Shown: one piece after another, positions 1-56,620 of the stretch
Numbering within the stretch: the stretch's first letter is position 1
Layout of the letters: each line of letters begins with the position of its first letter
Assembly: GCA_014729795.1 (NCBI GenBank)
Contig: WJJI01000028.1
Coordinates: forward strand, 1 to 56,620
Direction of reading: 5' to 3'
Origin: Candidatus Moraniibacteriota bacterium
Lineage (GTDB): Bacteria; Patescibacteriota; Minisyncoccia; CAIUEV01; JAHKAQ01
Length of the DNA: 56,620 bases
Notes under the pieces: generated by a model
The model's input: the letters and a program-made list of their open reading frames with translations, nothing else
Databases searched by the model: none
What the model was told of the DNA's origin: nothing
Program-made: the position numbers and the translations under genes

Positions 1-3
1 AAA

Positions 4-19
4 TATAATAATGTATAAT
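4..19 (+). promoter_or_regulatory. Possible sigma70 -10 elements
   Basis: TATAAT at 4-9 and 14-19 upstream of ORF 58; any -35 would lie outside the window. AT-rich context lowers specificity. Confidence 0.3.
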
Positions 20-57
20 AAAAGGGAAATAAAAAAAATAAAAATTAAAAAATAATC

Positions 58-240
58 ATGACCAACATCAACGGAGAAAAAATCATCGATCATTGCCCTT
101 GTTGCGGCAGCCACAATATCGACCATGTTACTCGAGTAACCGGCTATTTTTCCAAAGATTCAATGTGGAACCGAGGGAAAATCGCTGAACTCAGGGATCG
201 AGCCAAAGAAATTAATAAAAAATACTTAACTTCTCATTAA
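58..240 (+). CDS. Stand-alone NrdD C-terminal-like (Zn-ribbon/glycyl radical) small protein
   Basis: CPCCG...TRVTGYFS...WNRGKIAELRDR matches the C-terminal glycyl-radical signature of class III RNR. In-frame TAA at 46-48 shows it is not the tail of a longer ORF. Adjacent to an activase gene. Confidence 0.85.
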   Translation: MTNINGEKIIDHCPCCGSHNIDHVTRVTGYFSKDSMWNRGKIAELRDRAKEINKKYLTSH

Positions 241-347
241 TTATTTCATGGTTTTTCATATATTCACTAAACACGCCAACGCCATTTATAGCTTATTCTA
301 AACTAAAAAATTTTAAATCAAGGCTTGCGTTTTCAAACTATTAACAT

Positions 348-389
348 AAGCTGCCGGCATAATACATGAATAACGGCAGCTTTATTTTT
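348..389 (+). terminator. Intrinsic terminator-like hairpin
   Basis: AAGCTGCCG-17 nt loop-CGGCAGCTT followed by TATTTTT, between the small NrdD-like ORF and the activase. Confidence 0.55.
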
Positions 390-412
390 ACCAGCTGATT
401 GACCTAAATATT

Positions 413-1135
413 ATGACCAAAACCAAACTTCAAATTGGCGGACTTGAGCCCGCTTCCATGCTCGAAAGAAAAGGCAATATTTCTTCAATTATTTTTGTGC
501 TTGGTTGCAACTACCGCTGTGGGTTTTGCCATAATCCTGAATTGGTTTTTAATACCAAAGGCGAAATCCAACCTTATCCGCATCAAGAAGTGCTAAAAAT
601 ACTAAAAAGTAAAAAAAATTGGATCGATTCGGTTATTTTTACCGGCGGCGAACCCACTATTTATCAAGGTTTACCCAATTTCATGCACAAGGTTAAAAAT
701 CTTGATTTAAGCATTGGTCTGCATACTAATGGCACTAACCCGAAAATGATTGAAGAAATTCTGGAGCAAAATCTGCTTGACTATTTAGCTATGGATGTTA
801 AAAATCATTTAGCTAAATATACTCAAACTGTTGGCCTTGAAAAAATCAATCTTGATTCTATCAAGCAAAGCATTCAATTGGTTTTACAAACTCAAGATCA
901 AATCCAAACAGTTTTTAGAACCACTGTGGTTCCTAATTTAATTCAAAAAAAAGACTTGCCAAAAATTGGCCGCTTGATTAAAGGGGCTAAAAAAGCCTGC
1001 TTGCAGCAATTTCGTCCTCTCAGGTGCTTGGATAAAAAATTTGAAAAAATCCAACCCTATGATAAGCTAGTATTGGATCAAATGGCTGATATTTTAGAAC
1101 AATATGTTGAAACCGTAGATCGTGATTACTTATAA
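413..1135 (+). CDS. nrdG: Anaerobic ribonucleoside-triphosphate reductase activating protein (radical SAM, NrdG2-type)
   Basis: GCNYRCGFCHNP CxxxCxxC motif, TGGEPT, YLAMDVK, FRTTVVP, LQQF. Confidence 0.88.
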   Translation: MTKTKLQIGGLEPASMLERKGNISSIIFVLGCNYRCGFCHNPELVFNTKGEIQPYPHQEVLKILKSKKNWIDSVIFTGGEPTIYQGLPNFMHKVKNLDLSIGLHTNGTNPKMIEEILEQNLLDYLAMDVKNHLAKYTQTVGLEKINLDSIKQSIQLVLQTQDQIQTVFRTTVVPNLIQKKDLPKIGRLIKGAKKACLQQFRPLRCLDKKFEKIQPYDKLVLDQMADILEQYVETVDRDYL

Positions 1136-1150
1136 TTTTTAAATAATCTC

Positions 1151-2458
1151 ATGCTTGACATTAAATACATTAGGGATAACGCCCAAGCTATCCAAAAGGC
1201 GGCTCGTCAAAAAAAAATTGATTTAGACGTTAACCAACTTTTAAAAATCGATAAAAAAAGAAGAGAACTACAGACCCAAATCAACCAACTAGAAAAACAA
1301 AAAAATCAACTTTCCGCCAAAATAAAAGGCAAACCCACCGTCCAACAAATCAAGCAGGGAAAAACCATTAAACAAAGAATTAATCAACTAGATCAAAAAT
1401 TTGAGCAAGTAAAAAATCAATACCAAGACCTCATGGTTTTGGTTCCGATTGTTCCATCAAAAGATACTCCGATTGGTAAAGACGAAAGCGAAAACGTGGA
1501 AATTTATCGACAAGGCGATATTCCTAAATTTGACTTCCCGAGTAAAGATTATTTAGAAATTGCCAAGACCCATGATCTGCTTGATCTGGAAAGAGGGGTT
1601 AAAGTGTCCGGATATCGTGGTTATTATATAAAAAATCAAGCCGTGCCTCTGGTTTTAGGTATGATGATGCATGCTTTGAATAAACTAATCGCTAAAGGAT
1701 TTACTCCCATTATCCCTCCAACTTTGGTTCGAGAATTTGTTTTATATGGAAGTGGTTATTTTGCCGGCTCCTCTTATAATCCAAAAGCCGACAATATTTA
1801 CCAACTTGCCAATCAGGAAATCAAGGCTGATGGCAGTCAAGACAAACAAAAAAATTTCTTAGTTGGTACCGCTGAACCATCTTTACTCGCCTACCACGCT
1901 AACGAAACCTTGGAGGAAAAAGATCTTCCCTTGAAATTTTGCGGCTTTTCACAATGCTATCGCTCTGAAATTGGCAGTTATGGTAAAGACACCAAAGGCA
2001 TTTACCGGGTACATGAATTTCTTAAAGTCGAACAAGTCTGTCTGAGCAGGGCTAGTATTCAAGAATCCGATCAACTCCACCAAGAAATGCTTGGTGTTTC
2101 TAAAGAATTACATCAAGATTTGGAAATACCCTTTAGACAAATCCAGATCTGCACCGGTGATTTAAGCGCCGGCAAATACAAACAATTCGACATGGAGGCT
2201 TGGATCCCCAGCCGCCAGGATTGGGGCGAGACCGGCTCTGCCTCAAATTTTCTTGACTGGCAATCCCGTAGATTGAACGTTAAGTATAAAGACAAAAAAG
2301 GTCAAAAAAAATATGTTTATATGCTTAACAACACCGCCCTAGCCAGTACTCGACCTTTGATTGCCATTCTGGAAAACCTTCAACTCCAAGATGGTAGCGT
2401 CCGAATCCCCAAAGCCTTACAATCTTATTTGAAAACTAAAACCATCAGCAAAAAATAA
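1151..2458 (+). CDS. serS: Serine--tRNA ligase
   Basis: MLDIKYIR start, N-terminal coiled coil, GTAE, CYRSEIGS...GIYRVHEF, LNNT. Confidence 0.97.
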   Translation: MLDIKYIRDNAQAIQKAARQKKIDLDVNQLLKIDKKRRELQTQINQLEKQKNQLSAKIKGKPTVQQIKQGKTIKQRINQLDQKFEQVKNQYQDLMVLVPIVPSKDTPIGKDESENVEIYRQGDIPKFDFPSKDYLEIAKTHDLLDLERGVKVSGYRGYYIKNQAVPLVLGMMMHALNKLIAKGFTPIIPPTLVREFVLYGSGYFAGSSYNPKADNIYQLANQEIKADGSQDKQKNFLVGTAEPSLLAYHANETLEEKDLPLKFCGFSQCYRSEIGSYGKDTKGIYRVHEFLKVEQVCLSRASIQESDQLHQEMLGVSKELHQDLEIPFRQIQICTGDLSAGKYKQFDMEAWIPSRQDWGETGSASNFLDWQSRRLNVKYKDKKGQKKYVYMLNNTALASTRPLIAILENLQLQDGSVRIPKALQSYLKTKTISKK

Positions 2459-2463
2459 GCTTT

Positions 2464-3420
2464 ATGTTCTGGCGTAAAAAAAAATCAATCCCTAAAAAAA
2501 GAAAAGCACCTACCGACAAAAAAACCAAATTCAAGTCAACTGGCAAAGCTTTTATTGCTACCACCCAAACAGAAACATTTAAAGCTAAGAGTAATTTTGA
2601 AGAAAAAATTTCCAGAATATTTTTTTCTCTCACCACTATCGTTATCTTGGCTCTTGCTTGTTATTATTTAATATTTTCCTCGCTTCTAAGAATCAATAAA
2701 GTTGTAATAAAAACCCCAACCAGAATTAAAAAAGAATTGATAAAACAAGAGGTTCGCCCTTTCTTGCAAGGGGCCTTTCTAAAATATTTTAATCGTGACC
2801 ATTTCTTGTTTATCAATCGGGGCGCTATAGAAAAACATCTCTTACAAACTTTTCCCAGTTTTGAAGATGTCCGAGTTAAAAAAAGTCTTTTTAAAAAAAT
2901 CGAGATTGAAATTATAGAAAAGCAAATTCAATTAAATATGTGTGGCGACTTTGAGTGTATAGCTATTGATCAACAAGGCACCGTGATCGCAAGATTTTCC
3001 AAAGATAATCTCTTTAAATACAGTAATGATGCTGAGTTAATTATTGATAAATCGAATCAATTAGCCCTGCCTGGCCATGGCGTTAATACAGCTGACTTTG
3101 TCAAAGCCGCCAGCCAAATTAGGGAAAAACTTAACCAAAAATTAAGTATTAACGCTCGAGGAGTTTATGTCCCTCTTGCTCAGGCTCCGGAAATTCAAGT
3201 CGCTACAAATAAAAATTATTTGTTAATTTTTAATTCCAAAGATCCATTGAACGATCAGTTGCAAGCTCTAAAGGTTATTTTAGAAAATGAGATTCAACCT
3301 CAAGATTTAGATTGTTTAGAATACCTAGACCTAAGAGTTCAAGGCAAGGTATTCTATAAATTTCACGACGACTGCCGAACCGAAGCGCAAGAAAGCGAAC
3401 AAGAAGCGGTTGCTTCTTGA
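2464..3420 (+). CDS. FtsQ/DivIB-like cell division protein (POTRA domain)
   Basis: Basic N-tail, one TM helix, POTRA-like segment, C-terminal YLDLR motif. Confidence 0.7.
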   Translation: MFWRKKKSIPKKRKAPTDKKTKFKSTGKAFIATTQTETFKAKSNFEEKISRIFFSLTTIVILALACYYLIFSSLLRINKVVIKTPTRIKKELIKQEVRPFLQGAFLKYFNRDHFLFINRGAIEKHLLQTFPSFEDVRVKKSLFKKIEIEIIEKQIQLNMCGDFECIAIDQQGTVIARFSKDNLFKYSNDAELIIDKSNQLALPGHGVNTADFVKAASQIREKLNQKLSINARGVYVPLAQAPEIQVATNKNYLLIFNSKDPLNDQLQALKVILENEIQPQDLDCLEYLDLRVQGKVFYKFHDDCRTEAQESEQEAVAS

Positions 3421-3446
3421 AAACTTAATAAATATTCATTATGTTA

Positions 3447-3518
3447 AAAAGTCACGTGTCTGGTAAATATTTAAGCCACCAAAAAATAACTTGATAATTT
3501 TCTCAAACGAATAATTTT
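3447..3518 (+). repeat. Intergenic inverted-repeat family, degenerate copy in flipped orientation
   Basis: GTCACGTGTCTGGTAAATATTT...AATTTTCTCAAACGAATAATT resembles the reverse complement of the copies at 6664 and 31472. Confidence 0.55.
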
Positions 3519-3554
3519 AATTTACAATATTTTAATAAAGTAATAATTTATACC

Positions 3555-5411
3555 ATGAAAACCAATTTAATACGAAAAGCTTATCTAGATTTTTTTCGCT
3601 CAAAAAATCACGCGATTATTCCCTCTGCCTCTTTACTGCCGGAAAACGACCCTACGACTTTGTTTACCGGCTCTGGCATGCAGCCCATGGTGCCTTATCT
3701 GCTTGGAGAAAAACATCCGCTAGGTAAAAGAATTGCTGATTCTCAAAAAAGCTTTCGCGCTCAGGATATCGAAGATGTAGGTGATAATCGCCATACTACT
3801 TTTTTTGAAATGCTTGGTAATTGGAGCTTGGGTGATTATTTTAAAAAAGAACAAATTTCTTGGATTTTTGAATTCCTAACTCAAGTATTAAAATTAGATC
3901 CCCGGCGTCTTTATGTTTCAGTTTACCAAGGTAATTCCAAAATCAATATTGATCCAGACCAAGAAGCGGTAAAAATTTGGCAACAACAGTTTAAAAAAGT
4001 AAATATCCAAGCCCAAACAGTTAAAAATGCTTCAAAAAAAGGCATGGGTAAAGGTCGTATCTTTTTTTACGATGAAAATGAAAACTGGTGGAGTCGCGCT
4101 GGCGTGCCTGATAATATGCCTATTGGCGAACCTGGCGGACCAGACTCGGAAATCTTCTGGGATTTTAAAGCCTCTCGCCAAATTCATGAAGATTCTATCT
4201 ATAAAGACCAACCTTGCCATCCAGCTTGTGATTGTGGTCGTTTCTTAGAAATCGGCAATAATGTTTTTATGCAATATTTAAAAACTAAAAATGGATTCAA
4301 GCCGCTGGAAAATAAAAATATTGATTTTGGGGGCGGGTTGGAAAGATTGGCCGCTGCCATCCAAGATGATCCCGATATGTTTAATATCGATTTATTTAAA
4401 CCCTTAAAAAAAGAATTGGAAAAACTTAGCCAAAAACAATATCAGTTAAACCAAAAAACAACCCGGGCATTCCGCATTATAATGGATCATATTCGTGCCG
4501 CTGTCTTCTTAATTAGCGATGGGGCCGGCCCTTCAAATAAAGATCAGGGATATTTTACTCGACGTCTAATTCGCCGCGGCATCCGTTCAGCCCATCAGCT
4601 CAACATTCAAGATAATTTTACCCAAAATTTGGCCCGCTCGATTATTAAAATCTATGAAAAACCCTACCCGGGACTTAAAAATAACCAAAACCTAATTTTG
4701 GATGCTCTGAAAAAAGAAGAAACCGGTTTTAAAAAAACTTTAAATCAAGGCTTAAAAAAGTTTGAGCAACTTAGGAAAAAACAAAAACATATTGATGGAC
4801 AACAAGCTTTTGATCTTTATCAATCTTATGGTTTCCCGATTGAAATGACTCAAGAACTGGCTCAAGAACATGGTATCAAGGTTGATCTTCAAGCCTTTAA
4901 ACAAGCTCAAAAAAATCATCAAAAAATTTCTCGCCAAGGCGCTCAAAAAAAATTCAAAGGTGGTTTGGCGGATCAACAAAAATCTACTATTCAGCTTCAT
5001 ACTGCGGCTCACTTATTATTAGCAGCCTTAAAAAAAATACTTGGCCATCACGTCAAACAGAAAGGCGCCAATATCACGGCTGAGCGTCTTCGCTTCGACT
5101 TTTCTCATCCAGCTAAATTAACAGAACAAGAGATTAAAGAAACCCAACAATATGTCAATGAAATTATTGAAAAAAACTTGCCGGTTAAAATGCGGGAAAT
5201 ATCTATTGAGCAAGCCCGAGAACAAAACATAACTGGAGAATTTAATGATCGCTACCAAAATCTTGTAAAAATTTACACAATCGGCAGCTACTCCCAAGAA
5301 ATTTGCGGCGGCCCACATGTTAAAAACACCAATGAACTGGGAAAGTTTCAAATCATCAAACAACAAAGCGCGGGCGCGGGTGTTAGACGTATAAAAGCTA
5401 TTTTGGAATAA
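3555..5411 (+). CDS. alaS: Alanine--tRNA ligase (short form, no C-Ala domain)
   Basis: DPTTLFTGSGMQP, RHTTFFEMLGNWS, editing motifs HTAAH and CGGPH; ends at GVRRIKA. Confidence 0.97.
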   Translation: MKTNLIRKAYLDFFRSKNHAIIPSASLLPENDPTTLFTGSGMQPMVPYLLGEKHPLGKRIADSQKSFRAQDIEDVGDNRHTTFFEMLGNWSLGDYFKKEQISWIFEFLTQVLKLDPRRLYVSVYQGNSKINIDPDQEAVKIWQQQFKKVNIQAQTVKNASKKGMGKGRIFFYDENENWWSRAGVPDNMPIGEPGGPDSEIFWDFKASRQIHEDSIYKDQPCHPACDCGRFLEIGNNVFMQYLKTKNGFKPLENKNIDFGGGLERLAAAIQDDPDMFNIDLFKPLKKELEKLSQKQYQLNQKTTRAFRIIMDHIRAAVFLISDGAGPSNKDQGYFTRRLIRRGIRSAHQLNIQDNFTQNLARSIIKIYEKPYPGLKNNQNLILDALKKEETGFKKTLNQGLKKFEQLRKKQKHIDGQQAFDLYQSYGFPIEMTQELAQEHGIKVDLQAFKQAQKNHQKISRQGAQKKFKGGLADQQKSTIQLHTAAHLLLAALKKILGHHVKQKGANITAERLRFDFSHPAKLTEQEIKETQQYVNEIIEKNLPVKMREISIEQAREQNITGEFNDRYQNLVKIYTIGSYSQEICGGPHVKNTNELGKFQIIKQQSAGAGVRRIKAILE

Positions 5412-5425
5412 AAATTTTGTAAATG

Positions 5426-5458
5426 AAAAGAGGCCGATTCAAAGAATCCGCCTCTTTT
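5426..5458. terminator. Bidirectional intrinsic terminator
   Basis: AAAAGAGGCCGATTC-AAA-GAATCCGCCTCTTTT (one mismatch) between convergent alaS and M23 genes. Confidence 0.8.
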
Positions 5459-5507
5459 ATGAAAAAATGTTTAAATTAAGCAGTGTTTATAACCCATCAA
5501 ACCCTTT

Positions 5508-6563
5508 TCAGGTGTTGGAATTTAAAATAAAAGAAATTATAATTGATAAAAACTCCAAACCCTTTCCCGACTCCGGAATATAAACGTATTCTGGAACAAC
5601 CTCAATTACTCCAATTTCATCATCTTCATCGGAAAAATTGTTATCGCTATTGTCATCATAATCATTTTCCACCCCAACTCCAATATAATAAATTCCCAGC
5701 TTATTCGGGGCTAATACAAATTCTTTTTCCCATTTATCGTCACCACCTTCCAGCGTTTTAATTGAGTCTTCCCCGATAATCTCATCATTATGATCAAAAT
5801 ACCGGTCTCGACTCACATAATAATAAACTTTACTTTCGGTTGTAGCGCTATCACTAGCCTTATTTTTAATACGCGCCTTAACTGTAATATTCTCTCCCGG
5901 GTATACTTTTAAACTTCGGTTTCCTGCAATTTCTTGATCGTTTTGATTAATCCACAATTCGCTTACTGCCATATCCGGCTCAGCTGCTTCTCGATGGTTA
6001 TCAATAAAATCGCTTGGCTCGTAATACCAATTTTTTACTTCATCCCGACTCCAGCCTGTAACCCAATCGCAAGGGCCGCGCTTTTTTTTCCGAACCTCAA
6101 AATGCAAATGCGCTCTATATTCATTGTTGTAACCTTGACCAATTGTTCCAATTTTTTCACCTCGATTAACCGAATCATTATCCCCGACTCTACGACTTTG
6201 TAGATGCGCATACTGCGACCAAACATCATCGCCATTAGCCAATTCATGTTTTACCACAATCACGTTGCCCCAGCCACTACCACAGTTTCCACTGTAAACA
6301 ACCTTTCCATTCGCGATTGCATAAACTGAATCACCTAAGTCCGTATTGCCGCCGCCATCGCCATTCCAGTCTTCTCCTGGATGATAAACTCCTCCATAAG
6401 TATACTCTAAATACCCCCAACCGAAAGTTTTGTTGTAACCGGTTCCGTCTGGTTTGCCCACGGGATAGTCAAAACTATCTGCTACCGCGTAAGCCCAACT
6501 TTGTTCAAGATTAAATCCAAAAACCACTGCCGCCAATACTAAAATCAACCAACATTTTTTCAT
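5508..6563 (-). CDS. Secreted M23 family peptidase with CARDB/Ig-like C-terminal domain
   Basis: Signal peptide, HPGED (HxxxD), YAHL, AHLHFE; hydrophobic C-terminal tail. Confidence 0.88.
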   Translation of the reverse strand: MKKCWLILVLAAVVFGFNLEQSWAYAVADSFDYPVGKPDGTGYNKTFGWGYLEYTYGGVYHPGEDWNGDGGGNTDLGDSVYAIANGKVVYSGNCGSGWGNVIVVKHELANGDDVWSQYAHLQSRRVGDNDSVNRGEKIGTIGQGYNNEYRAHLHFEVRKKKRGPCDWVTGWSRDEVKNWYYEPSDFIDNHREAAEPDMAVSELWINQNDQEIAGNRSLKVYPGENITVKARIKNKASDSATTESKVYYYVSRDRYFDHNDEIIGEDSIKTLEGGDDKWEKEFVLAPNKLGIYYIGVGVENDYDDNSDNNFSDEDDEIGVIEVVPEYVYIPESGKGLEFLSIIISFILNSNT

Positions 6564-6663
6564 TGCATGCCTTCCTTTCGTTAGGAAATTTCTTCCTGGT
6601 TTTTAAAGAGCCCTATGCTCTTTTTGTTTACCTTCCGAGTATATCAAAGCTCTATCAAAGCTT

Positions 6664-6787
6664 TTATGACTTACGCGATTGGAAAAATTTTATAGAAAGT
6701 ACCAAGAATTTTGCAAGGCTTATTGAGTACACGTAGTCAAAAACCTCAAGATTTGCTCTAAAAATTTACCAATCGCGTAAGTCATAA
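6664..6787 (-). repeat. Intergenic inverted-repeat element (REP/MITE-like), best-preserved copy
   Basis: Perfect 19-bp terminal inverted repeat TTATGACTTACGCGATTGG / CCAATCGCGTAAGTCATAA. Confidence 0.9.
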
Positions 6788-6801
6788 TTTTTTAATAAAG
6801 A

Positions 6802-7419
6802 TTAAATCCGTTTAAATGATTCTACAATCTTTTTCTTTTCTTCTTGAGTTATTTGAGAATCATAAAAACTAATCATAAAATCTTTACCGTTAATTATAAA
6901 CTTATAAGCTTCTAAATTATCAACACATTTTTCATGGGTGCAAAATTCCTCAATTTCATAATAATAACCGCCTAAATCATTTATTTCTACTTTTTTTGTG
7001 GGCGAATGATCAAAATAAGTATCATGACTATCTTGATTTTGTCTTACCCTTAGGTCGAATATTTTGCTTTGATCTTGATCTTCTTTGTAAAAAATAATTA
7101 AGTGATTTGTCTGATCCATAACCTTTTTATATTCCAAATCAGCTGGGTATTTAACTTCAAACTTATGCTTTATATCCTGATAAGTCTTCATTTTTAATTC
7201 ATTCATATTACGAGACTGGTCTGTCTTTATGGTTTTCTCATCTTGTCTTTGAATTGAAGCATCTGACAAATTCTGTTTTTTCGCTTTTTGTTCATTTTTT
7301 TCGATAGAGTTTTCGATTTGTAACTTCTTTGATTCAGTTGGCTCGACTTTTTCTTTGGCTGATCTTGTACAACCAATTAAAAGTAAACCGCCTAAGAAAC
7401 CAATCAATGCTTTTTTCAT
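6802..7419 (-). CDS. Putative lipoprotein
   Basis: MKK + hydrophobic stretch + LLIGC lipobox; FEVKYP motif. Confidence 0.75.
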   Translation of the reverse strand: MKKALIGFLGGLLLIGCTRSAKEKVEPTESKKLQIENSIEKNEQKAKKQNLSDASIQRQDEKTIKTDQSRNMNELKMKTYQDIKHKFEVKYPADLEYKKVMDQTNHLIIFYKEDQDQSKIFDLRVRQNQDSHDTYFDHSPTKKVEINDLGGYYYEIEEFCTHEKCVDNLEAYKFIINGKDFMISFYDSQITQEEKKKIVESFKRI

Positions 7420-7521
7420 GCTCTTTTAGTTAATTATTAAATAACTATTATTAAATATACAACTATTGTCCCATTATAAAAAAACAAGATGAAAAAAAGA
7501 TAAATTTTTTATTAATTTTTA

Positions 7522-8613
7522 TTAATATCGTTTAGATTTTACCCAATCGATAATTTTTTGCTTTTCCGTAGAGGTTAGCTTACTGCCAAAATTATTTTTC
7601 AGTTTATTTTCAATTTCAAATATGACTTGTCGCATTGCTTGAATCGAATCCATATCGCTAAATCTTACAGGCTCCACTTTAAAATTTAGACTCTGTAAAT
7701 GAAACCATTGCTTATTTATCAGTGCTTTAGCTATTACTTGATATTTACCGGGTTTTGTTAGATTAGTTTCAGAAAATTGAAAATGAAGACTTTTGTTGGG
7801 CTTTAACCTTAAATTACGCAAGTATCTAGGTTTTTTTGTTTCAGGCTTTGTTAGATCGGTTATAAATTTATTATTGTTATCATGAACAGCCAAAGCTAAT
7901 TGTTGAATTTGAATGTCTTGTTTACCTGTATTTTTTAATTTAAACTGCGCGTCAAAATTTGATTGCGTCGAATCGGCGCTTAAATTAGCATAAATAGGAT
8001 CGGCTTTTTTCCAAAAATCATAAACTTTCAAATCATTAATCGGGTTTTTCAACACATAGCCGCTAAGTTGCTTAAACAACCAATCTTTATTAATAGCCCA
8101 ACCTGGACAGCTTTTACTAGAATAATCTCGATGAAATTTTATTTTCAAAGTATCGATTTGTAGATACTTCATTAAAATTTTGATCGCCCCTACCGCATTG
8201 TCGTAAGTTTTACCGCTCCATAGTTGATAATCATAGTTCCCAACCACCTCGATCCCGATTGAATAATCCATTAACCGATATAAACTGCTATTTGTATAGC
8301 CTGAAAAAATTCTACCGGTTCGTTTATGTTTCCATAAAGCATTACCTTTGCCAGCGTGAATACCAACTTGATCCATATCTGTAAATAGCCAAATTCCATC
8401 CTCAGCGATAAACAAATGAGGACCTACCGGCCAACCCTTGCTTTCATAAAAACGTTTTAAACCCTGAATTGATTTGCTTCCCTGCCATTGTTCCTTTGTT
8501 GGTTTCCAAGTATGATGAATTACCAACCAGCCGGGTTTAATCTGACCAAAGTCTTTACCGCTGACATAAGCTTCAAATTCCTTGATGGTCAGCTTTTTAT
8601 TTACAATCCGCAT
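7522..8613 (-). CDS. N-acetylmuramoyl-L-alanine amidase (Amidase_2/PGRP-like) with C-terminal beta-sandwich
   Basis: VIHHT, SIGIEVVG, FHRDYSSKSCPG zinc-amidase motifs; no signal peptide. Confidence 0.85.
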   Translation of the reverse strand: MRIVNKKLTIKEFEAYVSGKDFGQIKPGWLVIHHTWKPTKEQWQGSKSIQGLKRFYESKGWPVGPHLFIAEDGIWLFTDMDQVGIHAGKGNALWKHKRTGRIFSGYTNSSLYRLMDYSIGIEVVGNYDYQLWSGKTYDNAVGAIKILMKYLQIDTLKIKFHRDYSSKSCPGWAINKDWLFKQLSGYVLKNPINDLKVYDFWKKADPIYANLSADSTQSNFDAQFKLKNTGKQDIQIQQLALAVHDNNNKFITDLTKPETKKPRYLRNLRLKPNKSLHFQFSETNLTKPGKYQVIAKALINKQWFHLQSLNFKVEPVRFSDMDSIQAMRQVIFEIENKLKNNFGSKLTSTEKQKIIDWVKSKRY

Positions 8614-8902
8614 GTCTTTATAGAATAATTCAAATTAATTTGGGTTCCAATAAAAGGCGATTAGGTAAACCCTGTTTATTTCCACAGCTTAATATGCATT
8701 AACAATCTACCATAATATTAATCTAAAAATTTGTAAAGGAGCCTCTGAAGAAAAGAATGTGATTAAATTACATTTTTTGAAAAAACTTTAAAGCATAATA
8801 ATTTAATTATGTTGAAAAATCATTTCAAAAAATTTGCCAAAAACCAAGATTACAATAATTACTTTTTTTTCAAAGATTCCCTCAGATCAGAGTTTAAAAA
8901 AG

Positions 8903-8986
8903 TGCCGGTGGTCGGATTCGAACCGACACGAACCGAAGTTCACGACATTTTGAGTGTCGCGTGTCTGCCAGTTCCACCACACCGGC
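8903..8986 (-). tRNA. tRNA-Leu(CAA)
   Basis: GCCGGTG acceptor stem, CGACA-CTCAAAA-TGTCG anticodon arm, long variable arm, GGTTCGAATCC T-arm; CCA not encoded. Confidence 0.96.
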
Positions 8987-8996
8987 TTTCTACTGA

Positions 8997-10106
8997 TTAA
9001 TCTTCCAATTCCGGCTTTTCCAGCTCTCTAACATCAACCTTGCCTCCCGATTTACCCTGACTTATACGGTACACATCTTTATCGATTTTCGCAAATTCTT
9101 TAGCCGAATTATTATAAGCGCCAACCGTTGTCGCTAAATGAACGCCTACTTTTTGAAAATACACCTGGTAATTCTTTAAGTGCCGATCCAATTTTTCAAT
9201 ATTTTTCTTAAAATCTCCAATAGACTCCTTCATTTTTACCAAGCTTAATCCGTGCAAAACCGTTTGCAGGTATGCATAAAAAGAAGTGGGCGAAACTAAA
9301 ATCACCTTTCTTCTGTATGCGTAATCGATTAAATCATCAGCGGTTTGCTTTAACTCGCCTATCTTGGCGTTAAGCAGATCATGATATAAACCCTCGGAGG
9401 GAATAAACATAAAAGCAAAATCAAAAGTGCTTTCTTTGGGTCTTATATACTTGGCGGTCTCATCGATTCTTTTTTTTATGGAAGCGTAAATTTCTTTTTG
9501 TAATCTCTGTTTTTTTTGCGGGTCTACCTCCTCTACCATTTCATTATATTGTCTTAGTGTAAACTTTGAATCAATAGGTAAAATTTTCTTCTTATAAAAA
9601 ATCGCCGCATCCACGATATCTCCATTTTTAAATCGATATTGCATCTTATATCGATCCGGCTCAAAAACATTCTTAAGCATTGATTCTAAATAATACTCCC
9701 CTAAAACCCCTCTCTGCTTTGGGTTGCGTAAAATATTCTCAAGACTTTGCATTTGACCGGCAAAATCCGCGATCTTTTTATTTGTTTGTTCAAATCTTTC
9801 AATTTTACGAGCGGTTTGATCGATTAAATTCCGACTCTCTTTAAATTGCTTTTCAATAGTCTGGGTGGAATTATCAATGCCTTTGCTCAACAAATCGCTA
9901 ATTCGATCCAATCTATTCTGAATTTCATTACGACTTTGACCGGAAAACTTATGCACTTCCTGTCTTAAATCGCTCAATAAAGGCATGATTAATTTGTCTT
10001 GGTTTTTTTTATCTTGTTCCTGTTTAAGCTCTTCAAATTTTCGGTTCACTAAATAAATAATCACAGCAAAACCAAACACAATAAGTATTATTATAATTTT
10101 TTCCAT
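8997..10106 (-). CDS. rmuC: DNA recombination protein RmuC family
   Basis: N-terminal TM, coiled coil, RGVLGE, IDSKF, FAFMFIPSEG, VSPTS. Confidence 0.92.
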   Translation of the reverse strand: MEKIIIILIVFGFAVIIYLVNRKFEELKQEQDKKNQDKLIMPLLSDLRQEVHKFSGQSRNEIQNRLDRISDLLSKGIDNSTQTIEKQFKESRNLIDQTARKIERFEQTNKKIADFAGQMQSLENILRNPKQRGVLGEYYLESMLKNVFEPDRYKMQYRFKNGDIVDAAIFYKKKILPIDSKFTLRQYNEMVEEVDPQKKQRLQKEIYASIKKRIDETAKYIRPKESTFDFAFMFIPSEGLYHDLLNAKIGELKQTADDLIDYAYRRKVILVSPTSFYAYLQTVLHGLSLVKMKESIGDFKKNIEKLDRHLKNYQVYFQKVGVHLATTVGAYNNSAKEFAKIDKDVYRISQGKSGGKVDVRELEKPELED

Positions 10107-10475
10107 TTAGGTAATCTTAACTTGTTTTAATTTCTTATTTTGTCGCTCTAGCTTAGTCTTTAAAATCTCAATTTTTTTATTAATCTCGCCCACTCGATTG
10201 ACTTTTTCCCGCAATTCAAATTGATCTCTTTTTAATTTGGTTTCCAGCCGACCTAATTTATGTTTAATTGAGACAATTTCTTCTTCTACCTCTTGCACCG
10301 AATCCTGAGCAAATCTAATTTGTAAATCCAAATCCTTTTTTTCATTTTCCAAACCCTGTAACTCGTCTTCAAGGTTTTGAATTGTTGCTTTATAGTTTCT
10401 TATTAAATTTTCTCTTTCTATCCTATGCTCCCGGCGTTCTTTATTGGCTTCATCCTGTTTAAAGTAATCGGTCAT
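10107..10475 (-). CDS. Hypothetical coiled-coil protein
   Basis: Heptad-rich 122-aa ORF directly abutting rmuC. Confidence 0.7.
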   Translation of the reverse strand: MTDYFKQDEANKERREHRIERENLIRNYKATIQNLEDELQGLENEKKDLDLQIRFAQDSVQEVEEEIVSIKHKLGRLETKLKRDQFELREKVNRVGEINKKIEILKTKLERQNKKLKQVKIT

Positions 10476-10503
10476 GATAAATAATTATTATTAAATCTAT
10501 TAT

Positions 10504-10575
10504 AAAGCGTATGAAGTAACCGTGACCAAAAACCGCAATATTTTCTCAAAAAATCCGCCAAAAGCGTAAGTCATA
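10504..10575 (-). repeat. Inverted-repeat family, half copy
   Basis: ...CGTGACCAAAAACCGCAATATTTTCTCAAAAAATCCGCCAAAAGCGTAAGTCATA aligns to the right half of the 6664 and 38000 copies. Confidence 0.75.
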
Positions 10576-10614
10576 TTTCCATCTAATTTAATAACTTTAA
10601 AACTTAATCGGTAA

Positions 10615-13600
10615 TCATTGCTTGCCCATGGCATAGCTCTTCAGTTTGTTAAAATTCTCGCCAGCTAATTTGTATTCACCTTGAATTTTAACCTTGATAA
10701 AAACTCCATTATCGGTCTTGATTTTTAGAATAATCTTTCCCCGCCCGGGTTCAAGCCTTTTTAGTTGTTGTTTAATTTTATCAGTCCGCGTCTGCTTTGG
10801 ATCAAATTCAACCACAAACTCCCTAAGCCAATCCGTTTCGGTTTTTCTGCTTTTAATAGCTTCGTCTTTTTGCTTATTGTTGTTTTCTTGTTTTTTAACC
10901 CCGGCTGACATTTGAGCGGTAATCTCTCCCATTCGATTACATAAAAGCTTTAAATTTCCATCCTTGTCATTTAATTTTCCACTCGCCCAAACAACTCGAT
11001 CCTCGGTAATCAAATCATAGTATTTACTAAAAATTTTCGGAAAAATCACTAATTCCATCTTGCTAGATAAGTCTTCAATCTGGACAAACGCCATTTCTTG
11101 ATTATTCTTTGTTAAAATTTTCTTCACGCTGGTAATGATTCCGCCCACGGTTTTATTGGCTTTGCTTAAAGATTTCACCTCTTGACTTGTGTAATCGGTT
11201 TCTAGTTTTTTAATAGAGTCTGTTTTTTGATTTAAATAATTTTCATATTCGCTTAACGGATTTTCGCTAATATAAACACCCAACAATTCCTTCTCCCAAG
11301 CTGCTCTAATTTTTTTATCAATGGTTTGAGTAAAGTCTAATTTTAAATCTTGTCCTTGGGTTTCTTGTTCTTCGCCCCCGCCAAATAAACTGCTCTGACC
11401 TCTTTTTTCAATATCGCGAATTTCTTTTAAGTATTTCAATATTTTATCAATATTTTCAATCACTGCCTCCTGTTTAGCTATACCAGACAAAGCTCCTGAT
11501 TTGGCCAGACTTTCCAAGGATTTCTTATTTAAATCTTTGTCTTTTATTCTTTTTAAAAAATCAACTAGATTTTTAAACTTACCGTTTTTTTTCCTTTCTT
11601 GAATAATGGTTTTGGTTATGTTAGACCCTACGTTTTTAATAGCGCTTAAACCATAGCGAATAAACTGCTGATTCTGCTTGCCCAAAGCTGAAAAACGTTC
11701 ATAACTCTCATTCACATCAGGCGGTAACACTGGTATTTGCATTTTCCGACATTCTTCAATTTCAATCGCGATTCTATCTGTATCTCCCTGTTCGCTGGAA
11801 AGTAAGGCAGCCATAAACTCCACCGGATAATAAGCCTTAAAATAGGCGGTCTGATAACCAATCATGGCATAACAAGCGCTATGAGCCCAATTAAAACCGT
11901 ATCCGGCAAACGGTTTGATAAAATCCCAAATTTTTTCCGCGGTTTTTCCTTTAATTTTATTATTAATACAACCCAAAATAAATTTGTCCCGCTGTTCATC
12001 CATGAGCTTTTTTATTTTTTTGCCCATGGCTTTTCGTAAATAATCAGCCTCTCCGGCGGTAAATCCCGCTAATTGTTTGGCAATTTCCATAACCTGTTCT
12101 TGCACCACAATAATTCCATAAGTTTTTTTTAAAATCGGTTCAAGTTTAGGATGTAGGTAACTAATCTTTCTTTTCCCGTATTTGCCGGCAATATAGTCTG
12201 GAATCCAATCCATTGGTCCGGGCCGGTATAAAGCCACCATGTCAATTAAATCTTGAAAACGAGTAGGCTTGAGCTCGCGCAAGTACCGTTTAAAACCAGC
12301 TGACTCAAACTGAAACACCCCGGTCGTTTCTCCTTTTGCAAACAATTCCAAAGTCTTCTTGTCATCAAGTGGAATTTTATCCAAAGTGTATTCTTGCTTG
12401 TATCTTGCCCGAATAATATCGATTACGTTCTGCAAAATTGTTAAATTTTTTAAACCTAAAAAATCCATTTTCAGTAATCCTAAGGCTTCAATGGCTTTAC
12501 CTTCATATTGACTAACAATCACTTCTTCCTTTTTGGAGCTGTCTCTAATATTTTTCTGCAATGGTACGTAATGATTTAAAGGTTCTTTGGTAATTACCAC
12601 GCCGCAAGCATGAGTTGAGGCGTGTCGAGCAACTCCCTCCAACCTTTTGGCAGTATCCACGATTTTTTTTACGTTTTCATCTTGATCATACATCCTTTTT
12701 AGCTCGCCGGAAATCTCACAAGCCTCCTCCAAAGTGGTCAAAGCCGGAACTTGTTTGGCGATTTTATCGCAAAAATCATAAGCGTAATCCAAAGAGCGAC
12801 CCGCGTCGCGAATAGCGGCTCTAGCCGCCATAGTTCCAAAAGTTATAATTTGCGCCACCTTGTCATGGCCATATTTATTAGCCACGTATTCAATAACTTC
12901 ATCCCGACGATTATCCGCGAAATCTATATCAATATCCGGCATACTGATTCTTTCCGGATTTAAAAACCTCTCAAATAATAATTCAAACTTAATTGGATCA
13001 ATATTGGTAATTCGGGTCAAATACGAAACAATGCTTCCGGCGGCCGAACCTCGACCCGGGCCAACAACAATCTTGTTTTCTTTAGCCCAGTTAACAAAAT
13101 CCGCTACTATTAAAAAATACGAAGCATATCCCATTTTTTTAATAATACCTAGCTCGAAATCCAATCTTTTGTAAACTTCATCGCTGGGTTCATCCCCATA
13201 GCGAAATTTTATCCCCTGCTCACACAATTTTCTCAAATACTGATTTTCATTCTGATCTCCGGGAATTTCTAAATGCGGCAACACAACCTCTCCCATTTTA
13301 GGAGAAAAATTACATTCAGCTGCGATTTTAACTGTATTTTCCAAAGCCTCCGGACAATGTTTAAACAATTCCCACATTTCTTCAACACTTTTCAGGTATA
13401 AATCAAACTCCTTCATCCCTAACCGATTCTTGTCGGTCACTTTTTTATTTTGTTGAATGCACAACAACACATCCTGAATTTCCTTGTCTTGCTTATGGAC
13501 ATAGTGCACGTCACAAGTAGCCACCAATCGCGCTTTAGTTGTTTTGGAAGCCTTAATAAGGGCTTGATTGACCCTTTTTTGGGTTTCTGAATTTTCATGA

Positions 13601-14151
13601 CCCTCTAACTCTAAATAAAAATTATCCCGACCAAAAATTGTTTGATATTCTTTGATAACTTTTTCCAGCTTTTTTTTATTAGTTGAAACCGCGGTTTTGG
13701 GAATCTCGCCCGCCATGCAAGCGCTGGTAGCAATCAAGCCCCGACTGTGCTTTTTTAATAATTGTTTATCGATTCTGGGTTTATAGTAAAAACCCTGCAA
13801 ATGCGCCTTGGAAACCAATTTAATCAAATTTCGATAACCGATTTCATCTTTAGCTAACAACACTAAATGATAGCGTTCTTCATCAACTTTTGGTCGTTTA
13901 TTATTCATACCATTGATTGCTAAATAAACTTCGCAACCAATAATCGGTTTTATTCCGTATTCTTTGGCTTTTTGAAAAAATTCAATAGCGCCGTACATCA
14001 CGCCGTGATCAGTCAAAGCCAAAGCCTTCATTCCCATTTTCTTGGCTTGTTTCAGTAAATCATCAATCTTACCCAAGCCATCTAATAGAGAATAATGGGA
14101 ATGCACATGCAAATGCACAAAATCATTTTTTCTTAATTTAACCTTTTTCAT
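10615..14151 (-). CDS. dnaE: DNA polymerase III alpha subunit
   Basis: PHP motif [31 protein letters not shown]-terminal OB fold. Confidence 0.98.
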
Positions 14152-14269
14152 TTTTCAATATTTTTTTTGGTCATACCTACTAAAAAATTTATTCAAAGCT
14201 CAAAAATTTTAATTAGGCTTATAAAGCTTATATCGTTAAAAATCAAGCCGGTCTTATTTTGCTTGATCT

Positions 14270-17200
14270 TTAACCCTCTCTCTGACAAATAAAATAATAA
14301 TCGCAATTATCGCACTGTTGCTTCTGCGGATTAGCTTTAAAATTCAAACTTTTGATTTGCTTAATTGCGTACTCTAATTCTTTTTTTAAATTTTCTAAAT
14401 CGTTTTCATTAATAACAAAACTATGCTTTAAAAATTCATCAGAGTCTTTTTTGGGTTTAATAAAATCAATCTCAGCCTGATCAACCTTATAACTAAATTT
14501 TTTATCCAATTGGCTCAATAATTTATAAAAAACCAATTGTCGAAAAAGATCCCCGTTAGAGTTTTTGGTTTTTCCCAAAATCATATTTTTACTTCCGGGT
14601 TGTTTGGTTTTATAATCAACCACCTTAACCAATTCCGATTCTCGATTTTTTCCCATCTTAGAGATTAATTCTATTTTATCAACTTTACCCGACAGCTTAA
14701 CTTCTTGAATATACCTTGCGGTTAAATTTGTTTCCAACGCTATTGGTTTAACAAAACTATCTTGATAATAATTAAAGTAAGCTTCCAAAGATTGGCGGCC
14801 TTCTTGACTGGCCATCTTATAATCGTTTTTTTGCAAAGGTTCTTTTTCCAGGCTTTGTTCAAAACTTTTCAATAAAAGCTCTTTTTCTATTCTACCAGTT
14901 TTCATGAATTTTAAAAAAAACTTTTCCAGAGCTTTATGGACCGCTGTTCCCAGGCTAGCGGTTTTATTTTTAGCTTTTGGTACAAATAAAAGTTTTTCAT
15001 ATTTGTAGCGTCTTGGACAATTTAAAAATAGATTCAGCGAGGTTGGACTCAAACTTAATTTCTTCACGCGCTCTTGTAAAAATTCCTGCTCTTGCTTGTT
15101 TTTCAAGGTTTTAATCTTGGATTTAAGCTCTATTTCTACTCGTTTCAAACTTTGGTCTTCATAACGCTTTAAATCTTTAAATTCTTTAACCTTTTCTTGA
15201 ATTTCTGCGATAAAACGAGAATCTGTTCTTGGCTTGCTTTTGCCGTTTAAAGAGTGGTTTTTATAATTACTTAAAAATAAATATGCTTTAGCTCTGGTCA
15301 TGGCCACATAGGCCAGTCGTCGCTCTTCTTCCAATTTCTGATTAACGCTATCTTTAATTGTCGGCAGCTCCCAGCCCAAATCAAAAAAATAACTACTGTC
15401 TGGAAGTTTCAGTTTGTTATTTACTCGCTTACCATCCCAAACTCCCCGATTCAAACTGGGAATAAAAACTGCTTCAAATTCTTGCCCTTTGGCTTGATGC
15501 GCGGTCATAATTTTTACATCCCGACTAGCCAAGGATAATTTCCTGGCTTTAATTTGGATACTTTCGGCTTTCATCATCTCCAAATCCTTTAAGGCTTGCT
15601 TTAATTTCCATTTTGGGCTGCTTTGGTTTGTCTTTTTTATAAAATTAAATAAGCTGGATATTTTATTTAAAAGCTGTAAATCTTTATTTAATAAAAGTTC
15701 ATTTAAAAAACCCGAGTCGTTTAATATTCTTTCCGCCATCAAAACCGCTGGGGTTTTAGCCGCTAACTTATTCCATTTTAACAATGAGTTAAAAAAATTT
15801 TTTATTTTTTCAAAATCTTCAAAATTTATTTCTGTTGCCTGAATTCCATTCGAATTACTTCCCTTTTGCTGTCTAGAATTTAGCTTAAGATAATAGTCAA
15901 TTAAATTCCTCTTGGTTTTATTGGCCAAATCATTAAATCGATAATAGTCTTGGAGAGAAATCTCAAAGCAAGACATCGACATTGCGGTGTAAACGCTTTG
16001 ATTACTTTTTGGGTTGCTGGCTGCTCTTAATAAATCTAAAAACAGATCAATTTCTTCAGAATCCAATACCGATTTTGAGCTGGAAGTCTCTACTTGTAAA
16101 CCTGCTTTCATTAAATATTCCGCCATTTCTTCCACCTCTTTGTTGGTTCTTAAAATTATCGCGATCTCATTCAAATCAAGTCCTTGTTGTTGTAATTCTT
16201 TAATCTTTTGAGTAATAAAATATTTTTCCACTATCTCATCGCTAAACCGATACAATTGCGCCCGGTTATCTTTTTCTTTGTTAATCTCGGCTGCTTTAAT
16301 TTTATTACTTATTCCCTCTAATTCGTTTGTATTCACCAACCGCTCCTGATTGGAACTAATTAACGCCTGACTGGCTTGGATAATTGCCGGACTGCTTCGA
16401 TAGTTGGTATTGATGTTGATTAATTTTAAATTCTTAAAATGTTTTTTAAAAAAAAGCATATTGGCCAGGTTTGCTCCCTGAAAACGATAAATAGCTTGAT
16501 CATCATCGCCTACCACAAAAATATTAGCTTGTTTTTGTGTCCCCACAATCAAATTCACCAATTTGTTTTGAGCATTGTTGGTGTCCTGATATTCATCCCC
16601 TAAAATATATTTGTATTGGCCCGCTATCTTAAATAAAAAAGCTTGATCTTTTTCCAATGCCTGCAAAACCCATAGAATCATATCTTCATGATCATATAAG
16701 CCGTATTTTTTACATTGTTTTTCATATTGTTCAAAAACTTGCCACAATTCTTGATTCTTTTGCGCTTGCTTTTTTAAATCCCGCCATTTTGCTTTTGGTT
16801 TCAAGGTTTTTTTATTAAGCATTTCTTGCTTTTTGCTTTCTACCTGCTTGACATAATTATCGGTAATTTTTTTAAAAGCTTGACTATCTATACCCTCTTT
16901 TTTTAAAAAAGCGATTTTTTTAATTATCTCTTCTTTATAAAACATCTGGTCAATAAACAACTTCAAATATTTCAAATCCATATCTTTAATAATCTTTTCC
17001 ATCAGCTTAGCCTTGGCTAAATCATCAATATTTTCTAAATTTTTACTTTGTTTAAATAATTCTTGGTTGTTTTGAATTAATTCGTTACAAAAACCATGAA
17101 AAGTATTTATCTGTGCGTCATAGGCGCTTGGACCTAAAAAACTTGTCAGTCTTTCCCGCATCGAGCTTGCTCCGGCCTCACTAAAAGTTAAGGCTAGGAT

Positions 17201-17380
17201 TTCCCGAGGCAAAGCCTTTTTTTGGTAAACAATATTAGCGATCCGTAAACCTAAAACCTGAGTTTTACCCGTACCCGGACCGGCAACTACCATTACCGGA
17301 CCATCGACAATTTCAACTGCTTGACGCTGAGCTTTATTTAAAACTTGAAAATTTTTTTTGAAATTCTCCTTATAATTCAT
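14270..17380 (-). CDS. UvrD/PcrA-family helicase fused to C-terminal PD-(D/E)XK nuclease
   Basis: AGPGTGKT, DEYQD, VGDDDQAIY, HQAKGQEF, EERRLAYVAMTRA; GKVDKI...VVDYKT with Cys pattern CP...CDNCDYYFIC. Confidence 0.93.
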   Translation of the reverse strand: MNYKENFKKNFQVLNKAQRQAVEIVDGPVMVVAGPGTGKTQVLGLRIANIVYQKKALPREILALTFSEAGASSMRERLTSFLGPSAYDAQINTFHGFCNELIQNNQELFKQSKNLENIDDLAKAKLMEKIIKDMDLKYLKLFIDQMFYKEEIIKKIAFLKKEGIDSQAFKKITDNYVKQVESKKQEMLNKKTLKPKAKWRDLKKQAQKNQELWQVFEQYEKQCKKYGLYDHEDMILWVLQALEKDQAFLFKIAGQYKYILGDEYQDTNNAQNKLVNLIVGTQKQANIFVVGDDDQAIYRFQGANLANMLFFKKHFKNLKLININTNYRSSPAIIQASQALISSNQERLVNTNELEGISNKIKAAEINKEKDNRAQLYRFSDEIVEKYFITQKIKELQQQGLDLNEIAIILRTNKEVEEMAEYLMKAGLQVETSSSKSVLDSEEIDLFLDLLRAASNPKSNQSVYTAMSMSCFEISLQDYYRFNDLANKTKRNLIDYYLKLNSRQQKGSNSNGIQATEINFEDFEKIKNFFNSLLKWNKLAAKTPAVLMAERILNDSGFLNELLLNKDLQLLNKISSLFNFIKKTNQSSPKWKLKQALKDLEMMKAESIQIKARKLSLASRDVKIMTAHQAKGQEFEAVFIPSLNRGVWDGKRVNNKLKLPDSSYFFDLGWELPTIKDSVNQKLEEERRLAYVAMTRAKAYLFLSNYKNHSLNGKSKPRTDSRFIAEIQEKVKEFKDLKRYEDQSLKRVEIELKSKIKTLKNKQEQEFLQERVKKLSLSPTSLNLFLNCPRRYKYEKLLFVPKAKNKTASLGTAVHKALEKFFLKFMKTGRIEKELLLKSFEQSLEKEPLQKNDYKMASQEGRQSLEAYFNYYQDSFVKPIALETNLTARYIQEVKLSGKVDKIELISKMGKNRESELVKVVDYKTKQPGSKNMILGKTKNSNGDLFRQLVFYKLLSQLDKKFSYKVDQAEIDFIKPKKDSDEFLKHSFVINENDLENLKKELEYAIKQIKSLNFKANPQKQQCDNCDYYFICQREG

Positions 17381-17457
17381 AATGTTATTGTGGCTTATTA
17401 AAAAAACTTGTCAAAAACAATAATATTTTATGTGGCTATTGTCCAATAAAACAATTA

Positions 17458-18045
17458 TTACAGATTGAATCGCTGTTGTTCTCTATTTTCCAGAACTTGA
17501 ATTCTTTGCTCAAGATGAGCGCATCGACTTTGTAAATGTTTCAATTCATTAATGCTTTGCGTGCTATACCCAAAATAAACCATCAAACCCAATCCAACTA
17601 AACCTAAAACCAAGGCCATGCCTCGATAAATCCAAGTAATTAAACCAATGATTTTTGGATATAAATTTAATTCCAAATAACCTGGCTCATTATCATCTTC
17701 AGCCCGGACTGGCTCCTCTTGCGCTTCTTGATCCTGATTAAACCGATGTTTTAAGTTTTCCAAAAAACTTTCAGATTCCTCCCTGGCTCTTTGAATAACA
17801 TTTAATTTTTCCAATTTTTCATCTGTGTTTTGAATCATGTCTAAAATTCCGGCCTTCTCTGCGCTTTTTGCCGCTAAACTCTTATAAACCCCTCCAATAA
17901 ACAAAGCTGAAAGCGCCAAGGCTAAAAAAATCGGAAACAAAAGCATTGGAATTGCAGCCATTATTTTTAAAATTTTACTTCTCAGAAAATATGCCGCGGT
18001 TAAAAACGCGATCACAACCAAAACAATAATTGTAAAAATATTCAT
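17458..18045 (-). CDS. Hypothetical membrane protein
   Basis: About three hydrophobic helices, C-terminal coiled coil. Confidence 0.75.
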   Translation of the reverse strand: MNIFTIIVLVVIAFLTAAYFLRSKILKIMAAIPMLLFPIFLALALSALFIGGVYKSLAAKSAEKAGILDMIQNTDEKLEKLNVIQRAREESESFLENLKHRFNQDQEAQEEPVRAEDDNEPGYLELNLYPKIIGLITWIYRGMALVLGLVGLGLMVYFGYSTQSINELKHLQSRCAHLEQRIQVLENREQQRFNL

Positions 18046-18059
18046 TTTTTTTATTTTAA

Positions 18060-18127
18060 GAATTATACGTTAAAAAATTTTCATAATCATTGTTTAACGG
18101 TTCAAAAAATTACCAAACGTATAATTC
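18060..18127 (-). repeat. Inverted-repeat family, short copy
   Basis: Perfect 12-bp arms GAATTATACGTT / AACGTATAATTC with the family AAAATTACCAA motif. Confidence 0.8.
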
Positions 18128-18143
18128 CCGCTTTTTTAAAAAA

Positions 18144-19235
18144 CTAAGATTGTTTAGAAATATTCAATAAAATTCCGGTTCCGACTAAAGACACAATCAG
18201 AGCCGAAGCTCCATAAGAAATAAAGGGCAGAGGTATTCCTGTTAAAGGAATCAGGGAGGTAATGGCTGCAATATTAATAAATGCTTGAAAAACAAACCAA
18301 GTGGTTATCCCTCCCGCCACCAGTCTAGCAAAAGTATCTTGCGCTCTCTTGGTAATTAAATAACCTCGCCAAGCAATGATTAAAAATAAAAGCACCACTA
18401 AAAATCCCCCGATCATGCCTAGTTCTTCACAAATAATTGCAAAAATTGAGTCTCCAATCGGTTCTGGTAAATATAAAAACTTTTGTCTGCCTAAACCCAA
18501 ACCGTTGCCCCAAAAACCGCCACTGCCTATAGCAATTAAAGCTTGATTTATTTGATAGCCGATTCCGCGCGGATCTGTTTCCGGATTCAAAAAAACCGTA
18601 AATCTTGCCATTCTGTAAGGAGCAAACACAATCAGCAAGTACAAACTCAAAAGCCCTATCATAATTAAAAGAAGCAAATGCGCTAATCTTCCCTGAGCCA
18701 AAAAAAATATAGTTACCGATATGATAACGATTATTCCTAATGTTCCAATATCTGGTTGTTTAATAATTAAAACAGCCATCACTAAGATAACCGCAAAAAA
18801 AGGTAAAAATCCTTCGGTAAAATCTTTAATTTTTTGCTCGCGTTTCGATAACCAAGCCGATAAGTATAAAATAACCGCCAATTTAGCAATTTCAGTTGGT
18901 TGCACGTTGATCGGACCTAAATTTAGCCATCTGGTCGATCCTTGATAATTCTCGCCCAAACCCGGAATAAAAACCGCCATTAGTAAGCCCAAAACCAATA
19001 AAAACAAAGGAAAAGCGATTCTTTCCCAAATCTTATAATTAATATTTTGAGCGATAAACCAAACTATCAAACCCGGTATAACTCCAAAATACAGTTGGTG
19101 GAAAAAAAAGTAATAAGGCTGACCATAATTATTCATCGATAAAACAAATCCGGCTGAAAAAATCACCAGCATACCAAACAATAGCAAGCAAAAAGTAGTT
19201 ATCATTAATGGCTTATCCGCGTTTCTTCTTGTCAT
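18144..19235 (-). CDS. ftsW: SEDS family peptidoglycan polymerase FtsW
   Basis: GSTRW, QPTEIAK, QPDIGT, GYQINQ, PLTGIPLPFISYG. Confidence 0.93.
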   Translation of the reverse strand: MTRRNADKPLMITTFCLLLFGMLVIFSAGFVLSMNNYGQPYYFFFHQLYFGVIPGLIVWFIAQNINYKIWERIAFPLFLLVLGLLMAVFIPGLGENYQGSTRWLNLGPINVQPTEIAKLAVILYLSAWLSKREQKIKDFTEGFLPFFAVILVMAVLIIKQPDIGTLGIIVIISVTIFFLAQGRLAHLLLLIMIGLLSLYLLIVFAPYRMARFTVFLNPETDPRGIGYQINQALIAIGSGGFWGNGLGLGRQKFLYLPEPIGDSIFAIICEELGMIGGFLVVLLFLIIAWRGYLITKRAQDTFARLVAGGITTWFVFQAFINIAAITSLIPLTGIPLPFISYGASALIVSLVGTGILLNISKQS

Positions 19236-19888
19236 TGTTTGCTTTTATCTTGTCTCCATTTTTTAATCTTTTGATGATTACCGCTAAGTAAAACCTTGGG
19301 CACCCGCCAATCCTGAAAAACTTCCGGTCGGGTATATTGAGGATATTCGCTAACTATTCCCTTTTCATAAGACTCCTCCAACAGGGATTGTTCATTGCCT
19401 AACACTCCTTGCGCCAATCTTGCGGTTGAATCAATTATAACCGCGGCCGCCAATTCGCCGCCGCTTAAAATATACCGCCCAATCGAAATCGCTTCATCGC
19501 AAACATGATCCTCTACCCGCTGATCAACCCCTTCGTACCGACCGCAGACAAAAATGATTCGATCATACTTAGTCAATTCAATGGCTTTTTTTTGAGTAAA
19601 AACCTTGGATCCGGCCGCCAATAAAATCACTCTGGTTTTTTGAGATTTGAGTTTGGCTTGTTTTCTCAAGTAGTTCACCGCCTTATAAACCGGCTCGACT
19701 CTCATCACCATGCCTGGCCCACCGCCAAAAGGTTTATCGTCCACGGACTTATGTTTATCTGTGGTAAAATCTCTTAGATCATGAAAATTAACCTTTAATA
19801 ATTTCCTTTCCCTGGCCTTACCCAAAACCCCTTGCTCAAAATAAAGTTCCAGCGCTTGTGGAAAAATTGTCAGCACATCAAAAATCAT
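19232..19888 (-). CDS. trmD: tRNA (guanine-N1)-methyltransferase
   Basis: DDKPFGGGPGMV, CGRYEGVDQR, SGGE, YPQYTRP. Confidence 0.98.
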   Translation of the reverse strand: MIFDVLTIFPQALELYFEQGVLGKARERKLLKVNFHDLRDFTTDKHKSVDDKPFGGGPGMVMRVEPVYKAVNYLRKQAKLKSQKTRVILLAAGSKVFTQKKAIELTKYDRIIFVCGRYEGVDQRVEDHVCDEAISIGRYILSGGELAAAVIIDSTARLAQGVLGNEQSLLEESYEKGIVSEYPQYTRPEVFQDWRVPKVLLSGNHQKIKKWRQDKSKQ

Positions 19889-20060
19889 TTGCGTATTTTT
19901 ATTTTTATTATCATCTCCGCTTTTTTATTCCCTCTTTACAATTCCTTATCTCTCTATATTATTTAATTTAAACAACAAAATCAAATTTATTAAATTTTAA
20001 AACCGTAACAAGATTCTTTGGTAATAATGGTAATATTTTCTATATCATTGTAATTAAACT

Positions 20061-20738
20061 ATGACAGGCACCCTCCTTAACGCAACTTTAGTTATCCTGG
20101 GCGGTTTAACCGGTATGTTCTTGAGCTCTAGGCTACCCAAAGCCTTAACTAAAATGATTCTTAATGTCATAGGTTTATTAATTTTGATTTTAGCCATTGG
20201 TATGGCTTTGGAATTCAATCAATTGCTTATCGTGGCTTTAAGTTTATTATTTGGCTCAACCCTAGGACAAGCCTTAAAATTAGAAAAAAGAGTAAAGCGT
20301 CTTTCTCAAAACTTAAAACAAAAAATCAGAATTAAAAACCCTGAATTCTCTCAAGGATTTATTACTGCCTCTTTGGTGATTTGCGTAGGCGCCTTAGCTA
20401 TTATTGGTCCTATCCAAGAAGGTCTGGGTCTGGGTAGAGAGTTACTTGTCACCAAGGCGATTTTAGACTTTTTTGTAATCATGAGTTTAGCTTCTAATTA
20501 TGGGGTTGGAGTTTTATTTTCTTTTTTGCCGCTTCTAATCTATCAAGGATCGATCGCTCTTTTGGCCCAATGGGCGCAAAATTTTTTCACTGATCAAATT
20601 ATCACGGATTTAAGTGCCGTGGGTGGGATTCTACTGCTAGCTTTAGCTCTAAACATCTTGAAAATCAAAAATATCTCTATTACCAATCTACTTCCAAGTT
20701 TAATTTTTGTTGTGGTTTTAACTTATATTTTTGGTTAA
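20061..20738 (+). CDS. DUF554 (YdfK-like) membrane protein
   Basis: GT..N start, GFITASL..CVGA, KAILD, YQG; multi-TM. Confidence 0.88.
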   Translation: MTGTLLNATLVILGGLTGMFLSSRLPKALTKMILNVIGLLILILAIGMALEFNQLLIVALSLLFGSTLGQALKLEKRVKRLSQNLKQKIRIKNPEFSQGFITASLVICVGALAIIGPIQEGLGLGRELLVTKAILDFFVIMSLASNYGVGVLFSFLPLLIYQGSIALLAQWAQNFFTDQIITDLSAVGGILLLALALNILKIKNISITNLLPSLIFVVVLTYIFG

Positions 20739-20748
20739 AAAGCTCGAA

Positions 20749-20777
20749 TTGGCAAACATTTGCTTTTTTGTTAAGAT
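20749..20777 (+). promoter_or_regulatory. Putative sigma70 promoter for corA-cysS
   Basis: TTGGCA-17 nt-TAAGAT with TG extended -10. Confidence 0.5.
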
Positions 20778-20814
20778 TAGCTCAATATCAATCTAGATTA
20801 GGCAAAAAATATTT

Positions 20815-21714
20815 ATGAAATCCATTAAAACCCCAAATTATAATTGGCTTTATTTTGAAAATCCGGATAAAGACGATTTGGCCGCTATTCAAAAAATATT
20901 CACCTTACATCCGGTTGTGCTAAGCGAATTTAATAGTCCAACCTACCGTCCAAGAGTGAATCAATATGAAAACTATACCTTTATGGTGCTTCATTTTCCG
21001 GTTTACGACAAGCAATCCCGTACTCCCAAAACCGGTGAGGTCGATGTTTTAATCAATGACCAATATTTAATTACCAGCTGCAACTATCACCAACGTGGTC
21101 TTTTTCAATTTTTTGAAAAAACCAGAAAAAATCAAGCATCTCTTACCGGCAACCATCAACCTGAAAATACTTGGGCATTATTGCTAATGGCCTTTGATGC
21201 TTTAATGAACGCTTGTTTTCCCAAGCTTGATCATATTAGCAGCCGACTCGAAACAATCGAAGAAAATATTTTCCAGGGTCGAGAAAAAGAAATGGTTCAA
21301 GAAATTTCTCTGGTTAAAAGAGATATTTTAAACTTCCGCCGTTCCATAAAACCCCAACGGTCAATTTTGGAATCTTTAGCCGCCACTCAATCTTTTAAAA
21401 ATAATCAAGACCTTAAAACTCGGATAAATGATATCATCGGCACCAATATTCGCATTTGGAATGTTTTGCAAAATCACAAAGAAGTCATGGATTCGCTCGA
21501 AGCCACAAATGATTCTCTATTTTCTTACAAACTAAACCAAAACATGAAGGCTTTGGCTATTATTTCTATTATTTTTCTGCCTTCCACTTTAGCGGCTAGT
21601 TTATTTGGCGCCAACACTATCATGCCCATTCAAAATTTTTGGCAAGCTCTAGGCATTACCTTGATTCTTATGGTCATGATGCTTATAATCGTTAAACTAA
21701 AGAAATGGCTTTAA
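20815..21714 (+). CDS. corA: CorA family divalent cation transporter
   Basis: LHP, RPRV, two C-terminal TMs with FLPST...FGAN (variant of GMN). Confidence 0.88.
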   Translation: MKSIKTPNYNWLYFENPDKDDLAAIQKIFTLHPVVLSEFNSPTYRPRVNQYENYTFMVLHFPVYDKQSRTPKTGEVDVLINDQYLITSCNYHQRGLFQFFEKTRKNQASLTGNHQPENTWALLLMAFDALMNACFPKLDHISSRLETIEENIFQGREKEMVQEISLVKRDILNFRRSIKPQRSILESLAATQSFKNNQDLKTRINDIIGTNIRIWNVLQNHKEVMDSLEATNDSLFSYKLNQNMKALAIISIIFLPSTLAASLFGANTIMPIQNFWQALGITLILMVMMLIIVKLKKWL

Positions 21715-23195
21715 AGCTATACAATTCCTTAACCAAAAAAAAGCAATTATTTAAAAGCTTGAAAAAAAACCAAGTCAAGCTTTACACCTGCGGCCCCACA
21801 GTTTACGATTATGCCCATATCGGCAATCTATGGTCTTATCTAACCGCGGATGTTTTACGCCGTTATTTAGAGTTTCTCGGTTTTCAAGTTAAACATGTCA
21901 AAAATATAACCGATGTGGGTCACTTTACCGATGATGAAGAAGTTGAGCCAACAGGTGAAGACAAGATAGAGAAAGCTGCGCGACGCGAAAAAAAAACTCC
22001 TTTGGAAATAGCTCGTTACTACACTCGCTACTATCTCAAGGATGAAGCGAAACTTAACATTAAAAAACCGCATGTTCAACCTCGACCCACCCAAGAAATC
22101 CCCCAAATCATTAAAATCATTCAAGATTTAATCAAAAAAAAGTACGCTTACGAAACCTCCGATGGTGTTTATTTTAATGTTAAGCACTTTCAAGCTTATG
22201 GAAAACTATCCGGTAACACTCTAAACAAAATTCAAGCCGGTGCCCGAGTTCAAATCAATGAAAACAAAAAAAATCCCGCTGATTTTGCTTTATGGATCAA
22301 ACGGGTGGGCAAAAACAAAAAACATACCCTGCATTGGCCAAGCCCTTGGGGTCAAGGATTTCCAGGCTGGCATATTGAATGTACCGCCATGGCCACCAAA
22401 TACCTGGGGGGCTCGATTGACATTCATACTGGAGGAGAAGACAACATCTTCCCGCATCACGAATGTGAAATCGCTCAAAGTCAGGCTTATACCGGTAAAA
22501 AATTTGTTCGTTTCTGGATTCATACCCGACATTTTTATCTAGATAATCAAAAAATGTCCAAATCGCTAAAAAACATCTATACTTTATCCAAAACCCCTTC
22601 TAACAAATACCCCAGTTTAGAGCAAAGAGGCTATCAACCCTTAGCCTTCCGTTTGCTTAAACTGCAATCCCACTATCGCAGCAAAGCCAATTTCTCTTTT
22701 AAGGCCCTGGATCAAGCCAGTAAAAATCTACAAAAAATCAACCAGCTTTATCAAGAGCTCCGGGATTTTCCTCAAACAAACAATCCAAAACCAAAACAAA
22801 CCGGCGCTAAAGCTAAATCAATTAACGTCCGTTCTTACTTAAAAAAGTTCATCCAAGCGCTCAATCAAGACCTAAACACTCCTTTGGCGGTTAGCGTACT
22901 TTTAGATTTGGTAAAAAACACCAACAAAACCATAAAAAACCAAACCTTATCTAATCCTAAACAGGTACTGGCCACACTAGAAAAATTAGATCAAGTTTTT
23001 GCTATTTTAACTAAAACCTCAAAATCCAAACAAGTTATTCCCCGCAACATTAAAAAACTTGCTCAAAAAAGAGAACAAGCTCGTCAACAAAAAAAATTTA
23101 AACTAGCTGATCAACTCAGAGATAAAATTATAGCTCAAGGTTACAAAATAATCGACACAAGCAAAGGATCTAAAATTAAAACTAAAAACTTATGA
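21705..23195 (+). CDS. cysS: Cysteine--tRNA ligase
   Basis: CGPTVY, HIGN, PGWHIEC, FPHHECE, KMSKS. Confidence 0.98.
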   Translation: MALKLYNSLTKKKQLFKSLKKNQVKLYTCGPTVYDYAHIGNLWSYLTADVLRRYLEFLGFQVKHVKNITDVGHFTDDEEVEPTGEDKIEKAARREKKTPLEIARYYTRYYLKDEAKLNIKKPHVQPRPTQEIPQIIKIIQDLIKKKYAYETSDGVYFNVKHFQAYGKLSGNTLNKIQAGARVQINENKKNPADFALWIKRVGKNKKHTLHWPSPWGQGFPGWHIECTAMATKYLGGSIDIHTGGEDNIFPHHECEIAQSQAYTGKKFVRFWIHTRHFYLDNQKMSKSLKNIYTLSKTPSNKYPSLEQRGYQPLAFRLLKLQSHYRSKANFSFKALDQASKNLQKINQLYQELRDFPQTNNPKPKQTGAKAKSINVRSYLKKFIQALNQDLNTPLAVSVLLDLVKNTNKTIKNQTLSNPKQVLATLEKLDQVFAILTKTSKSKQVIPRNIKKLAQKREQARQQKKFKLADQLRDKIIAQGYKIIDTSKGSKIKTKNL

Positions 23196-23202
23196 ACCAT
23201 GA

Positions 23203-23883
23203 TCATCCAGGAACTGATTTACCCCTCCCCTTTTTTAAATATCCTTTCCATAACGCATCAACCAAATTGGTAAGATTTTGGTTTGGTAAATCCAAGCCTA
23301 TTAGGTTTTTATTATCTATACTGCTACCAATCAACATATGAAATAATAATGTCTTTTTTAAAGCTTGATAAGCTGTCTGGCAATCCATAAAAGCTTCATC
23401 GGCTTCTCTAATTTGATCAATATCCAAATTTTGTGTTAAAGCTCGAATCTTTGATTCTATTACGTTATAATAATTAGAAGATTTTTCTTGATTAATAACT
23501 TCGTCTTTAATCCTTGCTAACCTCAAACAAGCCTGCATCTGTTTAAGTATCTTTAATAATTCTCCATTGGGCAAATCCACATTCATATCTTCAAGTTTAC
23601 CTAAATCAAATGTTCCTCCGACTAACGCATGTCCTAATAAAATAGTTTCTGGCTCTGAATCATAAAAAGAATTATTAGAAATTTTTTCTTGTGTTATTTT
23701 ATCGTAAACTCTTCCAACAATACCATTAATTATGGTAAGTAGAGTAAATTTAGATTTTTTATCTTCAAAAACATTTAAAAACTTTAATCTAACCGATTTT
23801 GCGTATTCATATTTCTCTTTTTTGCTGAGCGATTTCCATTTTATCGGATCTTCGTAGCTCCTGGGCCTTTCATAATAATTCAC
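23203..23883 (-). CDS. Hypothetical protein with a duplicated LLxHxLxG...DLPN module
   Basis: 226-aa ORF with GTG start, 9 bp downstream of the deaminase; internal two-fold repeat. Confidence 0.7.
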   Translation of the reverse strand: MNYYERPRSYEDPIKWKSLSKKEKYEYAKSVRLKFLNVFEDKKSKFTLLTIINGIVGRVYDKITQEKISNNSFYDSEPETILLGHALVGGTFDLGKLEDMNVDLPNGELLKILKQMQACLRLARIKDEVINQEKSSNYYNVIESKIRALTQNLDIDQIREADEAFMDCQTAYQALKKTLLFHMLIGSSIDNKNLIGLDLPNQNLTNLVDALWKGYLKKGRGKSVPG

Positions 23884-23892
23884 AAAAATTTT

Positions 23893-25014
23893 TTAATTAT
23901 CAATAAAACTGGCCTTTTTGGCTATATCAAGACATTTCATAAGCTGGTTCTGACTCAAAACCTTATTGTCGAATAAATGTTTAAACTCTTTGGCTAATCC
24001 GGTTTGCGCCAAGTAAGGCCCGTCAGTGTTGATAGCAAATTCAATATCATTTGCTAAAAAAGTTTTTAAAATAAAACGCATCTCTTGCCAATCCTTTACT
24101 GTGCCTGTCAATAAATTCATACTAGGACATACCTCTAAAACAATCCGGTTTTTCTTTATCATTTTCATAGCTTTTTGATTCCACGCCGCTTTAATACCAT
24201 GTCCAATCCGATCCGGTTTGATCGCTTCAATTACTTTAATTACCCGCTCCCCGGTTGTATTATATGCTTCGCCGGTATGAACCGTAATGCCTAAACCTGC
24301 TTGCTTGGCTTTTTTAAATAATTCAATATATTGCTTTAGATAATCGCTGTCTTCAAAATTTAGATATTTTGGATTAGTAATGTCCACTCCGATGTTTTCT
24401 TTAAAGTGCTTTTTATAAGCCTTAAAGCTCTTTTCTTTTTTAAAATAAAATTCTTCAGGTCCGGTTATATCAATCCCAACCACGCCTCGGTCTTTATAAT
24501 CTACGGCTTTTTCCATAATAATTTTATTGTAATCATAATGCAGACGCCGATCAAGACAAAAAATCAATCCCGCTTTTACCCCATAATCAAGCATGGCTCG
24601 TTCCATCCCCCTGATAGCTGCGTGAATGATATGATCCATATCAATCTCGCCACCCCGGGTTCGAAATAAAGGATTAAATCGCAACTCAATCACCGAAACA
24701 TTAGCTGATCGATATTCTTTAGAAATAACATTATAAATCCCCCTTTCGATGGCTTTGGGACTGCTTTGAATCTTCTCCGTCCACTCGTAAACTTTATGCA
24801 GGTCTTCCATGTTGTCAATATTGCGTAAAAACATCACAAAATCCCAATAATCCTTAACCGGTAATTTTATTCCCTGACTGTGAGCAATTTCCCATAAGGT
24901 GTGAGGGCTCATGGCTCCACCAATATGAATATGCAGGTCAATTAAATCATGTCTTAAAAAATTCTTAATAAATTTTTGATCCAATTTGTCCTTTTCTCTG
25001 ATTTTTACCTTCAT
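23893..25014 (-). CDS. add: Adenosine/adenine deaminase family protein
   Basis: DLHIH, ELRFNP, HTGE, RIGHG, EVCPS, NTD. Confidence 0.88.
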   Translation of the reverse strand: MKVKIREKDKLDQKFIKNFLRHDLIDLHIHIGGAMSPHTLWEIAHSQGIKLPVKDYWDFVMFLRNIDNMEDLHKVYEWTEKIQSSPKAIERGIYNVISKEYRSANVSVIELRFNPLFRTRGGEIDMDHIIHAAIRGMERAMLDYGVKAGLIFCLDRRLHYDYNKIIMEKAVDYKDRGVVGIDITGPEEFYFKKEKSFKAYKKHFKENIGVDITNPKYLNFEDSDYLKQYIELFKKAKQAGLGITVHTGEAYNTTGERVIKVIEAIKPDRIGHGIKAAWNQKAMKMIKKNRIVLEVCPSMNLLTGTVKDWQEMRFILKTFLANDIEFAINTDGPYLAQTGLAKEFKHLFDNKVLSQNQLMKCLDIAKKASFIDN

Positions 25015-25520
25015 ATCTTTATTATTTTGCCTTGATTATTGTTTAAATTATAAACAGCTACGCTGGGTTGAATTTTTTTCCGAACCGGTCGACCATAATA
25101 ACCCATCACTGATCCGGGATTAATAACTATGGTTTGGTTATGCTGTTCGATTTGCGCCCAATGAGTGTGCCCGCAAAACACCAAATCGTAACGACCCGAA
25201 TCGATAATTTTTTGTAAAAAGTTTTGATCATGCCCATGATAAACAGCTATTTTTTTATTTTGCTGCCTGTCTTCAAGCAATCGATCGCTGATCTTAACAT
25301 CTGTTTTCCCCCGAATTTGATAATCCAAATAATTTAAATCGCAATTACCCATCACTCCCCGGATCGCAATTCCTGTTTGAGCAAATTTTTGCATGACTTC
25401 GGGTTCGGTCCAATCTCCACAATGATAAATCCTGCCAACCTGCAGCTGTTGCATCTTAGTTATAGCCTTATCAATATTTTCCCAAACAGAATGCGTATCA
25501 GAAACAATACCTAAAAGCAT
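25011..25520 (-). CDS. YfcE/MJ0936-type metallophosphoesterase
   Basis: SDTH, CGD, GNCD, HG, GHTH, NPGS. Confidence 0.92.
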   Translation of the reverse strand: MLLGIVSDTHSVWENIDKAITKMQQLQVGRIYHCGDWTEPEVMQKFAQTGIAIRGVMGNCDLNYLDYQIRGKTDVKISDRLLEDRQQNKKIAVYHGHDQNFLQKIIDSGRYDLVFCGHTHWAQIEQHNQTIVINPGSVMGYYGRPVRKKIQPSVAVYNLNNNQGKIIKI

Positions 25521-25543
25521 AGTTTTTATTGAATTTAATGAAA

Positions 25544-25677
25544 TACTTTTGCCCTTTTAGACAAATTTTAAAAAACATCAACTCGGGATTTTTTCAAAAA
25601 TTTTCTAAAACTTATTGAATACACGTTTCCAAAAAAATTCAGCTTTTTCTGCAAATTTATTATATAATTAACAAGTC
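25544..25677 (-). repeat. Inverted-repeat family, degenerate copy
   Basis: Internal CTTATTGAATACACGT...AAATTTA matches CTTATTGAGTACACGT of the 6664 copy; arms eroded. Confidence 0.6.
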
Positions 25678-25696
25678 TTTTCAAATGCTTTTTTAT

Positions 25697-27055
<1,359 letters not shown>

Positions 27056-27097
27056 TTAAGATTTATTATAAAGTTTTTCCTGGCGCTTAATGAACCC

Positions 27098-28072
27098 TTA
27101 ATCATTTAAAACCGCCATTCCGGCGCTAATTTCGGCTAATTCCGAAGTAATCGCCGCTTGTCTAGCTTGATTATACTGAAATTCGAAACTTTTAATCATA
27201 TCCATGGCTGTGTCGCTCGCATTCTTCATAGTTAACATGCGCGCGGAAAACTCAGCTGCTTGCGATTCCAAAAAAGCCTGATAAATCTGGCTTTCCACCA
27301 CTTTGGGCAAAATCATTTCCAAAATCTTCTCTTTATTTGGCTCGAAAGTATAATAACGCTCCTCAACTTCAGCTTTCAACTCTTCCATTTCCTGTTCTTC
27401 TGAAACTCCTCGACCCAATTCTTCGAGCTGTCGCTCTAAATCTTTTCTGGAAACCGGCAAGACTTGCCTTAATCTTGGTTTATTTGAAACCGTGGAAATA
27501 AAATCAGTATAAGCAATTACCACTTTATCATATTTTTTAGCCACATAACCATCAATAGCCATTTTCGCCACTGGTTTTAAGTTACTCAAAGTCGACTGTT
27601 CGTTAAAATCATTAAAAACCGCAATCAAATTCCGATTTAATCTTATCATTTCCTCTTCTCCTTTTTTACCCACGGTCACGATCTCAAAAACCGCCTGCTT
27701 TGGATCAATTTTGGGCAAAATCTTGCGATCATGAGTCCTGTTAATCAATAAATTATAAGGATTTTTTAAATTAGTATTAACTTTTCTCAATAATTGGTTA
27801 TTTAATCCGCCACATAAGCCCTTGTTTGAAGTAAAAACAATCAAACAAACTTTTTTTACCGGTCTTATCATTAATAAAGGATGGATTTTGTCCACAGATT
27901 CGGAAATTTTAGTCAAAATTTCCCAAGCCGTTTGCGTGTATTCTCGAGTTCTAATCGCTCTATTGATTACCTTTTTCATCTTCGAAGCCGCCACCATTTC
28001 CATGGCTTTTGTAATTTTGCGAGTATTCCTAATCGATTTTAACCTGGCTTTTAGCTCTTTGGTGTTGCTCAT
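27098..28072 (-). CDS. atpG: F1 ATP synthase gamma subunit
   Basis: KITKAMEMVAASK, KGLCGG, ARM..M..A, RQAAITSEL. Confidence 0.98.
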   Translation of the reverse strand: MSNTKELKARLKSIRNTRKITKAMEMVAASKMKKVINRAIRTREYTQTAWEILTKISESVDKIHPLLMIRPVKKVCLIVFTSNKGLCGGLNNQLLRKVNTNLKNPYNLLINRTHDRKILPKIDPKQAVFEIVTVGKKGEEEMIRLNRNLIAVFNDFNEQSTLSNLKPVAKMAIDGYVAKKYDKVVIAYTDFISTVSNKPRLRQVLPVSRKDLERQLEELGRGVSEEQEMEELKAEVEERYYTFEPNKEKILEMILPKVVESQIYQAFLESQAAEFSARMLTMKNASDTAMDMIKSFEFQYNQARQAAITSELAEISAGMAVLND

Positions 28073-28131
28073 TAAAAAATAATTTATTATGCGTAATTTT
28101 TTGAATTCAAATCCTAACGCTTATTTAATCA

Positions 28132-28566
28132 CTAATTAACCTGCGCAAAGTTTATTTTTTCTCCGGCCTTATCTAAATCAACATACAAACCCTTAATTTT
28201 CTTCACTTCAATCTGCTGTTTAATTTTGTTCATGGCTTCTTTAATTTGCTTTAACTGAAACTCTTTTTCTTGTTCAATTGAATCAAATTTTTTTCTTCCG
28301 CCATAAGCTCCGCAATCAGCGTGATTAATTATTATAATCTGCTCAATACAGTGAAGCCGGCTGGAAACTTGCAAACTTTTCTCCACTAAATTGCTCTTGG
28401 GGTCTAATATCTCTTTAGCCGCGCCCGGTACCGCGATAATATCAAAATCATTAATATTATTGGTTTTTAAATATTCAATCACCGGCTCCCAAAACCGAAA
28501 ATCCATACAAAGCACAATCGCGGCTTTACAATGATGAGTTTTTTGGTATTTAAACCTCATGGTCAT
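28132..28566 (-). CDS. Beta-carbonic anhydrase-like protein
   Basis: CMDFR (CxDxR) and HADCG (HxxC) zinc-ligand motifs. Confidence 0.75.
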   Translation of the reverse strand: MTMRFKYQKTHHCKAAIVLCMDFRFWEPVIEYLKTNNINDFDIIAVPGAAKEILDPKSNLVEKSLQVSSRLHCIEQIIIINHADCGAYGGRKKFDSIEQEKEFQLKQIKEAMNKIKQQIEVKKIKGLYVDLDKAGEKINFAQVN

Positions 28567-28573
28567 TTAATTA

Positions 28574-30157
28574 TTATTCTTGATCCCTTTTAACTTTTTT
28601 CTCATACTTCTGATCCTTCTTTTCGCTATCCGCATAAATCTTATCCCGAGCCTCTACCTGATTGGCCGCAAATTCATCTAAGGCCTTGTTTAAATTTTTT
28701 AAAAGCTCATCGCTTAACTGACCGGTTTCTTCAATTTTCTGCATAGTGTCGCTAATTTCTGCTTCCAAAAATTGAATCAGTTTTTCTTCATATTTTTTGA
28801 TCGCCTTTACTTTTATTTCATCAAAATAACCTTCATTTACCGCGTAAACAGTAACCACCTGATGAGCCATTGATATAGGCTCATATTGATCCTGTTTAAT
28901 AATCTCGGTTAAACGTTTGCCTCGATCAATCATCTGTTTGGTTTTTTCATCTAAGTCTGAAGAAAATTCTGCAAAAGCTGCTCTTTCTCGAAACTGCGCC
29001 AAATCCAGCCTCATTTTTCCCGCCACTGATTTAACCGCCTTGGTTTGCGCGGCCGAACCCACTCTGGAAACCGAAAAACCCACGTTAACCGCTGGCCTAA
29101 TGCCTTGATAAAACAAATCCGACTCCAAATAAATCTGCCCATCTGTAATCGAAATTACATTAGTAGGAATATATGCAGAAATATCTCCGGCTTGGGTTTC
29201 AATAATGGGCAAAGCGGTTAAAGAACCCCCGCCTTGATCCTTGCTTAATCTGGCTGCCCGTTCCAACAATCTTGAGTGCAGGTAAAAAATATCGCCAGGA
29301 TAAGCTTCCCTGCCTGGGGGTCTGCGAAGTAATAAAGAAATTTGTCGATAACTCCAAGCATGCTTGCTTAGATCATCATAAACAACTAATACGTCTTTGC
29401 CTTGATCCATAAAATATTCGCCAATCGCGCAACCCGAATAAGGCGCCATATACGAAAAAGATGCCGGTTCCGAAGAACCGGCCAATACCACGGTGGTGTA
29501 TTCCATGGCTCCGCGCTTTTCTAACTCAGCCACGATTTTAGCTACTTTTGATTTTTTCTGACCAATTGCCACATAAATACAGATACAATCCTTACCTTTT
29601 TGATTAATAATTGCATCGATCGCCACCGCGGTTTTTCCGGTTTGACGATCTCCAATAATTAGTTCTCTCTGGCCTCGTCCAATCGGGATCATTAAATCAA
29701 TCGCTTTAATACCTGTTTGCAATGGTTGGTCCACTGATTTTCTTTTCATCACTCCGGGCGCGATTTTCTCAATTGGATAATAATGCTGGGTTTTCACTTC
29801 ATCCTTACCATCCAAACTAAAACCCAAAGGATTAATCACTCTGCCAATCATTTCTTCTCCAACCGGCACTGATAAAATTCGCCCTGTGCTTTTTACCACG
29901 TCTCCTTCCTTAATATTTTCATAATCACCTAAAATCACCGCTCCGATGTTATCTCGATTTAAGTTCAAAGCCACTCCGTAAACATCTTGACCAAAATCCA
30001 ATAATTCCTGGCTCATGGCTTGACTCAAACCGCTTACAGTTGCGATTCCGTCTCCGACTTCAATTACTTTGCCTATTTCTTCGGTTTTAGCTTCGGGTTC
30101 AAACTCGGTAATTTGCTTTTTTAAATATTCAATTATCTGATCCTTTTTTGAAGACAT
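28574..30157 (-). CDS. atpA: F1 ATP synthase alpha subunit
   Basis: [24 protein letters not shown]. Confidence 0.99.
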
Positions 30158-30180
30158 AAATATTTTTAAAAATTTATTTG

Positions 30181-30262
30181 ATCTTATTCTGTTAGAAAAA
30201 ATGCTTGTCCCTTATCATACTTAAATCAGTTTCATGGCTTAACTTATCAAATGCGAAAGTTC
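30181..30262 (-). repeat. Inverted-repeat family, highly degenerate copy
   Basis: AACTTATCAAATGCGAAAGTTC resembles the right arm AATTTACCAAACGCGTAATTC. Confidence 0.4.
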
Positions 30263-30271
30263 TGTTTTGGT

Positions 30272-30664
30272 TCAGCCAACCCGTTGCTTAAAACTTGCCA
30301 ATTTACCCTGCACCGAGCCGTCTATTAAATACTCATCGGTTGACAGTCTGGCACCGGCTATTAAAGCCGGGTTCTGCTTTGCTTTAATTACAATCTCTTT
30401 ATCGGGATATTGTTGTTTTAAAAAATCTTTAATCTGCTCGGTTGGATTTATTTCCAAATACTCAAGCAATACCGGCACAGAATATTTTTTGTCACTTTGA
30501 TAAATTTCTTGTATCTGATTGACAATCAAATCAAGATCAAACTGCCGATGATGCTTTTTAAGCAAAGCCACAAATTTAGCCAATATGCTTGGCAATTGCT
30601 CATTCGATGCTCGTTCGGTCGCTTCACACAAAGCTCGGGCGTATTTTTCTACTGCTATGGCCAT
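30272..30664 (-). CDS. atpH: F1 ATP synthase delta subunit (short)
   Basis: YARAL N-terminus, LIAG...DGSVQGKL C-terminus; position between atpF and atpA. Confidence 0.88.
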   Translation of the reverse strand: MAIAVEKYARALCEATERASNEQLPSILAKFVALLKKHHRQFDLDLIVNQIQEIYQSDKKYSVPVLLEYLEINPTEQIKDFLKQQYPDKEIVIKAKQNPALIAGARLSTDEYLIDGSVQGKLASFKQRVG

Positions 30665-30668
30665 CTTT

Positions 30669-31169
30669 TTACCTACGTTTAATTAATTCAAGCAATTCCT
30701 GATTGATTTTTGCTTGATCTTCTTGCTTAATATTTCTCTTGATTATCTTTTTGGAAAGCTCAACTACCAAATTAACGATTTCTTGCCTGGCTTCATTTAC
30801 TAAATTGGCCTTTTCTTCTTGCAGTTCTTTGGCGGTCTTGTCTTTCAATTGCTTGATTTCCTCGCGCGCTTGTTCTTTGGTTTTGTTTTTTTCTTTATCC
30901 GCGTTTTCTTTGGCTTTCTCAATAATCAATAAGGCTTGCTTCTTTGCCTTTTTAAGTGTTTTTTCCACTTGCTGGTCGGTCTTTTCCATTTTAGCACTGA
31001 TTTGTTTTGCTTCTTTTAAGCTTTTTTCAATTTTTTTCCGCCTTTTCTCCAGCATTTTTAAAACCGGACGGTATAAAATTTTCCGCAACAACAATAAAAA
31101 GATAATAAAAGATATAATATTAAATAATATAATCTTAATATCTACACTGAAGAGTTCTAATATTTCCAT
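30669..31169 (-). CDS. atpF: Fo ATP synthase b subunit
   Basis: N-terminal TM, P...L..R...I, long coiled coil. Confidence 0.95.
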   Translation of the reverse strand: MEILELFSVDIKIILFNIISFIIFLLLLRKILYRPVLKMLEKRRKKIEKSLKEAKQISAKMEKTDQQVEKTLKKAKKQALLIIEKAKENADKEKNKTKEQAREEIKQLKDKTAKELQEEKANLVNEARQEIVNLVVELSKKIIKRNIKQEDQAKINQELLELIKRR

Positions 31170-31196
31170 GTTAATATATATTTACTCGCTTGCTAA

Positions 31197-31442
31197 TTAC
31201 ATAATAAACGAGAGAATCAATGTAATAATTGCAATTCCTTCGGCAAAAGCCGCTGCAATAATCATTGATACTTGAATTTTCGGGGCCGCTTCTGGATTTC
31301 TGCCAATCGCCTGCATGGCTTTACTGGCGATCATGCCAATTGCTATGGCTGGCGCTACTCCAGCTAAGGCAAACGCGATGCCTTTGGCTAAATATTTTAT
31401 TTGACTCGCTGCTTCTACAGCATTATGAGTTGTCTCTTCCAT
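31197..31442 (-). CDS. atpE: Fo ATP synthase c subunit (H+-type signature)
   Basis: GRNPEA loop; ion-binding Glu in FAEG; no Q/ES(T) Na+ motif. Confidence 0.97.
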   Translation of the reverse strand: MEETTHNAVEAASQIKYLAKGIAFALAGVAPAIAIGMIASKAMQAIGRNPEAAPKIQVSMIIAAAFAEGIAIITLILSFIM

Positions 31443-31471
31443 TGTTTTAATTTATTTAATAATTATTTATA

Positions 31472-31557
31472 GGAATTACGCGTTTGAGGAAATTTTCCAA
31501 AAAACTCGCATGATCGAAAAGATTCAGACTCAAAAAATTTACCAAACGCGTAATTCC
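31472..31557 (-). repeat. Inverted-repeat family copy
   Basis: Perfect 15-bp arms GGAATTACGCGTTTG / CAAACGCGTAATTCC. Confidence 0.88.
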
Positions 31558-31591
31558 AAATTTAAGATCTATTAAAAAACCTAAATTCTTA

Positions 31592-31641
31592 AGAATTACC
31601 TGCTTGCAAAAATTTCAAAATTTATCCAAACGGCTAATTCC
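31592..31641 (-). repeat. Inverted-repeat family, short degenerate tandem copy
   Basis: AGAATTACCTGCTTG...AAATTTATCCAAACGGCTAATTCC. Confidence 0.65.
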
Positions 31642-31651
31642 TAATTTTAAA

Positions 31652-32422
31652 CTAATGGTGTTCCTCTGTAGCCATCTTAATAAAAACCAAGGTCAAAGTC
31701 GTGAAAATTAGAGCCTGAATGAATCCAACAAACAACTCAAGACCATAAAACGGGATTGGTGTGCCAAAAAGCGGCAAATTTACCCCTGAGACCTTAAAGC
31801 TGGATGTCATTTCGCTAATTATCAAAAGCACTATTCCGCCTCCTAAAATATTACCAAAAAGCCGAAAACTGAAAGTCACGATTCGGGATAATTCACTAAT
31901 AATCTCTATAATTCCGACAAAAAAATCAATGGGCCCTTTTAAATTAATAAATTTACTAAAATAATTAAAAAAACCCAAACTACTAACCCCAAAAAATTGC
32001 ACCAATCCTACCGAAATCAAAGCCCAGCTTAATGTTACGTTTAAATCTGTGTTGATCCCCCGCAGTAAATGAACTTCGTGGCTTTTATGAGCTAACGGGG
32101 CTTGGACATAAATCGGAAACAATTCAATTAAAATTCCAGTCCAATTGCCAATCACAATTATCAAAAAAAAGCTTGTTAACAGTGCGAAATATTTCTTAGT
32201 CTTTTTTTTATCTTGAAATACCGAGTTGTAGTAATTATATAGTCCTTCAAGAATAAGCTCCGCCACATTCTGCATACCGCGCGGCACCGATTGAATATTT
32301 CTGCCAACCAAATAAGCGCCAACAAGAACCATGGCCATCACAACCCAAACCGTGATCATCGTATTTGTAATCGGCAACCCTCCCAATTCAAATACTTTGT
32401 CCGCTGCCAAAGAAATATGCAT
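31652..32422 (-). CDS. atpB: Fo ATP synthase a subunit
   Basis: SFRLFGN with essential Arg, ELFVGFIQALIF. Confidence 0.98.
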   Translation of the reverse strand: MHISLAADKVFELGGLPITNTMITVWVVMAMVLVGAYLVGRNIQSVPRGMQNVAELILEGLYNYYNSVFQDKKKTKKYFALLTSFFLIIVIGNWTGILIELFPIYVQAPLAHKSHEVHLLRGINTDLNVTLSWALISVGLVQFFGVSSLGFFNYFSKFINLKGPIDFFVGIIEIISELSRIVTFSFRLFGNILGGGIVLLIISEMTSSFKVSGVNLPLFGTPIPFYGLELFVGFIQALIFTTLTLVFIKMATEEHH

Positions 32423-32480
32423 AAATGTTTGCTAATCAAAAATAACCACTTGATATTGTGGTAATATTTATCTTGATTAA

Positions 32481-32508
32481 AATATATCAAAAAAATCCGA
32501 AAAAGCAA
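32481..32508 (-). promoter_or_regulatory. Putative atp operon promoter
   Basis: Minus strand TTGCTT-16 nt-TATATT with TG extended -10. Confidence 0.35.
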
Positions 32509-32530
32509 ATCAACAATCTTTTGGGCTATA

Positions 32531-34402
32531 TCAATCAATAGGAACGAATCCCTCTGCGCCCTCATCTGAATCCTGCTCCTTGATCCTCTTCAAATCCTCC
32601 TCCTTTAACTCCATTAATTTATTAAACTTTTCCATTTCTTTTTCGTCAATTTCCTCTGTAGGAAAAACATGATAATGGTCAAGTAAAAATTTGTTTAATT
32701 TGCCGGTTACCAAAGCCGAGGAATCAGCCGCAAATCTCACCGCGTTTACTTTATCTAACTTTACTAAAGTTACAAATTTAGGATCTTGAGCTGGCGCAAA
32801 TCCAATAAAGCTATGGATAGTATCATCGGAATATCCATTTCCATCTTGCGCCGGAATTTGCGCTGTTCCGGTTTTACCGCCAATCAAATAACCCGGTACT
32901 TTGGCCTTTTTTCCCCAACCGTTCTCAACTACTGAAATCAACATACTTCTCATGCTTTTGGAAGACTGTTCGCCGATAACCCTTCTGATTACTTCCGAAT
33001 CAACAACAGCTTCTTTTTCTTTATCTTTATGATTATAAATAACCTTTTCAACAATTTGCGGTTTCATCAACTCTCCGCCATTCACAATCGCAGAAAATGC
33101 GGTTACTAATTGAATGGGCGTCACTGAAATCCCTTGTCCAAAAGCCGCGGTCACAAAATTAACCTCTCGATTATAACCTAAATTTCTAATATCCCCTTTA
33201 ACTTCACCCTCTAGTTCAATTCCGGTCTTTTGGCCAAAACCATAATCTTTCAAATATTGATGAAATTTTGCCTGGCCGGCGGTTTTCATTGCCCAAATCG
33301 CTCCGGTATTTAACGACAATTCTAAAAATTCGGTTAGACTTACCGTGCCGTAAACCTTCTCATCGGAATTTTTAATCGTGTATTCATCTACCTTATAGTA
33401 TCCCTTATCCTGATAAGTTGTATTCGGATTAACCAAGCCCAAATTTAAAGGAATTGAAGCGGTTACTGGTTTAAAAATCGAACCGGGTTCATATTGACTA
33501 CTAACACAATTATTCTGAAAAACTCCAATGTCTTCAACTTTGGAAAATTCATTATTGTTATAGGTTGGATAATTGGCCATGGCAAGTACCTTGCCCGTAT
33601 CTGGCTCCATCACCAAAATACTGCCTGAACTGGCCCCATACTTATTAACCGACTCTTCTAGTAAGCTTTCCACATAGTATTGCGCCGTCTGATCTAGAGT
33701 TAAAACCAAATCTGCCCCGTTTTCCGGCTTTTCTAAAATCCGCTGACTCAAAGATATCCAGCGCCCGGTCCCATCCCTTTCAGCGCGAATATAACCTGAC
33801 TCGCCTTCCAATTCATCATTAAACTCTCCTTCTATCCCATATTGACCAACCCTTTCATTCTCTTTATAACCCACAAAACCAATGGTTTGAGCAGCCAATT
33901 GTCCTTCCGGGTAACTTCGCCAGCTTTCCATAACCAAATCAACTCCGGCCATATTTTTTGATTTAATTATATCCGCTTGCTCTTGAGTTATTTTCCGTTT
34001 AATAATCTCGTAATAATCGTTTTCTTTAGTCACCTTTTTTCTTACTTGCTTTTCATCAAGTTCTAATGCTGTGGCTAAGGTTTTAATCACTCCTTCGGTA
34101 TCGCGAATATTTTTTGGCACCACCACCACCGAGGCTTTATCCTCATTAATAGCTACCGGAATTAAGTTATCCTGACCGTCTCTAATATAAATATTGCCGC
34201 GATTAGCACTCAATTGCTCAAAAAATTCATACTGATCGGCAGCCCTGGCTTCAAATTTATCATGCTCTAAAATCTGTAACTTATAAAGTCTGCCCATCAC
34301 CACCCCTGCTATAACAACTACGATTAAAAACAAAAAACTAACCCGCCAATTGCTCTTAACCGGGTTTTCATTGTTTTGAACTGTTTTTCGTTTTCTAGGC
34401 AT
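32531..34402 (-). CDS. Class B penicillin-binding protein (FtsI/PBP2 family)
   Basis: RGNIY, PGSIFK (SxxK), SLN (SxN), KTGTAQ. Confidence 0.93.
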   Translation of the reverse strand: MPRKRKTVQNNENPVKSNWRVSFLFLIVVVIAGVVMGRLYKLQILEHDKFEARAADQYEFFEQLSANRGNIYIRDGQDNLIPVAINEDKASVVVVPKNIRDTEGVIKTLATALELDEKQVRKKVTKENDYYEIIKRKITQEQADIIKSKNMAGVDLVMESWRSYPEGQLAAQTIGFVGYKENERVGQYGIEGEFNDELEGESGYIRAERDGTGRWISLSQRILEKPENGADLVLTLDQTAQYYVESLLEESVNKYGASSGSILVMEPDTGKVLAMANYPTYNNNEFSKVEDIGVFQNNCVSSQYEPGSIFKPVTASIPLNLGLVNPNTTYQDKGYYKVDEYTIKNSDEKVYGTVSLTEFLELSLNTGAIWAMKTAGQAKFHQYLKDYGFGQKTGIELEGEVKGDIRNLGYNREVNFVTAAFGQGISVTPIQLVTAFSAIVNGGELMKPQIVEKVIYNHKDKEKEAVVDSEVIRRVIGEQSSKSMRSMLISVVENGWGKKAKVPGYLIGGKTGTAQIPAQDGNGYSDDTIHSFIGFAPAQDPKFVTLVKLDKVNAVRFAADSSALVTGKLNKFLLDHYHVFPTEEIDEKEMEKFNKLMELKEEDLKRIKEQDSDEGAEGFVPID

Positions 34403-34446
34403 ATCAACAAAATTTAGAATTTACCAAAAAAATTATATAAAAAAAT

Positions 34447-35616
34447 TTATTCAAATAATCCCATACCCTCAACATCATCCACCTCCTGGGCTAAATATAA
34501 AAGCGCGAAAGCTAATTTTTCCGCGGCTTGTGGATAATAGAACTTCTGAACTTTTTTAATCATATTTTGCTTAAGCATGGGATTGGTCAAAATTTCTCGA
34601 ATATTACGTAAAATAATCTCTCGAGTAAAATTATGCTCCTCTAAAACTACCGCTGCGCCTAATTTACCCACGCTATAAGCATTATAAAGCTGATGTTTAT
34701 TGGCCCCGCTTCCTAACGGCACCAAAATTGAAGGCTTACCCACCGCCGCTATTTCGCTAATTGTAATGGCTCCGGCCCGAGAAATAATAATATCCGCCGC
34801 TTGATAAGCATGAATCAGCTCATCCGACATGAACTCAATCGTATGATAATCGGATCTATTCATTTTTATTCCTTGCCGAGCTAGAATTGAACGCACTTTT
34901 TCTCGCTTTCCCATGCCGGTTTGATGAATTATCTGAAAATGCTTTAATAAAACTTTAGCCAAACGAGCCATACGCTCGTTTATTAGCTCAGCCCCTTGGC
35001 TTCCTCCCATAATCAAAATCACCGGTTTTTGATTGGTTAATTTAAAAATCCGCCGAGCCTTTTCAAAGCTACCGCTACGAATATTGGTTCTTACCGGATT
35101 ACCGGTGAAAAAAACCTTTTTTAAGCTAAAGCTTTCCCTTGCTCCTTCAAAGGAAATTGCCACTTTATCGGCTATTTTGCTCATAATTTGATTAGCCTTA
35201 CCCGCAATCGCGTCTGACTCGTGGATTAAAATCGGAATAAAATATACCCTGGCCGCTATCAAAGCCGGAACGCTACCATAACCACCTTTGGAAAAAACCA
35301 CGTCCGGCATAAATAGTAAAACCTGAAATAAACTCTGCAATAGGCCTAAAGGAAAAAACAATATCTCCAAAAAATTTAACACAGAAAAGTAGCGTCGCCA
35401 TTTTGCCGCAAAAATCGCTTTGGTCTTAATCCCGTTTTTCTCCAATATTTGTTTAGAATATTTATTTACCGGTCCAATAAATAAAAACTTGACTTGTCCT
35501 TGTTTAAGTTGATTGATTTTTCTAGCCGTTGACAAAAGCGGATATAAATGCCCCCCAGTTCCGCCGCCAACTAATAAAACTTTGAGTATTTTCATAACTT
35601 TTTGCTTATTTTTCAA
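34447..35616 (-). CDS. murG: Undecaprenyl-PP-MurNAc-pentapeptide GlcNAc transferase
   Basis: GGGTGGH, GGYGS, HESD, TGNP, GGSQGA, SRAG; true start may be the Met about 8 codons downstream. Confidence 0.96.
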   Translation of the reverse strand: MKNKQKVMKILKVLLVGGGTGGHLYPLLSTARKINQLKQGQVKFLFIGPVNKYSKQILEKNGIKTKAIFAAKWRRYFSVLNFLEILFFPLGLLQSLFQVLLFMPDVVFSKGGYGSVPALIAARVYFIPILIHESDAIAGKANQIMSKIADKVAISFEGARESFSLKKVFFTGNPVRTNIRSGSFEKARRIFKLTNQKPVILIMGGSQGAELINERMARLAKVLLKHFQIIHQTGMGKREKVRSILARQGIKMNRSDYHTIEFMSDELIHAYQAADIIISRAGAITISEIAAVGKPSILVPLGSGANKHQLYNAYSVGKLGAAVVLEEHNFTREIILRNIREILTNPMLKQNMIKKVQKFYYPQAAEKLAFALLYLAQEVDDVEGMGLFE

Positions 35617-36646
35617 AGGCTTGTTTGGCTTTTTGAGCGATTAAAAGCTCCTCGTTGGTTTCAATAGGAAGAATTTTGACCTTGTTTAAAATTTTTAAAT
35701 TCTTCACCGCTCGATTACGCGTTATTGGCATACCCGAACCAACCGATCCGGTAAAAATCACTGCGTCACAACCGTTAAGCACTGCGTAATAAGCGCCTAA
35801 ATATTTTCTGATTCGGTAAATATAAATATCATAAGCTAATTTAATTAAGGGCTTGTCTAAATTTTTTAAAACCTTGAGCATGTCTTTCTGCGCACAAATT
35901 CCAAAAATTCCACTCTCCTGATTCAATAAATTATCGATTTTAGCGGGTTTCCATCCCTTATTCATTAAATCAATTACCAACCCTGGATCAAGATCTCCGC
36001 TACGGGTCATCATGGCCAAGCCCTCCAAAGGAGTAAAGCCCATGCTGGTATCAATAGCCCGCCCGTATCTCGTTGCGGTTATGCTAGCGCCTCCACCTAA
36101 ATGCACCGATATTAATTTTATTTTTTTTAACTCTTTTTTAAGTTCTTTAGCCGCCTGATTACAAACATATTCGTGCGATATTCCATGAAAACCAAAACGC
36201 CGATAGCCGTATTTATCCGCCACCTTTTTATTAATTGCGTATCTCCAAGCAACTTCTGGTAAATCTTGATAAAAGGCCGTGTCAAAAACCGCTACGTTTT
36301 GTGCCTTTGGTAATTGTTTTTGCGTAGCTATAATTCCGGCCAGATTGTGCGGGTTATGAAGCGGCGCAATATTATTCAGTTGCTCTAATTTATCAAGATC
36401 ATTTTTATCAATCACCTCCGGCTTAACAAATTCATTACCTCCATTAACGTAGCGGTGGCCAACAATTTGTATTTGTTTAACTAAACCGCCTATTTCTTCT
36501 ACCGCTTTTTTTAAAGCTTGAGTATGGTCTTTAATTTGACTAAAACCAATCTTGCTTACCCCTCCTTTTTTTATCATTTCAAAACTCCGATTGAACAATT
36601 TATATTTCAAAGTCTGGCTGCCACAATTGATTGCTAAAATATACAT
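35606..36646 (-). CDS. ackA: Acetate kinase
   Basis: NCGS..KY, APLHNP, FDTAF, GFHGISH, TSMGFTPLEG, TNEE. Confidence 0.96.
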   Translation of the reverse strand: MYILAINCGSQTLKYKLFNRSFEMIKKGGVSKIGFSQIKDHTQALKKAVEEIGGLVKQIQIVGHRYVNGGNEFVKPEVIDKNDLDKLEQLNNIAPLHNPHNLAGIIATQKQLPKAQNVAVFDTAFYQDLPEVAWRYAINKKVADKYGYRRFGFHGISHEYVCNQAAKELKKELKKIKLISVHLGGGASITATRYGRAIDTSMGFTPLEGLAMMTRSGDLDPGLVIDLMNKGWKPAKIDNLLNQESGIFGICAQKDMLKVLKNLDKPLIKLAYDIYIYRIRKYLGAYYAVLNGCDAVIFTGSVGSGMPITRNRAVKNLKILNKVKILPIETNEELLIAQKAKQAFEK

Positions 36647-36788
36647 TTTTTATTTTAAAAATTAACTCATAAATTTTAAACCAATAATGGATTATCGACT
36701 CCTATGTTGATTTTTATCCTATTTTGTGTTATTAATTAATTCATAATTTTCTTTTAAGAATCCTTATAATAATATCTTAATCAATTTC

Positions 36789-37055
36789 ATGCCAAATACC
36801 AAGTCAGCCAAGAAATTCGTCAAAACCAGTGCCAAAAAAAGAAAAACCAACCAGCGGGCTAAAAATCAAGTCAAACAATTAATCAAACAAACCAAAAATT
36901 ACCTTGCTCAAAACAAACCTGAGCAAGCCGGAAAAAGCTATCAAAAAGCTCAAAAAGCTATTGACAAAGCCTGTCAAAATAAAGTCATCAAGAAAAACAC
37001 CGCGGCTCGTAAAAAAAGTCGTCTGGTAAAAGCTTTAACTAAAAGCCGCCAATAA
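36789..37055 (+). CDS. rpsT: 30S ribosomal protein S20
   Basis: PNTKSAKK, IDKA...KNTAARKKSRL. Confidence 0.97.
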   Translation: MPNTKSAKKFVKTSAKKRKTNQRAKNQVKQLIKQTKNYLAQNKPEQAGKSYQKAQKAIDKACQNKVIKKNTAARKKSRLVKALTKSRQ

Positions 37056-37982
37056 ATAAAGGGCGTTTTCCGGATTAGACTGCCCGGTCTTTATTGAGTA
37101 ATCAATCTGACTAATTTTCACCATTATTCTCTTTAAGCTTTCTAGGGTGTAACGATTCGCGTAGCTTAAGTTTTTAGCTACCACAAAACGATTCAATTTG
37201 GTTTGCTTAACAATACTATCAATAGAGTTAGCCGCTGCGCCTTGAGCGCTTTTTATTTTTGTCAAAGTTCGATAACCATAAGCAATCATACTGAGTAAAT
37301 AATAATGGTTTTCCCCGGTTTCCAAGTGATTACCTAATAATTTCAAAGCTGCTTTTCTGTCTCCTCTACCCAAAGCCTCGATTGTTTTAAAAATATCATT
37401 GATTATTTGAGCGTCGGTAATCTGTTCTAGGTCTTGTATTTGAATCCGCTTGCCTTGCTTGTAGTTTTTAAGCTTATCCAAAGCATTCATAATCATAAAT
37501 GGATCCTGAAAATAATCCTGAACTAAACGCTGAAGCACATCCCTGGAAACCAAAATATTTTTTTCTTTGGCTAAACCGCCAATATAATTTATTAAATTAG
37601 CTCCATCAAGTCTTGTAAAATCTTGCTTATAACTAGCGTTTCTTTGTAAATATTTATAAAATTGGGTACGCTTATCTATTTTGGGTTCAAAAAAATATAA
37701 AACATTATCTTGATCTTTGTATAAATTGTTATTTTTTAACAAGTTAAGCAATTTTTCTTGTTGTTCTTTATTGGTTTGGCCTGCAAAATCAGACATAAAA
37801 ACATTGCTTTGCTTGCTAAACAATCCGCCTCCTCCTAATAAATCCGCTAATTTATCAAGCTTAAAATCTGTAAAGTCGCTTAACTCCACCAAAACCTGTT
37901 TTTTTTCCTGAAGCTTTAATCTAATTTGTTTTTTTCTATTCAGTATTTGGTGTTCGCCAACCCCATAGTATAAATATAGCAT
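37035..37982 (-). CDS. holA: DNA polymerase III delta subunit
   Basis: LYLYYG, GLF, DKR, IFK.IEAL, D..IKTG; typical neighbour of rpsT. Confidence 0.9.
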   Translation of the reverse strand: MLYLYYGVGEHQILNRKKQIRLKLQEKKQVLVELSDFTDFKLDKLADLLGGGGLFSKQSNVFMSDFAGQTNKEQQEKLLNLLKNNNLYKDQDNVLYFFEPKIDKRTQFYKYLQRNASYKQDFTRLDGANLINYIGGLAKEKNILVSRDVLQRLVQDYFQDPFMIMNALDKLKNYKQGKRIQIQDLEQITDAQIINDIFKTIEALGRGDRKAALKLLGNHLETGENHYYLLSMIAYGYRTLTKIKSAQGAAANSIDSIVKQTKLNRFVVAKNLSYANRYTLESLKRIMVKISQIDYSIKTGQSNPENALYLLAAFS

Positions 37983-37999
37983 TTTATTTCAATGTTTAC

Positions 38000-38113
38000 T
38001 ATGACTTACATGTTAAGGAGATTTTGCAAAAAATACCGGAATTTTTAAAGCGCATATTAAGCACACGTGAAAACCGCGGAGTTTTCTCTGAAAATTTACC
38101 AAGCGCGTAAATA
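38000..38113 (-). repeat. Inverted-repeat family, full-length diverged copy
   Basis: Co-linear with the 6664 copy throughout: TATGACTTAC...TACC..GAATTTT...CACGT...AAAACC...CTCT.AAAATTTACCAA.CGCGTAA. Confidence 0.88.
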
Positions 38114-38172
38114 CTTGAAATTTACCCTAAAAAAAATTTATGTTTCGAGCTCTAATTGAAAATTTCCGATTC

Positions 38173-39363
38173 CTAGATTGTTACCGGCTCCCATTTTAAT
38201 TTCTGGCCCGGCTCTAATACTTCAACCCAAATTTGTCCGGGAATAAGTTTAATTTCCTCTCCGTTTTCATTCAAGAATTTCAATTTAGCGGAATTCAAGC
38301 ATACTAATTCATTACCAATTACACAGTTACCTTTTTTCTTCTCCCATTTGCCTTTTATTTCCTTGCCCTCAATGTAAGCGTATAAATCTCCCTCTCCCTC
38401 CACGTCAACGTCATTATATTGACCTTCAATCTGTCTACTGTTGGCAAACATTACTATTACATTTTTCGGCGCTACTTGTTCTTTGGTGTTGGCGTCCGTA
38501 TCAATTCGTCCGCCCCATTTTCTTAAATAACTGTTGGTTTTAGGATCATAAGTATACTGTACTCGAAACTGAGAAGCAAAACCAACTGTTAAGGTACCGC
38601 CTTTGCCTCGTTCATTCATTGGGCTTTCTTCTCTATGAGGATAGCCTTCAAAATGATTCTCGGTTCGATAACCTAAAGATTTGGCTGATGATAAAAGACC
38701 CTCATATGAAGTAAAGCCATTATCCGGCGCCGGTATTCCCGGTTTTCGGTAAAAGGCTCCACCTTTGTTAGCCAAAGCATCTAAATCCGGAACCGTATTC
38801 TTGTTTTTTAACATTTCTAAAGCAAAATGAGAACCACCCCAATGCGCATAAATAGCGTCCAAACCCTTGGCAAGGGTTAAATAATCATGCCTGGCGCTCC
38901 TAATTGAACCAATTTCTTCTGGAGAATTACAAACATAAATCGCCATTAATCTGGTTACGCTTGCGGTAATCACCGGCATTTCAATCACCATATCTGCGGT
39001 TGAATTACCAGAAAGCGGTCGCACGCTTTTATCAGCGGCCAACATAACCGCGATGGGACGACGATCTTTATTGGCTGGCTCTTCACATTTCAAGCCTGAA
39101 ATTGGACTCACCTCATCCGGATTCAAAGGTTGTTGTTTTTTATTAAAATCAGGAAATTCTGAACTATATTCAAATTCTTGTTCTTCAGCTCCTGATTGTT
39201 CATTCTCCGTTGCTGGCTTATTATTGTTGCCGCTAAATACTTTTGAAAGCGCGATTAAACCCACAATTCCAATCACTACCATACCAATTGTGATTTGCAG
39301 ACCTCTGTCATTTTTAACTTTTTCCCATATTTTTTTCATAGGATTTTCCGAAATTTTTTTCAT
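38173..39363 (-). CDS. DUF3048 (YerB-like) membrane-anchored protein
   Basis: RPIAVM, TRLMA, GSIRSAR, HWGGS, PGQIWV. Confidence 0.88.
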   Translation of the reverse strand: MKKISENPMKKIWEKVKNDRGLQITIGMVVIGIVGLIALSKVFSGNNNKPATENEQSGAEEQEFEYSSEFPDFNKKQQPLNPDEVSPISGLKCEEPANKDRRPIAVMLAADKSVRPLSGNSTADMVIEMPVITASVTRLMAIYVCNSPEEIGSIRSARHDYLTLAKGLDAIYAHWGGSHFALEMLKNKNTVPDLDALANKGGAFYRKPGIPAPDNGFTSYEGLLSSAKSLGYRTENHFEGYPHREESPMNERGKGGTLTVGFASQFRVQYTYDPKTNSYLRKWGGRIDTDANTKEQVAPKNVIVMFANSRQIEGQYNDVDVEGEGDLYAYIEGKEIKGKWEKKKGNCVIGNELVCLNSAKLKFLNENGEEIKLIPGQIWVEVLEPGQKLKWEPVTI

Positions 39364-39433
39364 AATATAATTTAAATATTAATAATTAATGCGAATTAAA
39401 AAATGTTAATATTTTCAATTAAGTGTTTGTAAT

Positions 39434-39697
39434 TTACTTCATTTCAATCGCTTTAACCGGGCAAATGTCTGAACACAATCCACAACCTTTGCAATAATCA
39501 TAATCGATTTTAATCTGATCATCTGCCGGCTTCATTGCATCCTCCGGACAATTACGAGTACATGTCTGACATTTTACACATTTTTGCTGATCTATCAAAG
39601 GTTTTTCCATCCGCCAGTTTCCGGTTTTGTTGGTTTTTGAATTGCCTGGCTGCACAATATAGCCTCCAATTGGAATATCTTTCCAGCTTTTTAACAT
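39434..39697 (-). CDS. porD: Pyruvate/2-oxoacid:ferredoxin oxidoreductase delta subunit
   Basis: KTGNWR..KP, two 4Fe-4S motifs, DYDYCKGCGLC. Confidence 0.93.
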   Translation of the reverse strand: MLKSWKDIPIGGYIVQPGNSKTNKTGNWRMEKPLIDQQKCVKCQTCTRNCPEDAMKPADDQIKIDYDYCKGCGLCSDICPVKAIEMK

Positions 39698-39725
39698 TAT
39701 ATAATTTGATTAATATGTTAAGAAC

Positions 39726-40286
39726 TTACAAACTATCATAACCTCGATCAATAACATTCATGGTTTTAGCCATGATTTCCGGACCTAATTTTTCTTCAAA
39801 TTTATTCTTGTAAACCTTTTTAAAATCTTCAAGCGAGATCATTTCTGTTATTTTAATTAACTTCCCAAATATGGCCGCTGAAAAATGAACTCCCTTCTCC
39901 CCCTCAATAAACTCTAAGGCATCTATCAAATAAAGCTTGCCATCGTAATTTATCCTTCGCAAAATCACTTCAACAATGTCCTCTTCTTCTTTGTTGGTAT
40001 TCACTATTAAAATCGGATTGTCTCTTAAGGTCTCTATAACTTCTCGATTTTCTAATAAGCTATCGTCTAGCATTATTACTAAATCAGGCTTACTGACGGG
40101 CTCTTTGGTTAAAATTTGATTATTACTCATTCTTACATAAGCTCGAACCGGCGCCCCGGTACGTTCTGGACCATATTCGGGAAAAGCCTGAGCGAATTTA
40201 CCTGATTCTATGATAGCTTCGGCTAATAACATCGCCATAGTTTTGGCTCCTTGTCCGCCTCTACCGTGAATAATTACTTTGTACAT
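39726..40286 (-). CDS. porC: Pyruvate/2-oxoacid:ferredoxin oxidoreductase gamma subunit
   Basis: HGRGGQG, FPEYGPERTGAP. Confidence 0.93.
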   Translation of the reverse strand: MYKVIIHGRGGQGAKTMAMLLAEAIIESGKFAQAFPEYGPERTGAPVRAYVRMSNNQILTKEPVSKPDLVIMLDDSLLENREVIETLRDNPILIVNTNKEEEDIVEVILRRINYDGKLYLIDALEFIEGEKGVHFSAAIFGKLIKITEMISLEDFKKVYKNKFEEKLGPEIMAKTMNVIDRGYDSL

Positions 40287-41344
40287 CTATAAGTTTCAAT
40301 TTTTTTTATTAAAAATTTTTTAGCTTCACTACAAGTTATTTTTTTCTTAACTTTGCCTTTTTCAAAATACATCAATTCCTTATTTTTTGAATCCATCCCG
40401 CTTACTCCAAAGTCAGCTTGCTTTGCCTCGCCCGGTCCGTTTACCAAACAACCCATGACTGCTACTTTTATTTGCTTTTTCATATTTTTGGTTGAACGTT
40501 CTAATTCCTTAGCTAATTGTTCAACATCAATGCAAGTTCGCGCGCAAGTCGGACAACTGATTATCTCAACTCCGGCTTTTCTTAAACCTAAAAAACTTAG
40601 CATTTTACGCCCCGCTTCAATTTCTTTTTTTGGATCTTGGCTTAAAGATACTCTTATAGTATCGCCAATTCCTTGATAAAGCAAGACCCCAAAAGCCAAA
40701 GCCGATTTAATCAATCCAGAAGAACCAAAGCCAGCTTCGGTCACCCCTAAATGCAAGGGATAATCAACAAACTTACTAATTTGTTCATTGGCTTTCACTG
40801 TTTCAATAACATCGCTGTGCTTAACTGAAATTACTAAATTGCTAAATCCCCGCTGCTGAAAAAAATCAATTTGTCTCTTAGCGGAAGCAACCAAAGCTCG
40901 CGCTTTTGGCTTTTTAAATTTTTTTAAAATATCTGTTTCAATGGAACCGGAATTAACCCCAATTCTTATGGGAATATTACTATGCTTAGCCGCCGCGATT
41001 ATTTCGAGCAAGCCTTTTGGTTTAATATTGCCGGGATTAATCCGAATTTTATCCGCTTGATTGCGACAAGCCATAACCGCTAACTTATAATCAAAATGGA
41101 TATCAGCAATAATCGGTATGTTTATCTTAGGTTTAATCCTGCTAATCGCCATGGCCGAGGCTTTATCCGGAATAGCTACTCGAACCAACTCGCAACCCGC
41201 TTTTTCCAGATTTTTAATTTGTTTAACCGTGGCTCTTACATCGCTTGTTAATGTGTTAGTCATGGACTGAATCCGAATCGGCTCCTTACCTCCTATTGCT
41301 ATTTGCCCGATTTTAACCTTTTTGGTTTTTCTTCTTAATAACAT
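40274..41344 (-). CDS. ispG: (E)-4-hydroxy-3-methylbut-2-enyl-diphosphate synthase
   Basis: QSMTNT, ADIHF, RINPGN, PLHLGVTEAG, SCPTCAR, GCLVNGPGE. Confidence 0.98.
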   Translation of the reverse strand: MLLRRKTKKVKIGQIAIGGKEPIRIQSMTNTLTSDVRATVKQIKNLEKAGCELVRVAIPDKASAMAISRIKPKINIPIIADIHFDYKLAVMACRNQADKIRINPGNIKPKGLLEIIAAAKHSNIPIRIGVNSGSIETDILKKFKKPKARALVASAKRQIDFFQQRGFSNLVISVKHSDVIETVKANEQISKFVDYPLHLGVTEAGFGSSGLIKSALAFGVLLYQGIGDTIRVSLSQDPKKEIEAGRKMLSFLGLRKAGVEIISCPTCARTCIDVEQLAKELERSTKNMKKQIKVAVMGCLVNGPGEAKQADFGVSGMDSKNKELMYFEKGKVKKKITCSEAKKFLIKKIETYRCTK

Positions 41345-42266
41345 TTTTTATAGTTTGAGCGATTAACCCGGCGCAAGAAATTATTCTAAATTTCGCTATC
41401 CGCTTTTTTTCCGGAATTGGATAAGAGTTGCTTAACCAAATTTTATCAATTCGACTTCTCTGAATTTTTTCCCAAGCTCGATTAACCAACACCCCATGAG
41501 CGATACAAATTAAATAATACCTTACCCCCAAGTTTTTAATGATTTCACATGATTTAATTAAGCTGAAACCGGTTGAAACAAAATCGTCAAAAGAAATCAC
41601 TTTCTTGCCGTCTAAATCATCAGTAAAATCCGCGAAAGTAACCTTGCCAGTATTTAGATCCCGATCTTTCTTTAACTTTATTAATTGCAATCCTAATTTT
41701 TCCGCTAAAGTTTTAGATCTTTCCAGCGCTCCCTTGTCAATACAAAGCACACTCCATTCCCGCCTTTGTTTTTTTATCTTTTGAGCCAATAAATCGACAA
41801 AAATATCAACCGCGTTTAAAACTTTAACCTCTAGGCCAATTTCTTGAAAATATTTTTGGTTAAGCGGTGAATGAGTCTCTAGTAAAATTACCTCTTGAAC
41901 CCCGGCGGATTTAATAAGTTTTGCCACCAATCGAGCCGATAAAGGCTCCCCCGGACGAAAAATCTTATCCTGAGCCGAATAGCCAAGCCAAGGAATTACC
42001 GCCACAATTCTTTTTGCTCCACTGTTTCTACAAGCATCCACTAAAAGCAACAATTCCATCAACATTTCATCAACCGGTTCAACCAAAGACTGTAACACAA
42101 AAACCAAATCATCGCTTAAGTCTTCCTTGATTCGAATTCGTTTTTCGCCATTGGGAAATTTATCAATATCTACTTTTGTTAGTTCAATTTCCATCTGTTT
42201 TTCCAATTCTTGAGCCAATATTTTATTGGAATTACCGGCGATTATCTTGGTTTTTTTATAAAGCAC
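41313..42266 (-). CDS. prs: Ribose-phosphate pyrophosphokinase
   Basis: FPNGE, PWLGYSAQD, GEPLSA, DDFVSTG, HG. Confidence 0.92.
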   Translation of the reverse strand: MLYKKTKIIAGNSNKILAQELEKQMEIELTKVDIDKFPNGEKRIRIKEDLSDDLVFVLQSLVEPVDEMLMELLLLVDACRNSGAKRIVAVIPWLGYSAQDKIFRPGEPLSARLVAKLIKSAGVQEVILLETHSPLNQKYFQEIGLEVKVLNAVDIFVDLLAQKIKKQRREWSVLCIDKGALERSKTLAEKLGLQLIKLKKDRDLNTGKVTFADFTDDLDGKKVISFDDFVSTGFSLIKSCEIIKNLGVRYYLICIAHGVLVNRAWEKIQRSRIDKIWLSNSYPIPEKKRIAKFRIISCAGLIAQTIKNVIKKKNQKG

Positions 42267-42331
42267 GGTTTTATTTAGCTATAAATTATAAATTTCTGCT
42301 ACCGCCTCAAAATATTTAAATTACCCGGGTA

Positions 42332-43363
42332 TTATTTTTCAATCGTCAAACCTTCTTTAATGCCTTCAAAAATAATCTCATATCTTCCATCATTCTGCAA
42401 ATTCACGATCACATATTGCTTCTCTTGATTCATAATTACATAAGGTTTGTCTTTTGAATCAAATTTAACGTAATCCTTGGGCACTAAATAGCTTGGTCGC
42501 GCTAAAGTTTTTAACTCAATTTCCACCAATTCTCCGGTTAATCCTGGTTTAAGTTCGCTATCTATGGCAATTTCCACATAAATCAGTCCAGCGTAAGCGT
42601 ATTTATTTTTATCAATTTCGTTAATTACCCCCTTGATACTTTCAGAGGAATTAACTAAGTCCACTTTAGCCTGTAATCCAAATGAAAGGTGATTGTTAAA
42701 ATCCTGAGGTAAAAATGATCTAATAACCATTCTTGAATTCCCGCTAGCTCTGACTTCTTTTTCTAAAACCTTAGCTTGCAATTCGCCAACCGCTTTTTCT
42801 AATAAAGTCATTCTGGGATTTTTGCTTGGGGTTGGCTGTTCTTGGTCTATTTGACTCTTTAAGCTAACCTGCTCCTTTTTTTTTGGCTTAGATAAATCAA
42901 TTAAAGAATTATCTTGTTTTGATTGCCGATAATCATTTTCATTACGCTCGTCCTTGAAATCTTGTAAATCAATCACAAAAGTCTCGTCATCATATTCAAA
43001 TCTCTGTTGTTTTTTATTTTTATAATAATATTGATAATCTTTGGGCTTTACGATATCTATCACTCCCGGAAAAACAATCTGCTTTTCATATAATTCTTGA
43101 TGTATAATATACGTGTTTTGATTTTGCTCTTTCTCAGGTTCGGGGCTAATTGGAGCGGGATTTAATTTTTTAACCGTTCTATTCTCTCGAATATAATTTG
43201 TGAAAATCAAAATCATTAAACTGACCAACAAAACTATCAAATAAACACTTAAGCCCTTGTTTTTTTGTAGGGTTTTTTTGGTTTTTCTTAAAATAAAATC
43301 TAACTTGCCTCTTAAATTGGCAACCCATTCCTGTTTAATTTTTTCTACTTGTTCTTTATTCAT
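42332..43363 (-). CDS. Membrane-anchored protein with membrane-fusion-protein-like C-terminal beta domains
   Basis: Single TM; LKPGLTG...LVP...GIKEG pattern resembling RND adaptor C-termini. Confidence 0.5.
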   Translation of the reverse strand: MNKEQVEKIKQEWVANLRGKLDFILRKTKKTLQKNKGLSVYLIVLLVSLMILIFTNYIRENRTVKKLNPAPISPEPEKEQNQNTYIIHQELYEKQIVFPGVIDIVKPKDYQYYYKNKKQQRFEYDDETFVIDLQDFKDERNENDYRQSKQDNSLIDLSKPKKKEQVSLKSQIDQEQPTPSKNPRMTLLEKAVGELQAKVLEKEVRASGNSRMVIRSFLPQDFNNHLSFGLQAKVDLVNSSESIKGVINEIDKNKYAYAGLIYVEIAIDSELKPGLTGELVEIELKTLARPSYLVPKDYVKFDSKDKPYVIMNQEKQYVIVNLQNDGRYEIIFEGIKEGLTIEK

Positions 43364-43497
43364 AAAACCGCTTGTTTAAATGATCCTATTAGCAAAAATC
43401 ATGATTAAAACAAAACAGTCTATTTTGAATATTTTCTTATATTTTGTCAAGGATTGGATGTTGCTAGGTTCCTATAGACCCGCTTAAAAAATTCGGC

Positions 43498-43653
43498 ATG
43501 CTAATTAAAATTTTTTACCTTATCCTGATTTTATCAGTCTGTTTTTCTGCGGCTTTAACCTGTTTAATCGCCATATTTACCCGTTTTTTTAATTTTTTTA
43601 ACCTCAAAATCAAGTTAAAGCAAGGTTGCTACTGTTCCCGACGTTGCAATTAA
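43498..43653 (+). CDS. Possible small membrane protein (51 aa, not in ORF track)
   Basis: MLIKIFYLILILSVCFSAALTCLIAIFTRFFNFFNLKIKLKQGCYCSRRCN fills part of a 426-bp gap. Confidence 0.3.
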   Translation: MLIKIFYLILILSVCFSAALTCLIAIFTRFFNFFNLKIKLKQGCYCSRRCN

Positions 43654-43789
43654 TATTTTTCCAATTAAAGCCATTTAATTTGCCGGAAGCTTGTTGCTGA
43701 TTTAGCCGCAATCCCTGCAATTAAAAGCTCTGACTATGCTGAAAATTCCCCATCTTCTTAGTTTTTGTCCTTTTCCTATACGTTTCTAT

Positions 43790-44368
43790 CTATTCCAGAT
43801 TCGCGTGTCTTTTTTTTAAATCAGCTTCGGTTTTCCCTAATTTGCTCATTAAAATCGCTATCAAAGTGTCTAAAGTTATTAAGGCTGCGGTTTCAAAGGT
43901 GGTTCCCATTGGCGCTATTTGTCTTCTCGTGCCTAACAATTGCATAGTCAAATAATCTCCGGATTTTTCTTTGGTTTTCGTTTTTAAATATATTACGTAA
44001 TCTGCTTGTTGATGTAATTTTCCGGATTGCTCGCCAGTTATGCCTAAAACCACCAAGCCTTGCTGTTTGGCAATTTTTAACATATTAACTACACTCACCG
44101 TGTTTCCTGAACCTGAAATAAACAAAATCGCATCTCCTTTAGCAACCGCCGGGGTCACGGTCTCTCCTATAAAAAACACTTCTATCCCGAGGTGCATTAA
44201 CCGCATAGCAAAAGCCTTGCCAACCAAACCGCTGCGACCCGCGCCATAAATAAAAACTCGATTGGCAATACTCAGTTGGTTACCTACTCGCTCAATTTGA
44301 TTGAAATTCGCTTTTTCCAATACTTGTTTTAAATTGTTTACGTAATCTTTTATTATAGCGTTAATCAT
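43790..44368 (-). CDS. hxlB: 6-phospho-3-hexuloisomerase (SIS)
   Basis: GAGRSGLVGKAFAMRLMHLG, GETVTP, SGSG.T, PMGTTFE, RHANLE. Confidence 0.96.
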   Translation of the reverse strand: MINAIIKDYVNNLKQVLEKANFNQIERVGNQLSIANRVFIYGAGRSGLVGKAFAMRLMHLGIEVFFIGETVTPAVAKGDAILFISGSGNTVSVVNMLKIAKQQGLVVLGITGEQSGKLHQQADYVIYLKTKTKEKSGDYLTMQLLGTRRQIAPMGTTFETAALITLDTLIAILMSKLGKTEADLKKRHANLE

Positions 44369-44377
44369 ATTTTGTAA

Positions 44378-45031
44378 TTATAGTTCATCCAAAGCTTTTT
44401 TAATTTTTTTAGCTTCCTCCTTGGAATTTTCGGCTCTAGTGATGCCTCCGCCAACAATCACAACATTTAGATTTCGTATTCCCGCCAATTCCCTAACGCT
44501 TTGCGCGTTAATACCACCGGCCACAGCCAATTGCAAATTAGTAATCTTGGCGATTTCTTCAATTTGGGCAAACGGAGACATGCCTTGCCGTTGTTGACTT
44601 ATTGTTGTGTGAACCTCCAATAAACCCGGCTGTAACGCTTCAATGTCTTTAATTCTTCGCTTTAAACCTTCAAAACCTACCAATTCCATAATTCCACAAA
44701 TATCAACCGCGATTGTAACATCATCATGTTTTTTAGCTTCTTCTACCGCTTCCTTTACGGTTTCCAAAGGCGATATCCCCAAAACATGGACAATATTTGC
44801 GCCGGCTTGCGCCGCAATTCGGGTTTCCAAATCTCCCACGTCAGCTGCCTTCATATCTGCATCAATGATTTTATGCGGAAACCTGTCTTTTAAAGCTCTG
44901 ACCGCTTCCAAACCCACTGCTTTTATCAAAGGTGTGCCTGCCTCCATTATATCAATATAATCAGCGGCCTTTTCCGCTACTTCAAGCGCCGGATTTAACT
45001 CGGTAAAATCCAAGGCTAATTGTAATTTCAT
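44378..45031 (-). CDS. hxlA: 3-hexulose-6-phosphate synthase
   Basis: KLQLALD, EAGTPLIK, ADMKAAD, AVAGGI, IVGGGIT; adjacent to hxlB. Confidence 0.9.
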   Translation of the reverse strand: MKLQLALDFTELNPALEVAEKAADYIDIMEAGTPLIKAVGLEAVRALKDRFPHKIIDADMKAADVGDLETRIAAQAGANIVHVLGISPLETVKEAVEEAKKHDDVTIAVDICGIMELVGFEGLKRRIKDIEALQPGLLEVHTTISQQRQGMSPFAQIEEIAKITNLQLAVAGGINAQSVRELAGIRNLNVVIVGGGITRAENSKEEAKKIKKALDEL

Positions 45032-45044
45032 TTTTTAATATTAA

Positions 45045-45163
45045 AAAATTAGCGATAACATTTTTTTAACAAGTTAAGAAACTTCTCAAAAAAACAAAGC
45101 GACGTGACCAAGTTTTCATTTTTTGAAAAATTTTTTATCAAAAATACCCAACGCTTAATTCTT
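45045..45163 (-). repeat. Inverted-repeat family, degenerate copy
   Basis: AATTAGCG ... internal CGTGACCAA (shared with the 10504 copy) ... AAAATACCCAACGCTTAATTC. Confidence 0.6.
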
Positions 45164-45167
45164 AAAA

Positions 45168-45638
45168 TTAAAAACAACCTGGGCAACTTGGCGGCATTAA
45201 TTCATCCATCATGATCGTTCTTTTAAGATAACGCTCCTTTTTAGTTGGTTTGGTAATCAACCAATCGGACAACATTTTTTTCTGTTCTTTTAAAGAAAAA
45301 TGATCCGCGGCCAAACAAATAACATTAGCTAAATTATGCTCACGAGTATGTTTGGCCACCTCCCGATTATAAACCAGGGCTGCTCGAATACCCGCGAAAC
45401 GATTTGCCGCCATGCTCATTCCAATCCCGGAAGAACAAATTAAAACCCCCAAAGCTTTATCTTGAACCAAAACCGCATTAACCGCTCTAGCCGCTATTTT
45501 GGGATAATCCACGCTTTTTTCCGAATCGGTGCCGTAATCCTTTACTTCATATTTATTCCGATTCAACCATTTGATCAATTCTTGTTTAAGTTTATAACCT
45601 CGATGGTCCGAGCCAATTATAATCAATTGTTTACTCAT
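45168..45638 (-). CDS. rpiB: Ribose-5-phosphate isomerase B
   Basis: GSDHRG, DYP, CSSGIGMS..AN, REHN.AN; ATG at 45638 preferred over TTG at 45650. Confidence 0.95.
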   Translation of the reverse strand: MSKQLIIIGSDHRGYKLKQELIKWLNRNKYEVKDYGTDSEKSVDYPKIAARAVNAVLVQDKALGVLICSSGIGMSMAANRFAGIRAALVYNREVAKHTREHNLANVICLAADHFSLKEQKKMLSDWLITKPTKKERYLKRTIMMDELMPPSCPGCF

Positions 45639-45670
45639 AAAATTATTCAAGTTATTTAAAAATCATATAA

Positions 45671-45684
45671 CCTACGCGCGTAGG
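45671..45684. repeat. Perfect 14-bp GC-rich palindrome
   Basis: CCTACGCGCGTAGG in the pyrE-rpiB spacer. Confidence 0.7.
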
Positions 45685-45694
45685 AAATAAATCA

Positions 45695-46345
45695 TTAGTT
45701 GTTAAGCGCATACCTCTTTGCCCATTCAAAACCAAGCTCTTTCCATTCACCCGCGATTTTCTTTTCCTGTTCGGTAATGTAATTTTTTTGATAAGCCTGG
45801 TCTAAAACCCGGTCAAAGCCCACTAAATAATGAGCTTCTAATTTGGCTTGCGAAAAATTTTCTTTACAGACTTTAAGTTCATGAGAATAAATTACCACCA
45901 CTGCTAAAACTTGGGCTTGGCATTCTTGCTTTAAAGCCTGAGCCGAACTTATTGAGCTGCCGCCAGTGCTAAGCATATCTTCAACCACAACCACCTTGGC
46001 TCCTTTTTTTATCTTACCTTCCACTTGTTTGCCGGCTCCATGTTGCTTTTTTTCTGGTCGTACATAAACCATGGGTAAATTCATATCTTGAGCTAAAAAA
46101 GCAGTCCATGGGATCGCGGCTGTAGCGGTGCCAGCCAAAACCAAATCCGGATCTTGACTTACAGCTTCAATTCTGGCTTTTAATTTATCTGTAATTATCT
46201 TTCTTGAGCTGGGCATGGAAATTAAAATCCGATTATCAACATAAATCGGTGAGATCATGCCTGATGTAAAGGTAAATGGTTGTTTGGGTTGAATCAAAAC
46301 CGCTTTTTCTTCTAGTAAAATTTCAGCAATCTCTTGATTGTTCAT
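45695..46345 (-). CDS. pyrE: Orotate phosphoribosyltransferase
   Basis: SG..SPIYVDNR, YVR...K.HG, VVEDMLSTGGS. Confidence 0.96.
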   Translation of the reverse strand: MNNQEIAEILLEEKAVLIQPKQPFTFTSGMISPIYVDNRILISMPSSRKIITDKLKARIEAVSQDPDLVLAGTATAAIPWTAFLAQDMNLPMVYVRPEKKQHGAGKQVEGKIKKGAKVVVVEDMLSTGGSSISSAQALKQECQAQVLAVVVIYSHELKVCKENFSQAKLEAHYLVGFDRVLDQAYQKNYITEQEKKIAGEWKELGFEWAKRYALNN

Positions 46346-46370
46346 GTTTGTAAATTATAATAATTAAGTT

Positions 46371-47186
46371 TCACGCCTTAACAATACGACCACGCTCATC
46401 TCTTTTATAGCTACCGAACTCGGGAGAGGTTAAAGCTTTTTCCGCGCTTAAAACAGGGCCATCCTTACAAACTCTAATCCCGGAACCATCCAAAACACAT
46501 TGACCGCAAATACCAATCGCGCATTTCATCATTCGTTCTAATGATACTTGACAGGCAATGTTATTTTTTACCGCGATTTTCGCGCATTTATAAAGCATTA
46601 TTTCCGGCCCGCATGCTAAAATCTGATCAATTTTTTGGCCTTTTTTTATTAATTTTTCTAAAATCTCTGTAGTGAAGCCTTTTTCTCCGAAAGAACCGTC
46701 GTCGGTTGTAAAATAACAATTCTTAATCAGTTTAGCAATTTTTTCTCTTTTTAAAAAAACCGCTTGATTGCGACAACCTCCAATAAAAGTAATATTTTTA
46801 TTTTTTGCTTGGGCGCGTTCAACTAATAAATTTATCGGCGCGATCCCACAACCGCCGCCCATAATCACAATATTATTTTTTTCTGAAATCTGAAAACCTC
46901 GACCATAAGGTCCCTGAATGCCAACCTGATCACCGACTTTTAAGTTAAACATGGCTTGTGTAAAATCACCAATTTTCATTGCGGTTATTTCAAAATATTC
47001 ACCATCAGAAGAGGAAACACTAAAAGGCTTCATGTCTAAACCCGGAATCCAAAACATAATAAACTGCCCGGCTTCTAATTCCATTTTACCTTGAAACCTA
47101 AAGGTCTTGAACCCTTGAGCTTCTTGAATAATTTGCTTAACTTTATAAATCTTTGGTTGTTCTGGTTTTTTAATTGCTTTAGACAT
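46371..47186 (-). CDS. pyrK: Dihydroorotate dehydrogenase electron transfer subunit
   Basis: GPYGRGF, GGCGIAP, TDDGS.G, CGP, MKCAIGICGQC...VCKDGP. Confidence 0.96.
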   Translation of the reverse strand: MSKAIKKPEQPKIYKVKQIIQEAQGFKTFRFQGKMELEAGQFIMFWIPGLDMKPFSVSSSDGEYFEITAMKIGDFTQAMFNLKVGDQVGIQGPYGRGFQISEKNNIVIMGGGCGIAPINLLVERAQAKNKNITFIGGCRNQAVFLKREKIAKLIKNCYFTTDDGSFGEKGFTTEILEKLIKKGQKIDQILACGPEIMLYKCAKIAVKNNIACQVSLERMMKCAIGICGQCVLDGSGIRVCKDGPVLSAEKALTSPEFGSYKRDERGRIVKA

Positions 47187-47195
47187 GATTTTAAT

Positions 47196-48128
47196 TTATC
47201 TATGAGCCGCTCCCACCAATTCAGCGATCGATTTCACTTGATTTTTTTGCATCCATTTTCTAATTTCTTGGTTAATTTTGGCAAAAATATCTATACCTTG
47301 ATAATAAACCCCGGAACCAACTCCCACTAACTCAGCCCCGGCCATAATCATTTCCAATGCATCTCGCCCCGTGGTTACGCCTCCAATGCCCACCAAAGGA
47401 ATCTTAACCGCTTGATAAACATCATAAATCATTCTTACCGCTAAAGGACGAATCGCCGGTCCGCTTATTCCACCCGATCCAACAGACAATACCGGCCTTT
47501 TTGCTTCAATATTAATCACCATCCCCGGTCCCAAAGTATTAATCGCGGAAATTGCGTCCGCCCCGGCATCTTCAACTTCTTTGGCAATCGCCACAATATC
47601 GGTAACATTAGGCGACAATTTTACAATAATCGGTTTTTTGGTGTTTTTTTTAACCAACTTCACAACCTGCCTGGGCATACCTGTTAAACAAGCAAAAGGT
47701 TTCGGGGTTTCTTCTTTTACGTTTGGGCAAGAAATATTAACTTCCACCAAATCAGCTTGAGTTTGGTCAAGCTTTTTAGCAATCTGTTCAAACTCCTCTA
47801 AGCTAAAACCAAAAATACTAATAATAACCGGATTTTCCGGTCTTCTCTGTTTTAATTCTTTAATTTCATTTTTTTCATTTAGAAAACCCGCGTTGGTTAA
47901 ACCATAACAGTTTAACATGCCCGCTTCATAAGTAATGACTTTGGGGCAAGGATTGCCGTCCCTGCCTGAAATATTTGTTGATTTTGTAGTAACTCCACCG
48001 GCTCCACTTGTAATTACCTTTTCCATGGAGGTAGCGGTCATGCCTAAAATTCCCGAACTCAAAACAATTGGATTGGGAAATTCAACTCCCAAGAAATTTA
48101 CCCTTGAATCAATTTTTTGCTTACTCAT
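47196..48128 (-). CDS. pyrD: Dihydroorotate dehydrogenase family 1B catalytic subunit
   Basis: NISCPN, VKLSPN, AINT, GGISG, GIGG. Confidence 0.96.
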   Translation of the reverse strand: MSKQKIDSRVNFLGVEFPNPIVLSSGILGMTATSMEKVITSGAGGVTTKSTNISGRDGNPCPKVITYEAGMLNCYGLTNAGFLNEKNEIKELKQRRPENPVIISIFGFSLEEFEQIAKKLDQTQADLVEVNISCPNVKEETPKPFACLTGMPRQVVKLVKKNTKKPIIVKLSPNVTDIVAIAKEVEDAGADAISAINTLGPGMVINIEAKRPVLSVGSGGISGPAIRPLAVRMIYDVYQAVKIPLVGIGGVTTGRDALEMIMAGAELVGVGSGVYYQGIDIFAKINQEIRKWMQKNQVKSIAELVGAAHR

Positions 48129-48175
48129 GTATTAATGATACTAATTTTCCCGAACTTGACCTGTTGTCTGCTATG

Positions 48176-49384
48176 TTAATCGATCATGTTCTGGTTATAA
48201 TCACTATAAACCAATCTTCCCCCGGCCACAGTTATCTTTGGCCAGCCGATCAGTGACCAATCTTCAAAGGGACTCCATTTTGCCTTGCTTTTGATGCCTC
48301 TTTGCTTCAACGTGTGTTTACTGGATAAATCAACAATTACAAAATCTCTTAATTTGGTTTTAATCTGATTTGGATTATAGCAATAATTATAATTCTCACC
48401 AATCTTAAAAATTTGAGCCGGATTCTTAACCATTAAGTAAAAAATTTGCTGTAAAGTTATGTTTTTTTCTAAATATGCCTGCATCATCAAAGCCATGCTT
48501 GTTTCTATGCCGGGCACTCCAAAAGGCGGCTCTTTGCTTTTCTTTTCCTTGATTAAATGAGGAGCATGATCAGTACCGATCGTATCAACTACTCCCTGCT
48601 TGATTCCCTGCCAAAGCGCTGCTTGATCATCTTTGCCCCCCAAAGACGGTTTCATCATTTTAAAAGCATCGTCATCGGCCTGTTTGGTTAAAAACAAATG
48701 GTGTAAGGTAACTTCAATAAAAAACCGATTCGGGTATTTAAGCTTATATGGCCTGATCTTCTCAAGTTCCTCCCTGCCTCTTACGTGACATAAATACAAC
48801 TTGGTTCCATATTTTTTAGCTAATTTAATCACTAAATCAATCTTTTCCTGCTCGGCGTGCACGCTTATAAGATCTATGTTGCGAAAATATTTCTCTAATA
48901 GCTTCTGATTTTCAATTAATAAATCGCCGGTCGTGTGGTTTAAATACAACTTCACCGAATGAACTTTGTTGTTCTTTGCTGCTTCTAAAATCGCTTCTAA
49001 ATTGTCTTGGCTGCTGGCGCCAAAATGAAAGCCGCATTCCAAACAGCTCAAATTTGCGGCTTTAACGCGCTTGCTCAAAGTCTTTAAATCAACTACCGGC
49101 GGTTGACTGTTGGGCATATCTATAAAATAAACATAGCCGCCAGCTGCCGCCGCCTGTGAAACAGATAAAAAGTCTTCTTTATGGCTTTGTTCAAAATCTC
49201 GAACATGAACGTGCGGATCAATTAAGCCTGGAAAAAGCAACCAATCTCGATCAGCTTTAAGTAATAACTGTTTGTTTTTTTTAATATTCTTTATCGGTAT
49301 AACTAAATCACTAACCGTTTCAATTTTGCCTTGATTAAATATTTTAATTTTTTCAGCTTTTAGCTCCATATCTTTTAAACCCAT
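48176..49384 (-). CDS. pyrC: Dihydroorotase
   Basis: PGLIDPHVH, DMPN, HAE, CHV, TDHAPH. Confidence 0.92.
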   Translation of the reverse strand: MGLKDMELKAEKIKIFNQGKIETVSDLVIPIKNIKKNKQLLLKADRDWLLFPGLIDPHVHVRDFEQSHKEDFLSVSQAAAAGGYVYFIDMPNSQPPVVDLKTLSKRVKAANLSCLECGFHFGASSQDNLEAILEAAKNNKVHSVKLYLNHTTGDLLIENQKLLEKYFRNIDLISVHAEQEKIDLVIKLAKKYGTKLYLCHVRGREELEKIRPYKLKYPNRFFIEVTLHHLFLTKQADDDAFKMMKPSLGGKDDQAALWQGIKQGVVDTIGTDHAPHLIKEKKSKEPPFGVPGIETSMALMMQAYLEKNITLQQIFYLMVKNPAQIFKIGENYNYCYNPNQIKTKLRDFVIVDLSSKHTLKQRGIKSKAKWSPFEDWSLIGWPKITVAGGRLVYSDYNQNMID

Positions 49385-49440
49385 AATTGTTAACCATTTA
49401 GGAAAGAGTCTGTTTTTTCCAACCTTTGAGCTTTCCGCGC

Positions 49441-50358
49441 TTAATCAGATTTCTCTAAAATATCCACTAATAAAGCCATTCTAATATACATTCCATTCCG
49501 AGCCTGCTCAAAGTAATGCGCGTGTTTGGTTTTGTCGATTTCCGGATCAAGCTCTTGTCGGCGCGGCAAAGGATGTAAGATCTTTAAAGCCGGGTTGCAA
49601 TTTTCCAACATTTTTTTGTTTATCGTTAAAATATTTAATTTTTTTGTCCCGACTTGTTCGCTTTTAAATCTTTCAGTCTGCGTTCTAGTCGCGTAAATAA
49701 TATCGGCTTTTTTTAAGACCTGCTTGATGTTTGGTTTTAACTCTAGTTTTAAATTTTTGCGCTTCAGTTCCTGTCTTAACTTTGAAACAAAACCTAATCC
49801 GGGGTGGTGTACGCAATAAATTGTAACATTTTCATAATTAGCCAACCCCAAAGCCAAAGATCGTGCCGTCCGCCCATACTTCAAATCTCCCCAAAGCGCG
49901 ATCTTTAATCCATCCAAAGCGCCTCTGATTTCTTTTATGGTCATCAAATCTAGCAATGTTTGAGTAGGATGTTCGTTGGCTCCATCGCCGGCATTAATTA
50001 ATGGCCGGTTAACAACTTGAGCTGCCAACTCTACTGATCCCATTTCCGGATGACGCATCACAATTAAGTCAGCATAACCGCCCACTATTCTAATAGTGTC
50101 TTCTAGGCTTTCTCCTTTTCCGCCATAAGAGGTATTGGTCTTATCGGCAAAACCGATCACTTTAGCGCCTAATCGCAAGCTAGCGACCTCAAAGCTTAAT
50201 CTAGTGCGAGTTGAAGCCTCGAAAAATAAGCTAGCTATAATTTTTTTATCTAATTTTTCCGCAAATTGAGCCGGCTCTTTTTTAATCAGGTTTGCCAACT
50301 CGATCAGTTGTTCAATTTTTTGCCGATCTAAATTTCTAATACTAATTAAATGTTGCAT
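49441..50358 (-). CDS. pyrB: Aspartate carbamoyltransferase catalytic subunit
   Basis: FFEASTRT, KGESLEDT, NAGDG..EHPTQ, HPLPR. Confidence 0.98.
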   Translation of the reverse strand: MQHLISIRNLDRQKIEQLIELANLIKKEPAQFAEKLDKKIIASLFFEASTRTRLSFEVASLRLGAKVIGFADKTNTSYGGKGESLEDTIRIVGGYADLIVMRHPEMGSVELAAQVVNRPLINAGDGANEHPTQTLLDLMTIKEIRGALDGLKIALWGDLKYGRTARSLALGLANYENVTIYCVHHPGLGFVSKLRQELKRKNLKLELKPNIKQVLKKADIIYATRTQTERFKSEQVGTKKLNILTINKKMLENCNPALKILHPLPRRQELDPEIDKTKHAHYFEQARNGMYIRMALLVDILEKSD

Positions 50359-50390
50359 AAAAAAATATTTTATAACGAGTTAGTTCTTGA

Positions 50391-53300
50391 TCAATGATAA
50401 TTATCAACATAATCATCCCAGCTTTTGATCTTCAAAACCGGATTTTTTTCCAAAGACCGTACTATTAATTTAGCTACCTGTAAATTATTTATCAAAGGAA
50501 TATTACCGTCAATTGTCGCTCTTCTAATATAATAACCCTTGGTAGCGCCTTTTTTATTTAAACTTTTAGGAATATTAATTACCAATTCAATGTTTTTGCT
50601 TAAAAACTGATTTAAAATCTGAGTATGGTCTTTGACTTGATTTTTGGGAAATTTTAATTTTAATAATTGTAATTTCACGCCTCGTTTTGAAGCCACTTCG
50701 GTTGTTTTTTCAGTGGCATAAATCCGATAGCCCAAGGCTTTTAATCGTTCAAAATAACTGATAAAATCAAGCTTAACTTCAAGCGGACCCAGAGATACAA
50801 AAATACTCTTTTTAGGTTTTTGAAACCCTATCGCGTACATTGATTTCAAGAAAGCTTCTTCTAGGGAATCGCCAATGGTTGCTACCTCGCCGGTAGAGGT
50901 CATTTCCACGCCCAAAACAGGATCAGCTCCCTTTAATCGAGAAAAAGAAAATTGCGGCGCTTTAACTCCAATATAGTCTAAGTCAATGGTATTATACTGT
51001 TCATCTTTATTGTCTTCACGCATAACCTGAGCCGCGATTTTGATAAAATTATAACCGGTTGTCTTACTGGAAAATGGAAAGGAGCGACTTGCTCTTAGGT
51101 TGCACTCAATTACTTTTATATCATTGGCTTTGGCTAAAAATTGAATATTAAACGGCCCGGTAATTTTCAAGGCCTGAGCAATATTTTTTGTAATTCTTTT
51201 AATCCTTCTGATTGTCTCTAAATACAATTTCTGGCCTGGCAAAGCAATGGTAGCGTCGCCGCTATGTACTCCGGCGTGCTCTATGTGCTCTCCAATCGCA
51301 TAAATCAACACATCGCCTTGATTGGCCACCGCATCAATTTCTATTTCTTTGGCGCCGACTTCAAATTTGCTAACAACCACCGGATGCTCCTTGGAGATCT
51401 GAGTGGCAATATCCAAATAATTACGCAAATGCGCTTTATTAAAAGCCACGCTCATGGCCATACCGCTTAAAACATAAGAAGGTCTAACCAAGACCGGGTA
51501 GCCCACTTTTTTGGCAAAAGCCAAAGCTTTTTCGATGCTGGTTAACTCCTTCCATTGCGGTTGAGAAATTTGTAGCATATCCAACAAGCTGGAAAACTTG
51601 TGTCGATCTTCGGCTCTATCAATATTTTTAGGGTCGGTTCCTAAAATTTTCACTCCGCTTTTATTCAAAGCCAATGCTAAATTATTCGGCACCTGTCCGC
51701 CCACCGAGATTATTATTCCATTCGGCTTTTCCTGATCCCAAATATCCAAAACTCGCTCTTCGCTTAATTCATCAAAGTATAATTTATCACATTCATCATA
51801 ATCAGTTGAAACGGTTTCCGGATTATAATTTACCATTACTGTCTCATAGCCGGCTTTACGAAAATCTCTAATCGTATTCACGCAACACCAATCGAATTCA
51901 ACCGAAGAACCAATGCAATATGGGCCGCTGCCTAAAACCACAACTTTATTTTTTGCTTTTTGAGTTGCTTTTATGTCATTCTCCCAACCGTTATATGTAA
52001 AGTAAAGATAATTGGTTTTAGCCGGAAATTCGGCCGCCATGGTATCAATCCGTTTTACTACTGGAATAATTCCCAACTCTTTTCTTAGTTTTCTAACCTC
52101 CCTCTCATTAACCATCAAATACCAACCAATTTGCGCGTCTGAATAACCTAATTGCTTGGCTTGTCTTAAAATTCCAATGGCGCGTTTTTTTTGCTTTACC
52201 CCCTTTATCAAAAAAGCCGTGTGTTTTTTATAAATATTTCTTATATGTTTGATGGTTTTACTTTTGTATTTGTCTAGCTTCTCAAATTTTAAATATTTAA
52301 TTAAGTTATGAATTTCGTTTCTATACTCAGATATTTGCCTTAATTTATATAAAAACCAAGGGTCAATCTGACTAAGCTTAGCGATTTCCTTCACGCTCCA
52401 ACCATCTTCAAGTGCTTTGGCAATGGCAAAAATTCGTCTTGGAGTTGGTTTCCTAATTTCTTTGGCTAAATTTTTAAATTCAAAACTCCAATCTGTAAAG
52501 CCATAAGAACCGGTCTGAAGCATCCTGATAGCTTTTTGCAAAGCTTCGGCAAAATTTCTACCAATAGCCATAACCTCACCCACGCTTTTCATTTCCGAGC
52601 CAATTTCCAAATTAACCTTTCGGAACTTGTTTAAATCCCAACGTGGAAATTTAACTACCACGTAATCTAAAGCCGGCTCAAAGCAAGCTGTGGTTTTTTG
52701 AGTAATCGCATTTTTAATCCGCCAAAGCTTTTGCCCTAATCCAAGCTTTGCCGCGATGTAGGCTAAAGGGTAACCGGTAGCCTTGGAAGCCAAAGCCGAT
52801 GATCTACTTAAACGAGCGTTCACCTCAATAACTCGATAGTCAAGACTTTCCGGGTCAAGCGCGAATTGAATATTGCCTTCCCCCACAATACCCAAATGTT
52901 TCATTACTTTAATCCCGACTGATCGTAAAAAATGATACTCGCGATTATTCAAGGTTTGGCTTGGCGCAACCACGATTGATTCGCCGGTGTGAACTCCCAA
53001 AGGATCAAAGTTTTCCATATTACAAACTGTCACGCAATTATCATATTCATCTCGAACAACTTCATATTCAATTTCTTTCCAACCTTTTAATGATTCCTCC
53101 AGCAAGACCTGTTTGGAATAGCTAAAAGCCGTATCCAATAATGCTTCCAACTGTTCCTGATTTTTTGCAAAACCCGATCCCTGACCTCCTAAAGAATAGG
53201 CCGCCCGTACAATAATTGGATAACCGATTTTTTTGATCATGGTCAAAGCTTGTTTTTTCGAGCTTACTGCTATGCTTTTCGGGGTTTTAACTTTAATTTT

Positions 53301-53705
53301 TTTTAATTCTTTAACAAACAAATCCCGATCTTCGGTTTTCATAATTGTCCTAATCGAAGTACCAAGTATTTTTATTCCATATTTTTTTAAAACTCCCTTT
53401 TCATGTAATTCTAATCCGCAATTTAATGCGGTTTGACCGCCAAAAGCCAGCATTATCGCTTCTGGTTTTTCTTTTTCAATAACCTGTTTTACAAACTCAT
53501 ACCTTACCGGCAAAAAATATACCTTATCAGCCAATCCTTTATCGGTTTGTACCGTGGCAATATTCGGATTCACTAAAATTATTTCAAGTTTTTCCTCTTT
53601 CATTGCTTTAATTGCTTGACTGCCTGAATAATCAAACTCGCCAGCCTGACCAATTTTTAAGCCTCCGGAACCCAATAATAAAACTTTTTTAATTTTTTCT
53701 GCCAT
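50391..53705 (-). CDS. carB: Carbamoyl-phosphate synthase large subunit
   Basis: IGQAGEFDYSG, HTGES, NPETVSTD, HSGDA; two ATP-grasp domains plus MGS-like tail. Confidence 0.99.
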   Translation of the reverse strand: MAEKIKKVLLLGSGGLKIGQAGEFDYSGSQAIKAMKEEKLEIILVNPNIATVQTDKGLADKVYFLPVRYEFVKQVIEKEKPEAIMLAFGGQTALNCGLELHEKGVLKKYGIKILGTSIRTIMKTEDRDLFVKELKKIKVKTPKSIAVSSKKQALTMIKKIGYPIIVRAAYSLGGQGSGFAKNQEQLEALLDTAFSYSKQVLLEESLKGWKEIEYEVVRDEYDNCVTVCNMENFDPLGVHTGESIVVAPSQTLNNREYHFLRSVGIKVMKHLGIVGEGNIQFALDPESLDYRVIEVNARLSRSSALASKATGYPLAYIAAKLGLGQKLWRIKNAITQKTTACFEPALDYVVVKFPRWDLNKFRKVNLEIGSEMKSVGEVMAIGRNFAEALQKAIRMLQTGSYGFTDWSFEFKNLAKEIRKPTPRRIFAIAKALEDGWSVKEIAKLSQIDPWFLYKLRQISEYRNEIHNLIKYLKFEKLDKYKSKTIKHIRNIYKKHTAFLIKGVKQKKRAIGILRQAKQLGYSDAQIGWYLMVNEREVRKLRKELGIIPVVKRIDTMAAEFPAKTNYLYFTYNGWENDIKATQKAKNKVVVLGSGPYCIGSSVEFDWCCVNTIRDFRKAGYETVMVNYNPETVSTDYDECDKLYFDELSEERVLDIWDQEKPNGIIISVGGQVPNNLALALNKSGVKILGTDPKNIDRAEDRHKFSSLLDMLQISQPQWKELTSIEKALAFAKKVGYPVLVRPSYVLSGMAMSVAFNKAHLRNYLDIATQISKEHPVVVSKFEVGAKEIEIDAVANQGDVLIYAIGEHIEHAGVHSGDATIALPGQKLYLETIRRIKRITKNIAQALKITGPFNIQFLAKANDIKVIECNLRASRSFPFSSKTTGYNFIKIAAQVMREDNKDEQYNTIDLDYIGVKAPQFSFSRLKGADPVLGVEMTSTGEVATIGDSLEEAFLKSMYAIGFQKPKKSIFVSLGPLEVKLDFISYFERLKALGYRIYATEKTTEVASKRGVKLQLLKLKFPKNQVKDHTQILNQFLSKNIELVINIPKSLNKKGATKGYYIRRATIDGNIPLINNLQVAKLIVRSLEKNPVLKIKSWDDYVDNYH

Positions 53706-54806
53706 TTATAGCATCTTAACGAATTTTTCAATTAACCAGGCCGTATCCTGCGGCCCCGGAAAAGCTTCAGGGTGAAATTGAACCGCGAAGAATCGCTCAT
53801 TATCGTGTTTAATCCCTTCAATCGTCCCGTCATTAACATTAATAAACCAAGGTTTCCAATCTCTGTTTAAGCTATTTTTAGCCACCACAAAACCGTGATT
53901 TTGGCTGGTTAAATAACAACGACTGGTACCAATTTCTTGACAAGGTTGATTTTGACTTCGATGACCAAATTTTAATTTATAGGTTTTTGCCTTAGCCGCC
54001 AAAGCCATTAATTGATTACCTAAACAAATCCCGAAAATCGGTTTTTTACCCTGAAAAGCCTTTGCAATATTTGCAATTGTTTGTTGATTTACCATTGGAT
54101 CTCCCGGGCCATTGGAAATGAAGATTCCCTGACATTTTTCTTTGGTAAAGTCATAATCGTAAGGAACTCGCAAAACCTCCAAACCAAAATCCAAAAAACT
54201 CCTTAGAATGTTATTCTTAACCCCGCAATCAACCACCACAATTCGTTTGGGTTTCTTCCAATATTTATTGCCGCTTATTTTTTTGCTCGGTTTATAGTTA
54301 ATTGGCTTTTTTACGCATACCTGAGCCACTAAATTTTCTTGATTTGGATCCCGAAAATCCAATTTTGATTTTTTTTTATCTGCCGAAAAAATTATTTTTC
54401 CCAACATCACTCCTTTGCTGCGCAATTTTTTGGTTAAAGCTCGGGTATCAACTCCAAAAATTGCCGGGATTCCTTGTTCTTGTAAAAACTTACCCAAACT
54501 CTTAGTTGCCTGCCAATGATTGTAGTTAACCGAATAATCAGCTACCACCAAACCGCTAATTTGCGCTCTGTTTGATTCAAAGTATTTTGCCAAACCGTTT
54601 TCCTTGTCTGTTGCCGGAATTCCATAATTTCCAATCAAAGGATAAGTTAAAACTAAAATTTGTCCACGATATGAAGGATCGGTTAAACTTTCTGGATAGC
54701 CTACCATACCGGTATTAAAAACAACTTCCCCAGTCTTGGCTTTTTCAAAACCAAACGATTCCCCTTCAAAAACCGTTTTATCTTCCAATATTAGCTTTGC
54801 TTTCAT
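53706..54806 (-). CDS. carA: Carbamoyl-phosphate synthase small subunit
   Basis: GEVVFNT, TDPSY, SNGPGDP, GICLG, QFHPEA. Confidence 0.99.
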   Translation of the reverse strand: MKAKLILEDKTVFEGESFGFEKAKTGEVVFNTGMVGYPESLTDPSYRGQILVLTYPLIGNYGIPATDKENGLAKYFESNRAQISGLVVADYSVNYNHWQATKSLGKFLQEQGIPAIFGVDTRALTKKLRSKGVMLGKIIFSADKKKSKLDFRDPNQENLVAQVCVKKPINYKPSKKISGNKYWKKPKRIVVVDCGVKNNILRSFLDFGLEVLRVPYDYDFTKEKCQGIFISNGPGDPMVNQQTIANIAKAFQGKKPIFGICLGNQLMALAAKAKTYKLKFGHRSQNQPCQEIGTSRCYLTSQNHGFVVAKNSLNRDWKPWFINVNDGTIEGIKHDNERFFAVQFHPEAFPGPQDTAWLIEKFVKML

Positions 54807-54859
54807 GATTTATTAACCTGTTTCTATTTATTTAGACACACTCACCTAAAGCTTCCTAT

Positions 54860-54885
54860 AAAAAAATTCCCTGTTTTGGGAATTT
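54860..54885 (-). terminator. Intrinsic terminator (candidate attenuator) upstream of carA
   Basis: Minus strand AAATTCCC-AAAACA-GGGAATTT running into a U7 tract, 53 nt before the carA ATG. Confidence 0.7.
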
Positions 54886-54887
54886 AA

Positions 54888-54977
54888 TTACTGAGCTAAA
54901 TATGATATTTGATTGCGGGTCAACACCAATCTTGTTTGTTTTGGTGATATGTTTAAAAACCTAAAGAATTTATTCAT
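54888..54977 (-). CDS. Candidate pyr leader peptide (29 aa, not in ORF track)
   Basis: MNKFFRFLNISPKQTRLVLTRNQISYLAQ; stop codon ends 2 nt before the terminator hairpin. Confidence 0.45.
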   Translation of the reverse strand: MNKFFRFLNISPKQTRLVLTRNQISYLAQ

Positions 54978-55052
54978 AAAAAAGTTAATTTATCAATTTT
55001 ATTATCTTCATTTACTTGGGAAAAATTTTTTCCTCGTTTTTTTACATCTAGA

Positions 55053-56222
55053 TTAATTTAGCACAGACTCAAATACCCTGCAAGTCTCATTTGCGCATCT
55101 ATCCCAAGAGAATTTCCCGACTTGTTTTAATCCCTTTTTGATCATCTTTTTCTGAGCTTTTTGATCTTTTAATACCTCAACTAAGCTATTAAATAAATCA
55201 TCCAATCTTTTTTCATGAAAGTACCTAACCGCCTCGCCTCCAACTTCAGTTAAGCTGGAATTTCTAGCCGCCACTACCGGAATTCCGCAGGCCATGGCTT
55301 CTAACATTGGCATACCAAAACCCTCATACAAGCTTGGCAAAACAAACAGCTCAGCTCCTCCCAATAAATAAGGCAGTTCCTGGGTTTCAAATTGCCCGGT
55401 AAAAATAATATCTGTACTATATCGTGATTCTCGAGCCGCTTTTGTTACGCCTTCGTGCATCCATGCTTTTTCACCGGCAATCACTAATTTCAAATCTTTA
55501 AATTCTTGATGATAAATATAATAATCTTTTAATTTTTTAAAGGCTTTTATTAAAAGCTTTAAATTTTTTCTTGGCTGAATCGCTCCGGTATAGATAATAT
55601 AGCGACTATTAATGTTATATTTGGCCATAACTTTTTCAATTTTAGCCGTATTTTTAGCCTTTTCAGGATTAAAAAGCTTTTGATTATAACCATGATACAC
55701 AACCGCTACTTTATTTGGAGAAACTTGATAATATTTTATAATATCTCGACGGGTGTTTTCTGAAACCGCAATAATCTTGTCCGCTCTTTTTATTGCTTGT
55801 TTGGTAAAATTAGTTAATAAAAAATGATCCTTGCTTAAAAAATATCGTCCATAAACCTTGAAGGCCAAATCATGAATCGTAACCACTACTTTTATATTCT
55901 TGGGTAAGTAAAAAGGCACGGTTTGCAAAGGCATCCACAATAAATCCGGCTTGTCTCGGGCAAGTTCAAAAGGAAACTTTAATTGAGTCCAAAAAAATGG
56001 AGAATAAGACTTCTTTAAAATATAATTCTTAAACTTTTTAAATTCTAGTTGCTTGTTAACCTTGCCTTTTAAGTATATTAAATATTTATTATTTTTATCA
56101 ACTAAACCGATTTTATCTAAAAGATTCTGGATGTAAATTCGGGTGCCATCTACCCTATTATAGCACAAATCAGCCGCATCAACCGCGATTTTATAAGATC
56201 CTTGGTTATTATTATTAGTCAT
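55053..56222 (-). CDS. Glycosyltransferase family 4 (GT-B)
   Basis: TIHDL, AVSE.T, PRKN, PSLYEGFGMPMLEAMACG. Confidence 0.95.
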   Translation of the reverse strand: MTNNNNQGSYKIAVDAADLCYNRVDGTRIYIQNLLDKIGLVDKNNKYLIYLKGKVNKQLEFKKFKNYILKKSYSPFFWTQLKFPFELARDKPDLLWMPLQTVPFYLPKNIKVVVTIHDLAFKVYGRYFLSKDHFLLTNFTKQAIKRADKIIAVSENTRRDIIKYYQVSPNKVAVVYHGYNQKLFNPEKAKNTAKIEKVMAKYNINSRYIIYTGAIQPRKNLKLLIKAFKKLKDYYIYHQEFKDLKLVIAGEKAWMHEGVTKAARESRYSTDIIFTGQFETQELPYLLGGAELFVLPSLYEGFGMPMLEAMACGIPVVAARNSSLTEVGGEAVRYFHEKRLDDLFNSLVEVLKDQKAQKKMIKKGLKQVGKFSWDRCANETCRVFESVLN

Positions 56223-56547
56223 TAAATCTTTTATTGTTTTAATTGAAAATAAAAAATATTATAAGTTACGAACTTAAAAAACCCGCTACCCGATAACACA
56301 ATATAACAAGAGTTCCATATTATAAAAAAATTTACCAAAAAAAAGAATTTGCCGTAAGTGATTGTTTTATTGAATAACGGACCTTTAAATGTCTAAATGT
56401 CAATATAGCATATCTTCCCTTTTTTTAACATTATATCGTTTTTTATGCGCACCTCCTTGACTCCTCGCCCTCTCTCCTGTATAGTTTAAGCGTCCTATCA
56501 CAAACATCAACAAACCAAAAATAAAAATCAATCATTATACATATATC

Positions 56548-56620
56548 ATGAAAAAAACTTACGTTAAAATCATTAATCTTTTTTTAATCGTTTGTTTGCT
56601 TGGTTTTGGTCTGCCTTTAT
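56548..56620 (+). CDS. 5' end of a secreted/membrane protein (runs off window)
   Basis: ATG then KKTYVKIINLFLIVCLLGFGLPL, signal-peptide-like, open to the window end. Confidence 0.55.
   Translation, partial: MKKTYVKIINLFLIVCLLGFGLPL

Follow-up and report, generated by a model that had tools for sequence, protein, structure and literature searches.

A decayed family of MITEs, probably of IS701-like origin, with near-uniform orientation relative to GC skew in a Candidatus Moraniibacteriota genome

What kind of element lies behind the related inverted repeats that are scattered through the spacers of this 56,620-nucleotide stretch of DNA (the window) from a Candidatus Moraniibacteriota bacterium? 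The first-pass annotation listed ten sites and proposed either a non-autonomous mobile element or a structured RNA family, partly domesticated. The first of these proposals is upheld by the presence of terminal inverted repeats, by 5-bp target duplications and by an autonomous IS with the same ends elsewhere in the phylum. With a probability of roughly 0.8, judged from the shared ends and the equal duplication length, the repeats are decayed MITE copies that belong to an IS701-like clade.

The repeat family is real and lies far beyond chance. An nhmmer search of the genome with positions 6664-6787 of the window, as suggested at first pass, gives 27 non-overlapping matches at E<=1e-3 in its first round, and the profile iterated from this segment finds 46 non-overlapping copies at E<=0.01 (39 at E<=1e-5), which are carried by 25 of the 50 contigs of the 1.08-Mb genome. 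The same profile has no match at E<=0.01 in the reversed genome or in four dinucleotide-shuffled genomes, where the best score is 14.1 bits. The alignment of 21 full-length copies spans 138 columns, with a mean column identity of 74%. The claim that all of the copies are intergenic holds, by crude ORF calls, for 44 of the 46, the exceptions being a copy that overlaps an ORF of 83 aa and a weak match, short in length, about a fifth of which is inside an ORF.

Within the window, the sites were scored with a covariance model with its filters off, and the following were recovered:

6665..6786, minus strand: full-length 122-bp MITE copy running from TATGAC to GTCATA; covariance model 128.5 bits (6661-6790), nhmmer 104.6 bits; flanking 5-mers 6660-6664 and 6787-6791 equal at 3 of 5 positions, a decayed target duplication.
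38000..38117, minus strand: near full-length copy of about 118 bp, which has a small deletion in its interior and one degraded end; covariance model 93.1 bits, E 6.7e-19 (37996-38120), nhmmer 87.8 bits.
31466..31563, minus strand: shortened copy with an internal deletion and the ends GGAATTACGCG...CGCGTAATTCC, in the spacer that separates the genes for the A chain and the C subunit of ATP synthase; nhmmer E 1.9e-5, covariance model 51.3 bits, E 2.9e-9.
31586..31647, minus strand: very short copy of 62 bp that keeps both arms, adjoins the 31466..31563 copy and has one end in repeat family D1; covariance model 35.1 bits, E 1.5e-5.
10500..10575, minus strand: half copy (one arm and the core) downstream of dnaE, in repeat families D1-D3; nhmmer 51.4 bits, E 7e-14 (profile positions 49-124), covariance model 22.8 bits, E 0.01 (10440-10579).
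18053..18134, minus strand: degenerate short copy with the ends GAATTATACG...CGTATAATTC; found by the covariance model only (26.7 bits, E 1.3e-3) and absent from nhmmer up to E 10.
25549..25655, minus strand: marginal candidate remnant; nhmmer E 0.003-0.018, covariance model E 0.079 (25556-25609).

Six of the ten sites listed at first pass are supported and one is marginal; the other three lack support, those near 45045 and 3447 scoring at noise level in the covariance model (E about 3) and that near 30181 having no match to it. The first-pass annotation was right about the plus-strand consensus and about the 6664 and 38000 copies aligning end to end, and its statement that the window has no transposase agrees with a search of 50 window ORFs, in which none came up at E<=1e-5. 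Most of the window's oversized spacers are accounted for by MITE copies, which in annotation are best masked before regulatory RNAs are searched for.

The element is about 122 bp in length and forms a long imperfect palindrome, with the consensus ends TATGACTTACGCG...CGCGTAAGTCATA in the alignment of full-length copies. Terminal inverted repeats are present, the arms at 6664-6713 and 6738-6787 being 78% complementary. The 5-bp flanks of TATGAC...GTCATA agree at 2.91 of 5 positions, compared with 1.77 in mismatched copy pairs (permutation p 2e-4, 22 copies), and the same flank test gives no signal for duplications with lengths of 2, 3, 4, 6, 7 or 8. The terminal TA is part of the inverted repeat and lies outside the duplication. 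The element folds over its entire length into a single long hairpin (z-scores of -3.3 to -7.8), and RNAalifold recovers the full hairpin from the copy alignment. The sense strand, which is a convention of this analysis and corresponds to the minus strand for the 6665..6786 copy, folds slightly better than the antisense strand, at a mean of -27.6 versus -24.5 kcal/mol (20 of 28 copies, p 0.013).

Such strong folding also favours the view that the repeat is transcribed and functional, for instance as a small RNA, as a hairpin that stabilises mRNA or as a promoter or terminator cassette, and that selection keeps it, its repetition reflecting its function. The intergenic location of the copies points in the same direction, as do their orientation between co-directional genes (28 sense, 3 antisense), their frequent placement 15-50 nt from the next start codon and the two positions that are common to both genera in which multiple copies occur. 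This explanation is nonetheless improbable. Pairing is kept at 83.7%, compared with 83.1% in shuffled partners (60 of 500 shuffles reach the observed value), and the covariation score is 0.189 versus 0.179 (reached in 66 of 500), with no covariation beyond the consensus, whilst a comparison with Rfam returns only generic hairpin matches that fall far below the family thresholds. Moreover, both strands fold about equally well, convergent spacers hold copies at the same rate as other spacers, and orthologous copies are only 61-64% alike. The only long frame, of 41 codons in the consensus, is open in just 4 of 28 copies and has no 3-base periodicity. The copies have a mean identity to the consensus of 77.6%, and their decay displays a neutral-looking, strand-asymmetric mutation spectrum, with sense-strand substitutions of 7.78 per site for C>T against 4.11 for G>A. 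The proposed structured RNA family is thus not borne out, and nothing supports partial domestication. The old copies also act as neutral reporters of strand-specific mutation, in which C>T is twice G>A on the G-rich strand.

The likely type of the mobilising enzyme is indicated by another genome of the same phylum (G432), in which contig C22 carries the ends AGGACTTACGCCTTTGG...CAAAGGCGTAAGTCCT around a 326-aa ORF. This ORF scores 358 bits on the NCBIfam model NF049921, IS701 family transposase (cut-off 250), and matches Pfam DDE_Tnp_1 at 4.9e-13. The IS is flanked by a perfect 5-bp duplication, CATAG, and 160-bp MITEs in the same genome have perfect 5-bp duplications of their own, ACTTT and AAGTT; the IS has no match in the plasmid collection. 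Of 401 genomes sampled from the phylum, 8 have homologous transposases, the ends of the IS elements concerned including AGGACTTACGCAGTTG (G229) and TAGGACTTTCGCACT (G370), and other genomes of the phylum contain elements with the same ends and different interiors. The near-identical ends, together with 5-bp duplications around an IS701-family gene, point to the window element being a MITE of this IS701-like clade. Neither of the partners suggested at first pass fits: an IS630-like partner is disfavoured by the absence of a DDE_3 (PF13358) gene from the own assembly and of a length-2 duplication outside the repeat, and a RAYT/TnpA-REP partner by the absence of a Y1 gene (Y1_Tnp, PF01797) from that assembly and by the presence of target duplications.

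In the mechanism that we propose, a DDE transposase, from an IS701-family clade that circulates in the phylum, would bind and cleave the ends of the element at their outer 16-20 bp, TA(T/G)GACTTACGCG(C/T)TTGG. Acting in trans, the transposase would have moved the element by cut and paste into AT-rich spacers, duplicating 5 bp with each insertion, and insertions within genes were presumably purged by selection. The copies would now be decaying under the strand-asymmetric C-to-T pressure of the genome.

The IS701-like transposase itself was not found in the own assembly in searches with the G432 protein, NF049921 and PF01609 (DDE_Tnp_1), and a scan of the genome for end pairs at IS-like spacing turned up six intergenic solo ends but no large element. 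With an assembly that is 93% complete and split into 50 contigs, a multi-copy IS could have escaped assembly; alternatively, the partner could have been lost. Since no transposase is found in the assembly and the copies are about 22% diverged, they are probably fossils that form an immobile population.

Among related genomes, the model has matches in the own genome (G000), in a second genus (G002) and once in G005 (same family of genomes), with none in G001, G003, G004 or G006. Two of the G002 copies are orthologous in position to G000 copies, so the two genomes are not fully independent replicates. Opposite another G002 copy, G000 has an 84-bp spacer that lacks the element, the flanks being too diverged to define the junction. 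When the neighbouring RmuC was used to scan metagenomes, no close strain came up, all of the relatives returned being at 49% identity or less.

A property that goes unmentioned in the first-pass annotation is the orientation of the copies. Set against the sign of the local GC skew, 40 of the 46 copies lie in agreement and 2 in opposition, with 4 ambiguous (binomial p 4e-10), and in G002 the agreement extends to 9 of 9 copies; G432, G170, G271, G346 and G299 are uninformative in this respect, having few copies or ambiguous strand calls. The direction of the flanking genes alone predicts orientation less well than skew does: where gene direction predicts nothing or the opposite, which is the case for 13 copies in convergent or divergent spacers and 2 between lagging-strand genes, 13 of the 15 follow the skew. 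One-way orientation of this kind is unusual for a DDE-type MITE. When the 8-mers of the element are sought outside the copies, none is conspicuous as a KOPS-like or Chi-like motif with leading-strand polarity.

The orientation may have been set at insertion, with transposition coupled to the replication fork and the two slightly different arms being distinguished, a reading for which the chances appear nearly balanced, if a little on the doubtful side. Were it correct, IS701-type transposition would be tied to the replication fork. The figures given for IS701 in a survey of IS orientation indicate no significant replication bias (P 0.223, 0.118 and 0.204; PMC3971601), so, as far as that survey goes, a replication-coupled insertion bias would be without precedent in the IS701 family.

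The main alternative to an insertion bias is that the same IS701-type MITE inserted at random and that the 40:2 polarity reflects the later loss of opposite copies, possibly because they harmed transcripts that read through them, because of antisense transcription or because their hairpins were unstable at the fork in a strand-dependent manner. We regard this as a serious but rather doubtful explanation. The copies are old, as their identity to the consensus indicates, so selection has had time to act. They are also 4-fold rarer in spacers between lagging-strand genes (2 of 75) than between leading-strand genes (26 of 245; p 0.04-0.07), a depletion to which transcription-related selection may contribute, and both the better folding of the sense strand and the 28:3 ratio between co-directional genes are in keeping with selective loss. 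However, 11 of the 13 copies in convergent and divergent spacers still follow the skew, and a transcription-only model expects about 8 anti-skew copies between lagging-strand genes, where none is observed and 2 lie with the skew. The best-preserved copies are equally polarised, as 0 of the 31 highest-scoring disagree and 2 are ambiguous. Furthermore, selection through hairpin instability would leave the reverse of what is seen, the strand that folds better being on the presumed template of the lagging strand, and neither promoter-like nor terminator-like sites, within the copies or near them, exceed the background level given by shuffles.

The strong polarity, in both genera, and the folding of the whole element as one long hairpin would also suit a single-strand HUH/Y1 element, whether a REPIN or an IS200/IS605-derived PATE, in which case orientation on the lagging-strand template would be directly explained. 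The orientation survey has IS200/IS605 oriented with replication (PMC3971601). Elements of the IS200/IS605, PATE and REP/REPIN types are short and hairpin-forming, as here, but they depend on a Y1 transposase and are without inverted repeats or duplication, PATEs being described in their published account as having neither terminal inverted repeats nor a target duplication (PMC3119063). The window element has both, its ends match those of DDE IS701-like elements, and no Y1_Tnp gene was found in its own genome. An HUH/Y1 origin is therefore disfavoured and appears very improbable.

The contigs themselves split into two classes, one half with strong skew, in which 36 of the 46 copies lie, and one with weak skew, in which the others lie. 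There is no sign of a chimeric bin in the form of excess between-class duplicates (33 between the classes versus 28 and 21 within), and IleRS, a weak-skew marker, ranks relatives in the same order as RpoB, a strong-skew marker. Symmetrised 4-mer composition differs somewhat between the classes, and G002 orthologues are less similar for weak-skew genes than for strong-skew genes (54% versus 62%). The two halves could represent a large recent strand switch or two replication modes. The broader proposition, that an IS701-type pathway inserts or survives one-way with respect to the fork on a chromosome with two replication-asymmetry regimes, is possible but, taken as a whole, unlikely; if true, the MITE population would mark the leading strand, at 40:2 here and 9:0 in the sister genus.

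Little has been described of the mobile DNA of these reduced, uncultured bacteria: among the papers listed in a literature search that required any two of a MITE term and two phylum names, none contained the MITE term. The MITE family and its probable IS701-like partner clade provide a concrete, testable transposon system for the phylum.

Comparable elements include Correia/NEMIS in Neisseria, RUP in Streptococcus pneumoniae and ERIC/IRU in enterobacteria, which are 100-160 bp in length, have terminal inverted repeats and a long hairpin, and occur as tens to hundreds of intergenic copies in genomes from which the partner transposase may be missing. The window element differs from them in its ends, in its 5-bp rather than TA duplication and in its partner family. 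To our knowledge, the copies of these families do not share the near-uniform orientation with respect to replication strand bias, and literature searches found no report of it for them. The R0 and R2 repeats of Pseudomonas fluorescens SBW25 are described as MITE-like and intergenic, with inverted repeats that match IS ends in the same genome, and as being so unevenly distributed that about 40% of the genome forms repeat-free 'repeat deserts' (PMC2718517). On that description they resemble the window family in being intergenic, in having IS-end inverted repeats and in their very uneven distribution, but the host phylum, sequence and partner IS are different, and here the repeat-poor half also lacks GC skew.

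A close likeness is seen with the IS701-family IS elements of the NF049921 clade (G432:C22, G229:C20 and G370:C75), which have the inverted-repeat core AGGACTT(A/T)CGC in common with the window element, as well as 5-bp target duplications and AT-rich intergenic targets. In contrast to these elements, that of the window lacks a transposase gene and is far shorter (122 bp, against about 1.1 kb). Its interior forms an extended palindrome that bears no relation to the interior of the IS, and its copies are strongly polarised relative to the skew.

A search of the source assembly (1.078 Mb in 50 contigs, 36% G+C, about 11% non-coding, with the window forming one entire contig) by nhmmer, with the window copy at 6664-6787 as query, gave 27 non-overlapping matches at E<=1e-3. 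A profile built from these matches recovered 46 at E<=0.01, a number that a second iteration left unchanged, with 39 at E<=1e-5. The same profile returned nothing at E<=0.01 from four dinucleotide-shuffled genomes and the reversed genome, where the best shuffled score was 14.1 bits, and the repeat family described in the first-pass annotation is thus real beyond chance. An alignment of 21 full-length copies spans 138 columns with a mean column identity of 74%. The claim that all copies are intergenic holds for 44 of the 46 matches, judged by our own ORF calls; one of the two exceptions overlaps an 83-amino-acid ORF and the other, a short weak match, lies about one-fifth inside an ORF.

Within the window ten sites had been listed. 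When these were scored by a covariance model with filters off, six were supported and one was marginal; the sites at about 45045 and about 3447 fell to noise level (E about 3) and that at 30181 gave no match.

Copies in the window, as scored by the covariance model
6661-6790, supported copy
10440-10579, supported copy (half copy by nhmmer)
18053-18134, supported copy
25556-25609, marginal site
31466-31563, supported copy
31586-31647, supported copy
37996-38120, supported copy

The two short copies at 31466-31563 and 31586-31647 sit side by side in the spacer that separates the ATP synthase genes for the A chain and the C subunit (31443-31651). The ATP synthase gene row also contains, between the alpha and gamma subunit genes, a 144-amino-acid ORF on the minus strand (28132-28566) with a putative carbonic anhydrase domain (Pro_CA_2, E 1.6e-19). 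The window opens with four plus-strand genes (1-5411), and almost every gene after them (5508-56222) lies on the minus strand; the GC skew of 1-4000 (-0.075) is weaker than that of the remainder (-0.15 to -0.25).

The element measures about 122 bp, with ends TATGAC...GTCATA that are recognisable in 22 copies, and the window copy at 6664-6787 shows 78% complementarity between its two 50-nt arms. In the 21-copy alignment the arms share homology across about 55 nt and flank a short asymmetric centre, but differ at a dozen positions, transversions included, so that the orientation of a copy can be called; the gap between strand scores is 30-70 bits in good copies. We use 'sense' for the reverse complement of the plus-strand consensus of the first-pass annotation. 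Individual copies fold into one long hairpin on either strand (z-scores -3.3 to -7.8). The idea of a structured RNA family was not borne out, since pairing reached 83.7% against 83.1% with partners shuffled among copies, and 60 of 500 shuffles scored as high. No Rfam family matched at threshold, and under lax thresholds eukaryotic microRNA precursors alone appeared, as generic hairpin matches (at most 27.7 bits, against thresholds of at least 70). Only four of 28 copies keep open a 41-codon frame present in the consensus, and codon periodicity was not found.

The five bases outside each end match at 2.91 of five positions, compared with 1.77 for flank pairs taken between copies (permutation p 2e-4), and lengths of 2, 3, 4, 6, 7 and 8 gave no signal. 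Such a pattern is what 5-bp target duplications leave once they have decayed; they lie outside the ends, and the terminal TA is therefore part of the inverted repeat. The end motif was looked for in species-representative genomes by an exact scan and in 401 genomes of the phylum by a further scan. It is present in several other genomes, in some as inverted pairs around unrelated interiors, including a 207-bp G+C-rich element in a Komeilibacteria MAG and a 60-nt perfect hairpin in a Saccharibacteria MAG (contig L037, 4088-4147). The hairpin, in which the ends GGACTTACGCGTTTC...GAAACGCGTAAGTCC enclose nothing but a short G+C-rich core, may derive from the same end type in minimal form. In the 401-genome scan, single hits were at the level of a reversed-pattern control; several hits were found in the source assembly (19), G432 (12), G075 (5), G044, G271 and G299 (4 each), and G170 and G346 (3 each).

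The motif in G432, another genome of the phylum, sits at contig ends and on contig C22 bounds a 1.1-kb element with a 326-amino-acid ORF, which encodes an IS701-family transposase (NF049921, 358 bits, cut-off 250) and matches Pfam DDE_Tnp_1 and DDE_5. The element has a perfect CATAG duplication, and 160-bp MITEs in this genome have ACTTT and AAGTT. Eight of the 401 sampled genomes carry homologues of the transposase, which are bounded in G229 and G370 by AGGACTTACGCAGTTG and TAGGACTTTCGCACT and have more distant ends in G311 and G429. Because of the shared ends and the equal duplication length, the window family appears to be a MITE of this IS701-like clade.

Copies of the IS701-like element and MITE in G432
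L041, 1999-3106
L040, 1999-2160
L043, 588-749
L044, 722-883

The IS701-like element of G432 is multi-copy, with one complete copy and four cut at contig ends, the C-terminal 43 residues being 100% identical, and the genome's own 160-bp MITE has identical 17-base ends and perfect 5-bp duplications. The two look like a currently active pair.

The source assembly (93% complete) yielded no homologue of this transposase and no match to NF049921, DDE_Tnp_1, DDE_3 or Y1_Tnp, the absence of the last two speaking against the IS630-like or RAYT partner proposed earlier. Its copies average 77.6% identity to the consensus (range 65-88%) and 66% between copies. On the sense strand, 28 full-length copies (including window 6665-6786 and 38000-38117) carry 7.78 C>T substitutions per C site versus 4.11 G>A per G site, an excess that strand-asymmetric deamination pressure would produce and that explains why the sense strand folds slightly better. 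The old copies thus record a strand-asymmetric mutation pressure, with C>T about twice G>A per site on the G-rich strand. Among related genomes of the family, the model matched the sister genus, G002, at 8-9 places and G005 at one, with none in G001, G003, G004 or G006. For two of the G002 copies, the genes on either side have orthologues that border a copy in the source assembly, the copies being 61-64% alike. One G002 copy lies opposite an 84-bp spacer of the source assembly that has no element. A copy also stands downstream of the same conserved tRNA gene in both genera, at differing distances (source contig C10, 11703-11988; G002 piece L063, 9660-10122), which could reflect an ancient insertion common to both or a target used more than once.

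The copies are strongly polar. In co-directional spacers 28 are sense to the genes and 3 antisense, with 8 in convergent and 7 in divergent spacers. When skew is computed with 10 kb each side of the copy, the sense strand is the G-rich strand in 40 copies and not in 2, with 4 lying in |skew| <0.06 (p 4e-10); in the E<=1e-5 set 35 copies agree, 2 disagree and 2 are ambiguous. Local GC skew predicts orientation better than gene direction does. Where the skew is clear, it is followed by 11 of the 13 copies that lie in convergent or divergent spacers, and both copies between lagging-strand genes follow it too. Occupancy of strong-skew spacers is 26/245 for leading-strand co-directional, 2/75 for lagging-strand, 6/56 for convergent and 4/53 for divergent spacers, where transcription alone would place about 8 copies in lagging-strand spacers against the skew, and replication alone about 8 with it. 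All nine model matches in G002 follow local skew, two of them orthologous to source copies; strand calls in more distant genomes are ambiguous. Among words biased towards the leading strand, none of the element's 8-mers stands out.

The contigs of the source assembly are themselves bimodal in GC skew, with a strong class (|skew| >=0.11, mostly 0.15-0.20, 491 kb) and a weak class (|skew| <0.07, 498 kb), and 36 copies fall on strong, 5 on intermediate and 5 on weak contigs. Skew on strong contigs is independent of gene direction (0.200 co-oriented, 0.100 anti-oriented, spacers 0.16), and coding-strand skew on weak contigs is 0.027. The weak half has strongly co-oriented genes and almost no skew or MITEs; the window is a strong-skew contig. 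The evidence is mixed as to whether one organism has a real two-regime chromosome or the bin is a subtle mixture. A single organism is favoured by complementary gene sets (33 similar pairs between the classes, 28 and 21 within), by IleRS (weak contig) and RpoB (strong contig) both ranking G002 first and G001 second, and by one G002 contig on which orthologues of the two classes lie next to each other. However, the two classes differ in symmetrised 4-mer composition (PC2 rho -0.48), and weak-class genes are less similar to their G002 orthologues than strong-class genes (54% versus 62%).

Most likely, an IS701-like element would have entered the common lineage of the source genome and G002, a palindromic deletion derivative would have retained its ends and been mobilised in trans by the transposase, insertions would have survived in spacers only, and the autonomous copy would then have been lost or left unassembled. 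The polarity may come from insertion coupled to the replication fork, to which we give a probability of roughly 0.45; selective loss is a tenable but tentative second candidate, and other causes take the remainder. Among the papers listed by literature searches, no title or abstract indicated a replication-oriented MITE. A survey of IS orientation (PMC3971601), in whose accessible text IS701 is not significant and MITEs are absent, describes replication biases that differ by family and proposes contacts with the beta clamp.
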